A stretch of DNA of 61,455 nt, the filler included, from Stramenopiles sp. TOSAG23-3 (lineage: Eukaryota), in assembly GCA_900128585.1 (NCBI GenBank). It is 13 parts of 13 records of this genome, joined end to end, with 100 filler letters (N's around TTAATTAATTAA, not from the genome) between each part and the next. Parts side by side here need not be neighbours in the genome. Positions count along the whole stretch, not along the records: positions 4,745 to 9,388 come from LT643749.1; positions 9,489 to 14,129 come from LT643750.1; positions 14,230 to 18,869 come from LT643751.1; positions 18,970 to 23,606 come from LT643752.1; positions 23,707 to 28,343 come from LT643753.1; positions 28,444 to 33,079 come from LT643754.1; positions 33,180 to 37,812 come from LT643755.1; positions 37,913 to 42,545 come from LT643756.1; 5 more parts are not named here. One strand, given 5' to 3'. Position 1 is the first letter of the stretch. Each line of letters begins with the position of its first letter. The notes below the pieces were generated by a model. The model saw only the letters and a program-made list of their open reading frames with translations. It did no database searches and was not told where the DNA came from. Shown piece by piece: positions 1 through 61,455 of this stretch. The position numbers and the translations under genes are program-made.

Positions 1-725
1 ACGACAGTCGTTATTTTTTTTTTCAAAAAAAGATGAAGAAGGATTTATTGCTTTTATTTTGATAACCATTTCCATTTTGTATACCCTATACTATACCGTT
101 GTGAAATCGATTCTAAGAGGACATACTATCGATTAATTTGATATAACAATACAGGAGCACAATAGCTAACAACACAATGTCAATCAGTATTCCGTCAGTT
201 ACCAACGAAGAAAGCAAATGCGATTTTTCATTATTTTATCCTCCTCCTCCTACCTCATCTAATCTTGAGGTCAGTAAGTAACTGTGCGATGCTGTGTGAT
301 GTTATATTATTTAGAAAAATAAGAAGATGAAGAAGAAAAAATTGAAATTATTTTTTCCCTTCTTTTCTGAAATAAATTGATTGGAGGATGATTTTTTTGT
401 TTACTGCATTTTTTATCAATTCGCCTGCTGAATTGATGCTATGTGCGTTCTAATTTTTTCTAGTAGATGGCAAAAAATGACGGAGAAGAAGAAAGAAGAG
501 AATTTCATCATCATCGAGCATTTTACAATATTGTATTTTTTGGTGACATTTCTTTTTAACATCGTTGTGCGAACGTAATTTATCTGCATGAACTTGAAAA
601 GATAAACAAGAATTAAAGCACATTCCTGACATTATACACACAACAAAAATACAGCCGATTGATTAGAGTTGATAAATTTGCAAACCAGTCCATAGTGCAG
701 TTTGCTATCGAGCCACGAGTATACA

Positions 726-3700
726 ATGCAAGTCCCCCAACCGCCGCCTGGGCAACACGACAGTGGGAGCAGACCTGGAAGTGGTGGAAGGTCCATCCGA
801 AATGGATGGACTGAACAAAAAGTTTCATATGAAAGTAAGTCAACCGACGAGTCAAAAAGCTACGAGGGGAAGTGTGAGAACGAAGCCAACAGTCGAGACC
901 TAGATGTAGATGAGGAATCCAGGCCAGAGACGAGCAATAAACCGCCCGCCGCCAAGATTGCGTTTCAAGAAGCTCCTCCGAAGGCAGAGCATAAGATTGT
1001 CGAAAAGGCTTCAAGTGACACCGAGGGGTACAAACGGGCCATGTGGAAGGGCAAGAGTAACATTCTTGTAGCTGTTAGAGTAAGGCCGCTGAGCAAGACT
1101 GAAAAGCAGCGGGGCCACCGCTCAATATTAGAAGTTATGGATGGAAAAGTTGTCGTGGTCAAAGATCCGAAAGAAAAGGAGAACGCGTCCGACATTTTGA
1201 GACAGAATCGTTCGAGGGAGAAACGCTATGCTTTCGACTATGCATTTGGGCCAGGTTCTAGCTCTGAGACCGTGTTTAGAAACACTACCGAATTTTTGAT
1301 CGATGGTGTTCTGAGTGGGTTCAATGCAACTGTCTTTGCGTACGGTGCAACGGGAGCGGGGAAAACGTTTACCATGCTTGGGACTGAAACTCACCCAGGG
1401 ATTATGTTCCAAACACTTAGAGCGCTATTCGATAAATCCTCGCGCATAGAGCAAGATAAATCGCAGGGTGTTGAGTACAGAATTTCCCTCTCGTACTTAG
1501 AAGTGTACAATGAACTCATTAGAGATCTGTTAACTCCGTCCAGCGACTACTTGGAACTGCGGGAAGATCCTATAAAAGGCCCCACGGTGTCTGGTATCTC
1601 CGAAATCAGCGTCGACTCCCCGGAGCATGTGATGCGCCTTCTACAACAGGGTAACAAGCGGAGGACCCAAGAGCCTACGGCCGCGAACAAGGAATCATCC
1701 CGTTCCCACGCTGTGCTTCAGATCATCATAGAGCAAAGAGACAGTGCACCGGGGGCAGAAGCTTCTGTCAAAGTAGGTAAACTGTCCATGATTGACCTGG
1801 CGGGAAGTGAGCGAGCCTCAAACACGCAAAACAGAGGGCTGCGATTAATCGAGGGGGCTAACATCAACCGGTCCTTGCTGGCACTGGGCAATTGCATCAA
1901 TGCCCTAGGGAAAATGAAAGGCCGCGGTGGATACATTCCCTACCGCGACAGCAAACTGACCAGACTGTTGAAGGACTCATTGGGTGGAAATTGCAGAACA
2001 GTCATGATCACCAACGTCAGCCCGGCGTCATTCCACTTTGAGGAGACAGTTAATTCCTTGAAATATGCCAATAGAGCAAAAGATATCAAAACAAATGTAA
2101 AGAGAAACGTTCTGAATGTTAAGTACCACATTTCGGAGTACGTTTCTCTTATAAAAGGCCTAAAGGGAGAAATTGCTATGCTTCGTGGAAAATTAGCGAC
2201 CTCGGATTCGAAAGAAAGCTCTTCAACCAACAACATTCAAATAGAACCTGAAGTTGCGATAGCCACATCGGGACTGCAGCAAGCGGAAGATGTACGGCAT
2301 TCCCGCCTCTTTAATGAGTTAAGAACAGCAATCGTGGCCAATTTCCGCGAAAGAATGCAGCTTCGGCGTGGCCAGATCGAAATTGAATCTATAAACGTCC
2401 AAAACCACATAGAAATTGAGCGTAGACAGGCGACCATCGCCCGCTTGGAGGCAGACTTGGAAATGATGGGGCAAGAAAACGACGAACTGAGCGGGTTTGA
2501 CGATGATTTAGACGATGAAATCGACGAAAGTATTGGAGTGACTTTGGGAGACGAAAACGATGGAGACGACAGTGATGTCGTTATTGTGGAAGAGGAAGAT
2601 TTAGATGACCATCAGATCGTCAGAAGTACCTCGGACGACGAGAGAGAAAATGATGACGACATAGAAGAAGAGGACATATCGTTCGAAGGCAAACAGAACG
2701 CGGAGGCGCATTCGGGGAAGCAAGGCAGGCCACGTAAAAGGGCGAGCAAGAGGGTTTCCGCCAGGCAGAGGCGAAAAGGCGCTATTGAAAATACTTTAAA
2801 AGAGATTGAAATGATGCGAACCGCAATGGAGGCCAACAACCGCGTGAAAGACGACATTATCCGGAGATTAGATGAAAACCGCAAGCAATCGGATGAAATG
2901 CATCACGACCTTTCCCGGCGCGCCAAATCAAATGAAAGACGCTCTCTCATGGAATTAGAATACCGAGTGTTGCAAGTCGAACTTGAAAAGCTTGAACTTG
3001 AACGATCGACGATGCTCCAGGAGATGGTCGTTAAGCAAAAAAACCAAATTCTTGATGAAGCACGGCAGCAATTGCGGTTGCGGGATATGATCATTTCTGC
3101 ACAAAGGCAGCTGCTTGAAGAAAATAATATTATGATAGGAGCTAAACTTCAACGAATGTTTGAGCGTTTGGTGCCTATGGAAGCCTTTTGGGGCACTCGT
3201 GGAATTGATAGCGGTGGAGATGAAAATACGAGCATGATCGCCCAGGTGGCTTCAGAACTACAGAAAGCAGGCCAGCCAGGCGATGATTGGGGCGTTTCGG
3301 AAGCAGTGTTCCCAGAATCAAAAATAAAAAGTATCGAAACCGTTACTTACAACCCTACCATTTCTATTAGACCCAACAGAAGTGGCAAAGACGAGCCCGC
3401 CATTCACAAAACCGCGAGAAGCCCCCGGCAGAAAAAGAGCGATTCTACATCGGTGAGTTCGAAAGTGCAGCGGGTCGCAGCAAAAGTCAAACGCTCCAAA
3501 AGCAGTGCATATGTCAGAGAGACCAATCTTATTAAACGAAGATTGCAGTCTGAAAGAAAACGACGAAGAGCTCGTCGTAGACAGCGATTTCAAGAAAAAC
3601 ACGATCCCCCCTTGATCGAAGGTAAGAATGAGGAAAACACTAGCAACCGCCAGTCGTACTCGTTTGAAAAGAAACCCGAAGACAAGTCACATCGAGACAC

Positions 3701-4460
3701 GTCTCGTAAGAGGGAGCGAAAGAAAGCAAAAGCTTTGCAAAAGCGAGTTTTATCCGCTTCTGGAAAGCAATGGGCAGATAGATTGAAAATGTACCTAGTG
3801 ACACCGCGGAGAAAAAATAGAAGCAACGGGCGGTCTTCTTCCACAAAAAAAGCTGCAAATGAGCAAGGATCTCCCCGAATGAAGAAACAAAATGATGATA
3901 ACAAAGCTGCAAACGGCGAAGCATCTGGTGAAACGTTCAGTGCTGCCAATGTTGCAAAGCGAATTTCAAATGCCCTTATGAAGAAAGAAGGTGTGCCCTC
4001 CCCCCAGCAGCAACTTGCACCTCCTCCACCTCCAAAAAAGGCGTCCAAGTTTTTACGAGAGTCTTCTGACGTTCCGACTGGGGCTCAGTCGCCTGTGCAT
4101 CTAGGAGTAAACGATACAGACATCGTAGAGCAGAAGATGGTGGACCAAAACGATGAAAATAAAGTCGCAGACCGCACTGGCACCCCACTGCCGCACATTA
4201 AACCTAGTGGGCGGTGGAGTCCTGTGAATAGCCCTGAACAAAGGGGCAGACGTCGTACACACAGGGAGGGGAAAATGGACGATGATAAGAGACACGGAAG
4301 AGGCATTCGTCCGGTTTTGCACCGCTTAAATGCGAAACTTAGGAGGGGAAGAGGAAGACGAAGAAGTAAGAGTAGGGAACCTCGTGAACGATCTCAAACG
4401 AGATCCGGAACGGTCATGTCAGAGTTACCAACCATTACAAATCTGGCAATAGAAATATAA
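726..4460 (+). CDS. Kinesin-8 family motor (KIF18/KIF19-like) with coiled coil and low-complexity basic tail
   Basis: Motifs VAVRVRP, P-loop AYGATGAGKT, SSRSHA, DLAGSERA and YRDSKLTRLLKDSLGGNCRTVMI, plus kinesin-8-like LKYANRAKDIK. First ATG at 726. Confidence 0.93.
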   Translation: MQVPQPPPGQHDSGSRPGSGGRSIRNGWTEQKVSYESKSTDESKSYEGKCENEANSRDLDVDEESRPETSNKPPAAKIAFQEAPPKAEHKIVEKASSDTEGYKRAMWKGKSNILVAVRVRPLSKTEKQRGHRSILEVMDGKVVVVKDPKEKENASDILRQNRSREKRYAFDYAFGPGSSSETVFRNTTEFLIDGVLSGFNATVFAYGATGAGKTFTMLGTETHPGIMFQTLRALFDKSSRIEQDKSQGVEYRISLSYLEVYNELIRDLLTPSSDYLELREDPIKGPTVSGISEISVDSPEHVMRLLQQGNKRRTQEPTAANKESSRSHAVLQIIIEQRDSAPGAEASVKVGKLSMIDLAGSERASNTQNRGLRLIEGANINRSLLALGNCINALGKMKGRGGYIPYRDSKLTRLLKDSLGGNCRTVMITNVSPASFHFEETVNSLKYANRAKDIKTNVKRNVLNVKYHISEYVSLIKGLKGEIAMLRGKLATSDSKESSSTNNIQIEPEVAIATSGLQQAEDVRHSRLFNELRTAIVANFRERMQLRRGQIEIESINVQNHIEIERRQATIARLEADLEMMGQENDELSGFDDDLDDEIDESIGVTLGDENDGDDSDVVIVEEEDLDDHQIVRSTSDDERENDDDIEEEDISFEGKQNAEAHSGKQGRPRKRASKRVSARQRRKGAIENTLKEIEMMRTAMEANNRVKDDIIRRLDENRKQSDEMHHDLSRRAKSNERRSLMELEYRVLQVELEKLELERSTMLQEMVVKQKNQILDEARQQLRLRDMIISAQRQLLEENNIMIGAKLQRMFERLVPMEAFWGTRGIDSGGDENTSMIAQVASELQKAGQPGDDWGVSEAVFPESKIKSIETVTYNPTISIRPNRSGKDEPAIHKTARSPRQKKSDSTSVSSKVQRVAAKVKRSKSSAYVRETNLIKRRLQSERKRRRARRRQRFQEKHDPPLIEGKNEENTSNRQSYSFEKKPEDKSHRDTSRKRERKKAKALQKRVLSASGKQWADRLKMYLVTPRRKNRSNGRSSSTKKAANEQGSPRMKKQNDDNKAANGEASGETFSAANVAKRISNALMKKEGVPSPQQQLAPPPPPKKASKFLRESSDVPTGAQSPVHLGVNDTDIVEQKMVDQNDENKVADRTGTPLPHIKPSGRWSPVNSPEQRGRRRTHREGKMDDDKRHGRGIRPVLHRLNAKLRRGRGRRRSKSREPRERSQTRSGTVMSELPTITNLAIEI

Positions 4461-4644
4461 AGAAAAAACAAATATCATATGCGTAAATTAAGAAATGTTT
4501 TATCTTGGGAGAGATATTAATAAGTAGTATAGACTTGATTTCAGGTGTTTTACCTTAAATTATCTACTTTTCACTTTAACAGCATAATATCATCACAAAA
4601 AATAAATTAGTAAAAATTTTAGAAATATTTTCCTTAAAAACCAT

Positions 4645-4744
4645 NNNNNNNNNNNNNNNNNNNNNNNNNNNNNNNNNNNNNNNNNNNNTTAATTAATTAA
4701 NNNNNNNNNNNNNNNNNNNNNNNNNNNNNNNNNNNNNNNNNNNN
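4645..4744. other. Artificial contig linker (44 N + TTAATTAATTAA + 44 N). Identical linkers at 9389-9488, 14130-14229, 18870-18969, 23607-23706, 28344-28443, 33080-33179, 37813-37912, 42546-42645, 47276-47375, 52005-52104, 56733-56832
   Basis: Twelve identical 100-bp spacers with stops in all six frames. Flanking segments decrease steadily in length (4644 to 4623 bp) and ORFs are cut at the junctions. Confidence 0.99.
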
Positions 4745-4745
4745 C

Positions 4746-5927
4746 CAGGTCCCAGGGGTCGATTATGCTGCTCTATTTGACCGTATAGGTTCTTCATTAA
4801 CAATATGGGTAATTTCGATGGTAGCCGACGTGTTCGTTATTTGGTATCATGTGAGGAATCGCCCACATCCGAAGTTTATGATGACAGCCCGTCGCACGGT
4901 AACGATCACAATCCACGCAATTGCAGGCGCTGGTGAATGCATGGCAGGGATTTGGGTAGCATTCCTTGTGGGAGACCAACGTTCCGCGATGATTTTATAT
5001 ATGTCATTTTTTTCTATTTGTCATATAGTAACCGCAGTGTTGCAACACGATATTGTGTTTGGGGCAAAAAAGGTAATGATTCCCTGTTACCTGTGCGCCA
5101 TACTAATGAAAGCATTTTGTTGGTATAAGCTGGTGACCCATATGTACGGAAGGAGCGAAGAGATCTTGGTCTTATCCTGGTTTCTTTCATTAGAACTAAT
5201 CCATCACATATACGTATGGGTGCGGGTGACTATATATTTTACATCAAAAATGAGGCTGTTTCGAAGCAGCCAATATACCATATCGATCTTGATGGCGGGG
5301 CAGGTTTGCGTGTATCCTGCGTTGGGGGCTGCAGGTATCGTCTTCTTTTGGGCATTCTTGATTTGTTTTCAACCACTCTGGAAATGTTGCATTCGCAGCC
5401 CCCGGCACCGTTTGTTCTACGAAGCTGAATTAGACCGAAACCCGTTCTTCTCAGGCCTTTACCGTGATCGCGCAGTGATGGTCTTGAAGAAGATGGCGAC
5501 CCTAAAGCAGTTCGACAACAGCATAACTTTTCGCAAAGAACTTGATAAGCGGAGCAAAAATGAACTCATATCAGCAGCATTTGACATCCTTGATCTCGAC
5601 GATTCGGGTGTTTTTACAGTAAGCGAAATTGAACTCATGCTTGTCAATTGGGGTTGTCCTGCGTCAGATGCCAGAAAAGCAATGGCCCAATTGGGGCTGG
5701 GCCCAGAAAAGCAAATCGACAACGAATTGTTTAAGAAACATTTTTACGACGTGTGGCATTTTTGCCTTGTCTGTTTGAAAGAGTTTGCAAGTCATTTAGA
5801 CTACCGCATGAAGAATTATGATGGATCGTTAATTCCGTTTGAAACAGCTGATGGAAATACCATGTTGAAAGACAGCATAGCGGTTCTCGCCTCTCGTACA
5901 TCTAGTACAAAGATCAGTCCATATTAG
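4746..5927 (+). CDS. Multi-pass membrane protein with C-terminal EF-hand (5'-truncated by contig edge)
   Basis: Frame is open from the contig edge (QVPGVDYAALF...). About 6-7 hydrophobic segments are followed by EF-hand loop DLDDSGVFTVSE. Confidence 0.75.
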   Translation, partial: QVPGVDYAALFDRIGSSLTIWVISMVADVFVIWYHVRNRPHPKFMMTARRTVTITIHAIAGAGECMAGIWVAFLVGDQRSAMILYMSFFSICHIVTAVLQHDIVFGAKKVMIPCYLCAILMKAFCWYKLVTHMYGRSEEILVLSWFLSLELIHHIYVWVRVTIYFTSKMRLFRSSQYTISILMAGQVCVYPALGAAGIVFFWAFLICFQPLWKCCIRSPRHRLFYEAELDRNPFFSGLYRDRAVMVLKKMATLKQFDNSITFRKELDKRSKNELISAAFDILDLDDSGVFTVSEIELMLVNWGCPASDARKAMAQLGLGPEKQIDNELFKKHFYDVWHFCLVCLKEFASHLDYRMKNYDGSLIPFETADGNTMLKDSIAVLASRTSSTKISPY

Positions 5928-6184
5928 CTGGCGTCCTGGAAGTTCAATAATTTGGATATTTGCTGATTATTTCTTGACATAATCACGGTAGGAGCCACCA
6001 CTTCATTGCAAATTGCATTTCAACGTGTGTTCGACGCCTTTTGTTTTTTGTTTACACTTATTGAAATACCTGTCCAGGTAAAAAAGAGTACCGGTAGTAT
6101 GACATTATAATACGTATATAATATTAATATTATTATTGTAGTTTCATAATAGAAGAAGAAAATCTTTGTAATAAAGTATAGAGA

Positions 6185-6271
6185 GAAGAAGAAAGAAGAA
6201 GAAGAAGAAGAAGAAGAAGGAAGAAAGAAGAAGAAGAAGAAGAAGGAAGAAGGAAGAAGAAGAAGAAGAAA
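6185..6271 (+). repeat. Imperfect (GAA)n microsatellite
   Basis: Directly visible GAA tandem tract upstream of the SET gene. Confidence 0.95.
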
Positions 6272-6603
6272 AAGAGAAAAAGAAAATTTTCTTATTATTA
6301 TTATTATTACCTAATTATTATATTAAAATTATACTTATATACAAGCGGACATGATTTAAAATATACACGTAAACAGACAGACGATGAAAATTACTCTTAA
6401 CGATTGTTGTCATAGTAGTCTCTATACCCTTTGCGTTCCTTTTCTTGCCAAAGCAAATGCTCTGCAGAAAAACTGTAAGAGAAGCGCATTTTTTAGTATT
6501 ATTTATATACAGACACGAACGACGGATGGAGCATTGAGCAGAGCCCTGTATTGAGCGGCAGCAGCAGCACGAGAGAGCCCGCTTTGCCGCGTGAACGTTA
6601 ATT

Positions 6604-8004
6604 ATGCGCGGGGAAAGGTCGCAAAGTGTCGTGGCTCTGGTTGCTCTGTTCATTTTCAGTGCTCTTTGCGGGAAATCCGCTGGCCTTTTCAGCGAAATTG
6701 TTGGGGAGCATCGCTTGGACCATGGTGGTATAAAGAAATTCGTGAAGTGGTACACAGACAAAGGGTTTCGACTGCACGAAAACGCAGTCTTCAAGAGGGA
6801 AGACTCGCGTCAGGGCGGGGTCAATGTTTACGTGCAAGTGGTCAACAATACTGTCTTGGCCGGGGAGGAACTTGTGGTTTGTCCATATCGGTATTTGCTC
6901 CCGCCATGGCTTCCAACGAGGCAAACGGCTGCAGAAAGAAAGCTGTTGGAGTCGTACTTTGATCCTCGAGAGATGCTTTCCGTGCGTCTCTTGTACGAGG
7001 TTGGACTGGGAGTGAAGAGCAAGTGGGCGAACTATTTGCGTATCTTGCCCACCCCCGACGAGCTCAAGCACATGCCTTTCTTCTGGGACGATGCGGTGGT
7101 CGACTCGGAAAAGCTTGCTGGGACGTTTCTTCGCTACGAGATCGTTGAGAGCACAAAGCGAGTGGAAATGCTGCACCAGAAGATTGTCGGGTCCAAGATA
7201 CTGCCCCGGTACACCCCGACACTCTTGGAAGTGAAATGGGCGGTGTCCATCGTGTACAGCCGTGCCTTTATGGTGCAAAAAGAGGTGAAAAACACCCTTC
7301 GATTGGACGGCATGCCATTCTTGGCCCCGTTGGCGGACATGCTAAACCACGGGTACGGCAGCAAGATCGGGTACACCCTGGGAAGCAATGCGCCTAAAGT
7401 GAAAAGAAAGAAACAAAAACAGAAAAGAAAGTTTAAGATTATCGGTTTTCAAACGTTTGAACCCTCCGAAGAACTTACAATCAATTACCTCAGTTCTACA
7501 GAGTTGACCATTTCGAATCAAAAGACGTACATCCATTACGGTTTCTGCTCGGAGACCATACTGCCGACGGATACCATTCCTTTGGACTTTACCATACCGC
7601 TCGACGCGGACCCGAGCAACAGGCGACGAGAGGAGATCCGACAAGCGACAAACACTCCAAACAGCTTTTTCATTTACAACAAAAAGAAACGCCCAGAGAA
7701 ACTCATCGACTGGTTCCTTATCATGCAGATGGAGGAGAGCGAGTTGGAGGCCGGGGCCCCGGCCTTGGCGCACGCCAAAGCGTCCGCGCACGCGAAAGAG
7801 GCTGCCCTTCAGGCGATGAAGACTATGGTTCTAGGGTTTAAGAAGGAAGTGCAAGATGCAGAGTACGTCCACGACAGCTGCACGGACAGAATTATTCGTT
7901 TTGAACAGACCATCGTACGGTACCATGTTTCTGAAATAGACAAAGATTTGCGAGCACTGTACGAAATGAGGGGGGGGGAGAGAGTTGTGAACAGCGTGGT
8001 GTGA
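6604..8004 (+). CDS. SET-domain lysine methyltransferase (Rubisco-LSMT/SETD3-like) with N-terminal signal peptide
   Basis: SKWANYLRILP, KWAVSIVYSRAF, APLADMLNH and EELTINY...HYGF motifs, with a hydrophobic N-terminus VVALVALFIFSALC. The C-terminus may be altered by a G9 run (see findings). Confidence 0.85.
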   Translation: MRGERSQSVVALVALFIFSALCGKSAGLFSEIVGEHRLDHGGIKKFVKWYTDKGFRLHENAVFKREDSRQGGVNVYVQVVNNTVLAGEELVVCPYRYLLPPWLPTRQTAAERKLLESYFDPREMLSVRLLYEVGLGVKSKWANYLRILPTPDELKHMPFFWDDAVVDSEKLAGTFLRYEIVESTKRVEMLHQKIVGSKILPRYTPTLLEVKWAVSIVYSRAFMVQKEVKNTLRLDGMPFLAPLADMLNHGYGSKIGYTLGSNAPKVKRKKQKQKRKFKIIGFQTFEPSEELTINYLSSTELTISNQKTYIHYGFCSETILPTDTIPLDFTIPLDADPSNRRREEIRQATNTPNSFFIYNKKKRPEKLIDWFLIMQMEESELEAGAPALAHAKASAHAKEAALQAMKTMVLGFKKEVQDAEYVHDSCTDRIIRFEQTIVRYHVSEIDKDLRALYEMRGGERVVNSVV

Positions 8005-8283
8005 GGGGAAATTTCGTGTGTATGTGTGTGTGCACTCAAATTGTTTTAAATTTGTAAAAAGGTGCATGTGGCAAGGATGTGCGCACACGGTTTTTCTTTC
8101 TTCCCTCTCAACACCAAACATAATTAATTATGAGAATGATTAGTTCAGACTAAGTGACAAGGGTGTATATATTGATAAAATACTAAAATCACAACTGTAG
8201 AGATAAATTCGCAGTACATGAAGGAACGTAAAACCTTTAATGGACAAAAAAGGAGTACAGATTCATTTTCGCGGTTACTAATT

Positions 8284-8334
8284 GAGGAAGCTAAACTTTA
8301 ATTACTTTAAATGACAGCCAATTTTTTGGTTTTA
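8284..8334 (-). repeat. Copy of the dispersed 3'-flank motif AAAAACAARAAAWTGGCTGTTATTT (family described in findings)
   Basis: Minus strand reads AAAACCAAAAAATTGGCTGTCATTTAAAGTAATTAAAGTTTAGCTTCCTCA, nearly identical to the copy at about 39574-39624. Confidence 0.85.
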
Positions 8335-8373
8335 AATAATTATTTAAGAAATATTTTGAATGTTTTTAAAATC

Positions 8374-9183
8374 TCAGTTGCCCCCACCAAGGACCACTGG
8401 GACTTCACAGTACGTCCGTAAGATAAAATCTCGGTGTTCCATGAGCCTTGGAGTTATGGCCGCTTTGACGACTGGGTTTTTCACTCCAAACATCACGTCC
8501 ATCATTTTCGTTAACTTTGTCCTTGGCATAAACGCTTCGTCGGGCGGCTGAATTGAGTAAGACATGGTTGCCATGTAAATGTCAACTGCGGTCAGGGAAT
8601 CCCCTACGAGGAATCTGCTTCCCTTCCTGTGCTGTTGTTCCAACCGGTCGCATATGAGCTTCAAGATAGCCGCCATTTTGTAAGGCGCCTCCTTGCTCGC
8701 TTCTTTTGAATACCCATACTTCATTGCGAGCTTGCTTTTTTGCTGGATTCTCATGTTCCAACAGTACCCGTCCTCTGCCAGTACCAAAGCACAAAGTCCG
8801 AACATGTCCTTTCGCAGGTGCATGTCGCCAGGCACTAATTTTGGCGAGTTCGGCGCCCCGATCCTCTCGCACAGCGCCAACTGCTCGATCCAACTGGACC
8901 TTGGTCTCTCGTCGTTGTGCCACATGACAGGCAGAGACGTCTGTGCCGTGAGCTCAAAGAGTCTCTTCTGGCGATCCTCGCCCGTCTTCCTGTCCTTTCC
9001 TATATTCACGTGCTTGACCCGAATGACAGGTATCCGCTTTGTGTAGCAAATGTTTTTCAAACACTCAGCGTACAGCGCAGGAAACCCTGGGCTCATGGTG
9101 ACGCGGGTCCCGGTTTTCAACTTTGCGGCATCCTCTAAGGAGATAAACTTGACTTCGGAGTTCTTTAAAAAGGCACGCGACAT
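8374..9183 (-). CDS. Glutathione S-transferase-like protein
   Basis: Thioredoxin-like N-domain (QTSLPVMWHNDE..SSW) and GST C-terminal motif FLVGDSLTAVDIY. Likely ATG at 9183 (MSRAFLK). Confidence 0.75.
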   Translation of the reverse strand: MSRAFLKNSEVKFISLEDAAKLKTGTRVTMSPGFPALYAECLKNICYTKRIPVIRVKHVNIGKDRKTGEDRQKRLFELTAQTSLPVMWHNDERPRSSWIEQLALCERIGAPNSPKLVPGDMHLRKDMFGLCALVLAEDGYCWNMRIQQKSKLAMKYGYSKEASKEAPYKMAAILKLICDRLEQQHRKGSRFLVGDSLTAVDIYMATMSYSIQPPDEAFMPRTKLTKMMDVMFGVKNPVVKAAITPRLMEHRDFILRTYCEVPVVLGGGN

Positions 9184-9488
9184 TCTGAAAACGTGGTCAA
9201 CGACTACTTCCAATCTGCGTGCTGCGTTTATTGCTTGTCGGTTTGGAAGGAAAAGACAAATAATAAGTAGTTTCATTTGTATTATGCTAATATTTTCTCT
9301 GTAGAACATGTTGAAGTTGTGCATTTTATTATGGTATGTATTATTGTCAATGGGGTGTTGGACTGATGGATGAGATGACGACGATGAANNNNNNNNNNNN
9401 NNNNNNNNNNNNNNNNNNNNNNNNNNNNNNNNTTAATTAATTAANNNNNNNNNNNNNNNNNNNNNNNNNNNNNNNNNNNNNNNNNNNN

Positions 9489-9561
9489 GAAGAAGAAGAA
9501 GAAGAAGAAGAAGAAGAAGAAGAAGAAGAAGAAGAAGAAGAAGAAGAAGAAGAAGAAGAAG
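9489..9561 (+). repeat. (GAA)n microsatellite at contig start
   Basis: Perfect GAA tract. Confidence 0.97.
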
Positions 9562-10034
9562 AGAAAAAACACAAGCAAAAATAATCCTAAAATAATAATA
9601 ATTGGTCATTTCTATTTTAGCTAATAAACACAGCATAGAGCCCACAACAGTGTTCAGGAGGAAATCGCCTCTTCGTTCTCTTCTTAATTATTTTCGCTTA
9701 TATTTTTTGTAAGATTTATTTTATTTTTTAAAAAAGATAATATAATATTATTGTTGAATTGTCGTCCGTTGTTTTGAGATTTGATCATCCACAACAATCA
9801 TCATATTAATATTAATATTTACCATTTCCTATTTTTTTTATTAGATATACGTAGTTGTCAACAAATATTTATTATTTCTGTATCATTTCTAGATGACTGA
9901 CAAAAACTAAATAGATTATTTATGGTATAGGAAAGGTTTACAGACCATTACAGCCCCTCAGAAAGAATTAAACTAAATTAGAAAAAACGGCGATTTTTTT
10001 TATATACAGTATATTATATGTATACAATATAAAT

Positions 10035-11306
10035 ATGGTGAGTCGTTTTGTTGAAAACCTTCTTTATGGGGAACGCTTCGCCCATTTAGAACAGTGGAAA
10101 TTCATAGATTTCAAAAATATGGGGGTAAATTTGCCGTCCTTTGTTTATTGCGAGGCATTTTTCGGTTTGCTTTTCGCTCTGTCCTGGTACCATGCGTTCT
10201 GCCTGCAAAGCAGTCAGGCGAAAAGGAGATACCAAATTTGTTTGTTCCTCGCTGCGTTGTTGGGGGGTGTTGGAAACGACGTCATCTTCACCTTCCTCCC
10301 TTTGGTGGATAATTTCTGGCATTCGCAAGGCACGGTAATGCTTTCGCCCCGTTTTCCACTTTACATTCTCTTTTGGTACGCAGGCTGGCTGTACATACCG
10401 TTTAGCATAGCGTCAAGTATGAGAATAGCAGCAGCCAGCCCGTTCGTCGAAGCTGCGATGGTCAGTCTTCTCAGCGCATGCTTTTACTTGCCCTGGGATT
10501 ACGTCGGTGCAAAGTTCGTTTGGTGGAGTTGGCATACCACCGATAATGCACTCGGGGAAAGGTGGCTCGGTGTGCCAAGTGCAAGTACGTTGTGGACGTT
10601 AGTGTTCGGGTACATGTGGGCATTCATTGTCCGAAAATGTTTGGGAGAGAAAAAATCCAACGAGGAACACGGGCTCTCAGTAGGAGTCTGCTTCCGCACA
10701 CTATGCGCCGTGTTCACCCTTTCCGTCCCGCTTATGATGGTAGGCATGAGCTGTTTGGGTGGGCTGTTAACGTTCCAGCTTCCTGCGCCACCCACTACAC
10801 TGAGCGTTTTGTTTACGACGGTATTGCTCCTCTCAACGTTTGTGCACTCACTGAAAACGGTGGCAGTGCCCAAAGTCGAAGGCCGACCGATCAACCCGGA
10901 CAATATTTGGCTTCTTCGACTTCTCGTTAGACTGCATTTTCTTTTTCTGTTCTGCGTGCTGATGGTGTTTGATCCCAGCAATCACATTTCGACGGGTGTT
11001 CATCAAGAGTACGGCCCGTGCGGTGTAAAAGCACTCGATATATCTGGCCTCTCCCGCTCATTGTACACTTGCCCAGAAGATTTAGGGCAGTCGTACGTTC
11101 AGCATTCTGTAGATTCGTGTGGTGTGAAGAGCAACAGAGAAGTAATTGAACCTTCCATCAATGGTAACACGACGCATTGGTACAGCATATGCGGTAAAGC
11201 GAAGGGTGATAACTGGGTGATCCATGCTTGCATCGTTTTGGGAGCCGCATTTACTCTTTTTGAGGTGACGGTTGTGGCTTTCCTAGGGGAAAAGGGAAGA
11301 ATATGA
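10035..11306 (+). CDS. Uncharacterised multi-pass membrane protein (conserved VDNFWHSQ family)
   Basis: 423-aa ORF with about 9 hydrophobic segments. Motifs VDNFWHSQGTVML..RFPLY, D..GAKFVWWSWH..D and HISTGVHQEYGPC. Confidence 0.75.
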   Translation: MVSRFVENLLYGERFAHLEQWKFIDFKNMGVNLPSFVYCEAFFGLLFALSWYHAFCLQSSQAKRRYQICLFLAALLGGVGNDVIFTFLPLVDNFWHSQGTVMLSPRFPLYILFWYAGWLYIPFSIASSMRIAAASPFVEAAMVSLLSACFYLPWDYVGAKFVWWSWHTTDNALGERWLGVPSASTLWTLVFGYMWAFIVRKCLGEKKSNEEHGLSVGVCFRTLCAVFTLSVPLMMVGMSCLGGLLTFQLPAPPTTLSVLFTTVLLLSTFVHSLKTVAVPKVEGRPINPDNIWLLRLLVRLHFLFLFCVLMVFDPSNHISTGVHQEYGPCGVKALDISGLSRSLYTCPEDLGQSYVQHSVDSCGVKSNREVIEPSINGNTTHWYSICGKAKGDNWVIHACIVLGAAFTLFEVTVVAFLGEKGRI

Positions 11307-11505
11307 TTTCATGGCTGCGCGCCTTCAACCCCAACCACAGTATCATGTTATTATGCCAGGTGTAATATATAGCTGTGGAACTTCATATATCAATTAAATT
11401 AACCTCTCGTAAGTATTTACGAGAGTAGGTATCATAATCAAAAAAAGAGGAACGAGAAGTACAAAGTATCTTATCTCTCGTGTTATGGTTTAAAAGTCTA
11501 CGGTT

Positions 11506-12777
11506 CTATAATTTTGAGCTAGCACTGCCTTGCCTGCCAATAGCTTGGCGCACGGCGAAGTCGAGCAAAATTTCTTCGGATCCACCTGGTATTGCCTGGG
11601 CGCGCACTTCGCGATAAAGCCGCTCAACAATCATGCCGCGTCCTTCCTTGATTAGACTGCTTCCGCCAAAGATCTGAGAGGCTTCTCTTGCGCAGTATTC
11701 AAAAACCTTAGTGGCGTTCACTTTGAGCAGCGCACATTGGGCCCCCATGTGTGTGTCTGATATCCCATTGCTAAATTGAAACGCGACCCTTTCCAAGTTA
11801 TCATGCAAGCTCTCCACCAAACGAAGCATTTCAGCGAGTTTAAACCGAATGACCTGGTGTTGGTTCAGGCGCTTACCAAATGTTTTTCGTGTCTGCGCCT
11901 CCAGAAAAGATGCCTCGTAACACATCCTGGCGTACCGAACGACGGCGGCGGCGATGACGAACCGCTCGTGATTAAAGTTGCGAACTATGTATTCGAATCC
12001 CTTGCCTTGTTGCCCAATCAGCATGCGCTTGTGAACTTTCACATCGTCCATGTTTATAAACGTCGTTCCGTGGCAAGTGTCAAATTGGGTTTTCATTTTA
12101 CGAATGCGGAGGCCCTGTGTGTTCGCCGGCACGAGAATTATGGACGTCCCAGCCATTCCAGCACCCCCCGTTCGGACAAGCATGGTAAAGTAATCGGCCA
12201 TATGCCCACCTGTAATCCACTTTTTGCTACCGTTAATATAGAAATAGTCCCCTTTCAGTTCCGCTGTCGCCTGAATGTTGGCCACGTCGGATCCCGCACT
12301 TGGCTCAGAGATTGCTAGTGAAATGTTTAACTCCCCAGTGACAACACCTTCGATCACTAGGTCTTTTACGTACTGGGTCCCGTAGTCAATGATGGGCGGA
12401 AGCGCCATGCTATTGATAGATAATTGGCCTAGGGCGCCGCCGCCACCGGCCCGTGACAGTTCATCCCACAGGATCAACTCGTGAAAAGCGTCAAAGTCCG
12501 GTGGGGGCGTCCCACCGTTTTCTTTCGGAAACAAAGCACCATTAATCCCCGCGGCGTAAGCTTTCTTATGAAGGGCCCGGGGGTACCCTCCTTCCTCGAT
12601 CCAGTCGTCCACGTAGGGCTTAATTTCCGTTTCAACAAAATGCCTCACTGTCTTTCGGAAGTCAGCGTGAGTCTTTTTGTAATAAGGAGAATAGTATCCT
12701 TGGTACCAGTAAGGCTCGCACCCAGGAGTCGTATTCCCAAACTGGAAGGTAAAGTCCAGGCCGCCACGCCTCGTCAT
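11506..12777 (-). CDS. Acyl-CoA dehydrogenase
   Basis: LAISEPSAGSDVA, INGSKKWITGG, FNHERF, QIFGG and ERLYREVRAQAIPGGSEEI motifs. ATG at 12777. C-terminal SKL suggests peroxisomal targeting (PTS1). Confidence 0.95.
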   Translation of the reverse strand: MTRRGGLDFTFQFGNTTPGCEPYWYQGYYSPYYKKTHADFRKTVRHFVETEIKPYVDDWIEEGGYPRALHKKAYAAGINGALFPKENGGTPPPDFDAFHELILWDELSRAGGGGALGQLSINSMALPPIIDYGTQYVKDLVIEGVVTGELNISLAISEPSAGSDVANIQATAELKGDYFYINGSKKWITGGHMADYFTMLVRTGGAGMAGTSIILVPANTQGLRIRKMKTQFDTCHGTTFINMDDVKVHKRMLIGQQGKGFEYIVRNFNHERFVIAAAVVRYARMCYEASFLEAQTRKTFGKRLNQHQVIRFKLAEMLRLVESLHDNLERVAFQFSNGISDTHMGAQCALLKVNATKVFEYCAREASQIFGGSSLIKEGRGMIVERLYREVRAQAIPGGSEEILLDFAVRQAIGRQGSASSKL

Positions 12778-13204
12778 TTCTCTTCGTATAATTTGCACAA
12801 TGGTCTTCTTGGACAACGACCCTTTCGATCTTCAAAACAAAAATAGTAGCACTGCTTTTTAATGAGCACAATCATATCGCAAAACATAAATAGAAAAGGC
12901 AGTTTTGTAATTGACTATGCCGTTCGTTGTTTCGCTGGGAATAGAGAGTACATTTAGAGTATAGGGTTGGGTGGCTTACAGATGATGTTATTAAACGGGG
13001 GTTGAAAATAAAGCACGTCGTCGGTCGTCGTCGGTCGTCGTTCGTCGTGTGGTATTTTAATATCTTCTTAAAATATTATTCTTTTTTTTTTCATTCGATA
13101 ATATATAATGCTGTGACTATATGTATAATTACTATAATTAATTGCCCTTCGTTTATCACAGTGGTATGAGGTGTAGTAATTATCAATACTCATCATTCCA
13201 ACAA

Positions 13205-14128
13205 TTATGGTCTAGCAATAGCGGAGTGAGATGCATATCGTTGGCGCGTGCCTTGGCTCTGCACTTGAAAGAATTTATTCTCTACTGCATGTGCGTCCTC
13301 TTGCGTGAGATAAACTTCCCATTTTCTGTTCGAGCGATCGGTGAATATAAGTTTAGCCAGCTGGATTAATTGCGGTTCAATGAAACGAAAACGCCCAGGC
13401 CGAAATGCGTGCGGGGTAAAGTCTCCCATTGTCAAACGACCTCTCTCAAAAGTTCCTTTAACCCTGTCGTACACTGCAGGTTTCACTTTTCTAGCCACGT
13501 ATCGTCCTGCAGTGATCCGCCCCAGACGTTTACGCTCGCGAGTGATGCATGCCACTCGTGTCATTATCAAAACCTCTACCACGATCGCGAACATGACCCA
13601 AACCCACGGCCCCATAAATCGTGAATGACAACGGCCACATTTGTTATCTGCACGATGCAAATGTCCGTCGGGATCTGTCTGCAAAGACTTGGCGTCTTGC
13701 TCGGGGCAGTACCAGTAGGGTTGGGATATCTCGCAATTGTCGCCTTTCCAGCCGGTTCTACAGTGGCACATACAATTCAAAGTTTTGCCATAATGCTGAC
13801 CACCGTTTTCGCACTTTTTCCCGCCCGGCCCGGCACTGCAGTCCAACGCGATCTCACAATTTACCCCTCCCCACCCAGCCTTACAACTACAGCTGCACAC
13901 ATTTGTTTGGTTGGTAGGGTAATAGCCTTGTGCAGCCCCGCCGTTTACACAATCTTTTTCGTTGGGACCTTTAGTACACCGTGTCAGCTCGCAGTTTGCA
14001 CCCCCGAATCCTTCATCGCAAATACACCCGCAAGTGGTGTTCTGGCCAGCCTCACCCCTCGACCCATATGGGGTTGCACCGTTAAGGCAAGGCTTTCCAT
14101 TCTTCCCAAACTTACAAGGTGGAAGTTG
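13205..14128 (-). CDS. EGF-like repeat single-pass membrane protein (5'-truncated)
   Basis: Frame is open to the contig edge. Three C.NG...C.C..G(F/W).G.NCE repeats are followed by TM segment WVWVMFAIVVEVLIM. Confidence 0.85.
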   Translation of the reverse strand, partial: QLPPCKFGKNGKPCLNGATPYGSRGEAGQNTTCGCICDEGFGGANCELTRCTKGPNEKDCVNGGAAQGYYPTNQTNVCSCSCKAGWGGVNCEIALDCSAGPGGKKCENGGQHYGKTLNCMCHCRTGWKGDNCEISQPYWYCPEQDAKSLQTDPDGHLHRADNKCGRCHSRFMGPWVWVMFAIVVEVLIMTRVACITRERKRLGRITAGRYVARKVKPAVYDRVKGTFERGRLTMGDFTPHAFRPGRFRFIEPQLIQLAKLIFTDRSNRKWEVYLTQEDAHAVENKFFQVQSQGTRQRYASHSAIARP

Positions 14129-14851
14129 GNNNNNNNNNNNNNNNNNNNNNNNNNNNNNNNNNNNNNNNNNNNNTTAATTAATTAANNNNNNNNNNNNNNN
14201 NNNNNNNNNNNNNNNNNNNNNNNNNNNNNTTATTATCATTATTATCAGAATAATATTACAAAACACAAGGAAGAGAACGTATTATAGGTAGCAGCAGCAG
14301 AGGGAGGGAAGTTCAAAAACCGTTATTCTAAATCAAAACGACTCTTGATAGAAGATTCGATAATTCATCATTAATATAAAAAACAATTAACATAAAAATA
14401 CAATGGATAAAATATAAAAAATTAATTGTTGAAACAACATGGAAGAAGAAGAAGAATATTTTTTTTAATTATTATTTTTTTTTTTATATATTATTATCAA
14501 AATAATATAACCAAACAACACCACACAACAGACACAAAAACAACAACCGAAAAAAAAAAATAAAAAAATAAGAAGAGGCACCACAGGCGGCCAACAATTA
14601 AATGAATAACAGAAACAAAAAAAGAGCAAAGCGAGGAAGCACGCAATGTTTGTAAAAGGAAAATATTTACAATAGAAGATGAAATTGGCACGAAGATAAA
14701 ATCAGACCATTCGATTGAATACAAATATTAAAGAAAAGAACGCAGCAAAAGAGGTGGTTGGTAACTAGTTTATCAAAACTTTAACTTTGAAAGAAGCATT
14801 CGCAGAGAGTTTGTCCAGCAGTTACCTTTGCAGGTTTCGAGCCCTTTCAAC

Positions 14852-15550
14852 ATGTTTTTCTGGTTGGAATATGGTAATGGGGAACGAAAAATGTTTAATA
14901 CAAATTGTAGGTCTTCCATTTTGCTTGATCACATATCTCAACTATGTTTAATGGACTGTGTAAAATACGTTACAGATAAGATGGAAGAGGTGAACGAGTC
15001 CCTTGAGGACATTAAGCTCAACATTGCCGCGGTCAACAAGGCGGAGGCGGAGAAGACCGCCGAAGAGGACGGTGAAGTTGGAGGCGTCGAGGGAAGCGAG
15101 GCGATAGACAATTCAGATTTTGATCCTGAAAAAGTATTAGAGCAATTGGGGGAGATGGAACGGCTAAGAAAACTTCAACGCGAAGCGCTTGTAGAAGCAG
15201 AGAAAAAGCTGGAAGGCTGCACCACCAAAGATTTAGACTTGGCAAAAGACGATGGGACACTGGCCAACCTTTCCGCCCTGGGCAACAATAGTGCGAAAGA
15301 GGTCATTCCCCCCAAGGGATCGTACAACCTGTGCCGTGTCGTCGATGGCAAAGCAGAGTTTTTGCGGTTTGCAGTACCTCCGGATGGGACCTTGGGAAGC
15401 TTAGACGAGATATTAGGATCCAGGCGTGCAGTTCGGCAAGTCCCAAAGAAAGCTGGACAGCACAAGCGGAACAAAACGGAAGGGGTTTCAAAAAAGGCGT
15501 TGAAGGACAGCACAAACGCGCACAGGCGCTCGCACACGGCATTGGCGTAA
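14852..15550 (+). CDS. CXorf65/C22orf15-like protein with coiled-coil insertion
   Basis: The N-terminus MFFWLEYGNGERKMFNTNCRSSILLDHI and the later DLAKDDG...KGSYNLCRV match the family pattern as I recall it. Confidence 0.55.
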   Translation: MFFWLEYGNGERKMFNTNCRSSILLDHISQLCLMDCVKYVTDKMEEVNESLEDIKLNIAAVNKAEAEKTAEEDGEVGGVEGSEAIDNSDFDPEKVLEQLGEMERLRKLQREALVEAEKKLEGCTTKDLDLAKDDGTLANLSALGNNSAKEVIPPKGSYNLCRVVDGKAEFLRFAVPPDGTLGSLDEILGSRRAVRQVPKKAGQHKRNKTEGVSKKALKDSTNAHRRSHTALA

Positions 15551-15638
15551 AATTGCGTTTGCCGTAGTATTTCGCGTAACAATTGTACAAGGAAGCACTA
15601 AAATACGCATGGTTTAAAAATTATTTACGGCCGGTAAA

Positions 15639-18024
15639 TTAAACTAAAGAGAGATGGCACCTAAAATCGTGCGTCTGCACTCCGATAATTACCGCCGTTA
15701 CAGACAGTGCAATCACCACGATGGAGATGACGGTCACTTCCGTCAAGACCTGCCAGTACCGATTCTCTGCGAGGGACGGCTTTTTGTGTGCAGCTTTCTT
15801 AAAGTGCAAGGGAATGCTGGTCACTCGCCGGTACCCTGCAGTGTTGTTCAAGTGCTCGTTCTCGAGCCGAACAAAACTCCAAATGGTCCGTCGCATAAGC
15901 TCGAGCCCCGGGGCAACGCTCCCCACCCACTCGAGGCGAATGACCGAAATAGGGTTGTTTACCGCCCCAACGCCAGGCAGTATGGTGGAGATCCAAAAGA
16001 AGCGCAGGAACAAATCCACCAAAGCGGCGAAGTAGTACAGCCATTGCCGGGAGTACATCCGGGTTTCTCGCAGCTGACAGCAGGAACGCTTCCCCTCGTC
16101 CCCGCCCTCGCTTTCGAATATGGACCAATCTTGAAACAAGTCCCAGTAGTACATGTACAAGGTAGTAACTACGATCATGACGAGCCAGACCTTGTCCAGA
16201 AGATCGTCAAACCCCTTGCTCGTGACGGCGTTAAAGATTCCAAACAACTGCACCACCATTGCCAGGGCGTACTTGAAGGCATTGGCAATGTTCCTGGACT
16301 TCCAGGCCCGGGACTCTTCCTCGTCCACGAACCGCCGGACCTGCTGACAAAAACGTATGAAATAGGGTGTCACCAACAGCAGCCGGGTGACGTTTTCGTA
16401 GAGAGAGCTTTCCAAACAGAAATTGTGCTCTTCAATGTGGGAGTGCGCCCAGCTCAGGTGCACGGAGTAGCACAGAAGGTACACCACGTCGACCAAGGGC
16501 TTCGTCATGCTCGTCAGCACGTCGCCCGCAAAGTTCATCATGAACGTGACGTTCCGGCAGCACGGCGTCACCGTGTGGAATATGATCACCCACGTCGACT
16601 TTCGCGGGCCGCAGCACGACCGCAGCGTGTGCCACAGAGCATATAGTATCAGGATCAGCGTCACTATCCCAGGGTGTTCCCAAAACCAACCGGTCAGCCC
16701 CAGGCTGTTCGACATCATTTTGAAGTGCAGCAAAAACAAGGCTAGAATGACAATCGTGTGCCGGGCCGCCATTTCAAAGATGGCCGAGCTCTCCTGGCTC
16801 ATCCGGGGGTCCAACTCGAGCATGTACAAGTAGTTGACTCTCCCAGCCTCCCACACGTACAAGCTCGCGCCCCAGCACCATAGCCAAAACACAATGTACA
16901 TGATCCCTCGGTACACCGGAAACTCGTTCTGGCGCCAGTGCCCAATCGCTTCCTCCCCGGTCATGTTCGAGTTCGGGGGCAGGAACTTTTTGTCTATCAT
17001 TGTCCCCCCCCCGCAGCGATATGTCCACTACAATGTCCCACGTGATCCAAATCAGCAGCACGGACACGACGCCGTACAAACAGCCTCGTGCTCCCGTGCG
17101 AGCGATCAGCTGCTCCTGGTTGTTCCGCTTGAGAAGCAAGTCGCCTTTGGCAAGGTCCATGTTTCCGTTGTGGAAAAAATCCGCGTACAGCCGTTCGTGC
17201 TTCTGGATCAGCACGTCTATTTCTTCGTGAGCCATGAACGTTTTGGAGGCAGAGACGACGCCCACCGAGGTCTTCATCAACGATTGCTCCGTCACTTTGT
17301 CGTGCTTCTTCAATATCTTGACCACGGCCGTGTAGTTCAGCACGCAAAAATTCAGCAAGTAGCTCGCTTTCTTGGACGACTCCCCGAAGGCCCGTCGGAG
17401 GGACTCGGCCGCGAGCAGCGCCGGGCTGTTGACATCTTCCAGGTCCAAGTCCATGTTCGCTTGGACGTCAAACGACCCCGACCGCCCCCTTGCCTCAGTC
17501 TGCTGCTTCAGCAGCCGGTATGCCTCCTCAACCTCCCCCACTAGCTTGCGGTAGAACTTTTCTGCCTTGTTGATCTCGTCCAGAAGTGCCCGGCGAAACA
17601 GGTTCTCCCCCCACCTACTCTCCACGCCGTCTTTCTCAATCTCAAAAAAGTGTTGCTCGACGGGGTCCTCGGTTCCTTCTTGAAACGTAAACTCCGCCGC
17701 GGACTTTTCGTAGCCAACACCATTGCTACCAGGAGAGCCGATAAGGGGTATTCGGCCAAACTTCGGGGTCCCGGTCGGGGAAGAGGCCAGAGAGCTCCGC
17801 GGCGTACTGCCTCGCGATCTCCCGTACCGCAAAAGGCTCAGCACGTTCGTCGACGGGGAGGCGGCCACACCGCCGAGGCTGCGGTAGGAGCCACTGTCCC
17901 CCATTAAATTTGGCGAAGGGTTAGCCGGATTGTACAACAACTTTTTTAGCCTTCGGTAGTCGATGTAATACTTGGACCATTTGTCTACAATGTTGGACGC
18001 AAGTTTTTCTTCGAAGCGTACCAT
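15639..18024 (-). CDS. XPR1: SPX-EXS phosphate exporter (XPR1/PHO1/SYG1 family), split by a +1 frameshift at the G9 run 17004-17012
   Basis: SPX motifs MVRFEEKL...WSKYYIDYRRLKK and LNYTAVVKILKKHDK. EXS motifs NFAGDVLTS, YYWDLFQDW, LRFFW and LELMRRTIWSFVRLENEH. Removing one G joins the two ORFs. Confidence 0.9.
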
Positions 18025-18311
18025 GGTGGCGACGCTTGAATACTCTTTGGCGTCGGGTCGAGGTCTACCTGACGACGGGGCAGAGTAGTAATTTATTTGT
18101 TGTTCTTCTTGTTCAAATTCAAGAGGTAGAATACTGTTCATACTCTGGCACACACACAACCATACACACAAAGAGAGAGAGAGACTCACAAAGAAACAGA
18201 CGATCAGTACACAAATTAAACGATCGTACATTTATTTTCTTCCCTTCTTCATGACATTATTTATATATATACTACCTATTATCGACGACGAATGAAGCAG
18301 CATTTTTAATT

Positions 18312-18343
18312 NNNNNNNNNNNNNNNNNNNNNNNNNNNNNNNN
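18312..18343. other. Internal scaffold gap (32 N, no linker)
   Basis: N run lacking the TTAATTAATTAA spacer. Confidence 0.95.
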
Positions 18344-19797
18344 TAAAATGACGAAAAAACTTATTATTTTAACCAAAAAAAGTTCTCTTTTATTTTCACT
18401 CTACGCATTTATATAGGACATTATTACAAGTACAAAAACTCATTGCATTTTATCGCAAAAACTTAATAATTTTTTTTGAAACCAACCCTTTTATCGTTTT
18501 GTATTCTATTCTAATGTGTTTTGATACGTAAATTTACCTCTACTATACGAGGAGTACTAAATCAGCTGATCGTTTTCATAGGAACAAGTAAATATATTAG
18601 CATACAATATTTAGTAGTTAATTATAGATTCGGGAACATGCGAATTCGCGTATTTTCTGATTTTCTTCTGTGATTTTTTTCTGATTTTCTTGTTTTTTCA
18701 GGTTTTTTTTTGTTTCAGGTTTTTTGTTTCTTCAGGTTTCAGCACAAAAATTTGGTTTCAGCACAAAAAAAGAAGACATCATCATCATTTTTATTATTTT
18801 TTGTTTTTACATTGTTGTTGTTGAGTGGTTCTGTATTTTATAAAAATACCATAATAATGCTGTATAATANNNNNNNNNNNNNNNNNNNNNNNNNNNNNNN
18901 NNNNNNNNNNNNNTTAATTAATTAANNNNNNNNNNNNNNNNNNNNNNNNNNNNNNNNNNNNNNNNNNNNGACTTTGTGTTAACTATTTGAAACAAAGAGA
19001 TCTTTATGAAAAAAGAATATTTTTTTGAATTTTAAAGCGTCAAAAGTGGTTTTAGATGCATAAAATTATGCACATTTGTTTCATTTTTCTAAAACATACA
19101 AATTAACACGTGTTTGTTCAGGTGGCGTTTTGTCCAAATCGTCCATTTCCAAGAAAATTGTCCCTAGGAACCGCAATTCCAAGTCAATTGAGGGCTAACA
19201 ATTTATAAACGTTTGTTTAGCTCCGGATATCGCGGGTCAAAGAATTGCCTGGTCTAAACTTATGCAGATAGACGTCCCCCGTGCTTTAACTTGTCATTTC
19301 CTATCAAACTGCTAGCATACTTTGAAAATCGTGTCGGATTTTTATTCGCGCCAAGCCGACGTGCACGTAAAATTACCAGGGGCATACTATAGAGAATTTC
19401 GTTTAAAAAAATGGCTTTCTGCCAGGAAGAGAGAAATTGAGAAAAAGGAAAAAAAATGTCATCTCATCGCGAAAAACTGGCAATATATTAGTCTCTATAA
19501 ACTCCAAAAAGGTTTACATATACACAGCATCACATTGCATGAACAAAAAAAGATAGTCTTCTTGGATCTTTGTCCATTTTATAAAATTATTTGTGTTTTG
19601 TGTCTGTTGCTGTGCAAGGTTCTTTTATTATTAGATAAAATTTTATAAAAAACGAAACTTCGAAACATTTTACTGCCCTACCGGTACCGGTAATACACCT
19701 GGTACCGGTACCTTCAAATTAAAACACTTACTTCCTCGTACTCCTTTACAGTACGCTTGTGATTCCCAAGAAAATATGAAAAACATTCTCTTTCTTG

Positions 19798-21327
19798 TTA
19801 AATGGCGACACTGCCGGTATCGGTACTGATTTCATCCTCCGCTGCCCCAGTGTCCAAAGGCACGGTAATTACCCGTTTTCTAGAGCCACAGTACTTGCAA
19901 TAAGAAATGCCAATTCCCAGCATGATGACGCCCAATAGCACAAAAGAAACAGCCAACAGGACAGGGTTTGCGTCAACAAGGGATCCCCTAGTGCGTGAAA
20001 GTGTCCCATCGTCCACCGTTACAATATGTTGTTCTGGGTATTGTTTGCCAATCCAAGACACCTTTGCGGGTGAGAGGTGCGATAGCATATCCCCCAACCC
20101 GAGTTGACCGAAAGAATTGTGGCCCCAGCATTCAGCAGTGGAGTCATTGAACAAAGCACAGCAGAATTCATCACCGGCACTCATCGATACCACCGATCTA
20201 TTCTCGTAATTTCGAAAATCTATACGCTGCAAGTGATCCCCCATAGTTGACGCTTTGTCACCCCTTGTCAGCGTATCACCGTAGCCTAGTTGCCCGTAAA
20301 CATTGTTCCCGAAGCATTTTGCACCACCGTTATCTAGCAACACACACGTGTGATATGCACCAAGTACCACGTTTAAAACTCTGCGATTCTTTCCAACGTT
20401 CACAAACTTCAAGACATTGCCCATTTCACCGGGACGATCCCCTACATTGCCAAGATTGCCAGAGCCGAGTTGACCATAGTTGTTCCTGCCCCAACATTTC
20501 ATTCCGCCAAAGTCAAAAACTGCGCAAGTATGGTAACTGCCTGTCTTGACACTGGTCACGCTATCATTAGTTCCCAAATTCACAGTCCGAAGCTGTTCAC
20601 CAAGCTCGTCCGCTTGATCGGCAATTTTTGTTGTTGTTCCCAACCCAAGCTGGCCATACTTTCCGAGGCCCCAGCAAGCCACTTTATTTGGAAACTTGCA
20701 ACGAAACAGACCACTGCAAGAAACATCTACAAGCAACACACACGTATGGTACGCACCAGCAGTTATTTGTATGGGCTTTAAATTTGTCCCAAGATCTACG
20801 GACGGCAAATCGTCTCCCATGCTCCCGTGACGCCCGCCTCGATTTATTATATCGCCAAGACCAAGTTCACCGTAGCTATTGTGTCCAAAACACTTTACTT
20901 CATGATTGTCAAGAAGGACACATGTATGCGATAAGCCAGTTGCCACTTCTACTGCTGTTCTTCCAACGCCAAGGCTGACTTTAGGCAATGCATCGCCCAT
21001 GCCGGTCAGCAAAGTGTCACCCCTGTCTATCGTGTCTTCCAGCCCAAGCTGGCCATAGCGATTCGACCCGAAACACTTCAAATCGCCCCTGTCCAAAATA
21101 ACACACGTATGGCGCCCCCCTAGGCTGATTTTTGTCACATTTCTGCCTGATCCAAGCGGCACTTGACGAAGCGAGTCCAAGGTTGCCAAGTATGTCCCAA
21201 CATTGTTCGTCCGTCCATTCCCGAGTTGCCCATAAGCACCAGAGCCCCAACACGAAATTTGCCTATCCTTCAAGATGGCGCATGTGTGTGAGCCCCCACA
21301 AGCAATTTCAACAATTGTAACCGGCAT
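19798..21327 (-). CDS. RCC1/BLIP-II repeat protein with C-terminal transmembrane helix
   Basis: About seven G..HTC.......KC(W/F)G.N.YGQLG repeats with MGD.LP.V.LG spacers, and TM segment VLLAVSFVLLGVIMLGIGI. First ATG at 21327; the 5' end is uncertain. Confidence 0.9.
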   Translation of the reverse strand: MPVTIVEIACGGSHTCAILKDRQISCWGSGAYGQLGNGRTNNVGTYLATLDSLRQVPLGSGRNVTKISLGGRHTCVILDRGDLKCFGSNRYGQLGLEDTIDRGDTLLTGMGDALPKVSLGVGRTAVEVATGLSHTCVLLDNHEVKCFGHNSYGELGLGDIINRGGRHGSMGDDLPSVDLGTNLKPIQITAGAYHTCVLLVDVSCSGLFRCKFPNKVACWGLGKYGQLGLGTTTKIADQADELGEQLRTVNLGTNDSVTSVKTGSYHTCAVFDFGGMKCWGRNNYGQLGSGNLGNVGDRPGEMGNVLKFVNVGKNRRVLNVVLGAYHTCVLLDNGGAKCFGNNVYGQLGYGDTLTRGDKASTMGDHLQRIDFRNYENRSVVSMSAGDEFCCALFNDSTAECWGHNSFGQLGLGDMLSHLSPAKVSWIGKQYPEQHIVTVDDGTLSRTRGSLVDANPVLLAVSFVLLGVIMLGIGISYCKYCGSRKRVITVPLDTGAAEDEISTDTGSVAI

Positions 21328-21789
21328 GAGTGCCACCGTGTCGGGTTAATCTCCGGAATACTATATCTGCACCATTTTTGTAGCAATCAGTCACGTATAT
21401 GGAGTACAATCTTAGTCCAGCAACCAGGGGTATTATTTTCGACCTATGCTACTTTCCCTCAATTTTTAAATTGCAATAAAGTAGGTGATCGTTTCCAAAG
21501 CATCTGCAGCTATTTCCGAATATTCATATAATAATGGGCAGCAAGCAAAAAATATGCAATGAAGAACGACACAACGAGACAAAATCAATAATCTCACAAA
21601 TCATCAAGCCAATCATATGTGAGTTACACCGTACCCACCTGTATAAAAATAAACGAAGATCTCTTTTTTTTATTAAACATGAATAATAGACTAACGAACG
21701 AAATAGAGAATAGTTATTATTAATAATATGGATTATTATGGATGATATTTAATAATGCGACTATTTTGAACAAAATATATAAGTTTATT

Positions 21790-23606
21790 ACGGATGAGGC
21801 GTCGTGAAGAAGAATAGGAAGCGTAATAAGGATTGGCGTACAATACCTTAAACAAGGAGAAGTAAGAAGCGAAGAAGAATAAACAAGTTAAGAGGATGGG
21901 TGGGCAGAGGAAGAGGTCGCACCTAGCAGTGAGGATCGTCGATACGCCAACAAGAGAAACGACAATAACTGTAGCGGAAAACAGAGACGAGAGTATGTGA
22001 CACATACCAAGCATGAGAGAACTTGAAGGCACAGCGCCTCCACGCTTTTCCGTTGGGCTTGCAAGCGCACGGTTCCCTCTTGTCGTTCCTGTATATTCCT
22101 TCCTCCGTTCTGCACCACACACCAGGGGCGTCACTCGCCCACTACGTATAAATGGACATGATGTCTTCGTATGATCTCTCTTTTCCTCTCGGGTTCTCTG
22201 CCTCTCTTCGCTGGGCCTATTTACGGTATGACCCTTCTTATCTGTGTGTACCTCTGTGCACTCGCCTCTGGGCTCCTGCTCCGCTTCTTTGGGAATAACT
22301 TCTCTACCTCTTTTTCCTTGCCCCTCTTTTTCTTAAATCGCGTCGTTACCACTTCGTTTTTGTCTCCTTCCTTTCCAGCACGTCGAGCTCAGATTGTTTA
22401 ATCTACCTTGAATGAAAAGAAACAAAAACAAAAAGAAAATAATTTTTTAGAATGCCAACACGAACAAGGACAAGCAAGAGAAAAGGCCGGGGACAGACCT
22501 CCCGCCGTCCATCGGCCAATGAGCAGCGTGCATCGAGTACCAATGGAGGGGCATCAGGCTCAGGGACACCTCCGGGCACACAAACCCAACCTCCGACGGG
22601 AACGGAAGAACTAACAAGCGACAACACGTTGGTTGTGACACCCACTGCGACAGGGGAGTTTGACATCCCGGGAGTGGGCGTACCCGTGTTTCCTTGTGGG
22701 CTTAGTTGTGTCCGTTGCGGTCTCGCCTGTTCCTCTAATACCCGTATCTTCTCTAATACCCGTATCTTCGCTTGGAGAGTCTCTAGCAGTATTTCTCTGT
22801 CCGTGGCCGCAGCGCTCAAATTTCTTGCTTCGTCTTGGAGAGCCCTAACCACCTCCTTCTGCCTTTCCAAGTGGTCGTTACTCGCCTCCACTTCTGCCCT
22901 CAGACTCGTGATAACAAGAGCACCCCAGCAGATCACAGAACCACCACGGCCACTCCAGGGTTTTATCCCAGCATCACAGATCGGGCAGAGCTCTCAAGAA
23001 AGAGGAAGAGACAGTTACACGGGAGCTCTGCCCCCAAATTCAGGTACGTATAATCCTCTTATCTCCACACCTCGGCAAGTGTACACGTCAGCGGTAAATA
23101 AAATATTATGGAAATGTAAGACGTATAAGGGACAGATGGGAAGCGCTTACAAAGCAGGATAAGCTCATGATCCAAGAATGTTTAAATGGGCACCAATCCT
23201 CACAAGAGAAGGTCAACTCCAATATGGTGAGGAACTGAGATCGGCAAAATCGCGTTCTCGAGCGAAGGCGGAGACGCAGAAGCTTGGGATGTGATTAGTC
23301 GAGATGAGCGGGCTGTCACGTCGTTCGACAGATGGCGGAATCTAATTTCTCAAACAGCGATGCCACTGATTAAAAAGTTATGGGACCCGTTATTGCCAGG
23401 GATTTATCAAAAGATTCAGGACTGGCTACGATTGATCGATCGTGAATCTACAACGGTTTGGGAGGTTACGCGGCAAGCCATAACCCGAGTGTTATGGGAG
23501 TTAGGCCAGCAAATAGCAAGAAACTTTGCGGGCTCTTTCGAAGAGGGGAAATGGCGGACTATGCAATACGATTTGAACCGCAGGACGAGAGACGAAGTAA
23601 CGAAAA
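21790..23606. mobile_element. Degenerate, rearranged element-like (gag-like?) coding relic
   Basis: A GC-richer island with coding-like segments in alternating orientation, in-frame stops, a frameshift near 23230 and an 18-bp tandem duplication (22733-22768). No catalytic TE motif was recognised. Confidence 0.4.
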
Positions 23607-23706
23607 NNNNNNNNNNNNNNNNNNNNNNNNNNNNNNNNNNNNNNNNNNNNTTAATTAATTAANNNNNNNNNNNNNNNNNNNNNNNNNNNNNNNNNNNNNN
23701 NNNNNN

Positions 23707-23716
23707 AGAAAGAAAC

Positions 23717-23784
<68 letters not shown>
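23707..23784 (+). repeat. (AAAG/AAAC)n microsatellite
   Basis: Visible tandem tract at contig start. Confidence 0.93.
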
Positions 23785-23785
<1 letters not shown>

Positions 23786-24101
23786 TTAATTTATATTATT
23801 TTGATAGGTATAATATTTTATAAATAAGAATTTCTTTTTAGTTGTACTTCCTTCATTTTCTTGTTGTTTTTTTCAAATTGATTTTTGAAGGATTGGTATT
23901 CTAATAGAGTCTATTAAGTATAAATTATTTATAATCTGATTTGAATTTTAAAACAAGAAGATATTTTACTCGTGTTCATTATTGTAGCTTCTGGTAGTAC
24001 AGATTTTAATTAAATACATAGAAGCAACAAGGAAGATGAAGAAGAGAGAATGAAGAAGGCGTTTTTTTTGATATTTTTTTACCAAGGTATTATTATAACA
24101 C

Positions 24102-24199
24102 AGAAGAGAAGAAGAAGAAGAAGAAAGAAGAAGAAGAAGAAGAAGAAGAAAGAAAGAAAAAGAAGAAAGAAAGAAAGAAAAAGAAAAAGAAGAAGAAGA
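24102..24199 (+). repeat. Imperfect (GAA)n tract
   Basis: Visible purine tract upstream of WDR60. Confidence 0.9.
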
Positions 24200-24568
24200 A
24201 TATTTTTTATTATTTATTATTATTATAGTCGTCCGTTCTTCTACACTACAATACACATCATAGTAATAATATATTGATTTTCAATTATTTACAATTGGAA
24301 GAAACAAGTACAAGAAAATTAGGGAAGGAGGAAACGAACAATCAATAGATATTGAATAAAGTGAGTCTAAGTACGTTGAAAAGAAATTGAGAGAGGGGAT
24401 TAAAGAAAGAGGGAGAGAGAGTGCTTTTGTGGTTTTAGTTAGTAGTAAGTAGTCCGGGGGAAACTACACTACTGGTTTGGTTTCTTAAATATTAGTTGTG
24501 CAAGTAAGTGTACTTGTAGTTGTCGGTGGTACTGCTGTTCAACGCGTGACGGGAGGTAGTGCACAGTT

Positions 24569-27004
24569 ATGTCACGGAAAGTAAGAAAAATACCACGGGC
24601 ACTGAGGCGTGAGAAGCCCACGCGCCGGGAAGGGAACCCAGACGCATGGTTGGAGCAGCAAATGCAGGCGGCAAACCTGTCCTCTTTTGTTTCTAGCGAG
24701 CCCACACACTCCAAGCCCAGGCAGCTTCGGCGTGTCGAGCCGAAACGGAGAACCCGTGAAAACTTTCACGACGAGTACGGGGGGGGAGGGGGGGACTACC
24801 GCTCGGCGGGGCGGAAGCAGCCTGTCCAGAGCCAGCGCTCTCGGGAGCCAGCTCGAAAAAAGCAACCGACGCCGCAGAAGAAGCGGGTCGAGGTGCAGGA
24901 AGAGGAGGAGGACGAAGACGAGGGGTACAGTGACGAAGACTTTGAAGATTACGGAGAAGACGATTTCGAAGATTTTGAGGATGAAGAGTCGGACAACAAG
25001 CCGGGGGCGGGCACTGCCTCGTCGAAAACGGCGGAGTCCAGGTACGCGAACGAGCGCAAGGTGGAGGCGAAGAGCGGGGGCAGCAAGGGGGGCACAACGC
25101 TTCGCTTTCCGAAAACCAGCAACAACAGGAGCAAAGACCCCGGGGCGTCGTCAAAAACGGCGGACTTTGGCAGCAACCAAGCAGAGTTCAGCCTGTCGTC
25201 AACGCCGAAGTCGAAGAAGAAGGTTGCCCTTGACCTGAACCCGGCCAGGGATCGGAGGATACGAGAGCTGAAGAAGCAGGTCAACCTGGTTGAGGACGGA
25301 AACGTCCTGTTCTCCTTGGCCCCGCTTCAGCCGTACGATCTGTACGTTCGAAAGCTCGGCAGCAAGAATTGCAAGCAGGCGAGCAACATGACGAACGACG
25401 ATGCCCGGACGGCGGACACCCAAACCCTTGAGATAACGAACGCCGAAGCGTCCGCCCAGGTCCCCGACGATCTTGGGTACGCAGGAGGGGGTATCCTGAA
25501 CGATGGCCGACAGGCAACTGCCCTGACGGATTTTTTGAGACGGATCATGCCGGTCATTGAGACCTCTCTGGACGAAAACATGGAGGGGAAGGAGGCCAGC
25601 GTGCCGCGCAGCATGGGCGAAAACGTCGACAACGAGAGTGCCTATAGCGCGGGCTGGGCGGGGTTTGGGTGCCCCGGGTACCTGGCAAACCGGCGGCTCC
25701 TAGGCACCTGCGCCTCCCTTTCGTCTTCCACGACGGTCTGCTCCTGCCACTCTCCAAAGTCCGGGACGATTTCTTCCCCGGGGGGGGCTGCAGAGGACCG
25801 CGAGAAGCTGGCAGGCTTCAACGCGTCCCTGGCTGGCAAAGGCCTGGTGTGCGTGTGGCAAACCGATAATTCGGAGAGGCCGGTCAAAACGCTCGTGTGT
25901 GAAGGGCTACCGGTCTGCTGCGCAATGAGTCCCGTGCGGCCCACGGTGGTGGTCGCCGGAACTTCCACAGGTTCAATCATGGTCTGGGATCTGCGAGAGC
26001 CTAACTCGGTCCACGAAGACGAAGAAAGCAGAACGCTCGACGTCTCGAACGGTCTTCGCAGGCCGTCATACTCCACCGATGCCAGCGCACTGGCGTCGGA
26101 CACCAAGGACCGTTTTGAAAACCAGCACTGTGCCCCGATCGTCGGGCTGGTCACGCTGAATGAGGGCGCAATGGGCAGGAGAAAGGGCTCGTTTGGGGGT
26201 GATTCGACGTCGTTCCAGATCGCATCCTTGGACCAGTCCGGGGTGGTTATGCTGTGGACCGTGCTGGACACGAGGGCAAAGGCGGGGGGCTCGGAGGCGG
26301 ACCTCGGCCTCGGCATTGGCGCCCGGGTGAAACTGACACGAACGGCGAGGATCCCGGTGGCGAGCGTTTCGATGGAATCGTATGCGTTCGATGTTTTTCC
26401 GAACGATACTAGCCACCTTGTAGTCGGAACGGGGAACGGAAGGCTTGTGCACAAGTCCCGCTTTGCTTCCAACGTTACCCCAAGGCATTTCGAGGCCGGG
26501 ATGGGCTCTGACGTCTGCGCAAATGTCACGGCAATAGATTTTAACCCGTTCGTCCCGACGCTGTTTCTTGTAGGTCTCTCCGATGGTAGCATTTCCCTGT
26601 ACAAAAACGATATGGGTGCCCCCATAACGGCCTGGAGCGCTGAGTGCAACGGTGTCGCACTCGATGAAGTGAAAGAGTCCATGCCCCAAGTCGCACAAAT
26701 CAGATGGTCAAAAACCAGGCCTTCTGCGTTTTTTGTCCTTGACGATTCGGGGCGGGTGCACGCGTGGGATTTGTTAGAGAACCAGAACGGGCCCGTTTTT
26801 TCAGACGATTTGTCCAGCAATCCAATTGACTCCATCGTTTCGATGGATTTGTGCTCGTGCGACGTAAAGGGCACGAGCGCCAAACTTTTAACGGGAAGCG
26901 CAGGCGGCGACATCGCGCTGCACGTACTGTCCGGAAACTACCAAGCTGCCCGGGAGAACGAGGCGGACCAATTGGTAGCGATGTGTAATTTTCTCAGCCT
27001 GTAG
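24569..27004 (+). CDS. WDR60: Dynein-2 intermediate chain WDR60 (DYNC2I1/FAP163)
   Basis: Acidic YSDEDFEDY segment, the LAPLQPYDLYVRKLG...QAS..TNDD...DTQT signature, and WD40 repeats (GSIMVWDLRE, WSKTRPSAFFVLD). Confidence 0.88.
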   Translation: MSRKVRKIPRALRREKPTRREGNPDAWLEQQMQAANLSSFVSSEPTHSKPRQLRRVEPKRRTRENFHDEYGGGGGDYRSAGRKQPVQSQRSREPARKKQPTPQKKRVEVQEEEEDEDEGYSDEDFEDYGEDDFEDFEDEESDNKPGAGTASSKTAESRYANERKVEAKSGGSKGGTTLRFPKTSNNRSKDPGASSKTADFGSNQAEFSLSSTPKSKKKVALDLNPARDRRIRELKKQVNLVEDGNVLFSLAPLQPYDLYVRKLGSKNCKQASNMTNDDARTADTQTLEITNAEASAQVPDDLGYAGGGILNDGRQATALTDFLRRIMPVIETSLDENMEGKEASVPRSMGENVDNESAYSAGWAGFGCPGYLANRRLLGTCASLSSSTTVCSCHSPKSGTISSPGGAAEDREKLAGFNASLAGKGLVCVWQTDNSERPVKTLVCEGLPVCCAMSPVRPTVVVAGTSTGSIMVWDLREPNSVHEDEESRTLDVSNGLRRPSYSTDASALASDTKDRFENQHCAPIVGLVTLNEGAMGRRKGSFGGDSTSFQIASLDQSGVVMLWTVLDTRAKAGGSEADLGLGIGARVKLTRTARIPVASVSMESYAFDVFPNDTSHLVVGTGNGRLVHKSRFASNVTPRHFEAGMGSDVCANVTAIDFNPFVPTLFLVGLSDGSISLYKNDMGAPITAWSAECNGVALDEVKESMPQVAQIRWSKTRPSAFFVLDDSGRVHAWDLLENQNGPVFSDDLSSNPIDSIVSMDLCSCDVKGTSAKLLTGSAGGDIALHVLSGNYQAARENEADQLVAMCNFLSL

Positions 27005-27224
27005 TCCAGAAACGTGGACGGAGTTGGTAACGGCACACGTGCATAATGATAAAAGCGGAGTGGTACGGATACGGCCTTTACTTTCTTTTTTGTTTATATT
27101 CTGTTTAATTCGTACGAGTATATACATTTTGCGTACTATATAATTTGTTTTTTTTATACATTTTGCGCGAACGAACGCCCTCTCCTTTGCTTGCTGTCAC
27201 CCATCGCGCCCCACGAACAACATT

Positions 27225-27962
27225 TTACTCTACCTTTTGCCGCTTCGACATCGCATCCTTCCGCGCCCTTTGCCAGTCGTCCGCCCCGTACTTGACTCCA
27301 TCGACGGTTTCCTCACACGCCTGGGAGGAGGAAGACTCCAATTCCTCCTCGGTAACTTTAGTGTCATTCTTATCAGTGCTAGCTTTCCAAGTACCAGTAT
27401 TCCAGTAGTAAACCTTCTTGCTCTCTTCGTCGAAACACGAGTAAATAGTGCCGTCGGCATTTTCGTCCTCATCGTCACTTTCATTGTTCAAGTTCTGGTC
27501 CACGCACTCCAAGCTTTCCGACGGCATTTTTCTCATGGTAGAGTTGGTCCGTTTGTTCCAAAAATAATAGTCTCCCGTATGTTCTTGCTTTACCAACACC
27601 CAGTCTTTCGGTGGCCTGCTGCTGTACGCCTTGCTGTTCTCTGGTATTCCAAATTTCGTCTGCGCCGCCTCCTTGACTACCTTCCGTTGCTTCTTGTGGC
27701 CGACTAAAGCCGACGGGGCCGACCCCGAGTTGGTGGCAGCGCGTTCGGCAGCTTTACTGTTCTGAGAGAGTTTCTCTAGTTTCCTCTTCTTGATTAGCTC
27801 TAAGGTGTTGTCGTACTTTTTCCGCACATTTGAAAAATCACGTTTCGCAGCCGCATTGTCGTAAGTAATTCCCTTTTGCTTCAACGTGGCGCGAGCCTCC
27901 TCTCGTAATTTCTGAGCCCGTGCCTCTTCCGCGGCCTGGCGCTCCCGTTTGGACAGAGACAT
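27225..27962 (-). CDS. WW-domain protein
   Basis: WW-like motifs PPKDWVLVKQEHTGDYYFWNKRT and FDEESKKVYYWNT. ATG at 27962 (MSLSKRE). Confidence 0.75.
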   Translation of the reverse strand: MSLSKRERQAAEEARAQKLREEARATLKQKGITYDNAAAKRDFSNVRKKYDNTLELIKKRKLEKLSQNSKAAERAATNSGSAPSALVGHKKQRKVVKEAAQTKFGIPENSKAYSSRPPKDWVLVKQEHTGDYYFWNKRTNSTMRKMPSESLECVDQNLNNESDDEDENADGTIYSCFDEESKKVYYWNTGTWKASTDKNDTKVTEEELESSSSQACEETVDGVKYGADDWQRARKDAMSKRQKVE

Positions 27963-28208
27963 TCTGGGACGGGATGGGATTTCTTTTTCAATACAAGTTG
28001 TCACACCACCAGCGTATACCAGGACCAGAATAAACACACTCAAATAATCGGTAGGGCATTGGTGAGTTTCGTTTAAATGCCCTGTGTTGTTGATAATATT
28101 TCTTTCTTCTTCTGTATCTATAGTTTTTATTTCATCTAATAATTATAATAATATAGCATAAAAAAAATATCTTTTTTTTTTCATTGCTTCTTCTTGTCGC
28201 TTCTCCCT

Positions 28209-28343
28209 TCTCCTCTTCTTCTTCTTTTTTTTTTTTCTTCTTCTTCTTCTTCCTCTTCTTCTTTTTTCTTCTTTTTCTTCTTCTTCTTCTTCTTCTTCTT
28301 CTTCTTCTTCTTCTTCTTCTTCTTCTTCTTCTTCTTCTTCTTC
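28209..28343 (+). repeat. (TTC)n microsatellite at contig end
   Basis: Visible tract. Confidence 0.95.
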
Positions 28344-28443
28344 NNNNNNNNNNNNNNNNNNNNNNNNNNNNNNNNNNNNNNNNNNNNTTAATTAATTAAN
28401 NNNNNNNNNNNNNNNNNNNNNNNNNNNNNNNNNNNNNNNNNNN

Positions 28444-30966
28444 GAAAATGAGTTGGACAAAATGAAGGAAGAGTTTTCCGAAAAAGAGTCAGGTTACCAG
28501 GACAAACTGATCGCCCTGAACGACAAGCTGGAGAAATTGGAAGTGAACTTTGCCAAAGAAGCGAAAGAGAAGGAAGGGGCAACGCAGACGATCGAGATGT
28601 ACACTGCTGAAGTGGAGAAGCAGAAAGGAGCAGCGGCGGGATTCGAGGAGACGATCCGCCGCATGAACGCCGAAAACGAAACGTTGAAAGGGGACGTGGG
28701 CAGTTTCAGTGAACGGGTGAGTGCGATGGAGAGGGAAAAGTCGGAGACGGACGCAGCGTGTGGAAAATTAAGGGAAGACTTGGCGACATGGAAACTGAGA
28801 ACGAAAGAGATGCAGAAATCAATGCAAGCAAGCATAGATGAAGAACGAAAGGCATCGTTGGAACAAAAAACTTCGCTGGAGTCGACAGTGAAGGGATTGC
28901 AGACGGCAATAGAAGCGGAAAAACAGAGGTGCGAGTCGAAAACGAAAGAGTGCAATGGGAAAGATAATAAAATCCAAAATTTGAACGGAATGTTAGACTC
29001 CCTTAAATTGGAAGGAAACAAGCAACTGGAGTCCATTAAAATGAAAGATTCTGAACTGGGCGTGCTGAAAGATACTCTCATGCAAAAGGAAGACCAGCTC
29101 GACAGGTTCCGGTCTGAACACGAGAGAATTGGGAGGGAAGTGGAGGCTTCGCACGGGTCCATTGGCGCTGAATTGCAATCAAAAAATGCTGAAATAAAAA
29201 AACTTCAAGCCCAAGCCTTGGGGTTAGAACAGTCTTTGCAGGAAGCAAAGGCAGCCTTTGATGCGTTAAACGGCAAAGCAGCAGAAAGCGACGAAGCAAC
29301 AGAAAAGTTAAAACGCGAGCACGCCTCCCAAAAGAACAACATAGAAACTATCAGTGCTGCCCATGCCCACCAACTCGACGACCTACGCGAAACATTGAAG
29401 GCAAACCACGAGGAAGAGCTGAGGAAGCATGCCAGAGAAAGGAACAAGCTCGCTGCAAGCCTGAACGACAAAATCAGTGCGTTGAAACAAGACAACACTG
29501 CCCTGACAAATGAAAAAGACGAAGACAAAGAGCTGATAGCGCAGCTGTACTCGGAATTGGCAAACGTCGAAGCTGAAAAGAAGCAATTGACGGAGAGCAA
29601 GGATAAACAAGAAGATGTCTTGAATTTGAAGCACGTCGAGTTGAGTACATTGAGCGAGCGCATAGCGGATTTGACGAAGCAATTGTCAGAAGCCCACGAG
29701 CAGGCACACGACGGGTACCACGCGACGCAGTTGATGGAAAACACGCGGCAAGAAAACGGGCAGTTAAAAGCCACGATCTCAGATTTGGAGAAAGAGGTCA
29801 CGCTGCTGTCGGACAGCCACCAAAATGCCCGACAGCTTCAAAGTGAACTACGAATGGCGCACATCAGCAAGCAGAAGGAGGTGGAGACCAAGGAGCGGTA
29901 CGAAGAAGAAATGAAGGCATTGAAGGGCAACCTTGAGGTCCTCAGCACGAACAAGGACAGTCTACTTAAATCAATGGAGGAAAAGTCCGCAGAGTTTACG
30001 AATGTGATCGGAACGCTGGAGAAAGAGTTGTCCGAGGAAAAGAAGACCGTTGCATTTTTGCAAGAGGAAAACGCTGTTTTGCGCGACACGCGTGTTAGCA
30101 TGAGCAAGCCGTCTGACGAAGCCCCGAGAACAGTGGCCGAAGAAACAATCAAAGAATTGAAGAAAGTAATTCTAGTCAAGGACGTGGAAATAGACTCGCT
30201 TGCAAGCAACCAGAGGGAAACATATATAGAGTTGGACGCCATGAACAAGGAGTGCGAAAAATTATTCAACATAAACGGCAACTTAGAAAAAGTTATTACA
30301 AACAAACAGAACATAGTTCAAGACTTGCAGAGGAAATTATTTTTGGCACAAAACGCTGAGAAAGTGCTCAGCCCAAAGCAAGCGGCCAACCAGTTGAGCG
30401 TGGAGAGGGGTGCCTACGCAACGGCGGAAGACAAAGCCTCGACCCCGCCGAACAGTAAAAAAGGCAACTTTGCTGCAACCAGAAACAATCATACCAGCCC
30501 ACGTTCAAAACGGTCTCCCAATTACGTGGAGGATACCTTGCGCAACAAGATAAGGAAAACTGAGTCAGAAAACGCGCGTCTGCGTAGCAAGGAATTGGAG
30601 CACCGGGAAGTTGCAGCGATGTTAGTAGCGGTGACGGAAGAGCACAACCAGACCAAACGCAAGCTTATTGCAGCAAAGAAGACGTTGGACGCAGCCGCGA
30701 ACAAGGCTGGCAAAAGACGTTCTCCACACAAAGCACTCGGCGCCTCCGAGGTGGTCGACTTAAGAAAAACAAACGAGACACTGAAGACAAACAATCTTGT
30801 ATTAAATGTTGAAGTCAAACGTTTGCGGCATAAGCTGAATGAAATGAAGCAAAGCCTTGGCACGCCGGTGAAAAGACGCCCTAAGAAAAACACAAAAGCC
30901 CCCGGCTCGTCCGTCGCTTCGCGGTTGCGAACGCGGAAACAGAGAGCAGTAGAAGGCTTTAATTAG
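28444..30966 (+). CDS. Long coiled-coil protein (5'-truncated)
   Basis: Frame is open from the contig edge, with more than 830 aa of E/K/L-rich heptad sequence and no other motif recognised. Confidence 0.85.
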   Translation, partial: ENELDKMKEEFSEKESGYQDKLIALNDKLEKLEVNFAKEAKEKEGATQTIEMYTAEVEKQKGAAAGFEETIRRMNAENETLKGDVGSFSERVSAMEREKSETDAACGKLREDLATWKLRTKEMQKSMQASIDEERKASLEQKTSLESTVKGLQTAIEAEKQRCESKTKECNGKDNKIQNLNGMLDSLKLEGNKQLESIKMKDSELGVLKDTLMQKEDQLDRFRSEHERIGREVEASHGSIGAELQSKNAEIKKLQAQALGLEQSLQEAKAAFDALNGKAAESDEATEKLKREHASQKNNIETISAAHAHQLDDLRETLKANHEEELRKHARERNKLAASLNDKISALKQDNTALTNEKDEDKELIAQLYSELANVEAEKKQLTESKDKQEDVLNLKHVELSTLSERIADLTKQLSEAHEQAHDGYHATQLMENTRQENGQLKATISDLEKEVTLLSDSHQNARQLQSELRMAHISKQKEVETKERYEEEMKALKGNLEVLSTNKDSLLKSMEEKSAEFTNVIGTLEKELSEEKKTVAFLQEENAVLRDTRVSMSKPSDEAPRTVAEETIKELKKVILVKDVEIDSLASNQRETYIELDAMNKECEKLFNINGNLEKVITNKQNIVQDLQRKLFLAQNAEKVLSPKQAANQLSVERGAYATAEDKASTPPNSKKGNFAATRNNHTSPRSKRSPNYVEDTLRNKIRKTESENARLRSKELEHREVAAMLVAVTEEHNQTKRKLIAAKKTLDAAANKAGKRRSPHKALGASEVVDLRKTNETLKTNNLVLNVEVKRLRHKLNEMKQSLGTPVKRRPKKNTKAPGSSVASRLRTRKQRAVEGFN

Positions 30967-31304
30967 CAAAGGCAGGTGGGTGAGGTAATTTTTAAATTCA
31001 AAAAAACACAACACTCAGAAACATTATTGTTTTGGGGTGATGTGTTTGGGCCTTTGGGTGCAGGTTTTTAATTTGAAATCGTGAGATATTTAAAACAGTT
31101 AATTTTGTTTGCGCTGATTTGTCACACTCATATGTAAGAAACACTCATACACGTAAAATTAATCTGAGAAAAGTGTTAATTCTAAAAAGATAAAAACCAA
31201 TAAATGCATAGTAACGTGTTTAAGTTTTCTACATTAAGTACTCTAATTTTAATAATCATAACAGCCAGAGCATTTATTTTGTTTTAAATTTTGTGGTTCA
31301 ATCA

Positions 31305-32819
31305 CTACTCCGTTTCTACGATTACTTGGTGGTTTTCTCCTTCTACCCTTCCTTTCGGGTCATTCCCCAAATTTCGCTCCACAAAATGAGGCTTTAAATC
31401 CATTCCACTGTAGTCTTTGAGCGTGAGGAGGCTCGCCGCGACAGTGTCGTACCGCCCCCCGGGAGGGACAAGTCGGTGTTCCCAGCATTGTTGTTCAACG
31501 GCATCGTACCCTAAAATCTTTGCCTTTCGCTGTTGCGCCGCGAGCTCTTTCTCTTTGGCCAATTTCGCATTTTCTTTACGAGAAATGCCCAGTACACGCC
31601 TCGCTTTATTTTTACTCAATTTATGCTCTCTAAAAAAGTCTTTCATTTCTCTGGGAACCCGGCCTTCTTTTTCATACATCGCCTTCCACTCCGAGGTGTG
31701 GTCCTTGATGTATTTTCCCACGACATCTTCTTCCTTTTCTTCTTCTTTGTCCCAGTTCTCATCTCTTTCAACACCTTGTTTTTCTAACTCTAACATTTTA
31801 AACAGTCTCTTTTTCGCCTCCACCGCTCGGCGCTTCTCCAGTTCTTCTAGCTTTTTGCGCTCGTCTGCATCGGCACCCAGTTCTTCCGCAGCCAGCTGGA
31901 GCCATACTCCCATGGCATGTTTTACGAATATACAGTACATGATGACACGGAAATCCTCAGGGTTGTCCCAGTAGTCATTCTTATAGAACACGTATTTGAA
32001 AATATCTTTCGCTAGTTCCCAGATTTCCTGTTTGGGGGTTTCTCGCGAAAATGTTTCCGCAGCAGTTGCAGGGTCATGATTTTCTCCACTATAATTTTCA
32101 TCCCTTAACAACGTACGTGCAATTTGGAGCCCTCGCTTGTGAACTTTACGACCGATTTTCTGGGACTCGCGGACGACCAAGTTGGATAGTTTGGCAAAAA
32201 GCGTACTGTCGCTACGCTTGACCTGCGTTAATGCTCGGACGATGCACCCGGCCTCGTGAAACGAATTGACCATCCAGCACGACCAAACATCGCGAACAGT
32301 TTTGAGCATTTGCCAAGCCAAGTTCTGGAGTTCAAAGCGTGGCCCACACACTTCAAATACCATTCCCAAATCGTCCAGGTCCCGTTGTATATCTTTACTT
32401 CCAGTGACTTCCGACGGCACAAAACCGCGAGCGTTTGCGTCCAAGATCCCACGGTCACTCCCAGCCTTTAACAAATACAGCACCATTTCATGGTCACCAC
32501 GGCGAGCGGCAATGTGAAGCAGCGTATCGCCCAACTCTAACATTCCAGATTCCAACCCTCGTTCAAACTCCACGCTGCGCCGATGAATGTGCAGCATGTT
32601 GGAATCTCGCACCTCGGTGTCTACGACGTCTGTCATTTCAACGATTTCCTTCCTCCGCAATTGCATGAGAGCAGAGCGGGACAGCCGCGTGCGCAGGAAC
32701 CGGAGTGAGACAAGATTGTCCTGCAGCATTTGCATGTCCCCCTTTGCGACCGCGTCGACAGTAGAGATGAAATGGTAGAACATTTCAATGTCGGTTTCGA
32801 TCGAGATTCCCGCACCCAT
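31305..32819 (-). CDS. Ankyrin-repeat protein with predicted N-myristoylation site
   Basis: Ankyrin motif GDTLLHIAARRGDHEMVLYLL. Likely start MGAGIS at 32819 (MGxxxS). Confidence 0.8.
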   Translation of the reverse strand: MGAGISIETDIEMFYHFISTVDAVAKGDMQMLQDNLVSLRFLRTRLSRSALMQLRRKEIVEMTDVVDTEVRDSNMLHIHRRSVEFERGLESGMLELGDTLLHIAARRGDHEMVLYLLKAGSDRGILDANARGFVPSEVTGSKDIQRDLDDLGMVFEVCGPRFELQNLAWQMLKTVRDVWSCWMVNSFHEAGCIVRALTQVKRSDSTLFAKLSNLVVRESQKIGRKVHKRGLQIARTLLRDENYSGENHDPATAAETFSRETPKQEIWELAKDIFKYVFYKNDYWDNPEDFRVIMYCIFVKHAMGVWLQLAAEELGADADERKKLEELEKRRAVEAKKRLFKMLELEKQGVERDENWDKEEEKEEDVVGKYIKDHTSEWKAMYEKEGRVPREMKDFFREHKLSKNKARRVLGISRKENAKLAKEKELAAQQRKAKILGYDAVEQQCWEHRLVPPGGRYDTVAASLLTLKDYSGMDLKPHFVERNLGNDPKGRVEGENHQVIVETE

Positions 32820-33180
32820 TCTCCTCCGTTCTGTTTGAAAGTCTACAACACGACGAGCAACTGCAACTGTTGAAAAGTGTTGGCGGAAACCGGACGAAGA
32901 ATGTTTAACGGAAGTAATGTTTTGCCATTCCCTTCTCAATTTAGAAGCAAAAAGAAAAATAGGGATACAATACCGGTATATATATATAATTGGAAGGTGC
33001 AATTGGCACAACCAACCTTTATGCTTACTACATACTTCTTTGTCTGAAGAGAAAACCAACCAACAACAAACCCCCCCCCNNNNNNNNNNNNNNNNNNNNN
33101 NNNNNNNNNNNNNNNNNNNNNNNTTAATTAATTAANNNNNNNNNNNNNNNNNNNNNNNNNNNNNNNNNNNNNNNNNNNNC

Positions 33181-33816
33181 AGCTTCACGGAAATGAATCG
33201 GAGGAGACTGGCTGCAGGGTCCACGCGCTTACAACTTGACGGGGGCGTCGAAGTGGCGAAAAAATTATACAAGCACAACACTTCCGGTACTGTGACATTG
33301 TCGAGCGTAGTGAACCGTGCTGTCACAGAAGTGAAATCGAGCAGTGCATCCTTTGTAAGTCATTTATCAAATGCAGGCTTGCAGGGTATTTCAGATGTAC
33401 AGGTAACTCGGGTCGCAACAGTTGGTTCCAGTGACGACAACCCAGCACCCAAAAACGCCCCGACTAGTCCCGACAATCGTTCTTCGCTGATCGTTGTCAT
33501 TATAATCATTGTAATCGGCCTTACGATTGTGGGCGGTTTTGTGTGGAAGGGGAGGAAAATGAGAAAAGAGAAGAAACGGAAAAATAAAAAGGACTTTTCC
33601 AAGGAAGTTGGGTTTGTCAACCCTCTAAAAGATCCCGCGAACACTGCACGATTCCTCCAACAGGTGGAACTAACGACGTTAAACGGCGCGCGCGCATCGA
33701 ACACAATCAAAGCGAAATGGATGAAAGTGCAGGGTACCAAAAAAAGGGAAAACGATGTCGTGAAAATTGTGAAAGTGAAAGGTACCAATAAAACGAAAAA
33801 AATTGCCGTGCTTTAG
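33181..33816 (+). CDS. C-terminal part of a single-pass surface protein (5'-truncated)
   Basis: Frame is open from the edge. RRRL motif, TM segment LIVVIIIIVIGLTIVGGFVW, and a basic cytosolic tail. Confidence 0.75.
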   Translation, partial: SFTEMNRRRLAAGSTRLQLDGGVEVAKKLYKHNTSGTVTLSSVVNRAVTEVKSSSASFVSHLSNAGLQGISDVQVTRVATVGSSDDNPAPKNAPTSPDNRSSLIVVIIIIVIGLTIVGGFVWKGRKMRKEKKRKNKKDFSKEVGFVNPLKDPANTARFLQQVELTTLNGARASNTIKAKWMKVQGTKKRENDVVKIVKVKGTNKTKKIAVL

Positions 33817-34165
33817 CCGGAAGATACATTATACGGAAATTCTGTCGGCAGGCTCAGAGGAGGGATATACAAGGGCGTTAGGCGGAGTTAGGCGTGACGT
33901 GGCGGGGGTAGGCAAGCCGACGAGATTAATATAATAATAACAATAACAAAGCAAAAAATTATCACCCATCATGATCCTACAAATGCTGAATTGTTGAGGA
34001 GGACGGCTGCGGCTGCGGCGGACTAATTGTCGTCTTCTACAAAGAAATAGGCATACATAATATAATATTCAACGTCTCCTTAGTGTCTCCCAACAATAAG
34101 AATTGTATTGTTTGTTCTCGATCTCGCATTGCGGACGTTTAAAGACACCGAGAAGAAAGAGTATC

Positions 34166-35269
34166 ATGATTGGCAGCGTTGAACACAAAGAGAGGATGGA
34201 CGAGCCCTTGATGGAGAGTGGAGAAAGGTCCTTGAGTATGCAGCGCTCTGGGCCAACGGGGCATTCTTCTTCTGGGACACGCTACTTTTGTTCGCTTGCA
34301 TTTAATGTGGTCTTCTTTGTTTCCACCGTTATCATGACGTGCTTGTATGTTAGCAAGGGCGATTCCGAGTCATATCCGGACAGCTTCTCTGCTGACAAAT
34401 GCAACTTTGGGCCGACGCACCACTCCCACATTGTCCTTCCCTTGGCATCGGACAGGGCGAACTGTGTGAAGCAGGACGCTCAATTTTTCATGTCCCATGG
34501 CGCTACATTTTTCTGCCCACACACTTTCGACGTAAAATTGCTTGCTACCATCGAAGAAGATGATGCGCGGGAAACACTGTGTGACAAACACTTTGAAGGT
34601 GTAGAAAAAGGTTCATCCTCAAAAGTTTCGCTGAGGCCAACCTTGCCAGCTGGTGGCTTGCCAGCCCTTGCTCGTGGTCAGTTGCAATCTTGGACCTCCA
34701 ATGTCATGTATCACATCCTGGAATTTGGAAAAAATAATGATGCGGGCCCTGGAAATGGGTGGAATATGACAACCATAAGGACACAGCCGACAACTGTGAA
34801 GGTAATACGAGTGCTTTACGGGCGTGAATTGGAAGTCCAACCTAAACCTGCGGAGCTTACGTATTTGGCGCATTATGCCGGCGCCGAAGGCAAAGCGATA
34901 CTGAGTCATTACATCAGTACTAGTGGGACGTCCGGGTTTGCGCATATTATGAAAGTGTTGATACAATTGCCCACTACCCCTTTCGCGGGCGTCGCTTTGC
35001 GTCAGTCATGGGCCACATTCTTGACCATGGACGAGCGGAAAGACAGCTTCAAGGACAAACTGAAGAAAGGCGAAAAAAATGTGAATGGGAGGCTACACAT
35101 GTATGATCCCGCCACTGGAATGCCCAGGACTGTTCCTGTTGTTGTGCAAGTGGAGCTGGATTATTACGCAGGCGTAAGCGACGGGTTTGCGGGTTTTGGA
35201 ACAATGTGTCCAAACAAAGCACCCTACCCCCAAAGCCCAACAGTGTGTGGCATGAAGATCCCGGAGTAA
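34166..35269 (+). CDS. Uncharacterised type II membrane protein
   Basis: ATG at 34166. An N-terminal TM (LAFNVVFFVSTVIMTCLYV) precedes a globular His-containing domain. Confidence 0.75.
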   Translation: MIGSVEHKERMDEPLMESGERSLSMQRSGPTGHSSSGTRYFCSLAFNVVFFVSTVIMTCLYVSKGDSESYPDSFSADKCNFGPTHHSHIVLPLASDRANCVKQDAQFFMSHGATFFCPHTFDVKLLATIEEDDARETLCDKHFEGVEKGSSSKVSLRPTLPAGGLPALARGQLQSWTSNVMYHILEFGKNNDAGPGNGWNMTTIRTQPTTVKVIRVLYGRELEVQPKPAELTYLAHYAGAEGKAILSHYISTSGTSGFAHIMKVLIQLPTTPFAGVALRQSWATFLTMDERKDSFKDKLKKGEKNVNGRLHMYDPATGMPRTVPVVVQVELDYYAGVSDGFAGFGTMCPNKAPYPQSPTVCGMKIPE

Positions 35270-35786
35270 GCGCAGCTGTGTGTTGTCACTTTTCAAAAAA
35301 CAAAACAAAGGTATGAACCACTACGGTACCAAAAGGAACAAAACACTGAACACATCAAATTTTAATATTCGATAACAAAAAATACATACAAACGGTATTA
35401 CATAGTCCTACTAATAATTATAAGTGTCTGTAGTATACGATCGTAGGTGTCACCACAAAAATCGGGAGAATATATTTTGTCCTCATCAAAAAATGTTGAT
35501 GATAATACATTGAATAGCATTGAAGAAGAAAAATAGGAATTTCATCCCAGATTTTCAAGGGAAAATAGTCATAATAATAATATAGAAATAGGCCACTGTC
35601 GTCAGGCGTCCCGAAGGGTCATATTTTGACAGGATATGTGTGTGCTTGAAGAATACAAAATTGGTGTTAAAATAATGTACTACCTGTACCGCGTACGTCG
35701 CACTTTACAATATCACAGGAGAATGTGTGACCGTCAACACACGGCACAATTCTCAATTTCCCTAAATAACAGCCATTATTTTGTTT

Positions 35787-37811
35787 TTAATTCTTTGAAT
35801 ACAACAATTTCGCATCGTTTAAAGTAACAACGAGTTTGTAATATTCCTCCAAAGCTGTGCAGAGGCGGCTTTCTCCACTATGTATTTCATTGCTTTCAGG
35901 GGCATCTGGATATTCTTGGAGAACTGCTGCCGACTCCGACAACACTTCGTCGATTAACGGTTGTGGTATCCACTGCTCGACTATAGACATATGGTCATCG
36001 CCTTCAAGTGCCGCTCTTAAAATATAAATTATTTGGGAAACCAGCTGAGCAGATTTAGTGCACGCTTCGTAGTACCTTCCGTATTTCAGGTACACCCGAA
36101 TAAGAGCTGATGGGTTTCCTTGAGAAACGGCGAAGCCAGAGGTGGCCAGATTAGTGAGAGCACCAGCAGCCCCAGCGGATTTGACAGAGCCGTATCGAAG
36201 GGATCCTTCACCCCCCATCATCGAGTCTACCAACCACGCCGGGAGCTCAAAGCGGCAATCCAGGGACAGCAACTCATCCGCTACCGACGCATGGAGTTCG
36301 TAATTATTTTCTAGACCATCAAAGCAACAAAGAAACTCTTTTAGGTCTTTCTCGGCGGTGAACGACACTAGCCCTGCGTTCGTGAAATATTCTCGGGCTT
36401 TGGCCCGGACAACTTTGTCCTTCCCCAAGTTGTATGCGTTTGCAACGGTCACAGCGGCTTCGTGCTGATCGCTGTCCGGGCCACTCAACAGCAACGCCAT
36501 TGTCTCGTGCGGGCGTGCGACTGAGGCATGGCTTCTTCGCAGCTTAGTCCTCGCTTGTTCCAGAACAAACTCTCGGGAGATTTGCTCAATGCCTACAATA
36601 TCTTCCGAGGCTACCTTGGCAATGCCCTTCCCTGTCTTTATTTTTGACTCGTCGTATGCACCATTTCCCATTTCTACCTCGGTCACTTCCTCGCGGCGCC
36701 GTTTTGCTCTAATTGCTTCTCCCCGTTCGTGATCAAAAATTTTCGCTTCGCTGTCCGGCAACAGTCGTAACGCGCTAACGGCAGCGGACAATGCGTTTGT
36801 TCTGGCTTCCCTCAGCGCCATGGGCCCGCCCGCATAAGATTCTTCGAGCAATCGCTGGGACAGTTTATACATAGCGCTGGCCGCTTTGTGATAGCTGCCA
36901 TGCCGAACGAAGAAGGCGTATAGGAAATGGTATATAGTGTTTTCACCTGTTCCAATAGAAGCGTGGGCCGCTCTGTCATTCAGAATATCGCGCACGCCAT
37001 CGATTCCACGCAACCCGTCAAGGCTCAACGTTTCCCAAGGCAACCGGCACAACCAGTCCAGTTGGTTCTTATCGTGGAGCTCTACGACAAGCCGTTGGAC
37101 GCAGTCCTTACTTTGCTCCGTGTCAGGGTTAGACAAGATGGCGACAAATGCTTCGTCGTAGCGCCCCAGAATTAAAGTTTGCTGAAAGATGCTTGACCAC
37201 AACGTGGGAACAATAGTCCGCAAAAACGACCCTTCTCCAGCGTTCGCGTCCCCAGTTCCGTGATCTCGAATGGATGCAATAGCCACTCTTGCACAGTGCA
37301 AAACACACAGCGGGTTGTTGAACCCGTCGAAGGTTTCCATGATGGCTAAAATATACTTAATACGTCTATCGCTGGGAGACAGAGGCGCCGCCCTCAGAAA
37401 CTGTTCCATCGCCTCGGGGAAAGAGCCGTCTCCGAGCAAAGACTCCCCCAGCATGTGGGTATGGCGGCGAGCACAACATACCTTCTCGCCATCATTCAAA
37501 TCCCCGAACCCGCATTCCGACATCAAAAGTTTGCTGTACCCTGCCAACCACTGTAACTGGCCATGGGACGATAAATGCTCGGCGACCGCATCGTAAGTAC
37601 TAGTTGGCCACATTAGCCACAGGTAGTCGCGATTTTCTAGATTTACTCCCATCTCAGCGCACCACAAATCTAGCAATGGTTTGCCAATGTCATCAGATAC
37701 GCTGATGACTGTGTCGTTTTGGGTCCTTCCAAGAGTGTACGTAGAAATGTCGTCGTTCAGGGCGACCGTTACCCTCGCCTTGGAGGCAGCAGATTCAGCG
37801 TCCCTAGCCAT
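35787..37811 (-). CDS. NUP160: Nucleoporin Nup160, C-terminal portion (5'-truncated)
   Basis: LWSSIFQQTL..GRYDEAFVAILSNPD....DCVQRLVVEL, YHFLYAF....SYHKAASAMY, LPAWLV and ALIRVYLKYGRY match Nup160 motifs. Confidence 0.85.
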   Translation of the reverse strand: MARDAESAASKARVTVALNDDISTYTLGRTQNDTVISVSDDIGKPLLDLWCAEMGVNLENRDYLWLMWPTSTYDAVAEHLSSHGQLQWLAGYSKLLMSECGFGDLNDGEKVCCARRHTHMLGESLLGDGSFPEAMEQFLRAAPLSPSDRRIKYILAIMETFDGFNNPLCVLHCARVAIASIRDHGTGDANAGEGSFLRTIVPTLWSSIFQQTLILGRYDEAFVAILSNPDTEQSKDCVQRLVVELHDKNQLDWLCRLPWETLSLDGLRGIDGVRDILNDRAAHASIGTGENTIYHFLYAFFVRHGSYHKAASAMYKLSQRLLEESYAGGPMALREARTNALSAAVSALRLLPDSEAKIFDHERGEAIRAKRRREEVTEVEMGNGAYDESKIKTGKGIAKVASEDIVGIEQISREFVLEQARTKLRRSHASVARPHETMALLLSGPDSDQHEAAVTVANAYNLGKDKVVRAKAREYFTNAGLVSFTAEKDLKEFLCCFDGLENNYELHASVADELLSLDCRFELPAWLVDSMMGGEGSLRYGSVKSAGAAGALTNLATSGFAVSQGNPSALIRVYLKYGRYYEACTKSAQLVSQIIYILRAALEGDDHMSIVEQWIPQPLIDEVLSESAAVLQEYPDAPESNEIHSGESRLCTALEEYYKLVVTLNDAKLLYSKN

Positions 37812-37913
37812 GNNNNNNNNNNNNNNNNNNNNNNNNNNNNNNNNNNNNNNNNNNNNTTAATTAATTAANNNNNNNNNNNNNNNNNNNNNNNNNNNNNNNN
37901 NNNNNNNNNNNNA

Positions 37914-39446
37914 GAAGATGGATCAGGCATGGAATTTTTTCACGGAGCCCTTCCGTCGGGAAAAAACGATAGAGCAAATGGGCCTTGCACGTTTGTAATG
38001 GTATCGGTGGCGGTTGGCCGCACTGCCGTCGTGCCGACGGTAGTCCCACCCGTCGGTAAAGTAGAGGAGGCGCCGGCGAAGGGCCAAGCCGTCGGGGCCT
38101 CGTCCATGTCGAACATGGACCCTTCCACGTTTCCGGCTGTGGACAAAAAGAGATATGACAGTGTTTACCATGAAACCCCGATGAACTTGGAGAAGGAAGG
38201 CCATGAGAGCAACTTTACCGACGGTAGCCAGTACGTTTGGTCATACTACCTAAAAGATCAAGACAAGGTGTTCCCCAAATATTTGCTTACCTTCGACTAC
38301 GAGGGCTCCGACATCACGGACGGCAAAGTTCAGCTGTGCGAAATGTGCGAGGCCGTCCCCGCAATACTCTACTGCCAAGCAGACGACGCCAAACTGTGCG
38401 AAAAATGCGACACAGACATGCACAGCGCAAACAAAGTCGTCGCCAGGCACAAAAGGGTGCCACTGAAGGATTTCAAGAAGAAGAAGAGGCGTCTGTCGTT
38501 GATGCAGCGTCGCATGGGGGACACTCTGCAAATTTTCAATTCAAAGTGCCCCCTGCACCCGAAGGTGGACGTCGAGTTTTACTGCAAGGCGTGCGAAATA
38601 CCTGTTTGCGTTCACTGCAAAATGGTCGGAAATCACTCTAGTGGTGAAATGGGAACGCACAAGCTTATTGGCATTGGAAGTGCGTGGCAGCAAGCGGTTG
38701 ATGTGGCGAACGAGCCAGACAAAATTTTGGACCAACGGAAGAAAGACATTGACAGCCATTTGGGGAGCTTGTCCAAGGCCCTCGAAGACGTCGACAAAAA
38801 TGCATACGAACAAGATCTGTTTGTGCGCAAGATGGCTCGCGAGGCCCTGACAAAGATTGCAGCGGAGGCTCAGAGAAAGCGCGATAACCTGCGCTCTGCA
38901 AAACTTGAGCTGTGCCGGCAGCACCAAGAAATTGTATGGACGGAGCACTTTCTAAACCTTCAGCGAGAGGCGCTTCTCCCAGTAGAATTTCTATCGACGT
39001 GGAAGCGTCACAAGCGCGTTCGAGACCAGCTTTACGCGTACAGGGACGAAACCCCCGTTGTTTTGTCAGAAATACACCCTGATATTACTGTAGCAACGAA
39101 AGAGTTACTTGTGCTAAGCAACGACAGCCCGGCACTTGGTGACATTACAGAAGCAGCCGCAGAGGCCAACGGCGAAAGTTTCACTTTCCCAGAAGACGAG
39201 GACGAATCGGGCTCCAGCAACCGATTGTCTATCGCCCCACTTACCAACCGGTTTGCGACTCTGACACGAGAGTTTGGTAACAGACGAACGTCAATATTAA
39301 AAAAACAAAACAATTTCGGTTCTGAAAACAGCAACCGAAGCGCAAATATCGTTGAGACTAACAAGAGCGGGACCGTCGGCAAAGCTAGCACGGTAATGGA
39401 CCAGCTGTGGATGCAGACGCTGTCGGCGAAGAAAACCACCACTTGA
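37914..39446 (+). CDS. Tandem B-box zinc-finger and coiled-coil protein (5'-truncated)
   Basis: B-box 1 is CEMCEAVPAILYCQADDAKLCEKCD..MH......RH. B-box 2 is CPLH....EFYCKACEIPVCVHC....H. The frame is open to the contig edge. Confidence 0.88.
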   Translation, partial: EDGSGMEFFHGALPSGKNDRANGPCTFVMVSVAVGRTAVVPTVVPPVGKVEEAPAKGQAVGASSMSNMDPSTFPAVDKKRYDSVYHETPMNLEKEGHESNFTDGSQYVWSYYLKDQDKVFPKYLLTFDYEGSDITDGKVQLCEMCEAVPAILYCQADDAKLCEKCDTDMHSANKVVARHKRVPLKDFKKKKRRLSLMQRRMGDTLQIFNSKCPLHPKVDVEFYCKACEIPVCVHCKMVGNHSSGEMGTHKLIGIGSAWQQAVDVANEPDKILDQRKKDIDSHLGSLSKALEDVDKNAYEQDLFVRKMAREALTKIAAEAQRKRDNLRSAKLELCRQHQEIVWTEHFLNLQREALLPVEFLSTWKRHKRVRDQLYAYRDETPVVLSEIHPDITVATKELLVLSNDSPALGDITEAAAEANGESFTFPEDEDESGSSNRLSIAPLTNRFATLTREFGNRRTSILKKQNNFGSENSNRSANIVETNKSGTVGKASTVMDQLWMQTLSAKKTTT

Positions 39447-39586
39447 GAGTACTTCGTAGTCGTTTAGTAAGCGAGGAGGATATGATGTTATAAAAACAAA
39501 ATTATGGCTGCAATAATAATAATAAAAGAAAAACAACGAAACAAAATTACAGAATCAAGTTAGGATTAGGGTATGAGGAAGCTAAA

Positions 39587-39712
39587 TTTAATTACTTAAA
39601 TAACAGCCAATTTTCTTGTTTTTATTAATGATCTTTCTATAAGTATGGACCATAGCTCCGTTTACTCGTCTTAAATTCAAGAAAATTGGCTGTTATTTCG
39701 AGTAAATTAAAA
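39587..39712. repeat. Inverted pair of the 3'-flank motif
   Basis: AAATAACAGCCAATTTTCTTG (39598-39618) and its exact reverse complement (39678-39698), with imperfect extension outward. Confidence 0.9.
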
Positions 39713-39831
39713 TGACTCGTCTTAAACACACTTTTTACCAGTAAATTTAGGTAAAAGCTCTTAATTTTCACAACGAAACAACTTTACGTGTTGTGCAATC
39801 TTTGGTCAGTCTTTCAGCGAGTGCACAGTCC

Positions 39832-41436
39832 TTAGTACAGGGGTCCACCTCGGTTTCCTGACCTTCCCGTGTTCACCATGTGGTTACCATCAATTCTGGC
39901 TGGAGCACCACTGAGTTGTACCGGCGGTGCGTTCAAATTGACGCGCCCGTTAATTACTAGCAGTGGGTTCGGCTTCTTCAGAACATCTGGGTTCACAGAT
40001 ATACCGTCCAAGTACTGCTTCAATATGTTCTGCAAATCTTCATTCTCTTTGCGCAGGCGGTCCCTCTCTCGTTCTACAAACAGTTTATCCAGGAGCGCTT
40101 TGTTGCTCTTTTTGAAGAAATTTTCTAAATAGTCCCACTCCTCGACGTTTCTTCCCTTCATGTACCCTTGGGAGTTGATCTCTGGGTCTACGTTTATCGG
40201 GTCGGCGTCTTCGTCAACTTTTCCCGCGCCAGCCATGAGAACCCGCAGCTCTTGGTTCTGCTGTTCCACCTCTTTTTGCAGGTCTTCGTCGTCGTCCTCG
40301 CCGTTCAACAAGGGTGTGGACTCGTAGAAGGGAAGAACCTTTTCTCGCTGGGTCTCGAGCTTTCGCGAAATCTCCGAGTGGTGAACAATATCTTCCGCAA
40401 GTTTAATCTTGTTATTGAGCTCTTCCTTGGTTTTATGTGCATTCTGAGTCAGCTCTAACAAGCGGCGCTGCTCGCCATCACGGAATTTGTTCATCCTCGC
40501 CTTCAACGACTGAAAATGGCGCGAGATGGCGTTCTTCTCTTCCCGCAAGGCCCTGTTCCGCTCCGAGCATTCTTTATTGTTGGTCGAGATTTTCGTTCTC
40601 CAGTGCTGCAGCGTAAGCTGCAGTCGCTCGATCTTCAAAATTTTGGTCTCGATGTCTTTGCTCAGATTCTGGTCCTGCGTGGTCAAGTACTTGAAGTCCT
40701 GGGTACGCTGATCCGTGTTTGTCAAATAGTGCAGGTGGGCCGCTTCAAAGTGGCGCTCTAGCTCTTCGATATTGCTCTCCAACGTGATTCTCAGCACGTT
40801 AATGTCCTCCAAGTTTCTGTTCCTAATTTCTTCTCTAAGAGTTTCGTGCTCAGTCTTTGCCTCCGACTCCCGCTCTCTCTCGTCGGCCTCGACGGCCGCC
40901 ATAATGTCCATGAGTTCCGTCTTTTCCCTATTGTGCTGGTTGATAATCTCTTCCCGTTCCGCGTTGAACTCGTCTTCCAAGGTTCTCAAGTCGTTCTCAA
41001 ACTCGTTTTCCAGGGCCAACAACCGGGCGTCTTGAAGGTCGATCAGGCCATCAATGTTCTGCAAGTGCGCCCTCAGAGCCATCTGGTACTGCTCCTCCGC
41101 CTCTTCCAAATCTCTATCAAGCATCTGAATGATGGCATCCTTCCTGTCCACGTCACGCTCGTGGTTTTGCGACAAAATTTCGATTTCCTTCCGGAGCGAC
41201 TCGACCTTTGCCAGCCGCATAATCTTCCTCCACTGGTTCTGGATCTTGAGCCTATTGACCTTTGTGAATCCTAACTCTCGCTCCATCATTGCTTTAATTC
41301 GCTTCTTCTGGTGCAGGGCTTCCTTTCTGCGCAGCTCCATCATTTGTTCACGCTCCAAACGGGCGGCCAACTCCGCCTCTTCTCCGGAGGGCTTTAGCTT
41401 GGCGCTACCCTTGACTTTCTTCCCAAGACGAACCAT
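39832..41436 (-). CDS. CCDC65: Dynein regulatory complex subunit 2 (DRC2/CCDC65)
   Basis: KIQNQWRKIMRLAKVESLRKEIEILSQNHERDVDRKDAIIQMLDRDLEEAEEQY, RKLETQREKVLPF and LKQYLDGISV...NPLLVIN signatures. Confidence 0.93.
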   Translation of the reverse strand: MVRLGKKVKGSAKLKPSGEEAELAARLEREQMMELRRKEALHQKKRIKAMMERELGFTKVNRLKIQNQWRKIMRLAKVESLRKEIEILSQNHERDVDRKDAIIQMLDRDLEEAEEQYQMALRAHLQNIDGLIDLQDARLLALENEFENDLRTLEDEFNAEREEIINQHNREKTELMDIMAAVEADERERESEAKTEHETLREEIRNRNLEDINVLRITLESNIEELERHFEAAHLHYLTNTDQRTQDFKYLTTQDQNLSKDIETKILKIERLQLTLQHWRTKISTNNKECSERNRALREEKNAISRHFQSLKARMNKFRDGEQRRLLELTQNAHKTKEELNNKIKLAEDIVHHSEISRKLETQREKVLPFYESTPLLNGEDDDEDLQKEVEQQNQELRVLMAGAGKVDEDADPINVDPEINSQGYMKGRNVEEWDYLENFFKKSNKALLDKLFVERERDRLRKENEDLQNILKQYLDGISVNPDVLKKPNPLLVINGRVNLNAPPVQLSGAPARIDGNHMVNTGRSGNRGGPLY

Positions 41437-42645
41437 TTTTAGTTACGTAAGTATGCAAACGGCACGAAGTTACAACGAAGAAGAAAAACAAACAAAACGA
41501 AGTTGAAGGGTCTCTCAAACTCTTTTATTTTCTCTTTGAGCTACGTTCAATCCTAACGCTTTCTTTCATTACATTTCACTCCGCCTTTTCTTCGCTTTGG
41601 TTCTTTTTTTTTATTTCTTTGGCCCCGCCATCCATCACCATGAAATGACTAACTACCGCGGTACTCACAACACGGATTGATTATTTATTATTTTATTTCT
41701 TCTTCTTCCTATTGCCTTGTATTACAGGTACTGTTCCCATAAAAAGACGTTTCACTAGAAATGTTTCTTATTTTAAGTAAATTAAGTATGAATATACATA
41801 ATGAATATTAAATGGAGTTTTAATATCTATTTAGTATAACAAATTGATACAAAATGGGATATATACAATATTACCCTTAATTATTGAAGAGACGCAACGG
41901 TTAAAAAACCCAAAAAACAACAAATCCTGTGGTATTTCTATGTTAATTATAGAATATATATTATTATACTTATTTATTATCTATATAAATAACACTACAG
42001 TGTTCTCCTCCTACGTATAAGAAAGAAGGACTCTACCTCTCTACGAGTACCTCGTAATACAATATATAGCTCCACGCCTCGTATGTAATATTAGAAGAAT
42101 ACGGTACAGGTAATAACAGGGACGGTAGTCAGCTATCTAGACTAAATAAGTGCACAAAAGAAAAGATCTAAAAGCTTCACTACTAATTATTTTAAAATAT
42201 ATACAGATAGTATTACATTATATAGGGATTATAAAGACTAAAATGGTCATTCTTACTGGTTCCCCATTGGTGGTTTCGTAGTCTCTAGTCTCTATGGAGA
42301 AACAGTTTAAGTATATAGAATAATAAAAAAGAGTTCAAGTAGTGTCACATTATGAATGAATGAATGAATGATGAAGAAGAAGAGATACTAGATACTACGA
42401 GTAATAATTATATTGAAGAATGAAGAAGAGAGGATTATTTTATTTTTTATTAGAGGATGATATAAAAATATTGCTCGCTTTTCTAATTTACTCTAATTTC
42501 TTCTGGGAGCTTCTAATGGTCCTTAAAACATTTATTGTAAACAAANNNNNNNNNNNNNNNNNNNNNNNNNNNNNNNNNNNNNNNNNNNNTTAATTAATTA
42601 ANNNNNNNNNNNNNNNNNNNNNNNNNNNNNNNNNNNNNNNNNNNN

Positions 42646-42769
42646 CTTCTTCTTCTTCTTCTTCTTCTTCTTCTTTCTTCTTCTTTCTCTTCTTCTTCTT
42701 CTTCTTCTTCTTCTTCTTCTTTCTTTTCTTCTTCTTCTTTCTCTTCTTCTTCTTCTTCTTCTTCTTCTT
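42646..42769 (+). repeat. (TTC)n microsatellite at contig start
   Basis: Visible tract. Confidence 0.95.
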
Positions 42770-43353
42770 TTTATGTCTCCTCCTCCATTTTTCTAGTTAG
42801 AAATTCACAAATGAATTTTAGTTTATTAGTGTTAGGATTAGGGTGGTTGAAAAAAGTGGGCCATTTTCATAGCTCATCTTAAAGTCTTACGAACACGGAG
42901 AGAAATAATTTTTTTCAACACTACAGCGAATTCCGGGAGAATGGGGTATCCTCCTTGTAGAACGCATCCACAGATGTCACATCTGTCCCGCTGGTGTTAC
43001 TTTCTGAAAACAAAGGCATATTTTTGAGGCTCATAGTTGCATAATCCATGAAATTCCACGCGGTAAGGAGGTTGCTGTCTTCCGGGGACCCGCTGCTCTT
43101 CATGTCTTCCGCGTCGTTTGCCGAGCCTGGAGAAAACGGGGCCTTTCCAATCAATGCGTTGTTCAACGCACACGTTAAAATTAAACTAAAGTTTTAAAGG
43201 TTTTTTAATTTTATTGACACACAAATTTAACCGTTTCATAAATTATCAACTACGCGAGACGCGGCTTTGTATTTATTCGGATTTAGATGTGTATTTTTTA
43301 ATGTTTGTGCTCCATCACTAGATGCACGCACACACACACTATTTTTACACACA

Positions 43354-43476
43354 CACCTCACCGAAAGGGAAGGGTTCGGGGTGGGCGGCTTACCCGCCGG
43401 CCTTCTCTACAACTACTACGATGCGACCGACCGCCTTTCCAGGCCTGCCACGCGTGGCATCAACAACGACAAGGAC
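43354..43476 (-). promoter_or_regulatory. Structured element in the RPL5 3' UTR (candidate cis-regulatory RNA)
   Basis: A GC-rich stretch starting just after the stop codon, with several hairpins: TGCCACGCGTGGCA, GCCT-GGAA-AGGC, GGCGG-GTAAG-CCGCC and CACC-CCGAA-loop-TTCGG-TGA-GGTG. Confidence 0.45.
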
Positions 43477-43483
43477 AGTTCGC

Positions 43484-44521
43484 TTACTCGTCCTCGTTTT
43501 CGCGCATGAACTTGCGGATGGCGGCTTCCTTCTTTTGCCTGACGGTGTCCTTGCGCTGGGCGTTGCTGCGCTTCTTGTTGGAGCGTTGCTTTGGGAACTG
43601 CTTCAGGGAGGCGGCGCGCTTGGCGTTGGGCTTCTTGGTCTTTCCGTCGGCTTCGTACTCGCGGTCTTTGTTGCACTGGGCGTGTTTTGGGGATGGGTCG
43701 GCGCGGATGGCTTGGTGTACCTTCAAGTAGGTATCTTCCAAGTTCTCTGGGCCCAGGCCGGCCTTGACGTAGGACGCGAACTGCTTCTGGAAGTTGTCGG
43801 TGCCTTCCTCTTCGTCCTGCTCTTGGATGGCCTCCATGTACGCGCTCACGCCGCCGCCAAGGATGCGCTCGCGCATGCTCTCGGCGGAGTAGACCTTGTT
43901 CTCTCCATCGTCCTCGTCCATGTAAAAGCGTTTCTCGTTGTGGGGGATGTCCAATCCACCGTCTACGGCGCCCTTAAGGGCGGAAAAGATGCGGGACCCG
44001 CTGGTGGTCGGCGCAAGGCCAACGTCCAAGTAGGCGCGGAATGGGCGAACGTCGTCGTTTACGGTTTCGACGAAGAACTTTCTCTTTGGGTCGGCGTCCT
44101 CGTTGACGACGATTTCCCCAGTGACGGCATCGACGCCTGGGTACAGGGCGGACAACGAGCTGTCGTCGTCGGCGCCTTGGCTCAGCTTGTGCAACAAGCG
44201 GCGGGCAACTAACAGGCCGGTGCAGTACGCGGCGGCGTAGTTCTTCAGGCCAACGCTCATGCCATAGCGTGGGAGCTCGCTACTGTACGCACTGGCGAGG
44301 ACCTTGTCGCAGTCGATCTGGGAGTAAATGATCTGGCAGATGCAGTACCTGTTCGTGAAGCGTACGACTAACCTATATTTTGGGGTGTTGTACTTGGCCT
44401 TGTGCTGAACGATAAGGCGTTTGCGTGCAAAGTAGTCGGTTTTCCCGGCACGGCGGCGCCTGTACTTGACCTGGAACCGTTTGAAGTAGGCTTTGTTCTT
44501 TTGTATTTTAACGAATGGCAT
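43484..44521 (-). CDS. RPL5: 60S ribosomal protein L5 (uL18)
   Basis: MPFVKIQKNKAYFKRFQVKYRRRRAGKTDY, GLKNYAAAYCTGLL and LKGAVDGGLDIPH. Intronless. Confidence 0.99.
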   Translation of the reverse strand: MPFVKIQKNKAYFKRFQVKYRRRRAGKTDYFARKRLIVQHKAKYNTPKYRLVVRFTNRYCICQIIYSQIDCDKVLASAYSSELPRYGMSVGLKNYAAAYCTGLLVARRLLHKLSQGADDDSSLSALYPGVDAVTGEIVVNEDADPKRKFFVETVNDDVRPFRAYLDVGLAPTTSGSRIFSALKGAVDGGLDIPHNEKRFYMDEDDGENKVYSAESMRERILGGGVSAYMEAIQEQDEEEGTDNFQKQFASYVKAGLGPENLEDTYLKVHQAIRADPSPKHAQCNKDREYEADGKTKKPNAKRAASLKQFPKQRSNKKRSNAQRKDTVRQKKEAAIRKFMRENEDE

Positions 44522-44871
44522 GGTGATGAATTGAAATTATTTCTTATTATATATGTAAACGAATGACAAATGCGAATTGTTGTTGTTCTTTTCAAACCCT
44601 TGAACGAAACGAACTAACAATAATATATTTCTTTCCTTCCCATTCCATTCCATTCGTTCCCCCTCGATTCCTTTTATTACAAATGCCATGGATGGTGAAA
44701 CAAAATTATCCATTTTTTTCCTTTTTCTTTCTTTCTTTCTTTCTTTGCCCTTCCAGCCTTCACTAACTAAGCCTAAGCCTATATACGCTAAGCTAAGCCC
44801 TTTTCTTTCTTTCTTTCTTTCTTCCTTTCTTCTTTCCTATTTAAACCCTTCCTAAGCCTACTTGAGCAAAT

Positions 44872-45000
44872 CCTAATTTAGAAGAAGAAGAAGAAAAAAG
44901 AAAGGGAGAACTTATTTACATAGAAATAGCATAGAAAAAGCAAAGCCTAATTTTACAAGAAGAAGAAAAATAGAGAACTGTATTTACATAGAAATAGCAT
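44872..45000 (+). repeat. Imperfect tandem duplication in the RPL5-RPL14 intergenic region
   Basis: GAGAACT(G)TATTTACATAGAAATAGCAT at 44906-44932 and 44973-45000, each preceded by CCTAATTT and a GAA run. Confidence 0.85.
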
Positions 45001-46110
45001 TGAAATAATCAAATGGAATTTATTACATCAAATGACTGGTCAACAATTTAGTAAACGAATTGATAGGATAGAATCGAATAATAGAATACTATATATTCAT
45101 TATAAGTACATGAATTCTTCTTTTTCATTTCGTTGATTCTGTTCGGAAGTATTTTTGATAGGACATTATATGAATTAGACTATTAAATTATAATTATAAA
45201 TACATATTACTTTTCGCCATCAATCGAATGATTCATATCCCTATATAAAGAATACTAAATTTAATTATAAGTATAAGATATCATGGAAGAAGAAGGAAAA
45301 GGGGGTTCCTTTCTCCCTGTGTCATGTATATCAATGAATGGAGGGAGAAACCCCATCGGTTAATAATATATAGGTCTTCTATTAAGTACATATATTGTAT
45401 ACTAAGGAATTGTGATATGCTTCTTGATGTTTTGATAGGGTTTGTATTAACTACATATATAGTATACTAAATTATTGATATTGGTAGAAATAGGAAGAGA
45501 GCATTGAAAGAATGGAGGATAGGTTCGGCGCCTGAATATACATAGGCATACCATAGGAAATGATTGAGAACCACTCAATTTTTTTAAGATAAAAGTATAC
45601 TAATATGTAGTACTTATATGATATTATTACATAGGATTTATTCAGGATAAAATATTATTTCAGAGAATGGATTCTTCATAGTAACCATGCATATTCGTAT
45701 TCATTATATGTATTGTACTTAATGTTTTATTAGAATACACAATCATTCTATCTATGAACTTATCCATACTTAAGGATAATTATTTTTCCTATGAAAGGAT
45801 TGATAAAACCGTATTGTATACTGTTGAGTGTATTATATATATTTTGTATTTCAATATTATAATTGTAATGCTATGTTTACCTTATTAAATATGGAATCTT
45901 GTTTCTATTTTATTTCATGTTGTTTTCATGAACCTTTTTTTTGGGAAGGAAGGAAAGTATTGAACGAAGGATTGGATCGATATCGTTATGATAGAAACGA
46001 TGGAAGGGAAGGAAGGGCAATGGAAACAATGTCTGAAAGAAACGGAGACGAATTGCAATCCCGTCAGGCTTCCCGTTCTTATACGATTACTAGAAAGAAT
46101 TATAACCAAG

Positions 46111-46509
46111 ATGACATTCACTCGTTTTGTTGAGGTCGGCCGCGTTGCGCTCGTAAACTATGGTCCAGAGACTGGAAAGCTTTGCACCATCATTGACGTA
46201 GTAGACCAGTCCCGTGCTTTGATCGACGGACCAACCAAGTTGACCGGTGTCTCCCGACAGATCATTACCTTGAAGCGTCTTTCACTTACCGATATCAAAG
46301 TAAAGATTGGACTCAATGCCAGGCAAAAGTCCCTTGAGAAAGCGTGGGCCAAGGGCGACGTGGTTGCCAAATGGGCAGCCACCTCCTGGGCCAAAAAGAT
46401 AGCCGCCAAGAAGAAACGTGCCTCCCTTAACGATTTTGGACGATTCAAGATGGCCGCCGCCAAAAGAAAGCGCAACGCCGCCGTTAAAGCCAAAGTTGGA
46501 AGTGCTTAA
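46111..46509 (+). CDS. RPL14: 60S ribosomal protein L14 (eL14)
   Basis: MTFTRFVEVGRVALVNYGP..GKL..IIDVVDQSRALIDGP and LNDFGRFK. True ATG at 46111. Confidence 0.98.
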   Translation: MTFTRFVEVGRVALVNYGPETGKLCTIIDVVDQSRALIDGPTKLTGVSRQIITLKRLSLTDIKVKIGLNARQKSLEKAWAKGDVVAKWAATSWAKKIAAKKKRASLNDFGRFKMAAAKRKRNAAVKAKVGSA

Positions 46510-47191
46510 AGTATGTTTTGCCGCTTTGTAATTATCCTTTTAGCTAAACTTTAAACGTTTGTATACGCGGACACACGCGCACGTATTCATACCACCCCCC
46601 CCCTCCCTCTCTCTCGAGAAGGGGAAAGAAGCAACCACGGTTTGGGATCGACCGGGAGGAACGGTTGATACCGCTCCATCCAAACGCTGCCTTCCTTTCC
46701 ATGCCCACCTTCTTTTCCGATTCGCGTACAGTACGGCCCGCTTAATTTATCTTCCGGTTGGGTGATTCCCATTTCCGTTCGCCTTTGTGCGTCGATGAAT
46801 CGTCGTGCACTCCCCTCCCCCGGGCATATCACATACATGAACACACCATCGTCTTGTTGGAAGAGGAAGAAAAACGACGAGGAGAGTTTGAACCAGCGAT
46901 AGCCGACGTGATATCAGCCCATCGATCGATAGTGAAAGACGACTGCTTGGGCGTAAAGGGAGAAACGAAACGTACAGGGGGTAAAGCGATAAAAACAATT
47001 ACCACGTAATGCCAAAAGTTCAAAACAGGGTTTCAAGATTCTTCTTGACAAGAGGATACACGCACTGTCCTAATATACTAACATAATCATAAGATATCTC
47101 ATTCGTTCAACTTTTTGTAGTTTACACGCTATGCGGGCTCACTGCTTTCTCTCCGGTGAAACTCTGCCTATATCGTTCCCTTCGTCCTCGT

Positions 47192-47231
47192 CCGAGCTCA
47201 ACAAAACGAGTGAATGTCATCTTGGTTATAA
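47192..47231 (-). repeat. Inverted 40-nt copy of the RPL14 start region (46100-46139)
   Basis: 39 of 40 nt identical to TTATAACCAAGATGACATTCACTCGTTTTGTTGAGGTCGG. Confidence 0.95.
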
Positions 47232-47375
47232 AAAAATGATGTAGATATAAAAGTTTTTAACAGTCTGTTTCTTTTNNNNNNNNNNNNNNNNNNNNNNNNN
47301 NNNNNNNNNNNNNNNNNNNTTAATTAATTAANNNNNNNNNNNNNNNNNNNNNNNNNNNNNNNNNNNNNNNNNNNN

Positions 47376-49757
47376 AAAGGCTCACGCACTGTCATCAGGG
47401 CATCTGGGTCAACGAAAGAGAAAGGGAACTGTTTTTCTAACTTTGCCTCTAACTTTTTCACCTCTTTCTCACTAATGTTCAAAAAAAAACGCGGGAGGGA
47501 TGCTATTATATTCTTTCGCCAAACTATTCCCTGATTGTTATGTCCTTCTAGGAGCTCTATCTTTCTTAAGTGCCGCCGGTATTTAAGTTTGATCTTCTGC
47601 AGGTCCTCGCGAACATGCTGCGTAACTTGAACGTTCAAAACATACAGAAAGGTGACGACTCGAACGTCGTGCATGTTTTGAAAGCACGCGTAGAAGAGGC
47701 TGAAACTTTTCGAACCTGTGCGCCGAATCCGTTTCTTCGATTCTTCCGTGGATTGGTGGTCGAGATCAGCGTCCACGTCGACTTCCTCGGCAACTTCTTC
47801 CGCCATTTCTTCCCCGCTTTCGTGCCCCGTCATCTTCTTCAGACGCCTTAGCTCTTTCATTCGCTTCATTTTCAAACGCCTTTGCCGCTCAGCCTCTATC
47901 CTTTTCCTAACGATTTCTTTCTGTTTAAAGTACTTGGTTATATCATCGGGCAAGGTCTCCTTCGCTTTGCTCGCAAAGTGAAATTCCACCACGGCCTGCA
48001 GCTTTACCGGCATTTGAAGCACGGATTCAACCTGATCTTTCTTGGCCCACAATTCGTCTATGGTTTGGAGCAATTTGTTCAAAGAGTACGGCGCGATTCG
48101 AGCCAACCGCGAGGAAGCTTTTAACTTGGCAGCCCCGCTTCTGCGCTTTTTTTGGCCGTTTTGACAGCCGTCGTTCCATATCCTCGTACATGTCGTGGAC
48201 GGCCAGGTCGTCCTCCGTCATTTGATCCACGGTCTTAGTGATTTGTAAATCCATCACCTGAAGATACTCCGGTAGCGCAACAGAGCCTAAAATTTTCCCC
48301 ACGAGAACGTTGCGCCTCTGCGCGTCTTCGCATTTTAACACTTTGATCGAAAGCCCGCCGTACTTTTTTGCGCGCTCTTTGTCGCTCATTAACTTTTCGC
48401 TGAGCTTATCCATCAAAACCTTTTCTTTTTTGTACGTTTCATTGCTTTCATTAATTGCTTTGTAGCTGTCCAGCGCCTCCCTCCCCAATTCAAGAAGTTT
48501 TTTATTCTGTACAATCATCGATAGCCCGTTGACGACTGCACTGGTAAAACCTGGGGGGTTGCTATTCGTCGATGGGCGATCGTTTCCGCTGTCTTCCAGC
48601 ACTAGCTGTTCGTTGTTTTTCTTCATCTTTACAAAATTGTCTTGCAGCACAAGGTAAGCGTTTCTCATGATCTTTGAGTACGGCCCACTGTTTGCAATCT
48701 CTTTGGCGCTGGCTATCGACGCTTCATTGACAAGCTTTTCAAGCTTGCTCTCCAAATCTTTGCTTTGATCACATATGGTTTCCAACAGTTCAGAACGTTC
48801 GCCGATGAACTCTGGCGTCGGCGTATGCGTGTCTCGATCTAAGTACAAGTCCACGGTCGAGTTTTCTTGCTTTTCATACGAGGCGACGAACTTTTTGTCC
48901 AAGGTGGAAAATTTGGCCGCGTCCTTTATGAAATCTTCCAGCACTTCGGCATACTCAACTTTGATCGTCTCTAGTTTTGCCCCAAGGTCCTTCCTCAGCT
49001 CTTTCGCCTCCCTAAATTCTTGGTGGGTGTACATACTGTCCCTTGCTCGGATTCTATCTGCCGTTTTATCGTTTGTCGCATAAATGTCTGTTTTCGTGGC
49101 AGAAATTTGAAATTGGATTCCCTCAGCCCTCGTTCTTAACTCATGGCTAGTCTCTTCGCTCTGCAAGGCTTTCACACGGATTTTATCTATCTGTTTATGT
49201 GCCAGATTTGTTCTACTAAGTGCTCGGTCGCACGCTGCGCGCATTGACCGAATGTTCTCCTTGGTCCGCTGCATTTCTACAATGTTTGTGAGGTTTTTAA
49301 TTTTGTGACTGGCGGCCTTACCTACTAGTTGTTTATTTCTTTCCTCAACCTCCAAGCATTTACTTTTGATTTTTCCAATTTCACCGTTAAGCTTCATCTC
49401 AATCCCTTTGACTACGTCCTTGAAATATACGTTGAATTGACCCTTTCCTTTTCGGTAAAGAATAGCATGCTCCAACGTGCTGTGCATGTGATGAAAAAAC
49501 TTTCCCGTGTCCCTCAAAGTTGCCTCTTTTGAGAGTCTCTGAATGGTGTCCAACGCTTCTTGCGCCTCTTCGTTTGTGTTATCTACAGGCGACTTCTTGT
49601 GAAGCGGTGACACAGGGGGGGTAAAGCTGGTTTCGACCATGGCGACCAACCCGTTTACCAGCGGGGAGACGTACTTTTGCTCCCTCAAAGCGTGTTGCTT
49701 GGGCCGATTTGGGGGCGCAGGGATTGGCCGCGAGGTCGCACTGTTCCGTCCCTTCAT
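47376..49757 (-). CDS. Uncharacterised coiled-coil protein, +1 frameshift near the A7 run 48147-48153, 3'-truncated
   Basis: Two overlapping coding-like ORFs (48027-49757 and contig edge to about 48218). Removing one A gives a continuous ...RPKKRRSGAAKLKASSRLARIAPY... Confidence 0.7.
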
Positions 49758-50806
49758 CTCAGCGTATTTGTCCCGCTTTAGGTTCTTTATTGCATCCCTT
49801 CAGTCGTGTACCGTGAAAGTAAAACTGCCGCGGAAGAGAAGGTGCATATTCTTTCCTTAGATTTTCTTTAATTTCATGGGAACCCCTGTTTTTTTATCTC
49901 TTCGGCAGACTCCGCCCGGCAATTGCACAAGGGGTATTGAGCAGGTATACGATATAGAAACGAGGTGGTTGATTATTATAATAATAATTTTCTTGTTTTG
50001 ATGAATAATAATAATGAATTCGAATTCCGAATGTGGTGCAATATAATTAAATTATTTAATAATAGATATAATAATAATACAAATACACCACCACCAAATA
50101 TGACGATGGTTCCAGTAGGTATTATAATACCTCGTATATAATTTAAGTAATACATTTCTATTTAAAAAGTAACTGCTTGCTTGCGTGAGCTGATTGCACT
50201 TCTTCTACTTCATTTTTACTAATTTCTTCGTTTCTGTAACAATTAAGGAATATTTCATCGATAATATAGTCGTTTAACTGAGGATAAACAAAGAATTCCT
50301 TACTTATTATCATTTAGCTGTGAGGTATTCCCCGGTATTATTAATAATACCTGCTGTGTAATGCTGTGTTACAACAAATAATACAAAAAAAAATTAAAAA
50401 TATATTTGTAGTATTATTACTTGGTATTATTTATATTCGTCGTCGTCTTTCTTCTTCTTCTTTTTTTATTATTATATTTTTTTATAATATTATTTTTATT
50501 TTTGTTGTTCTTTTTTTGTTTGTTGAAATAAAATATTGAAATGGAAAAAATACATACGTTGAAACAAAAAACCCCCAAAAAAATCAGACAGCTAATGGAT
50601 GATCTAGAAGAGACAAGAACTATTGTTGCAGAAATGGATGTTGATAAAATCACTCTTAATCAATTCACGATTCGTTAGCATTTTTGTGGACGTTGTTCCA
50701 AACCTAGCTACTTTTAGGAGGAAACATTTTGCACTGGAGAAAACAAGCGCTGGCTCTGCATAGAATAGCTTTCGAATAGTTTCTGCCCACATTTTTGAAG
50801 GTCAGC

Positions 50807-52004
50807 ATGTCGGCATTTTTAACACCAAATTCGGGGGTTGGAGGGGACAAAGTCAATTCTGTGCAGAGCCCAACTAGCGCAAGTTCCACGGGAGGTGGTG
50901 GTTTGTTTAGAAGGGATTTGATGGCCAAGTCTCGGACAGAATTTTTGAACGATAATACCAAACCATACTTAATTGTCGCTGGCGACTCAACGAGCGCGAC
51001 TCGCTGGTACGAGAGTTCGGAGGAAAGTTTATTTTTCGACCACCTCAAGGAACTCTTCATGTCCGGAAACGGGAACATCTGGGTTGATATTGATTTTTCA
51101 GGAATCCCAGAAGTTAGATTCAAACACCTTTGCCAAGAAATATTATGCCTCCACGATTTGACCGCCCGAGATTGCTTTATTGAAGACAGGACTGTAACCG
51201 ACACGAAAGTCTCTTTGTTTCCAGAATACCTGTTTTGTATTGTTGATACATTGGCTGCACAGGGACTCGACCGAACAGATTTGGTCATTAAGGGCGACAG
51301 AGAAATTGATTTGGAGACAAAAAATCTAAACATAATACTGTTTAAAGCTGCGACCGTGTCCATGCATAATGGACCAATATCGGGCCCATCGGAAGTTTTT
51401 TCACGGGTTGTTGATGGACACAAAGGAAAGATACCGTCTCCGGCATGGATACTCTGGGGGTTATTTGATACCTTGACAGAATCTTTGAATGGTTTGATAA
51501 ATGTATCCGTAAATCTTGTTGAAAGCATTGACTACAAATCGGTACCAGTCGATCCTGACCATAGAATCGACCAGAGCCAAATATTGCGAGAAATGAGAAG
51601 CGCTCGAAAACAGTTGGGAAAGCTTCGTGGGTCTTTGTCCAGTAAGATAGAGTTGCTTAGTAAACTAATCTCAGAGTATCCTCAGATGAAAAGCATGAAG
51701 GTGCATTTGAAGGGTCTTCAAGCGGAAGTAAAGTGGAAAATGGAACGGGTTGTTTTTGCGCAGGAAACGCTGCAAGCGGCTTATCAGAATTATTTAGCAT
51801 TCATTAGCGTTCAAGCAGCGAACGTAAGCAATCAAGCAAATGGGGTTTTAAAGAAAATAACTTTACTTTTGGCATTTACAACCCCGCTAAATTTGATTGC
51901 CTCGATCATGGGAATGAACGTTTATCCTTTGAACCAAGTCTCCATAGGAAATGGCGTGGACGAAGGTTACCAACTGTTTGCTGCGCTGCTGGTGGTCATG
52001 CTTT
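50807..52004 (+). CDS. CorA/Mrs2/Alr1-superfamily Mg2+ transporter (3'-truncated, 5' end uncertain)
   Basis: WVDID...LHDLTARDC motif, a long helical stalk, and a TM with the GMN signature (PLNLIASIMGMNV). Confidence 0.85.
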
Positions 52005-52465
52005 NNNNNNNNNNNNNNNNNNNNNNNNNNNNNNNNNNNNNNNNNNNNTTAATTAATTAANNNNNNNNNNNNNNNNNNNNNNNNNNNNNNNNNNNNNNNN
52101 NNNNTCAAGTGTGCCCCCTCCAGTCTGCTTGGCTAGTGAAATCCCCGCCAAGAAATATACGTCATAACAGAGTAATAATTATTATTATTATTTTTTCCTA
52201 ATATATATTAATATCATTATTATGATGATGAAATATACAATCGTCTATCATCATCTATTAAATAATAATATTATTAATAATAACAAAATATGACAGCCTA
52301 AAAGTACACGACAAGTTCAACATTCAAATAGTTCAACAAACAAGAGACACAAAAACTATTTCGAAATTATATCATTTAACACAACAGAAACTCACAGGAG
52401 AAAGCAAACACGCATTTACATTCGCAAGCAACCTTTCATTTACTTTCACGCCATTCCACAACACC

Positions 52466-53428
52466 ATGAGTCTTCTTGCTACGCTCGCGAAGTTGACGTT
52501 CGGTGATGTACCAACCACCAGCCACAAGGGTGGAAGACCACGTTCGACGCATCCGGGTAAGTGCCGTCGTCATGGTGCCAAGTGCTGGAATCCCAAGTGC
52601 TCGCACCGTCTGCGTCACACAAAGGCACATTCCAAGGTTTCTGGGAAGAAGAAGTCGAAGAAGAATTCCACCAGCCTTGCGGTTGCCCGGCGGCCACAGC
52701 ACACACATGCGAATGCCATGACAGTCTTCTCGGGAGGCTCGAAGATGGTGTCCACTTGCCACGTGCAGCGCTCTACTGTGTACAAGGGTGCGGCTCCAAA
52801 GCCGGTTCCTACGGGCATGTTCAGCTTCGTGATGGATGATTCCGGGTCTATGCAAGGAGGTCGCAAGGTCGACATGTTTGAAGGCTTCAACACTGCCCTG
52901 GGCACCATCAAAGATCGCAAGGCGCACGACCTGGTTGCCGTGTACCCTTTCGCTTGCAGAGCCCAGTGTGCGATGGGTTTTACTCTCGCCAAGAGGGTGG
53001 ATCCGGAGATTATCAGGGCAAAGGTCGACAGTGCTGACACTGGCTGCTACACAGCTTTGCGAGACGGCATTGCCCTGGCCCTTGACTCCATTGATCGGAA
53101 GAGGCAAAAGGACTTTTGCGAGCTTATGGTCATCACGGACGGTTGTGAGAACAGTTCGAGCATTTCAGAGCAAGATCTTAGAGAAAAGATACGCTCGCCT
53201 GGCGTCAAAAATTTTCATTTGACGTTGGTTTACGTTGGAGACAGTCCAAGCGGCGTGGCGCAGCTGAAGGAGATTGCGAACGGGATCGATCACGTTTACG
53301 TTCTCTCAATGAAGCAGGCCAAGGGTAACTTCAAGAAGGCGTTCCGTACGTACATCCAGCAAGCCCAGAAGCGAATCGAGACCATCACTGTGACGCAGAC
53401 ATTCACACGAACGGTGCACAAACGCTAG
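52466..53428 (+). CDS. von Willebrand factor A (MIDAS) protein with N-terminal CCCH-like zinc finger
   Basis: MIDAS motifs VMDDSGSM, TALRDGI and ITDGCENSS. N-terminal CRRHGAKCWNPKCSHRLRH. Confidence 0.85.
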   Translation: MSLLATLAKLTFGDVPTTSHKGGRPRSTHPGKCRRHGAKCWNPKCSHRLRHTKAHSKVSGKKKSKKNSTSLAVARRPQHTHANAMTVFSGGSKMVSTCHVQRSTVYKGAAPKPVPTGMFSFVMDDSGSMQGGRKVDMFEGFNTALGTIKDRKAHDLVAVYPFACRAQCAMGFTLAKRVDPEIIRAKVDSADTGCYTALRDGIALALDSIDRKRQKDFCELMVITDGCENSSSISEQDLREKIRSPGVKNFHLTLVYVGDSPSGVAQLKEIANGIDHVYVLSMKQAKGNFKKAFRTYIQQAQKRIETITVTQTFTRTVHKR

Positions 53429-54147
53429 AGGCCGCTCCCCCACTGCGCACGACATTTAGTCTTGAGGGGTGACACATTAGTGCTAGAGGCACAACACAAG
53501 AAGCGTGACTAGAGGCAGACAGACTTTAGATAACGACCTTTGTACATAACATTGTAAATAAATATATCTTCACCAACACCAAAAATAAAAACAAGAAAAT
53601 TGGCTGTTATATTTAAGTAATTAAAATTAATGTACTGCGAATTGAACTCTACTAAACATTCGAGGTTTACATTCCTTCATGTATTAAATACTGCACACCA
53701 AAAATATAACAGTGTAACAGTGTAAATTTAAGAGTAGTAACAACAAGGAGGCCAACACCGTATACTCATCGCTTTGTTATTATTTTCCTCGAGCTACATC
53801 TTTTTGTACACATTTAGCAGACGAATCAATGATGTAACTTTCATTTTAGGGATCAATCGCCGCCAGGATTCACCCATATTCGATCCACGAGATAGGCACC
53901 ATGTTGCTTCTAACTTCGTCATGTTACTACAGTAACACGTACACCTTCCGTGCGAAAGTGAAAATTAGACGGTGGGAGAGTCGTCAGTATGTTCCTCTCA
54001 TTTTATTTGTCTTATCTTATAAATTAGTAAAAAAACATATAATAGGTTATTCAATTTTAATTACTCGTACTTTAAATAACAGACAATTTTTTGTTTTTAA
54101 TAGGTTATTTTGATATATTGGAGCGTCATTAACTTTGGTTCTGTTTC

Positions 54148-55429
54148 CTAACCGGCAAGGTCGGTGGCTTTGGTTTTTTTAACCACCCCAGCCTTGCTTT
54201 CGCGCAACGATAACATCGCCTTTGCGCCAAAGATGATATCCCTCTTCTTTTTCGCCAACATGTATTTTTTCATCATGGCTAGCACGTCCATAATTCTTTT
54301 GTAAGAACGGCTGCTCAATTTTTTAAGTATCGTTCTAATTTGTTTCTTGTTTTTCATTAGACCCGTCAATTTTTTAAGATTGAATGCAATCTTATTGTGT
54401 TTTTTATTATCCTCCAAGCCAGCCTCTGCATCCAACAACCGGTCAAAAACCATCCTCATACCCTCCCAATCCTCCTCTCTCCAAAACTCGTCCTCATCCC
54501 CCGATGTGCCTGCCTGCGTCGTCGTCATCATCTCGGCATCCACCTCCGTCGAGCTCCGTCGGTCTGCCTGCGTCGTCATCTCCAGGCTACAACCCCGCGA
54601 CAATCGTCTAAACAAGATGCCAACTCCGCCGACTCGCTCTCAGCAGCGAGCTACCTGCGGAACTGTCATCAGAGCTAAGTCTCTCCAGGCTACAACCCTG
54701 CGACAACCCCGCGACAAAATCGTCGAACCCAGACGCCGACTCCGCCGACTCGCTCTCGCCTGACAAAGACGAAGAAAACGGCAGCGAGCTGCAACTGTCA
54801 TCAGAGCTAAGTCTCTCCTCTCTCTCTGACTCTGAAGCCTGCCTCGAAGTCGCGTACTCACTGACCCTCTTCGCCTGAACATGAATGGCTCTGATCTTCA
54901 CACAGTCGCCCATCAGTTCCGAAGTGTCCCTCCCCCTCCGGATCGGGACCTGGTGCACAATGCCGTACTCGTCGACGTACTCCACAACAGTGTGGCGGTC
55001 GACGTAGAACTTCTCAAAGACACCTCCCCTGAAGCCGTACGCCATGCCCATCTGCACACTCTTCACGCCCACCTGCCGATCACCGCATTTGACCCTCAGC
55101 GCGCATTCCCGCCCCTGGAGCCTCTCTCCCGGCTTTCTCCACTTCAGCCGTTGACGCATGAAGTGCTTGCCCTTCCATTGGCACGCTTGCAAGGTGTTGC
55201 GCTCTACAGGCCGATCAACGATCGCAGTGAACCCATTCGTCAGCGTCTTCCGTTGCCGGCGACCCAAGTTCAGGTACAGCGACTGGCCTTTGCCATGAAA
55301 CGGGCCCACATACGCATCCATGATCGTTGGATCACCACCCCAGTGCCGCACGTGCTTCGGCGCCAGCTGGTGGAAGCGAAGCGAAAGCAGGGCTGCGGCG
55401 CCGCTGTAAAGCGGCCCCGCCTCCGACAT
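54148..55429 (-). pseudogene. Orphan gene with internal tandem duplications and a frameshift (or an unrecognised intron)
   Basis: ORF 55429-54608 (MSEAGPLY...) overlaps ORF 54615-54148. The break falls within duplicated blocks at about 54509-54818. Confidence 0.45.
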
Positions 55430-56274
55430 CCTTCCTCGTCGTCGTAGAAGTAAGTGTGAAAGAAAAAGAAAAGTGCGAAAAGTAAAACTGTATGAATACG
55501 TCCTTGTTTTCGCTGGTACATATTTATAACAATTCCATTGAATATCTGAATGCATTTCTTTTCTTATTCCATGCATGTTGCTTTGCTCGAATGGTTTACC
55601 AAACGGGGAAACAAACATACTTCGGTGTGCCAAGTTGTCTATAAGGCTATGTAGTATTAAAAAGGACTTTGGAGTAATACTATACTACGGCGGTACGGTA
55701 GCCTTTGTGATTTTGGAAAAAGACCATCACCTTTGCTGTGTTTATATTCATAGCTGCTTAAATTAACAAGAGTCCTCCTAGCTGAAAAAAATGAAAGAAA
55801 GTTGATGTGCGTGAGTAAAGATAGTCATAGCATATAGACGACTATAAAAAAAAAAGAAGTGAAGAGAACTTTCTTTTTTTCCTTCTTTTTCTTCTTCATC
55901 ATCACAAAAGATATTTTTAGTAAATGAAAAATAACAGGTCAGAGCATTGGCCAGAGCCTTTGTAACTTTTATGAAAAATGCAGTTTTTTTGTTGTGCATG
56001 GTGGTGGAGGAGGTCATTTTTTTATCCTCCTGCTATTTCAATAGAAGAAGACTCTGACTTTTTTTTTGTTGGGATAATATTACTGTATGTACCATATCTT
56101 ACCGGTCCTCATATATGCCAGGTGCAGTTGTAATTAAAAAAACGAAGTAAAATAAAGAAAAGTTTCCAAACACTTCTTAGAAAAGTCCACAAAAAAACCA
56201 TTCATTACACTTACTTTACAAACTAGAAAACCAAACGCAACACACTCCCCACACGGAACACACACACACACAAC

Positions 56275-56732
56275 ATGTCAGCAAGTGCCACCGAGTCCGC
56301 GGATGCGCCACAAATCGAGTCTTCCCCGAAGTTTTCCCCTATACCGATACATAAGGTAACGGTTGCCTGCCCTGGCGGGACTTACGAGCTTTATCAGTTC
56401 CAACAGTTTGCAGACGTTGTTCCTCTAACACAACCGAAGGAAAGGTACATGGGGGACAGGCCGTTGTACAAAGACTTCAAGTACCACAGGACAGGGATGG
56501 CGCAGGCGTTGCTGCGTGTTCCGCATCTCGAGCGCGAATACTGGGGCGACAAATGGCTCAGCGCGCTACAGAACTACATGGACTACTGGATCGCGCACAC
56601 CCTCGAGTCCCATTTCAATGAATGCGTGGTTAGAGATGGGGGAAAAGGGGCCCCAACGCCCACTATGCCCAGTGACGACAAAAAAGAGCCGATGCTGGCA
56701 GCGCAGGAAAAGGCAAACAATGAAACAACCAT
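56275..56732 (+). CDS. Hypothetical protein (3'-truncated)
   Basis: ATG in an ACAACATG context after an AC-rich leader. The GC-rich frame stays open to the contig edge. Confidence 0.7.
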
Positions 56733-56833
56733 NNNNNNNNNNNNNNNNNNNNNNNNNNNNNNNNNNNNNNNNNNNNTTAATTAATTAANNNNNNNNNNNN
56801 NNNNNNNNNNNNNNNNNNNNNNNNNNNNNNNNT

Positions 56834-58813
56834 CCAGAAAAGGCCAAGTTTATTGGTGATTCAGGGAAATGGAAGGAGTGTGTCACGTACAATGCAGAGA
56901 ACTTTGGGTATTTGCCATTTTCCAAAGAAGAACGAAACCGACTCCCGGGGGGAAGCATGCCGTCTCCGGCAGACCAAAGCATGGGGGAGTTTCCGTTCAT
57001 CCAAGATCAACCGCCCAGGGATTCTTTCACGCGCGAAGCGGAGCAGCGGATGGCCGCCAGGATAGCGGCCGAGGCTACAAAAATGTCTCGTTTCAAAACG
57101 GACGCGGAGTATGAAGCCGAAGAGAGGGAGCAGAAGCGGCGCCGGAAAAGAGAGGACGATTGGAAGTGGCGGCAAAAGGCGCTGACGCGAGAGTTCAAAA
57201 TGAAGTCTCGTGACCCCGGTAAGGCATTTTTGGTAGGGGAGCGGGTGAAAACGAAATACCGACGTGCATCGGAGTGGGACCGGCCGCGAATGACCGAAAA
57301 GTTCCACCCAGCCCGTATTATACGGTTGGGAGCCGATGGGCAATCCGTTGATTTAAAGTATTTGGACAAGCGGCGCGAGGTTGAGCGCAGGGTCAAAAAG
57401 TCGGTGGTAGAAGCAGACATGATCGAATTTGCCCGAATGTCAATTGAAATCAACAAACGAAATTTTGACAAAAAGATGAAAGCGAAAGCAATCCAGGACG
57501 AGAAAGACAAGTTCGAAGCAGAGCTGATGCTGTTGAAGGAAGCGCAGCGAGCGAAGGGGGGCGATATAAATAAATTAGAGGAGGAGGCCCGCGCCCAGCT
57601 GGAGCGCGAGGAGAGGGCGAAAAAGGAAATGGAGAGGCAAAAACAATTAGAAGTAGAAGAGGAAGAAATGCGGTTGCACGAAGGGCTGGACTCAATTGCA
57701 ACGGAATGGGTAGAACCCATGTCATTGCGCGGAGAAAAGAAGCGTTTGAAAAAGTTTATGGTTATAAAGAAGCCCGGATTTGATACGCGTGCCTGTGGCC
57801 AGGTGAACGCAGGGATTGATACCCTGACCATGCGTAGGGATCACACGGACCTTCGGGAAAAAGCCCGCAAGCGCCGTGTCGTAAAGAAGGAAAAGTCCAT
57901 GAGTGAAATCATTGCGGCAGAGCAAGCGGCTGCAGCGGCACAGGAGAAAGCTGCTTTGGCCAAGGTAGGAGAAAATCAGAAAGCGCGCGTTGTGGCCGGG
58001 GGAAAGAAAAACGAATTGATCCGCCGCCAATTCGAAGAGGAACAGCGGAAACAGAGAGCGATATTGAAAGGCTTGATTGATGGGGTGACGCAAGCAGAGG
58101 ACAACGTGGTGGAGTGCATGCTGAAGCACGAGAGTAACGTTTTGTCCGTTAAAGACGAGATGGAGAAGGCGGTTGATCGACACGCCCGCGCGGCCCTTCA
58201 AACGGAACAGATTCATGCGTTTGACGACTTGACGAAGTCCATTAACGAGGGGCGCAACATCAACTTGGATTTAATCGAGGCCGTTGCAGCATGGAGGGAG
58301 TCCAAAGTCGCTTTAGCTTCACACCGCGGAGAAAAATTACCCGAGACGGTTGAGTACGACAAGGATGAAGACGAGGAGTGCGAAGAGCTGGGTCCGCTCC
58401 GTTCACCAAGCGCCCCCCCATTTATCTGGAACGGTAACAATATTCTGTTTAAAATTATCAACGACTTTGATTTTCTTGACAATTGCCATCAATTGAAAGA
58501 ATGGTACGGCCCGGATTTTCCCCTGCTCACCAACCCGTTTATGCTGGCCGTCCCCGTATGGGAACGGGCACCAACGCCAAGAAAAGCGACGCAGACCGTC
58601 TTGGTAAATGGTGTGGGAGTCGAACGCATTATTCCGCGGCTTCGCGAGCGCAGTGAGCGGCAAGCCAAAGCGATGAAGGCAAAAAAACTTCAAGTCGCAA
58701 AGAGCGCTTGGTGGTGGCCCGGAAAAGGTATCAAACCGTCCGAGTATGAGCGTGTTCGCAGAGGAGAAAAGGAGATATTCGACGAACGGCGAAGAGAGAA
58801 GATTCGATGGTAA
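56834..58813 (+). CDS. Coiled-coil protein with Tudor/Agenet-like domain (5'-truncated)
   Basis: Frame is open from the edge. FLVGERVKTKY...FHPARIIRL...SVDLKYLD is Tudor-like, and a PFIWNGNNILFKIINDFDFL block follows. Confidence 0.75.
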   Translation, partial: PEKAKFIGDSGKWKECVTYNAENFGYLPFSKEERNRLPGGSMPSPADQSMGEFPFIQDQPPRDSFTREAEQRMAARIAAEATKMSRFKTDAEYEAEEREQKRRRKREDDWKWRQKALTREFKMKSRDPGKAFLVGERVKTKYRRASEWDRPRMTEKFHPARIIRLGADGQSVDLKYLDKRREVERRVKKSVVEADMIEFARMSIEINKRNFDKKMKAKAIQDEKDKFEAELMLLKEAQRAKGGDINKLEEEARAQLEREERAKKEMERQKQLEVEEEEMRLHEGLDSIATEWVEPMSLRGEKKRLKKFMVIKKPGFDTRACGQVNAGIDTLTMRRDHTDLREKARKRRVVKKEKSMSEIIAAEQAAAAAQEKAALAKVGENQKARVVAGGKKNELIRRQFEEEQRKQRAILKGLIDGVTQAEDNVVECMLKHESNVLSVKDEMEKAVDRHARAALQTEQIHAFDDLTKSINEGRNINLDLIEAVAAWRESKVALASHRGEKLPETVEYDKDEDEECEELGPLRSPSAPPFIWNGNNILFKIINDFDFLDNCHQLKEWYGPDFPLLTNPFMLAVPVWERAPTPRKATQTVLVNGVGVERIIPRLRERSERQAKAMKAKKLQVAKSAWWWPGKGIKPSEYERVRRGEKEIFDERRREKIRW

Positions 58814-59096
58814 ATTACGATGGAGGGAAAACGCGGGCATTATAAAAACAGGGCGCACTCTTTAAAAAAACAGCGTAATATGCCACAGAGCGATAAGATC
58901 TTAAAAGCAAAAAATTGGCGCTGTTATTTAGTCTTAAAGCATATTTATATAAAAGAAATGAGAGTCTTAAAACATACTATCATACTACTATATAAATTTT
59001 GTGTTTTTTTAAAAGAATTAATGAACGTAATATGGTGTTTTAACGTTTGTCTCAAGAATTACTCCCTACGCTCGAAGTTTACCTCCAATGAACCCG

Positions 59097-60272
59097 TCAT
59101 AAGGGGACGGGGACGTAATTCATCTGCTTCTCATTCGTCTCCACGTTATCATGGGTTACCAATGATTCGAAAGACCTAGAGCATGGGTTTTCGGGGACAA
59201 GAAGCGAAGCAATAAAATACAGCGCAACAAAACCAGAAGCACCCCCACCGATGGCCACCGCCGTGACCCAAAAATCGCTTGCATACGATAGTTTGTGCGC
59301 AAGAAGTCCTCCTAAAACCAAATTTAACAGCCCACCTACTACCGCCATCCATCCCAAACCTTTATGCATTATTTCCCATAGCATTCGGGAGGTCGACTTC
59401 TTTGTTTCGGGTGAGGCGTGGGGACGAATGAAAGCATTCAATGGCTGAAGTGTACAAACAGCAGTCAGCACTAAGCCGAACACGGCGTGGGGATGGAAAA
59501 AATGCTTTGAGTGTAGCTGGCAATGGGCAAATGCCGCACCAAACCCACAAAGCTGCAAACCCCAGCCAACCACCTGGCATCGTTTGTGGAGTACAAACCA
59601 CGAGTCCGTCTTCTTTGTTCCACCGAGGGCCCTCAGTCGATTCGCAAATGATACGCCCCAAGGCAATGCCACTCCCCATGCCATAATCATGAAACCTGCA
59701 TGCATCCATAGCCAAACAGTAGGCGACCGGGTCACATTGTCGTTCGGAAGCACTGCATTTTCACCGAAATCGAATTTGCATGTGCCCTTATCCTCTCCAT
59801 GGTACGCTAGTTCGAACGAAGAATCTTTTGTGGCCCAAATCAAATTTTGCTTTTTACCCGGGAGTATTGAGATTTCGTTCTTGCCAATAGCAAGAATATT
59901 TCTGATAAACACCAATTTTGACACCTGGCCTTTTTGTGTGCATGTAGATCCTGGTACCGTGACCCCATTTTCGGGAGAGGCATAGGCGGTGACCCAGTAG
60001 CGCTTGACCCCGCTCTTGTCGCAAACTACGACGTCGGATCCCTTGCCACCGCTGTTCATGGTCCCATCTTCGGATAACCCCACTGCGATAAACCCTCCAT
60101 TCGAAGACGAAACTGTTATTTCCATTTTCGTCTTTCCGTCATCAACGTAACTGGTGCTTATGTTAAATGGTGATCCTGGTATGAGAGAAGGCTCGGCGCC
60201 AGGCAAACAGAACGCTAGGCAAATTACTACGACATATGACCGGACCAGTACTGTGTTCTTTCTGTTCAGCAT
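59097..60272 (-). CDS. DOMON plus cytochrome b561 domain protein (ferric-chelate reductase FRRS1-like)
   Basis: Signal peptide, DOMON motifs (GFIAVGLS...M...SDVVV; NLIWA...YH) and b561 His ligands (MHAGFMIMAWG, WFVLHK, HAVFGL, WEIMHKGLG). Confidence 0.9.
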   Translation of the reverse strand: MLNRKNTVLVRSYVVVICLAFCLPGAEPSLIPGSPFNISTSYVDDGKTKMEITVSSSNGGFIAVGLSEDGTMNSGGKGSDVVVCDKSGVKRYWVTAYASPENGVTVPGSTCTQKGQVSKLVFIRNILAIGKNEISILPGKKQNLIWATKDSSFELAYHGEDKGTCKFDFGENAVLPNDNVTRSPTVWLWMHAGFMIMAWGVALPWGVSFANRLRALGGTKKTDSWFVLHKRCQVVGWGLQLCGFGAAFAHCQLHSKHFFHPHAVFGLVLTAVCTLQPLNAFIRPHASPETKKSTSRMLWEIMHKGLGWMAVVGGLLNLVLGGLLAHKLSYASDFWVTAVAIGGGASGFVALYFIASLLVPENPCSRSFESLVTHDNVETNEKQMNYVPVPL

Positions 60273-60448
60273 TTTCTATAGTACGTACGCAGCGGAGCAG
60301 ACAAACAACAAGGGAACTGAAAACAACAGAAAAAAAGTCGCACCCTTTTTAAGAATAGTTACCCAATAATGAAAAGCGATCTTCTCATTTTCTTTGTCTT
60401 GTTTCAATCTTCAATTGTTCTTATCGATTGATTATTAATCAATTGTTG

Positions 60449-61455
60449 TTTTGTTCAAAATAATAATTAATAATAAAAGAAAATCATTTCAGCACAACAA
60501 AAAACAAAACACACACACCAACCCACCACCACAACCAACCACCTCTCATCGTTCATTTATTATTATTTTATTTCTTCTTTCTTCTTCACAAGATGACGTT
60601 CTTAGTACAATTGTATTGTATTACCTTATTAAGTACAATAATTTAATTATGTTCTTGTATTTTGTAATTGATACTATTTGTTTTGTTTTGATAGGTTAGT
60701 GTTAGAAACATAATGATACATACACACACCATTTAAAGTAAAATAGACCCTGGGTTTCATCGGTCATTGATGCCTTTCTTCTTCTTTCTTCTTTCTTCTT
60801 TCTTCTTTCTTCTTTCTTCTTTCTGCTTTCTTCTTACTTCTTACTTCTTTCTGCTTTCTTCTTACTTCTTTCTCTTTCTTCTTTCTTCTTTCTTCTTTCT
60901 TCTTTCTCTTTCTTCTTTCTCTTTCTTCTTTCTTCTTTCTTCTTTCTTCTTTCTTCTTTCTCTTTCTTCTTTCTCTTTCTTCTTTCTTCTTTCTTCTTCT
61001 ATTCGTAAATACAGTAAAATATGATGGATTGGAGATTTTTAAAAAATGTCAAAAAGTAGGTATTTTGAACGAATACTGTGTAATGTTTTATTATATTAGT
61101 TATTTAGTATACTAATATATATACTTGTAATTAATCCTAACAATATTGGAAAGGGGAGGAACGTTAGATTTTTGGAGATTATTATTTTTTTACATAATGT
61201 TAAATGCCTGTTATTTGAAAATCACCACATGATCATTTTATTCTAAAAAAGATAGAATAAATAATAATAATATACGACAAACGAGTATTATAAAGTAACA
61301 ACGCGTATTATTCATCACGAAGAAGAAAGAGAAATGGAATGTTCTTCTTCTCTTCTTCCTTTTGCTTGTTGTGTTGATGTGGTTGGTGTGTGTGTTTTGT
61401 TTTTTGTTGTGCTGAAATGATTTTCTTTTATTATTAATTATTATTTTGAACAAAA
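60449..61455. repeat. 75-bp perfect inverted repeat (60449-60523 and 61381-61455) reaching the contig end
   Basis: Exact reverse-complement match read directly from the sequence. Confidence 0.93.
60775..61000 (+). repeat. TTC/TTTC compound microsatellite
   Basis: Visible pyrimidine tract. Confidence 0.95.

Follow-up and report, generated by a model that had tools for sequence, protein, structure and literature searches.

Short 3' tips of a putative CRE-like non-LTR retrotransposon lie in the 3' flanks of genes in a marine stramenopile

Non-LTR retrotransposons of the CRE group (CRE1/2, SLACS, CZAR, Cnl1, MoTeR and FoTeR) encode a reverse transcriptase (RT), a CCHC knuckle, an H[N/D] motif, a conserved E and a C-terminal restriction-like endonuclease (RLE) in one frame, and the accessible part of PMC12857005 gives their REL spacing as C-x1-3-C-x7-8-H-x3-4-C-x9-10-RH[D/N]...[R/K]PD-x12-14-[D/E]. 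Truncated copies outnumber full-length ones in the group, and a single multicopy target sequence is usual, if not universal. According to excerpts of PMC1635306, EhLINE1/EhSINE1 of Entamoeba histolytica have no sequence target, occupy intergenic DNA of a compact genome and produce target-site duplications, and their T-rich 3' tail is proposed to pair with an A-rich bottom strand; the elements also cluster (PMC2657916, in excerpt). SIDER1/2 of Leishmania are short retroposon remnants (~1,900 copies) that lie almost only in 3' UTRs; they are extinct, have been shown to destabilise mRNA and are recognised by a 79-bp signature (PMC2323293, in excerpt). The tRNA-gene-targeting retrotransposons, Dictyostelium TRE and yeast Ty, are restricted to a 'safe' niche of genomes rich in genes (PMC5006619, in excerpt).

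The family described here comes from Stramenopiles sp. TOSAG23-3, a marine protist. Like EhLINE1/EhSINE1, it has no sequence target, is intergenic in a compact genome, clusters and is associated with target-site duplications; however, no gene-3'-end or convergent bias is reported for the Entamoeba elements in the accessible parts of PMC1635306, PMC3118788 and PMC2657916, and the present family, compared by description rather than by sequence, consists mostly of stubs shorter than 100 nt and not of SINE-sized units. Its short remnants concentrate at gene 3' ends as SIDERs do, but the family retains an intact frame and its copies are recognised by their 3' tip. As with TRE and Ty, it is confined to one niche, here the 3' flank of protein-coding genes, with active targeting only putative.

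The window, i.e., the whole stretch of 61,455 nt that was analysed (from assembly GCA_900128585.1), comprises 13 contigs, each of ~4.6 kb, joined by N spacers. The original prediction listed nine copies of a motif with a TGGCTG-like core on six separate contigs, and all nine were recovered in place and on the same strands, seven strong and two weak; the strand quoted there is antisense to the element from which the motif derives. As nhmmer merged some short copies and missed others, scoring was done instead with a gapped weight matrix built from 132 copies on other contigs, which places seven window copies at 31–41 bits and those at 31262 and 39505 at 12.7 and 11.8 bits. The reversed-sequence control gives six matches at 12 bits or more and none at 16 bits or more, and the two low-scoring copies, which fall in the range where the control also scores, are therefore plausible, not secure. 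With a 17-mer and up to three mismatches, eight window matches are found against 1.0 expected, a number reached by 0/100 shuffles; six of the eight belong to the nine copies and two are three-mismatch noise. All nine copies lie in convergent 3'-3' intervals, with none in coding DNA and none upstream of a gene, as had been proposed, and the stop-to-core distance runs from ~12 to 240 nt, so that the spacing to stops is not fixed. Pfam supports the gene labels GST, ankyrin, NUP160, B-box, NYD-SP28 (DRC) and vWA, whereas the frames called 'Tudor-like' and 'orphan' have no Pfam match. The Rfam scan of the window returned 0 families and no RNA gene, and an Sm-site or small-RNA idea was dropped on that result.

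Behind the GST-like gene, a 5'-truncated copy of ~204 nt with an 'A-type' 3' UTR (8131–8334, + strand, 37.0 bits, body length by anchored alignment) has its 3' end 40 nt from the stop, the element being antisense to the gene, and has 546 candidate relatives in the genome. The two weak copies, both within the reversed-control range, are degenerate stubs behind the ankyrin gene (31254–31281, + strand), where the stub aligns with the terminus, and behind the B-box gene (39489–39516, − strand). The last bases of the stub at 35762–35789 (+ strand, 33.1 bits) overlap the TAA of the NUP160-like gene (35787–35789), and the stub abuts the end of an unrelated foldback-like repeat (35575–35763). At higher coordinates than the B-box stub are a 5'-truncated copy of ~90 nt (39534–39623, + strand, 41.4 bits), whose 'B-type' 3' UTR is that of the intact element described below, and a 39-nt stub (39676–39714, − strand) set between 12-bp direct repeats (39664–39675 and 39715–39726) that we read as a target-site duplication. 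Direct repeats of 12 bp also bracket a 107-nt truncated copy with a 'C-type' 3' UTR (53588–53694, − strand, 36.4 bits; repeats 53576–53587 and 53695–53706) and a 46-nt stub (54052–54097, + strand, 34.5 bits; repeats 54040–54051 and 54098–54109). The ninth copy, at 58904–58931 (− strand, 31.1 bits), is a stub with a 2-nt insertion in the core. A sister-subfamily ('D-type') tail with a different but also T-rich end occupies 58955–59010 (+ strand, pattern match at 58960); it was missed by the original prediction, and D-type and B-type copies have an upstream block in common. RNA-library contigs, which are assembled contigs and not proof of transcription, span the 39505 copy and part of the 39687 copy.

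The motif is almost certainly the invariant 3' end of an autonomous non-LTR retrotransposon that encodes a restriction-like endonuclease and is probably CRE-like, judged by the order and residues of its motifs. The public contig L205 carries an unbroken 1,748-codon frame with RT, zinc knuckle and restriction-like endonuclease motifs; its stop at 5249 is followed by a 113-nt 3' UTR that terminates in the motif. Positions 5274–5362 of L205 are 94.4% identical to window positions 39534–39622 over 89 nt, the contig matches the genome's own fragments C4698 and C6971 at 98%, and a walk along overlapping contigs gives the same order. The element is longer than 5.3 kb; its 5' end was not found, L205 being open on that side, so that an absence of LTRs is presumptive.

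The RT motifs in the L205 frame (RPIAIG...QQGDPIG...FADD) are ones that we take to be typical of CRE. The nearest Atlas clusters of the element RT are RVT_1 (score 0.96) and 27/30 homologues of the RT region carry PF00078; a direct Pfam scan of the element's own RT gave no RVT_1 match, and PDB sequence searches with the element proteins gave no match. Two AlphaFold models (mean pLDDT 37 and 52) were too poor for use, and Foldseek returned no match at E of 0.001 or better. In the same frame as the RT, a predicted CCHC zinc knuckle is followed by a predicted C-terminal PD-(D/E)xK-like endonuclease, as in RLE-type elements (R2 superfamily), and the residues C-x9-C-x8-H-x3-C-x8-PHN, E, [A/P]D, [W/F]DV and K are invariant in four relatives of 35–81% identity. 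Set against the published CRE pattern, order and residues agree and three spacings do not; the first knuckle loop has 9 residues and not 1–3, and ~57 residues, not 12–14, separate the two endonuclease acidic residues; PHN also stands in place of RHD/N. The CRE knuckle pattern is fitted by 12/30 homologues in its loose version and by 2/30 in its strict version. Like CRE elements, the family has more truncated than full-length copies; unlike them, it has no single multicopy target sequence and carries an extra Ser/Thr/Pro-rich C-terminal stretch of ~180 residues after the endonuclease. L205 is sister to P0035 (100/99) in a tree made up of unnamed homologues. The 3' UTR folds no better than shuffles (z = +0.81). 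A Pfam RVT_1 search of the genome found eight other RT frames, presumably Gypsy-like and DIRS-like by their motifs, and 0/8 have the motif as their own terminus. The telomere-like letters in the B-type UTR and the inverted pieces had raised a telomerase or Penelope-like reading, which was abandoned when the RT and RLE motifs were recognised.

Exact 15-mers number 2,001 in the genome against 0 in the control, and the genome holds ~3,500 copies. The number of candidates declines with distance from the 3' end (546, 298, 32, 10, 8 and 5), and the copies have a common 3' end and variable 5' cut points, with flanks diverging immediately past the T-run. Held-out copies have a median length of 47 nt (<100 nt in 38/49), and a 5'-inverted copy is present in L016. 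The copies are nested, in both orientations, and piled into one another. Target-site duplications, proposed earlier as a check, were sought in a fixed 120-nt window, which had a high background, and the search was redone at aligned junctions, where direct repeats of at least 10 bp flank 27 of 236 copies (11.4%) vs 2.3% in swapped-flank controls; the three window cases of 12 bp fall within the 8–15 bp range of the duplications. No duplication of at least 8 bp was found at the junctions of 184/236 copies, and chance alone would account for half of the 8-bp cases. Among the 52 sites with a duplication of at least 8 bp, 28 are inside older copies, and the 24 non-nested ones have only AT-richness in common, with no strict target sequence. 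The sites number in the thousands and are dispersed behind protein-coding genes, with no sign of a multicopy target such as the spliced leader or telomere. Four runs aligned over 37913–42545 gave no empty allele, and the contigs break at repeats; a single 48-nt joint was rejected, foreign letters standing between its sides. At the B-type copy in X16 the depth reaches ~2,000-fold, but this figure is summed over contigs and was not used as a copy number.

Position relative to genes was examined in 392 kb of held-out contigs together with search-centred loci, i.e., 812 kb of 28.4 Mb. On the held-out contigs, copies occupy 20/45 convergent, 6/45 tandem and 0/43 divergent intervals and are absent from coding DNA. 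A copy lies within 400 nt of the coding end on the 3' side in 34/126 and on the 5' side in 0/126. Confinement to gene 3' flanks, and with it the positional bias that the original prediction had proposed to test with a weight matrix, is strongly confirmed. The divergent intervals are longer than the convergent ones (54 vs 25 kb), equal in AT content (0.66 vs 0.65) and similar in TTA/TAA density; simple repeats make up 3.6% of their bases vs 0.0% of convergent bases, and two or more fragments of other repeats occur in them. An excess of copies at convergence, over and above a uniform rate for each gene end, is not established (likelihood-ratio p = 0.10). The suggestion that copies are sense to the nearest stop is borne out within ~100 nt of the stop, where the first copy has one orientation in 33/44 cases, but not overall (67/117); after removal of element bodies the overall counts are 78/137 and 67/117, the raw count being 83/137 (p = 0.016), and 7/19 copies in tandem intervals are antisense to the upstream gene. 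From near-perfect to degenerate copies the orientation bias is equal (12/16, 15/19 and 6/9).

A host polyadenylation or termination signal, or a site for an RNA-binding protein, was among the readings first offered, and the motif does occur only behind genes, with a partial strand bias close to stops. We consider this reading highly improbable: no copy is present in the intervals that hold 89/135 gene 3' ends, TGGCTG occurs in only 2/99 empty 3' flanks, the distance to the stop is not fixed but varies from 8 to 656 nt (5th–95th percentile), the number of copies per interval ranges from 0 to 5 with overdispersion (p = 5e-5), clusters are nested in both orientations, the copies have target-site duplications, and the motif runs on into the UTR and frame of a retrotransposon. 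Of the readings first offered, the third, a small element that prefers 3' ends and one strand, holds in outline, and its 3'-end preference is confirmed; the unit, however, is no independent small element but the surviving 3' tip of a LINE of more than 5.3 kb, and the strand preference extends only ~100 nt. That the stubs were co-opted as 3' UTR regulators of mRNA stability or 3'-end formation, as SIDER2 was in Leishmania, is also improbable, if less so than a host signal. Roughly one gene in four to one in three (34/126) has a copy in or adjoining its 3' UTR, first copies near stops favour one orientation, and the RNA-library contigs mentioned above cross one copy and part of another, without proving transcription; however, copy length varies freely, copies of both orientations are piled together, and an intact autonomous frame exists, so that persistence of the family requires no function in the host.

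As to what confines the copies, we lean, with limited confidence, towards confinement set at insertion, by open or stressed DNA at RNA polymerase II termination, strongest at converging genes. Selection alone is the less likely source: the same element would insert into any AT-rich DNA, and purifying selection in a very large population would clear promoters and coding DNA and leave the copies behind genes. This account, which we hold to be unlikely, fits the high density of genes (coding DNA makes up about two-thirds of the test contigs), the lack of a strict target sequence at the 24 non-nested sites and a convergent occupancy compatible with a single per-end rate, and the accessible part of PMC1635306 raises the same possibility for EhLINE1/SINE1. 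Against it, 54 kb of divergent DNA holds no copy, even though the stubs are only ~47 nt long and these intervals do harbour simple repeats and other repeat fragments. Near-perfect and degenerate copies have, in small numbers, equal orientation bias and thus give no sign of gradual weeding.

For insertion-set confinement, a more specific and tentative proposal is that an RLE-type LINE actively seeks out the zones where RNA polymerase II terminates, nicking the displaced non-template strand behind genes and priming on its own U-rich tail; there would therefore be no copies before genes, most copies at convergence and a 3:1 antisense bias next to stops. With or without such homing, the element protein would nick AT-rich DNA and start reverse transcription from the U-rich end of the RNA, where the U-run would pair with an A-rich primer strand in the way suggested for EhLINE1. 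Reverse transcription would usually halt after 30–100 nt, so that the stubs consist of hardly more than the motif, and a second-strand nick ~12 bp away would generate the target-site duplication. Re-insertion into AT-rich older copies probably amplifies the confinement. The 3:1 orientation bias near stops would arise if the strand used as primer is mostly the non-template strand of the gene, or, alternatively, if element-sense copies inside the 3' UTR are removed, and the data do not separate the two. A literature search of partial coverage returned no report of a LINE directed to the 3' ends of genes or to the intervals between convergent genes.

In sum, the sequence evidence points to a new family of a known kind, a non-LTR retrotransposon of CRE-like appearance that is not placed on a reference tree. 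Recognising it keeps a false lineage-specific 3'-end signal from being annotated, and supplies a family of ~3,500 repeats at which this assembly breaks. Restriction to the 3' flanks of genes is seen here with unusual clarity for a mobile element of a compact genome, and the intact frame makes the question of targeting or selection directly testable. Homing of a LINE to the ends of transcription would, if true, represent a new safe-harbour strategy, based neither on a multicopy sequence nor on tRNA genes, and would be of interest to retrotransposon biology and to gene-insertion tools.

The nine copies of the motif claimed for the window, with cores at 8315, 31262, 35770, 39505, 39604, 39687, 53601, 54080 and 58916, are all present, and a search of the window with a 17-mer gave eight matches where 1.0 was expected. 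Seven of them score 31–41 bits in a gapped weight matrix whose training set was 132 copies on contigs outside the window; those at 31262 and 39505 score about 12 bits, a level at which the reversed-sequence control also has matches (none at 16 bits). All nine lie in convergent intervals; the gene model gives the window seven of these, with a strong copy in five, the weak 31262 copy alone in one, and the remainder empty. The assembly behind the window comprises 28.4 Mb in 7,088 contigs, with long frames that mostly lack introns and AT-rich spacers; the 13 window contigs, about 4.6 kb each and joined by N spacers, are mutually unrelated, and the sequencing runs that contain their DNA are marine. 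On the minus strand at 15642–18231, SPX and EXS domains occupy two adjacent frames overlapping by about 250 nt, which could reflect an intron, a frameshift or a split XPR1-like gene.

Genome-wide, the motif is almost certainly the tail of a retrotransposon. A 24-mer has 123 exact matches. The 15-mer core has 2,001, of which 1,004 are forward and 997 reverse, and none in the reversed control; scaling from the held-out contigs (56 matrix matches per 32 exact 15-mers) gives an estimated total of about 3,500 copies. On one side of the motif the flanks diverge immediately, and on the other their likeness continues over variable lengths. Walking stepwise along that side, with first-look candidate counts that drop from 546 through 298, 32, 10 and 8 to 5, leads into a reading frame that runs antisense to the motif of the original prediction. 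The walk meets first a Ser/Thr/Pro-rich tail and endonuclease-like motifs, then a CCHC knuckle and a thumb-like region, and last the reverse transcriptase (RT) motifs RPIAIG, DAKNAFN, QQGDPIG and FADD. At least three types of 3′ UTR (A, B and C) have a common terminus, a T-run and not poly(A), and a sister type, D, has a different T-rich tail. In the held-out contigs copy length has a median of 47 nt and stays below 100 nt in 38 of 49. A D-type tail of the same LINE family lies beside the 58916 stub, at 58955–59010 and 58930–58943.

With the RT alignment as query, a search of metagenomes found four loci. One of these contigs, L205 (5,914 nt), carries an unbroken, 5′-open frame of 1,748 codons with its stop at 5249, followed by a 113-nt 3′ UTR with the motif at its end. 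It is up to 98% identical to the genome's short contigs, and 94.4% identical over 89 nt to window 39534–39622; its element end faces a host gene stop about 55 nt off, with an inverted stub in between. That the element encodes a reverse transcriptase is supported by an Atlas score of 0.96 to RVT_1 clusters and by PF00078 in 27 of 30 homologues of its RT; a Pfam search with the element's own sequence reached no match, and the predicted structures of its protein gave unusable folds. Across four relatives of 35–81% identity the residues of the knuckle and the endonuclease do not vary; they stand in the same order as in SLACS/CRE/MoTeR, although three spacings are longer or altered relative to the pattern published for those elements (PMC12857005). 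The family is named CRE-like, a putative placement by motif order; PMC4640811 describes the clades of RLE elements and the target specificity that is usual in them. In the database protein P0005 an unrelated host frame is fused to a captured piece of the element's zinc-knuckle region, which forms the C-terminus. In the metagenome contig L207 (6001–6900), a relative of the RT adjoins high-GC, bacterial-looking DNA, probably through an assembly chimera.

Position relative to genes was counted in the six large contigs (392 kb) held out from training of the weight matrix, chosen by size, some from match lists, without regard to gene context, using a dicodon gene model with element frames masked. 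Copies occupy 20 of 45 convergent intervals (45 copies in 25 kb), 6 of 45 tandem intervals (10 copies in 42 kb) and 0 of 43 divergent intervals (54 kb; convergent versus divergent, Fisher p = 1.3e-7), and none was found in the coding DNA of these contigs. Within 400 nt, 34 of 126 genes have a copy at the 3′ end and 0 of 126 at the 5′ edge; for all DNA analysed, which takes in search-centred loci, the counts are 102/243 versus 2/167. D-type tails are distributed likewise (in 8 intervals that are convergent, 1 tandem and 0 divergent). Neither AT content nor TTA/TAA density accounts for the bias. Convergence may add to a simple per-end rate (p = 0.005 if the tandem rate is fixed, but p = 0.10 by likelihood ratio). 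Simple repeats are the mirror image of the stubs, accounting for 3.6% of the intergenic DNA in divergent intervals and 0.0% in convergent ones; long GAA/GAAA tracts stand upstream of genes at window 6150–6280, 9489–9565, 23707–23790, 28250–28343 and 60770–61000.

The original prediction, which is partly supported, read the motif as a 3′-end signal, an RNA-binding-protein site or a small element with 3′-end and strand preference. As a host signal it fails on copy-less gene ends and variable spacing: the interval is free of copies for 89 of 135 gene 3′ ends, the core hexamer occurs in 2 of 99 empty flanks, and the distance from motif to faced stop ranges from 8 to 656 nt. Behind the B-box and DRC genes, RNA-library contigs cross or enter the copies, although contigs of this kind cannot show transcript ends. 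The strand tendency is real but local. Where the first copy lies within 100 nt of the stop, the predicted orientation is found in 33 of 44 genes (p = 0.001), a count that incomplete masking of 5′ ends may inflate slightly; it is 29/39 without the window and 7/11 in the held-out contigs alone, and the bias is similar for high- and lower-scoring copies. Beyond 100 nt this orientation falls to 12/38. Over all convergent copies, with element bodies removed, the preference does not hold (element 3′ end toward the nearer stop in 67/117, p = 0.14), and in tandem intervals just 7 of 19 copies are antisense to the upstream gene.

Direct repeats of at least 10 bp flank 27 of 236 copies, versus 2.3% in swapped-flank controls (253 scored copies, less 17 with a body that reached beyond the limit of the alignment or touched N); three window copies, 39687, 53601 and 54080, have repeats of 12 bp each. 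Sites with duplications of at least 8 bp fall inside older copies in 28 of 52 cases, in both orientations, and convergent intervals hold 0 to 5 copies, an overdispersed distribution (p = 5e-5). An empty allele sought at the B-box/DRC locus in four runs was not seen. In one copy, L016:1930–2290, the 5′ part runs in the opposite direction to the 3′ 440 nt, like the twin-priming inversions of L1. The first base is T in 18 of 24 non-nested duplications, a figure partly built into the method. A precedent is EhLINE1, for which PMC1635306 proposes that the T-rich tail pairs with an A-rich primer strand; such pairing predicts primer ends like ...TAA-3′, which would fit the copies that start at a TAA stop (35770 and locus L033).

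Window 35575–35763 is the end of a separate foldback/MITE-like repeat, which is about 600 nt long, has long terminal inverted repeats and is 72% self-complementary; a larger copy lies at C5997:4396–4990 of the assembly, and several copies occupy tandem, convergent and one divergent interval. Another repeat, a near-perfect palindrome of 70 nt, occurs at C5995:47347–47414 and C5999:2406–2482, in one divergent and one tandem interval. L099, L100 and L101 (contigs C2763, C2845 and C4346), together with L102–L105 and L096, contain long unbroken pol frames of 1,309–1,549 codons and elements in which RT and recombinase-like frames overlap; by their motifs we take the former to be Gypsy-like and the latter DIRS-like. 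Between the end of the element in L100 and the start of a host gene downstream lie a few hundred bases.

That selection alone explains the niche behind genes seems unlikely: the stubs are tiny, and the long divergent spacers tolerate simple repeats and other repeat fragments, yet hold no stub. Co-option of the stubs as a 3′ UTR element is possible and unsupported; Leishmania SIDERs are the comparison case (PMC2323293). The literature searched, short of most subscription papers and Repbase, contained neither a report of this element family nor one of a LINE that targets gene 3′ ends. The boldest reading, offered tentatively, is that the element homes to termination zones by a dedicated mechanism. 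We lean slightly towards a preference at the time of insertion as what confines the family behind genes. Target-primed reverse transcription would start from the U-rich 3′ end and mostly abort within 100 nt; insertion would take place behind genes, in AT-rich DNA and often within earlier copies.
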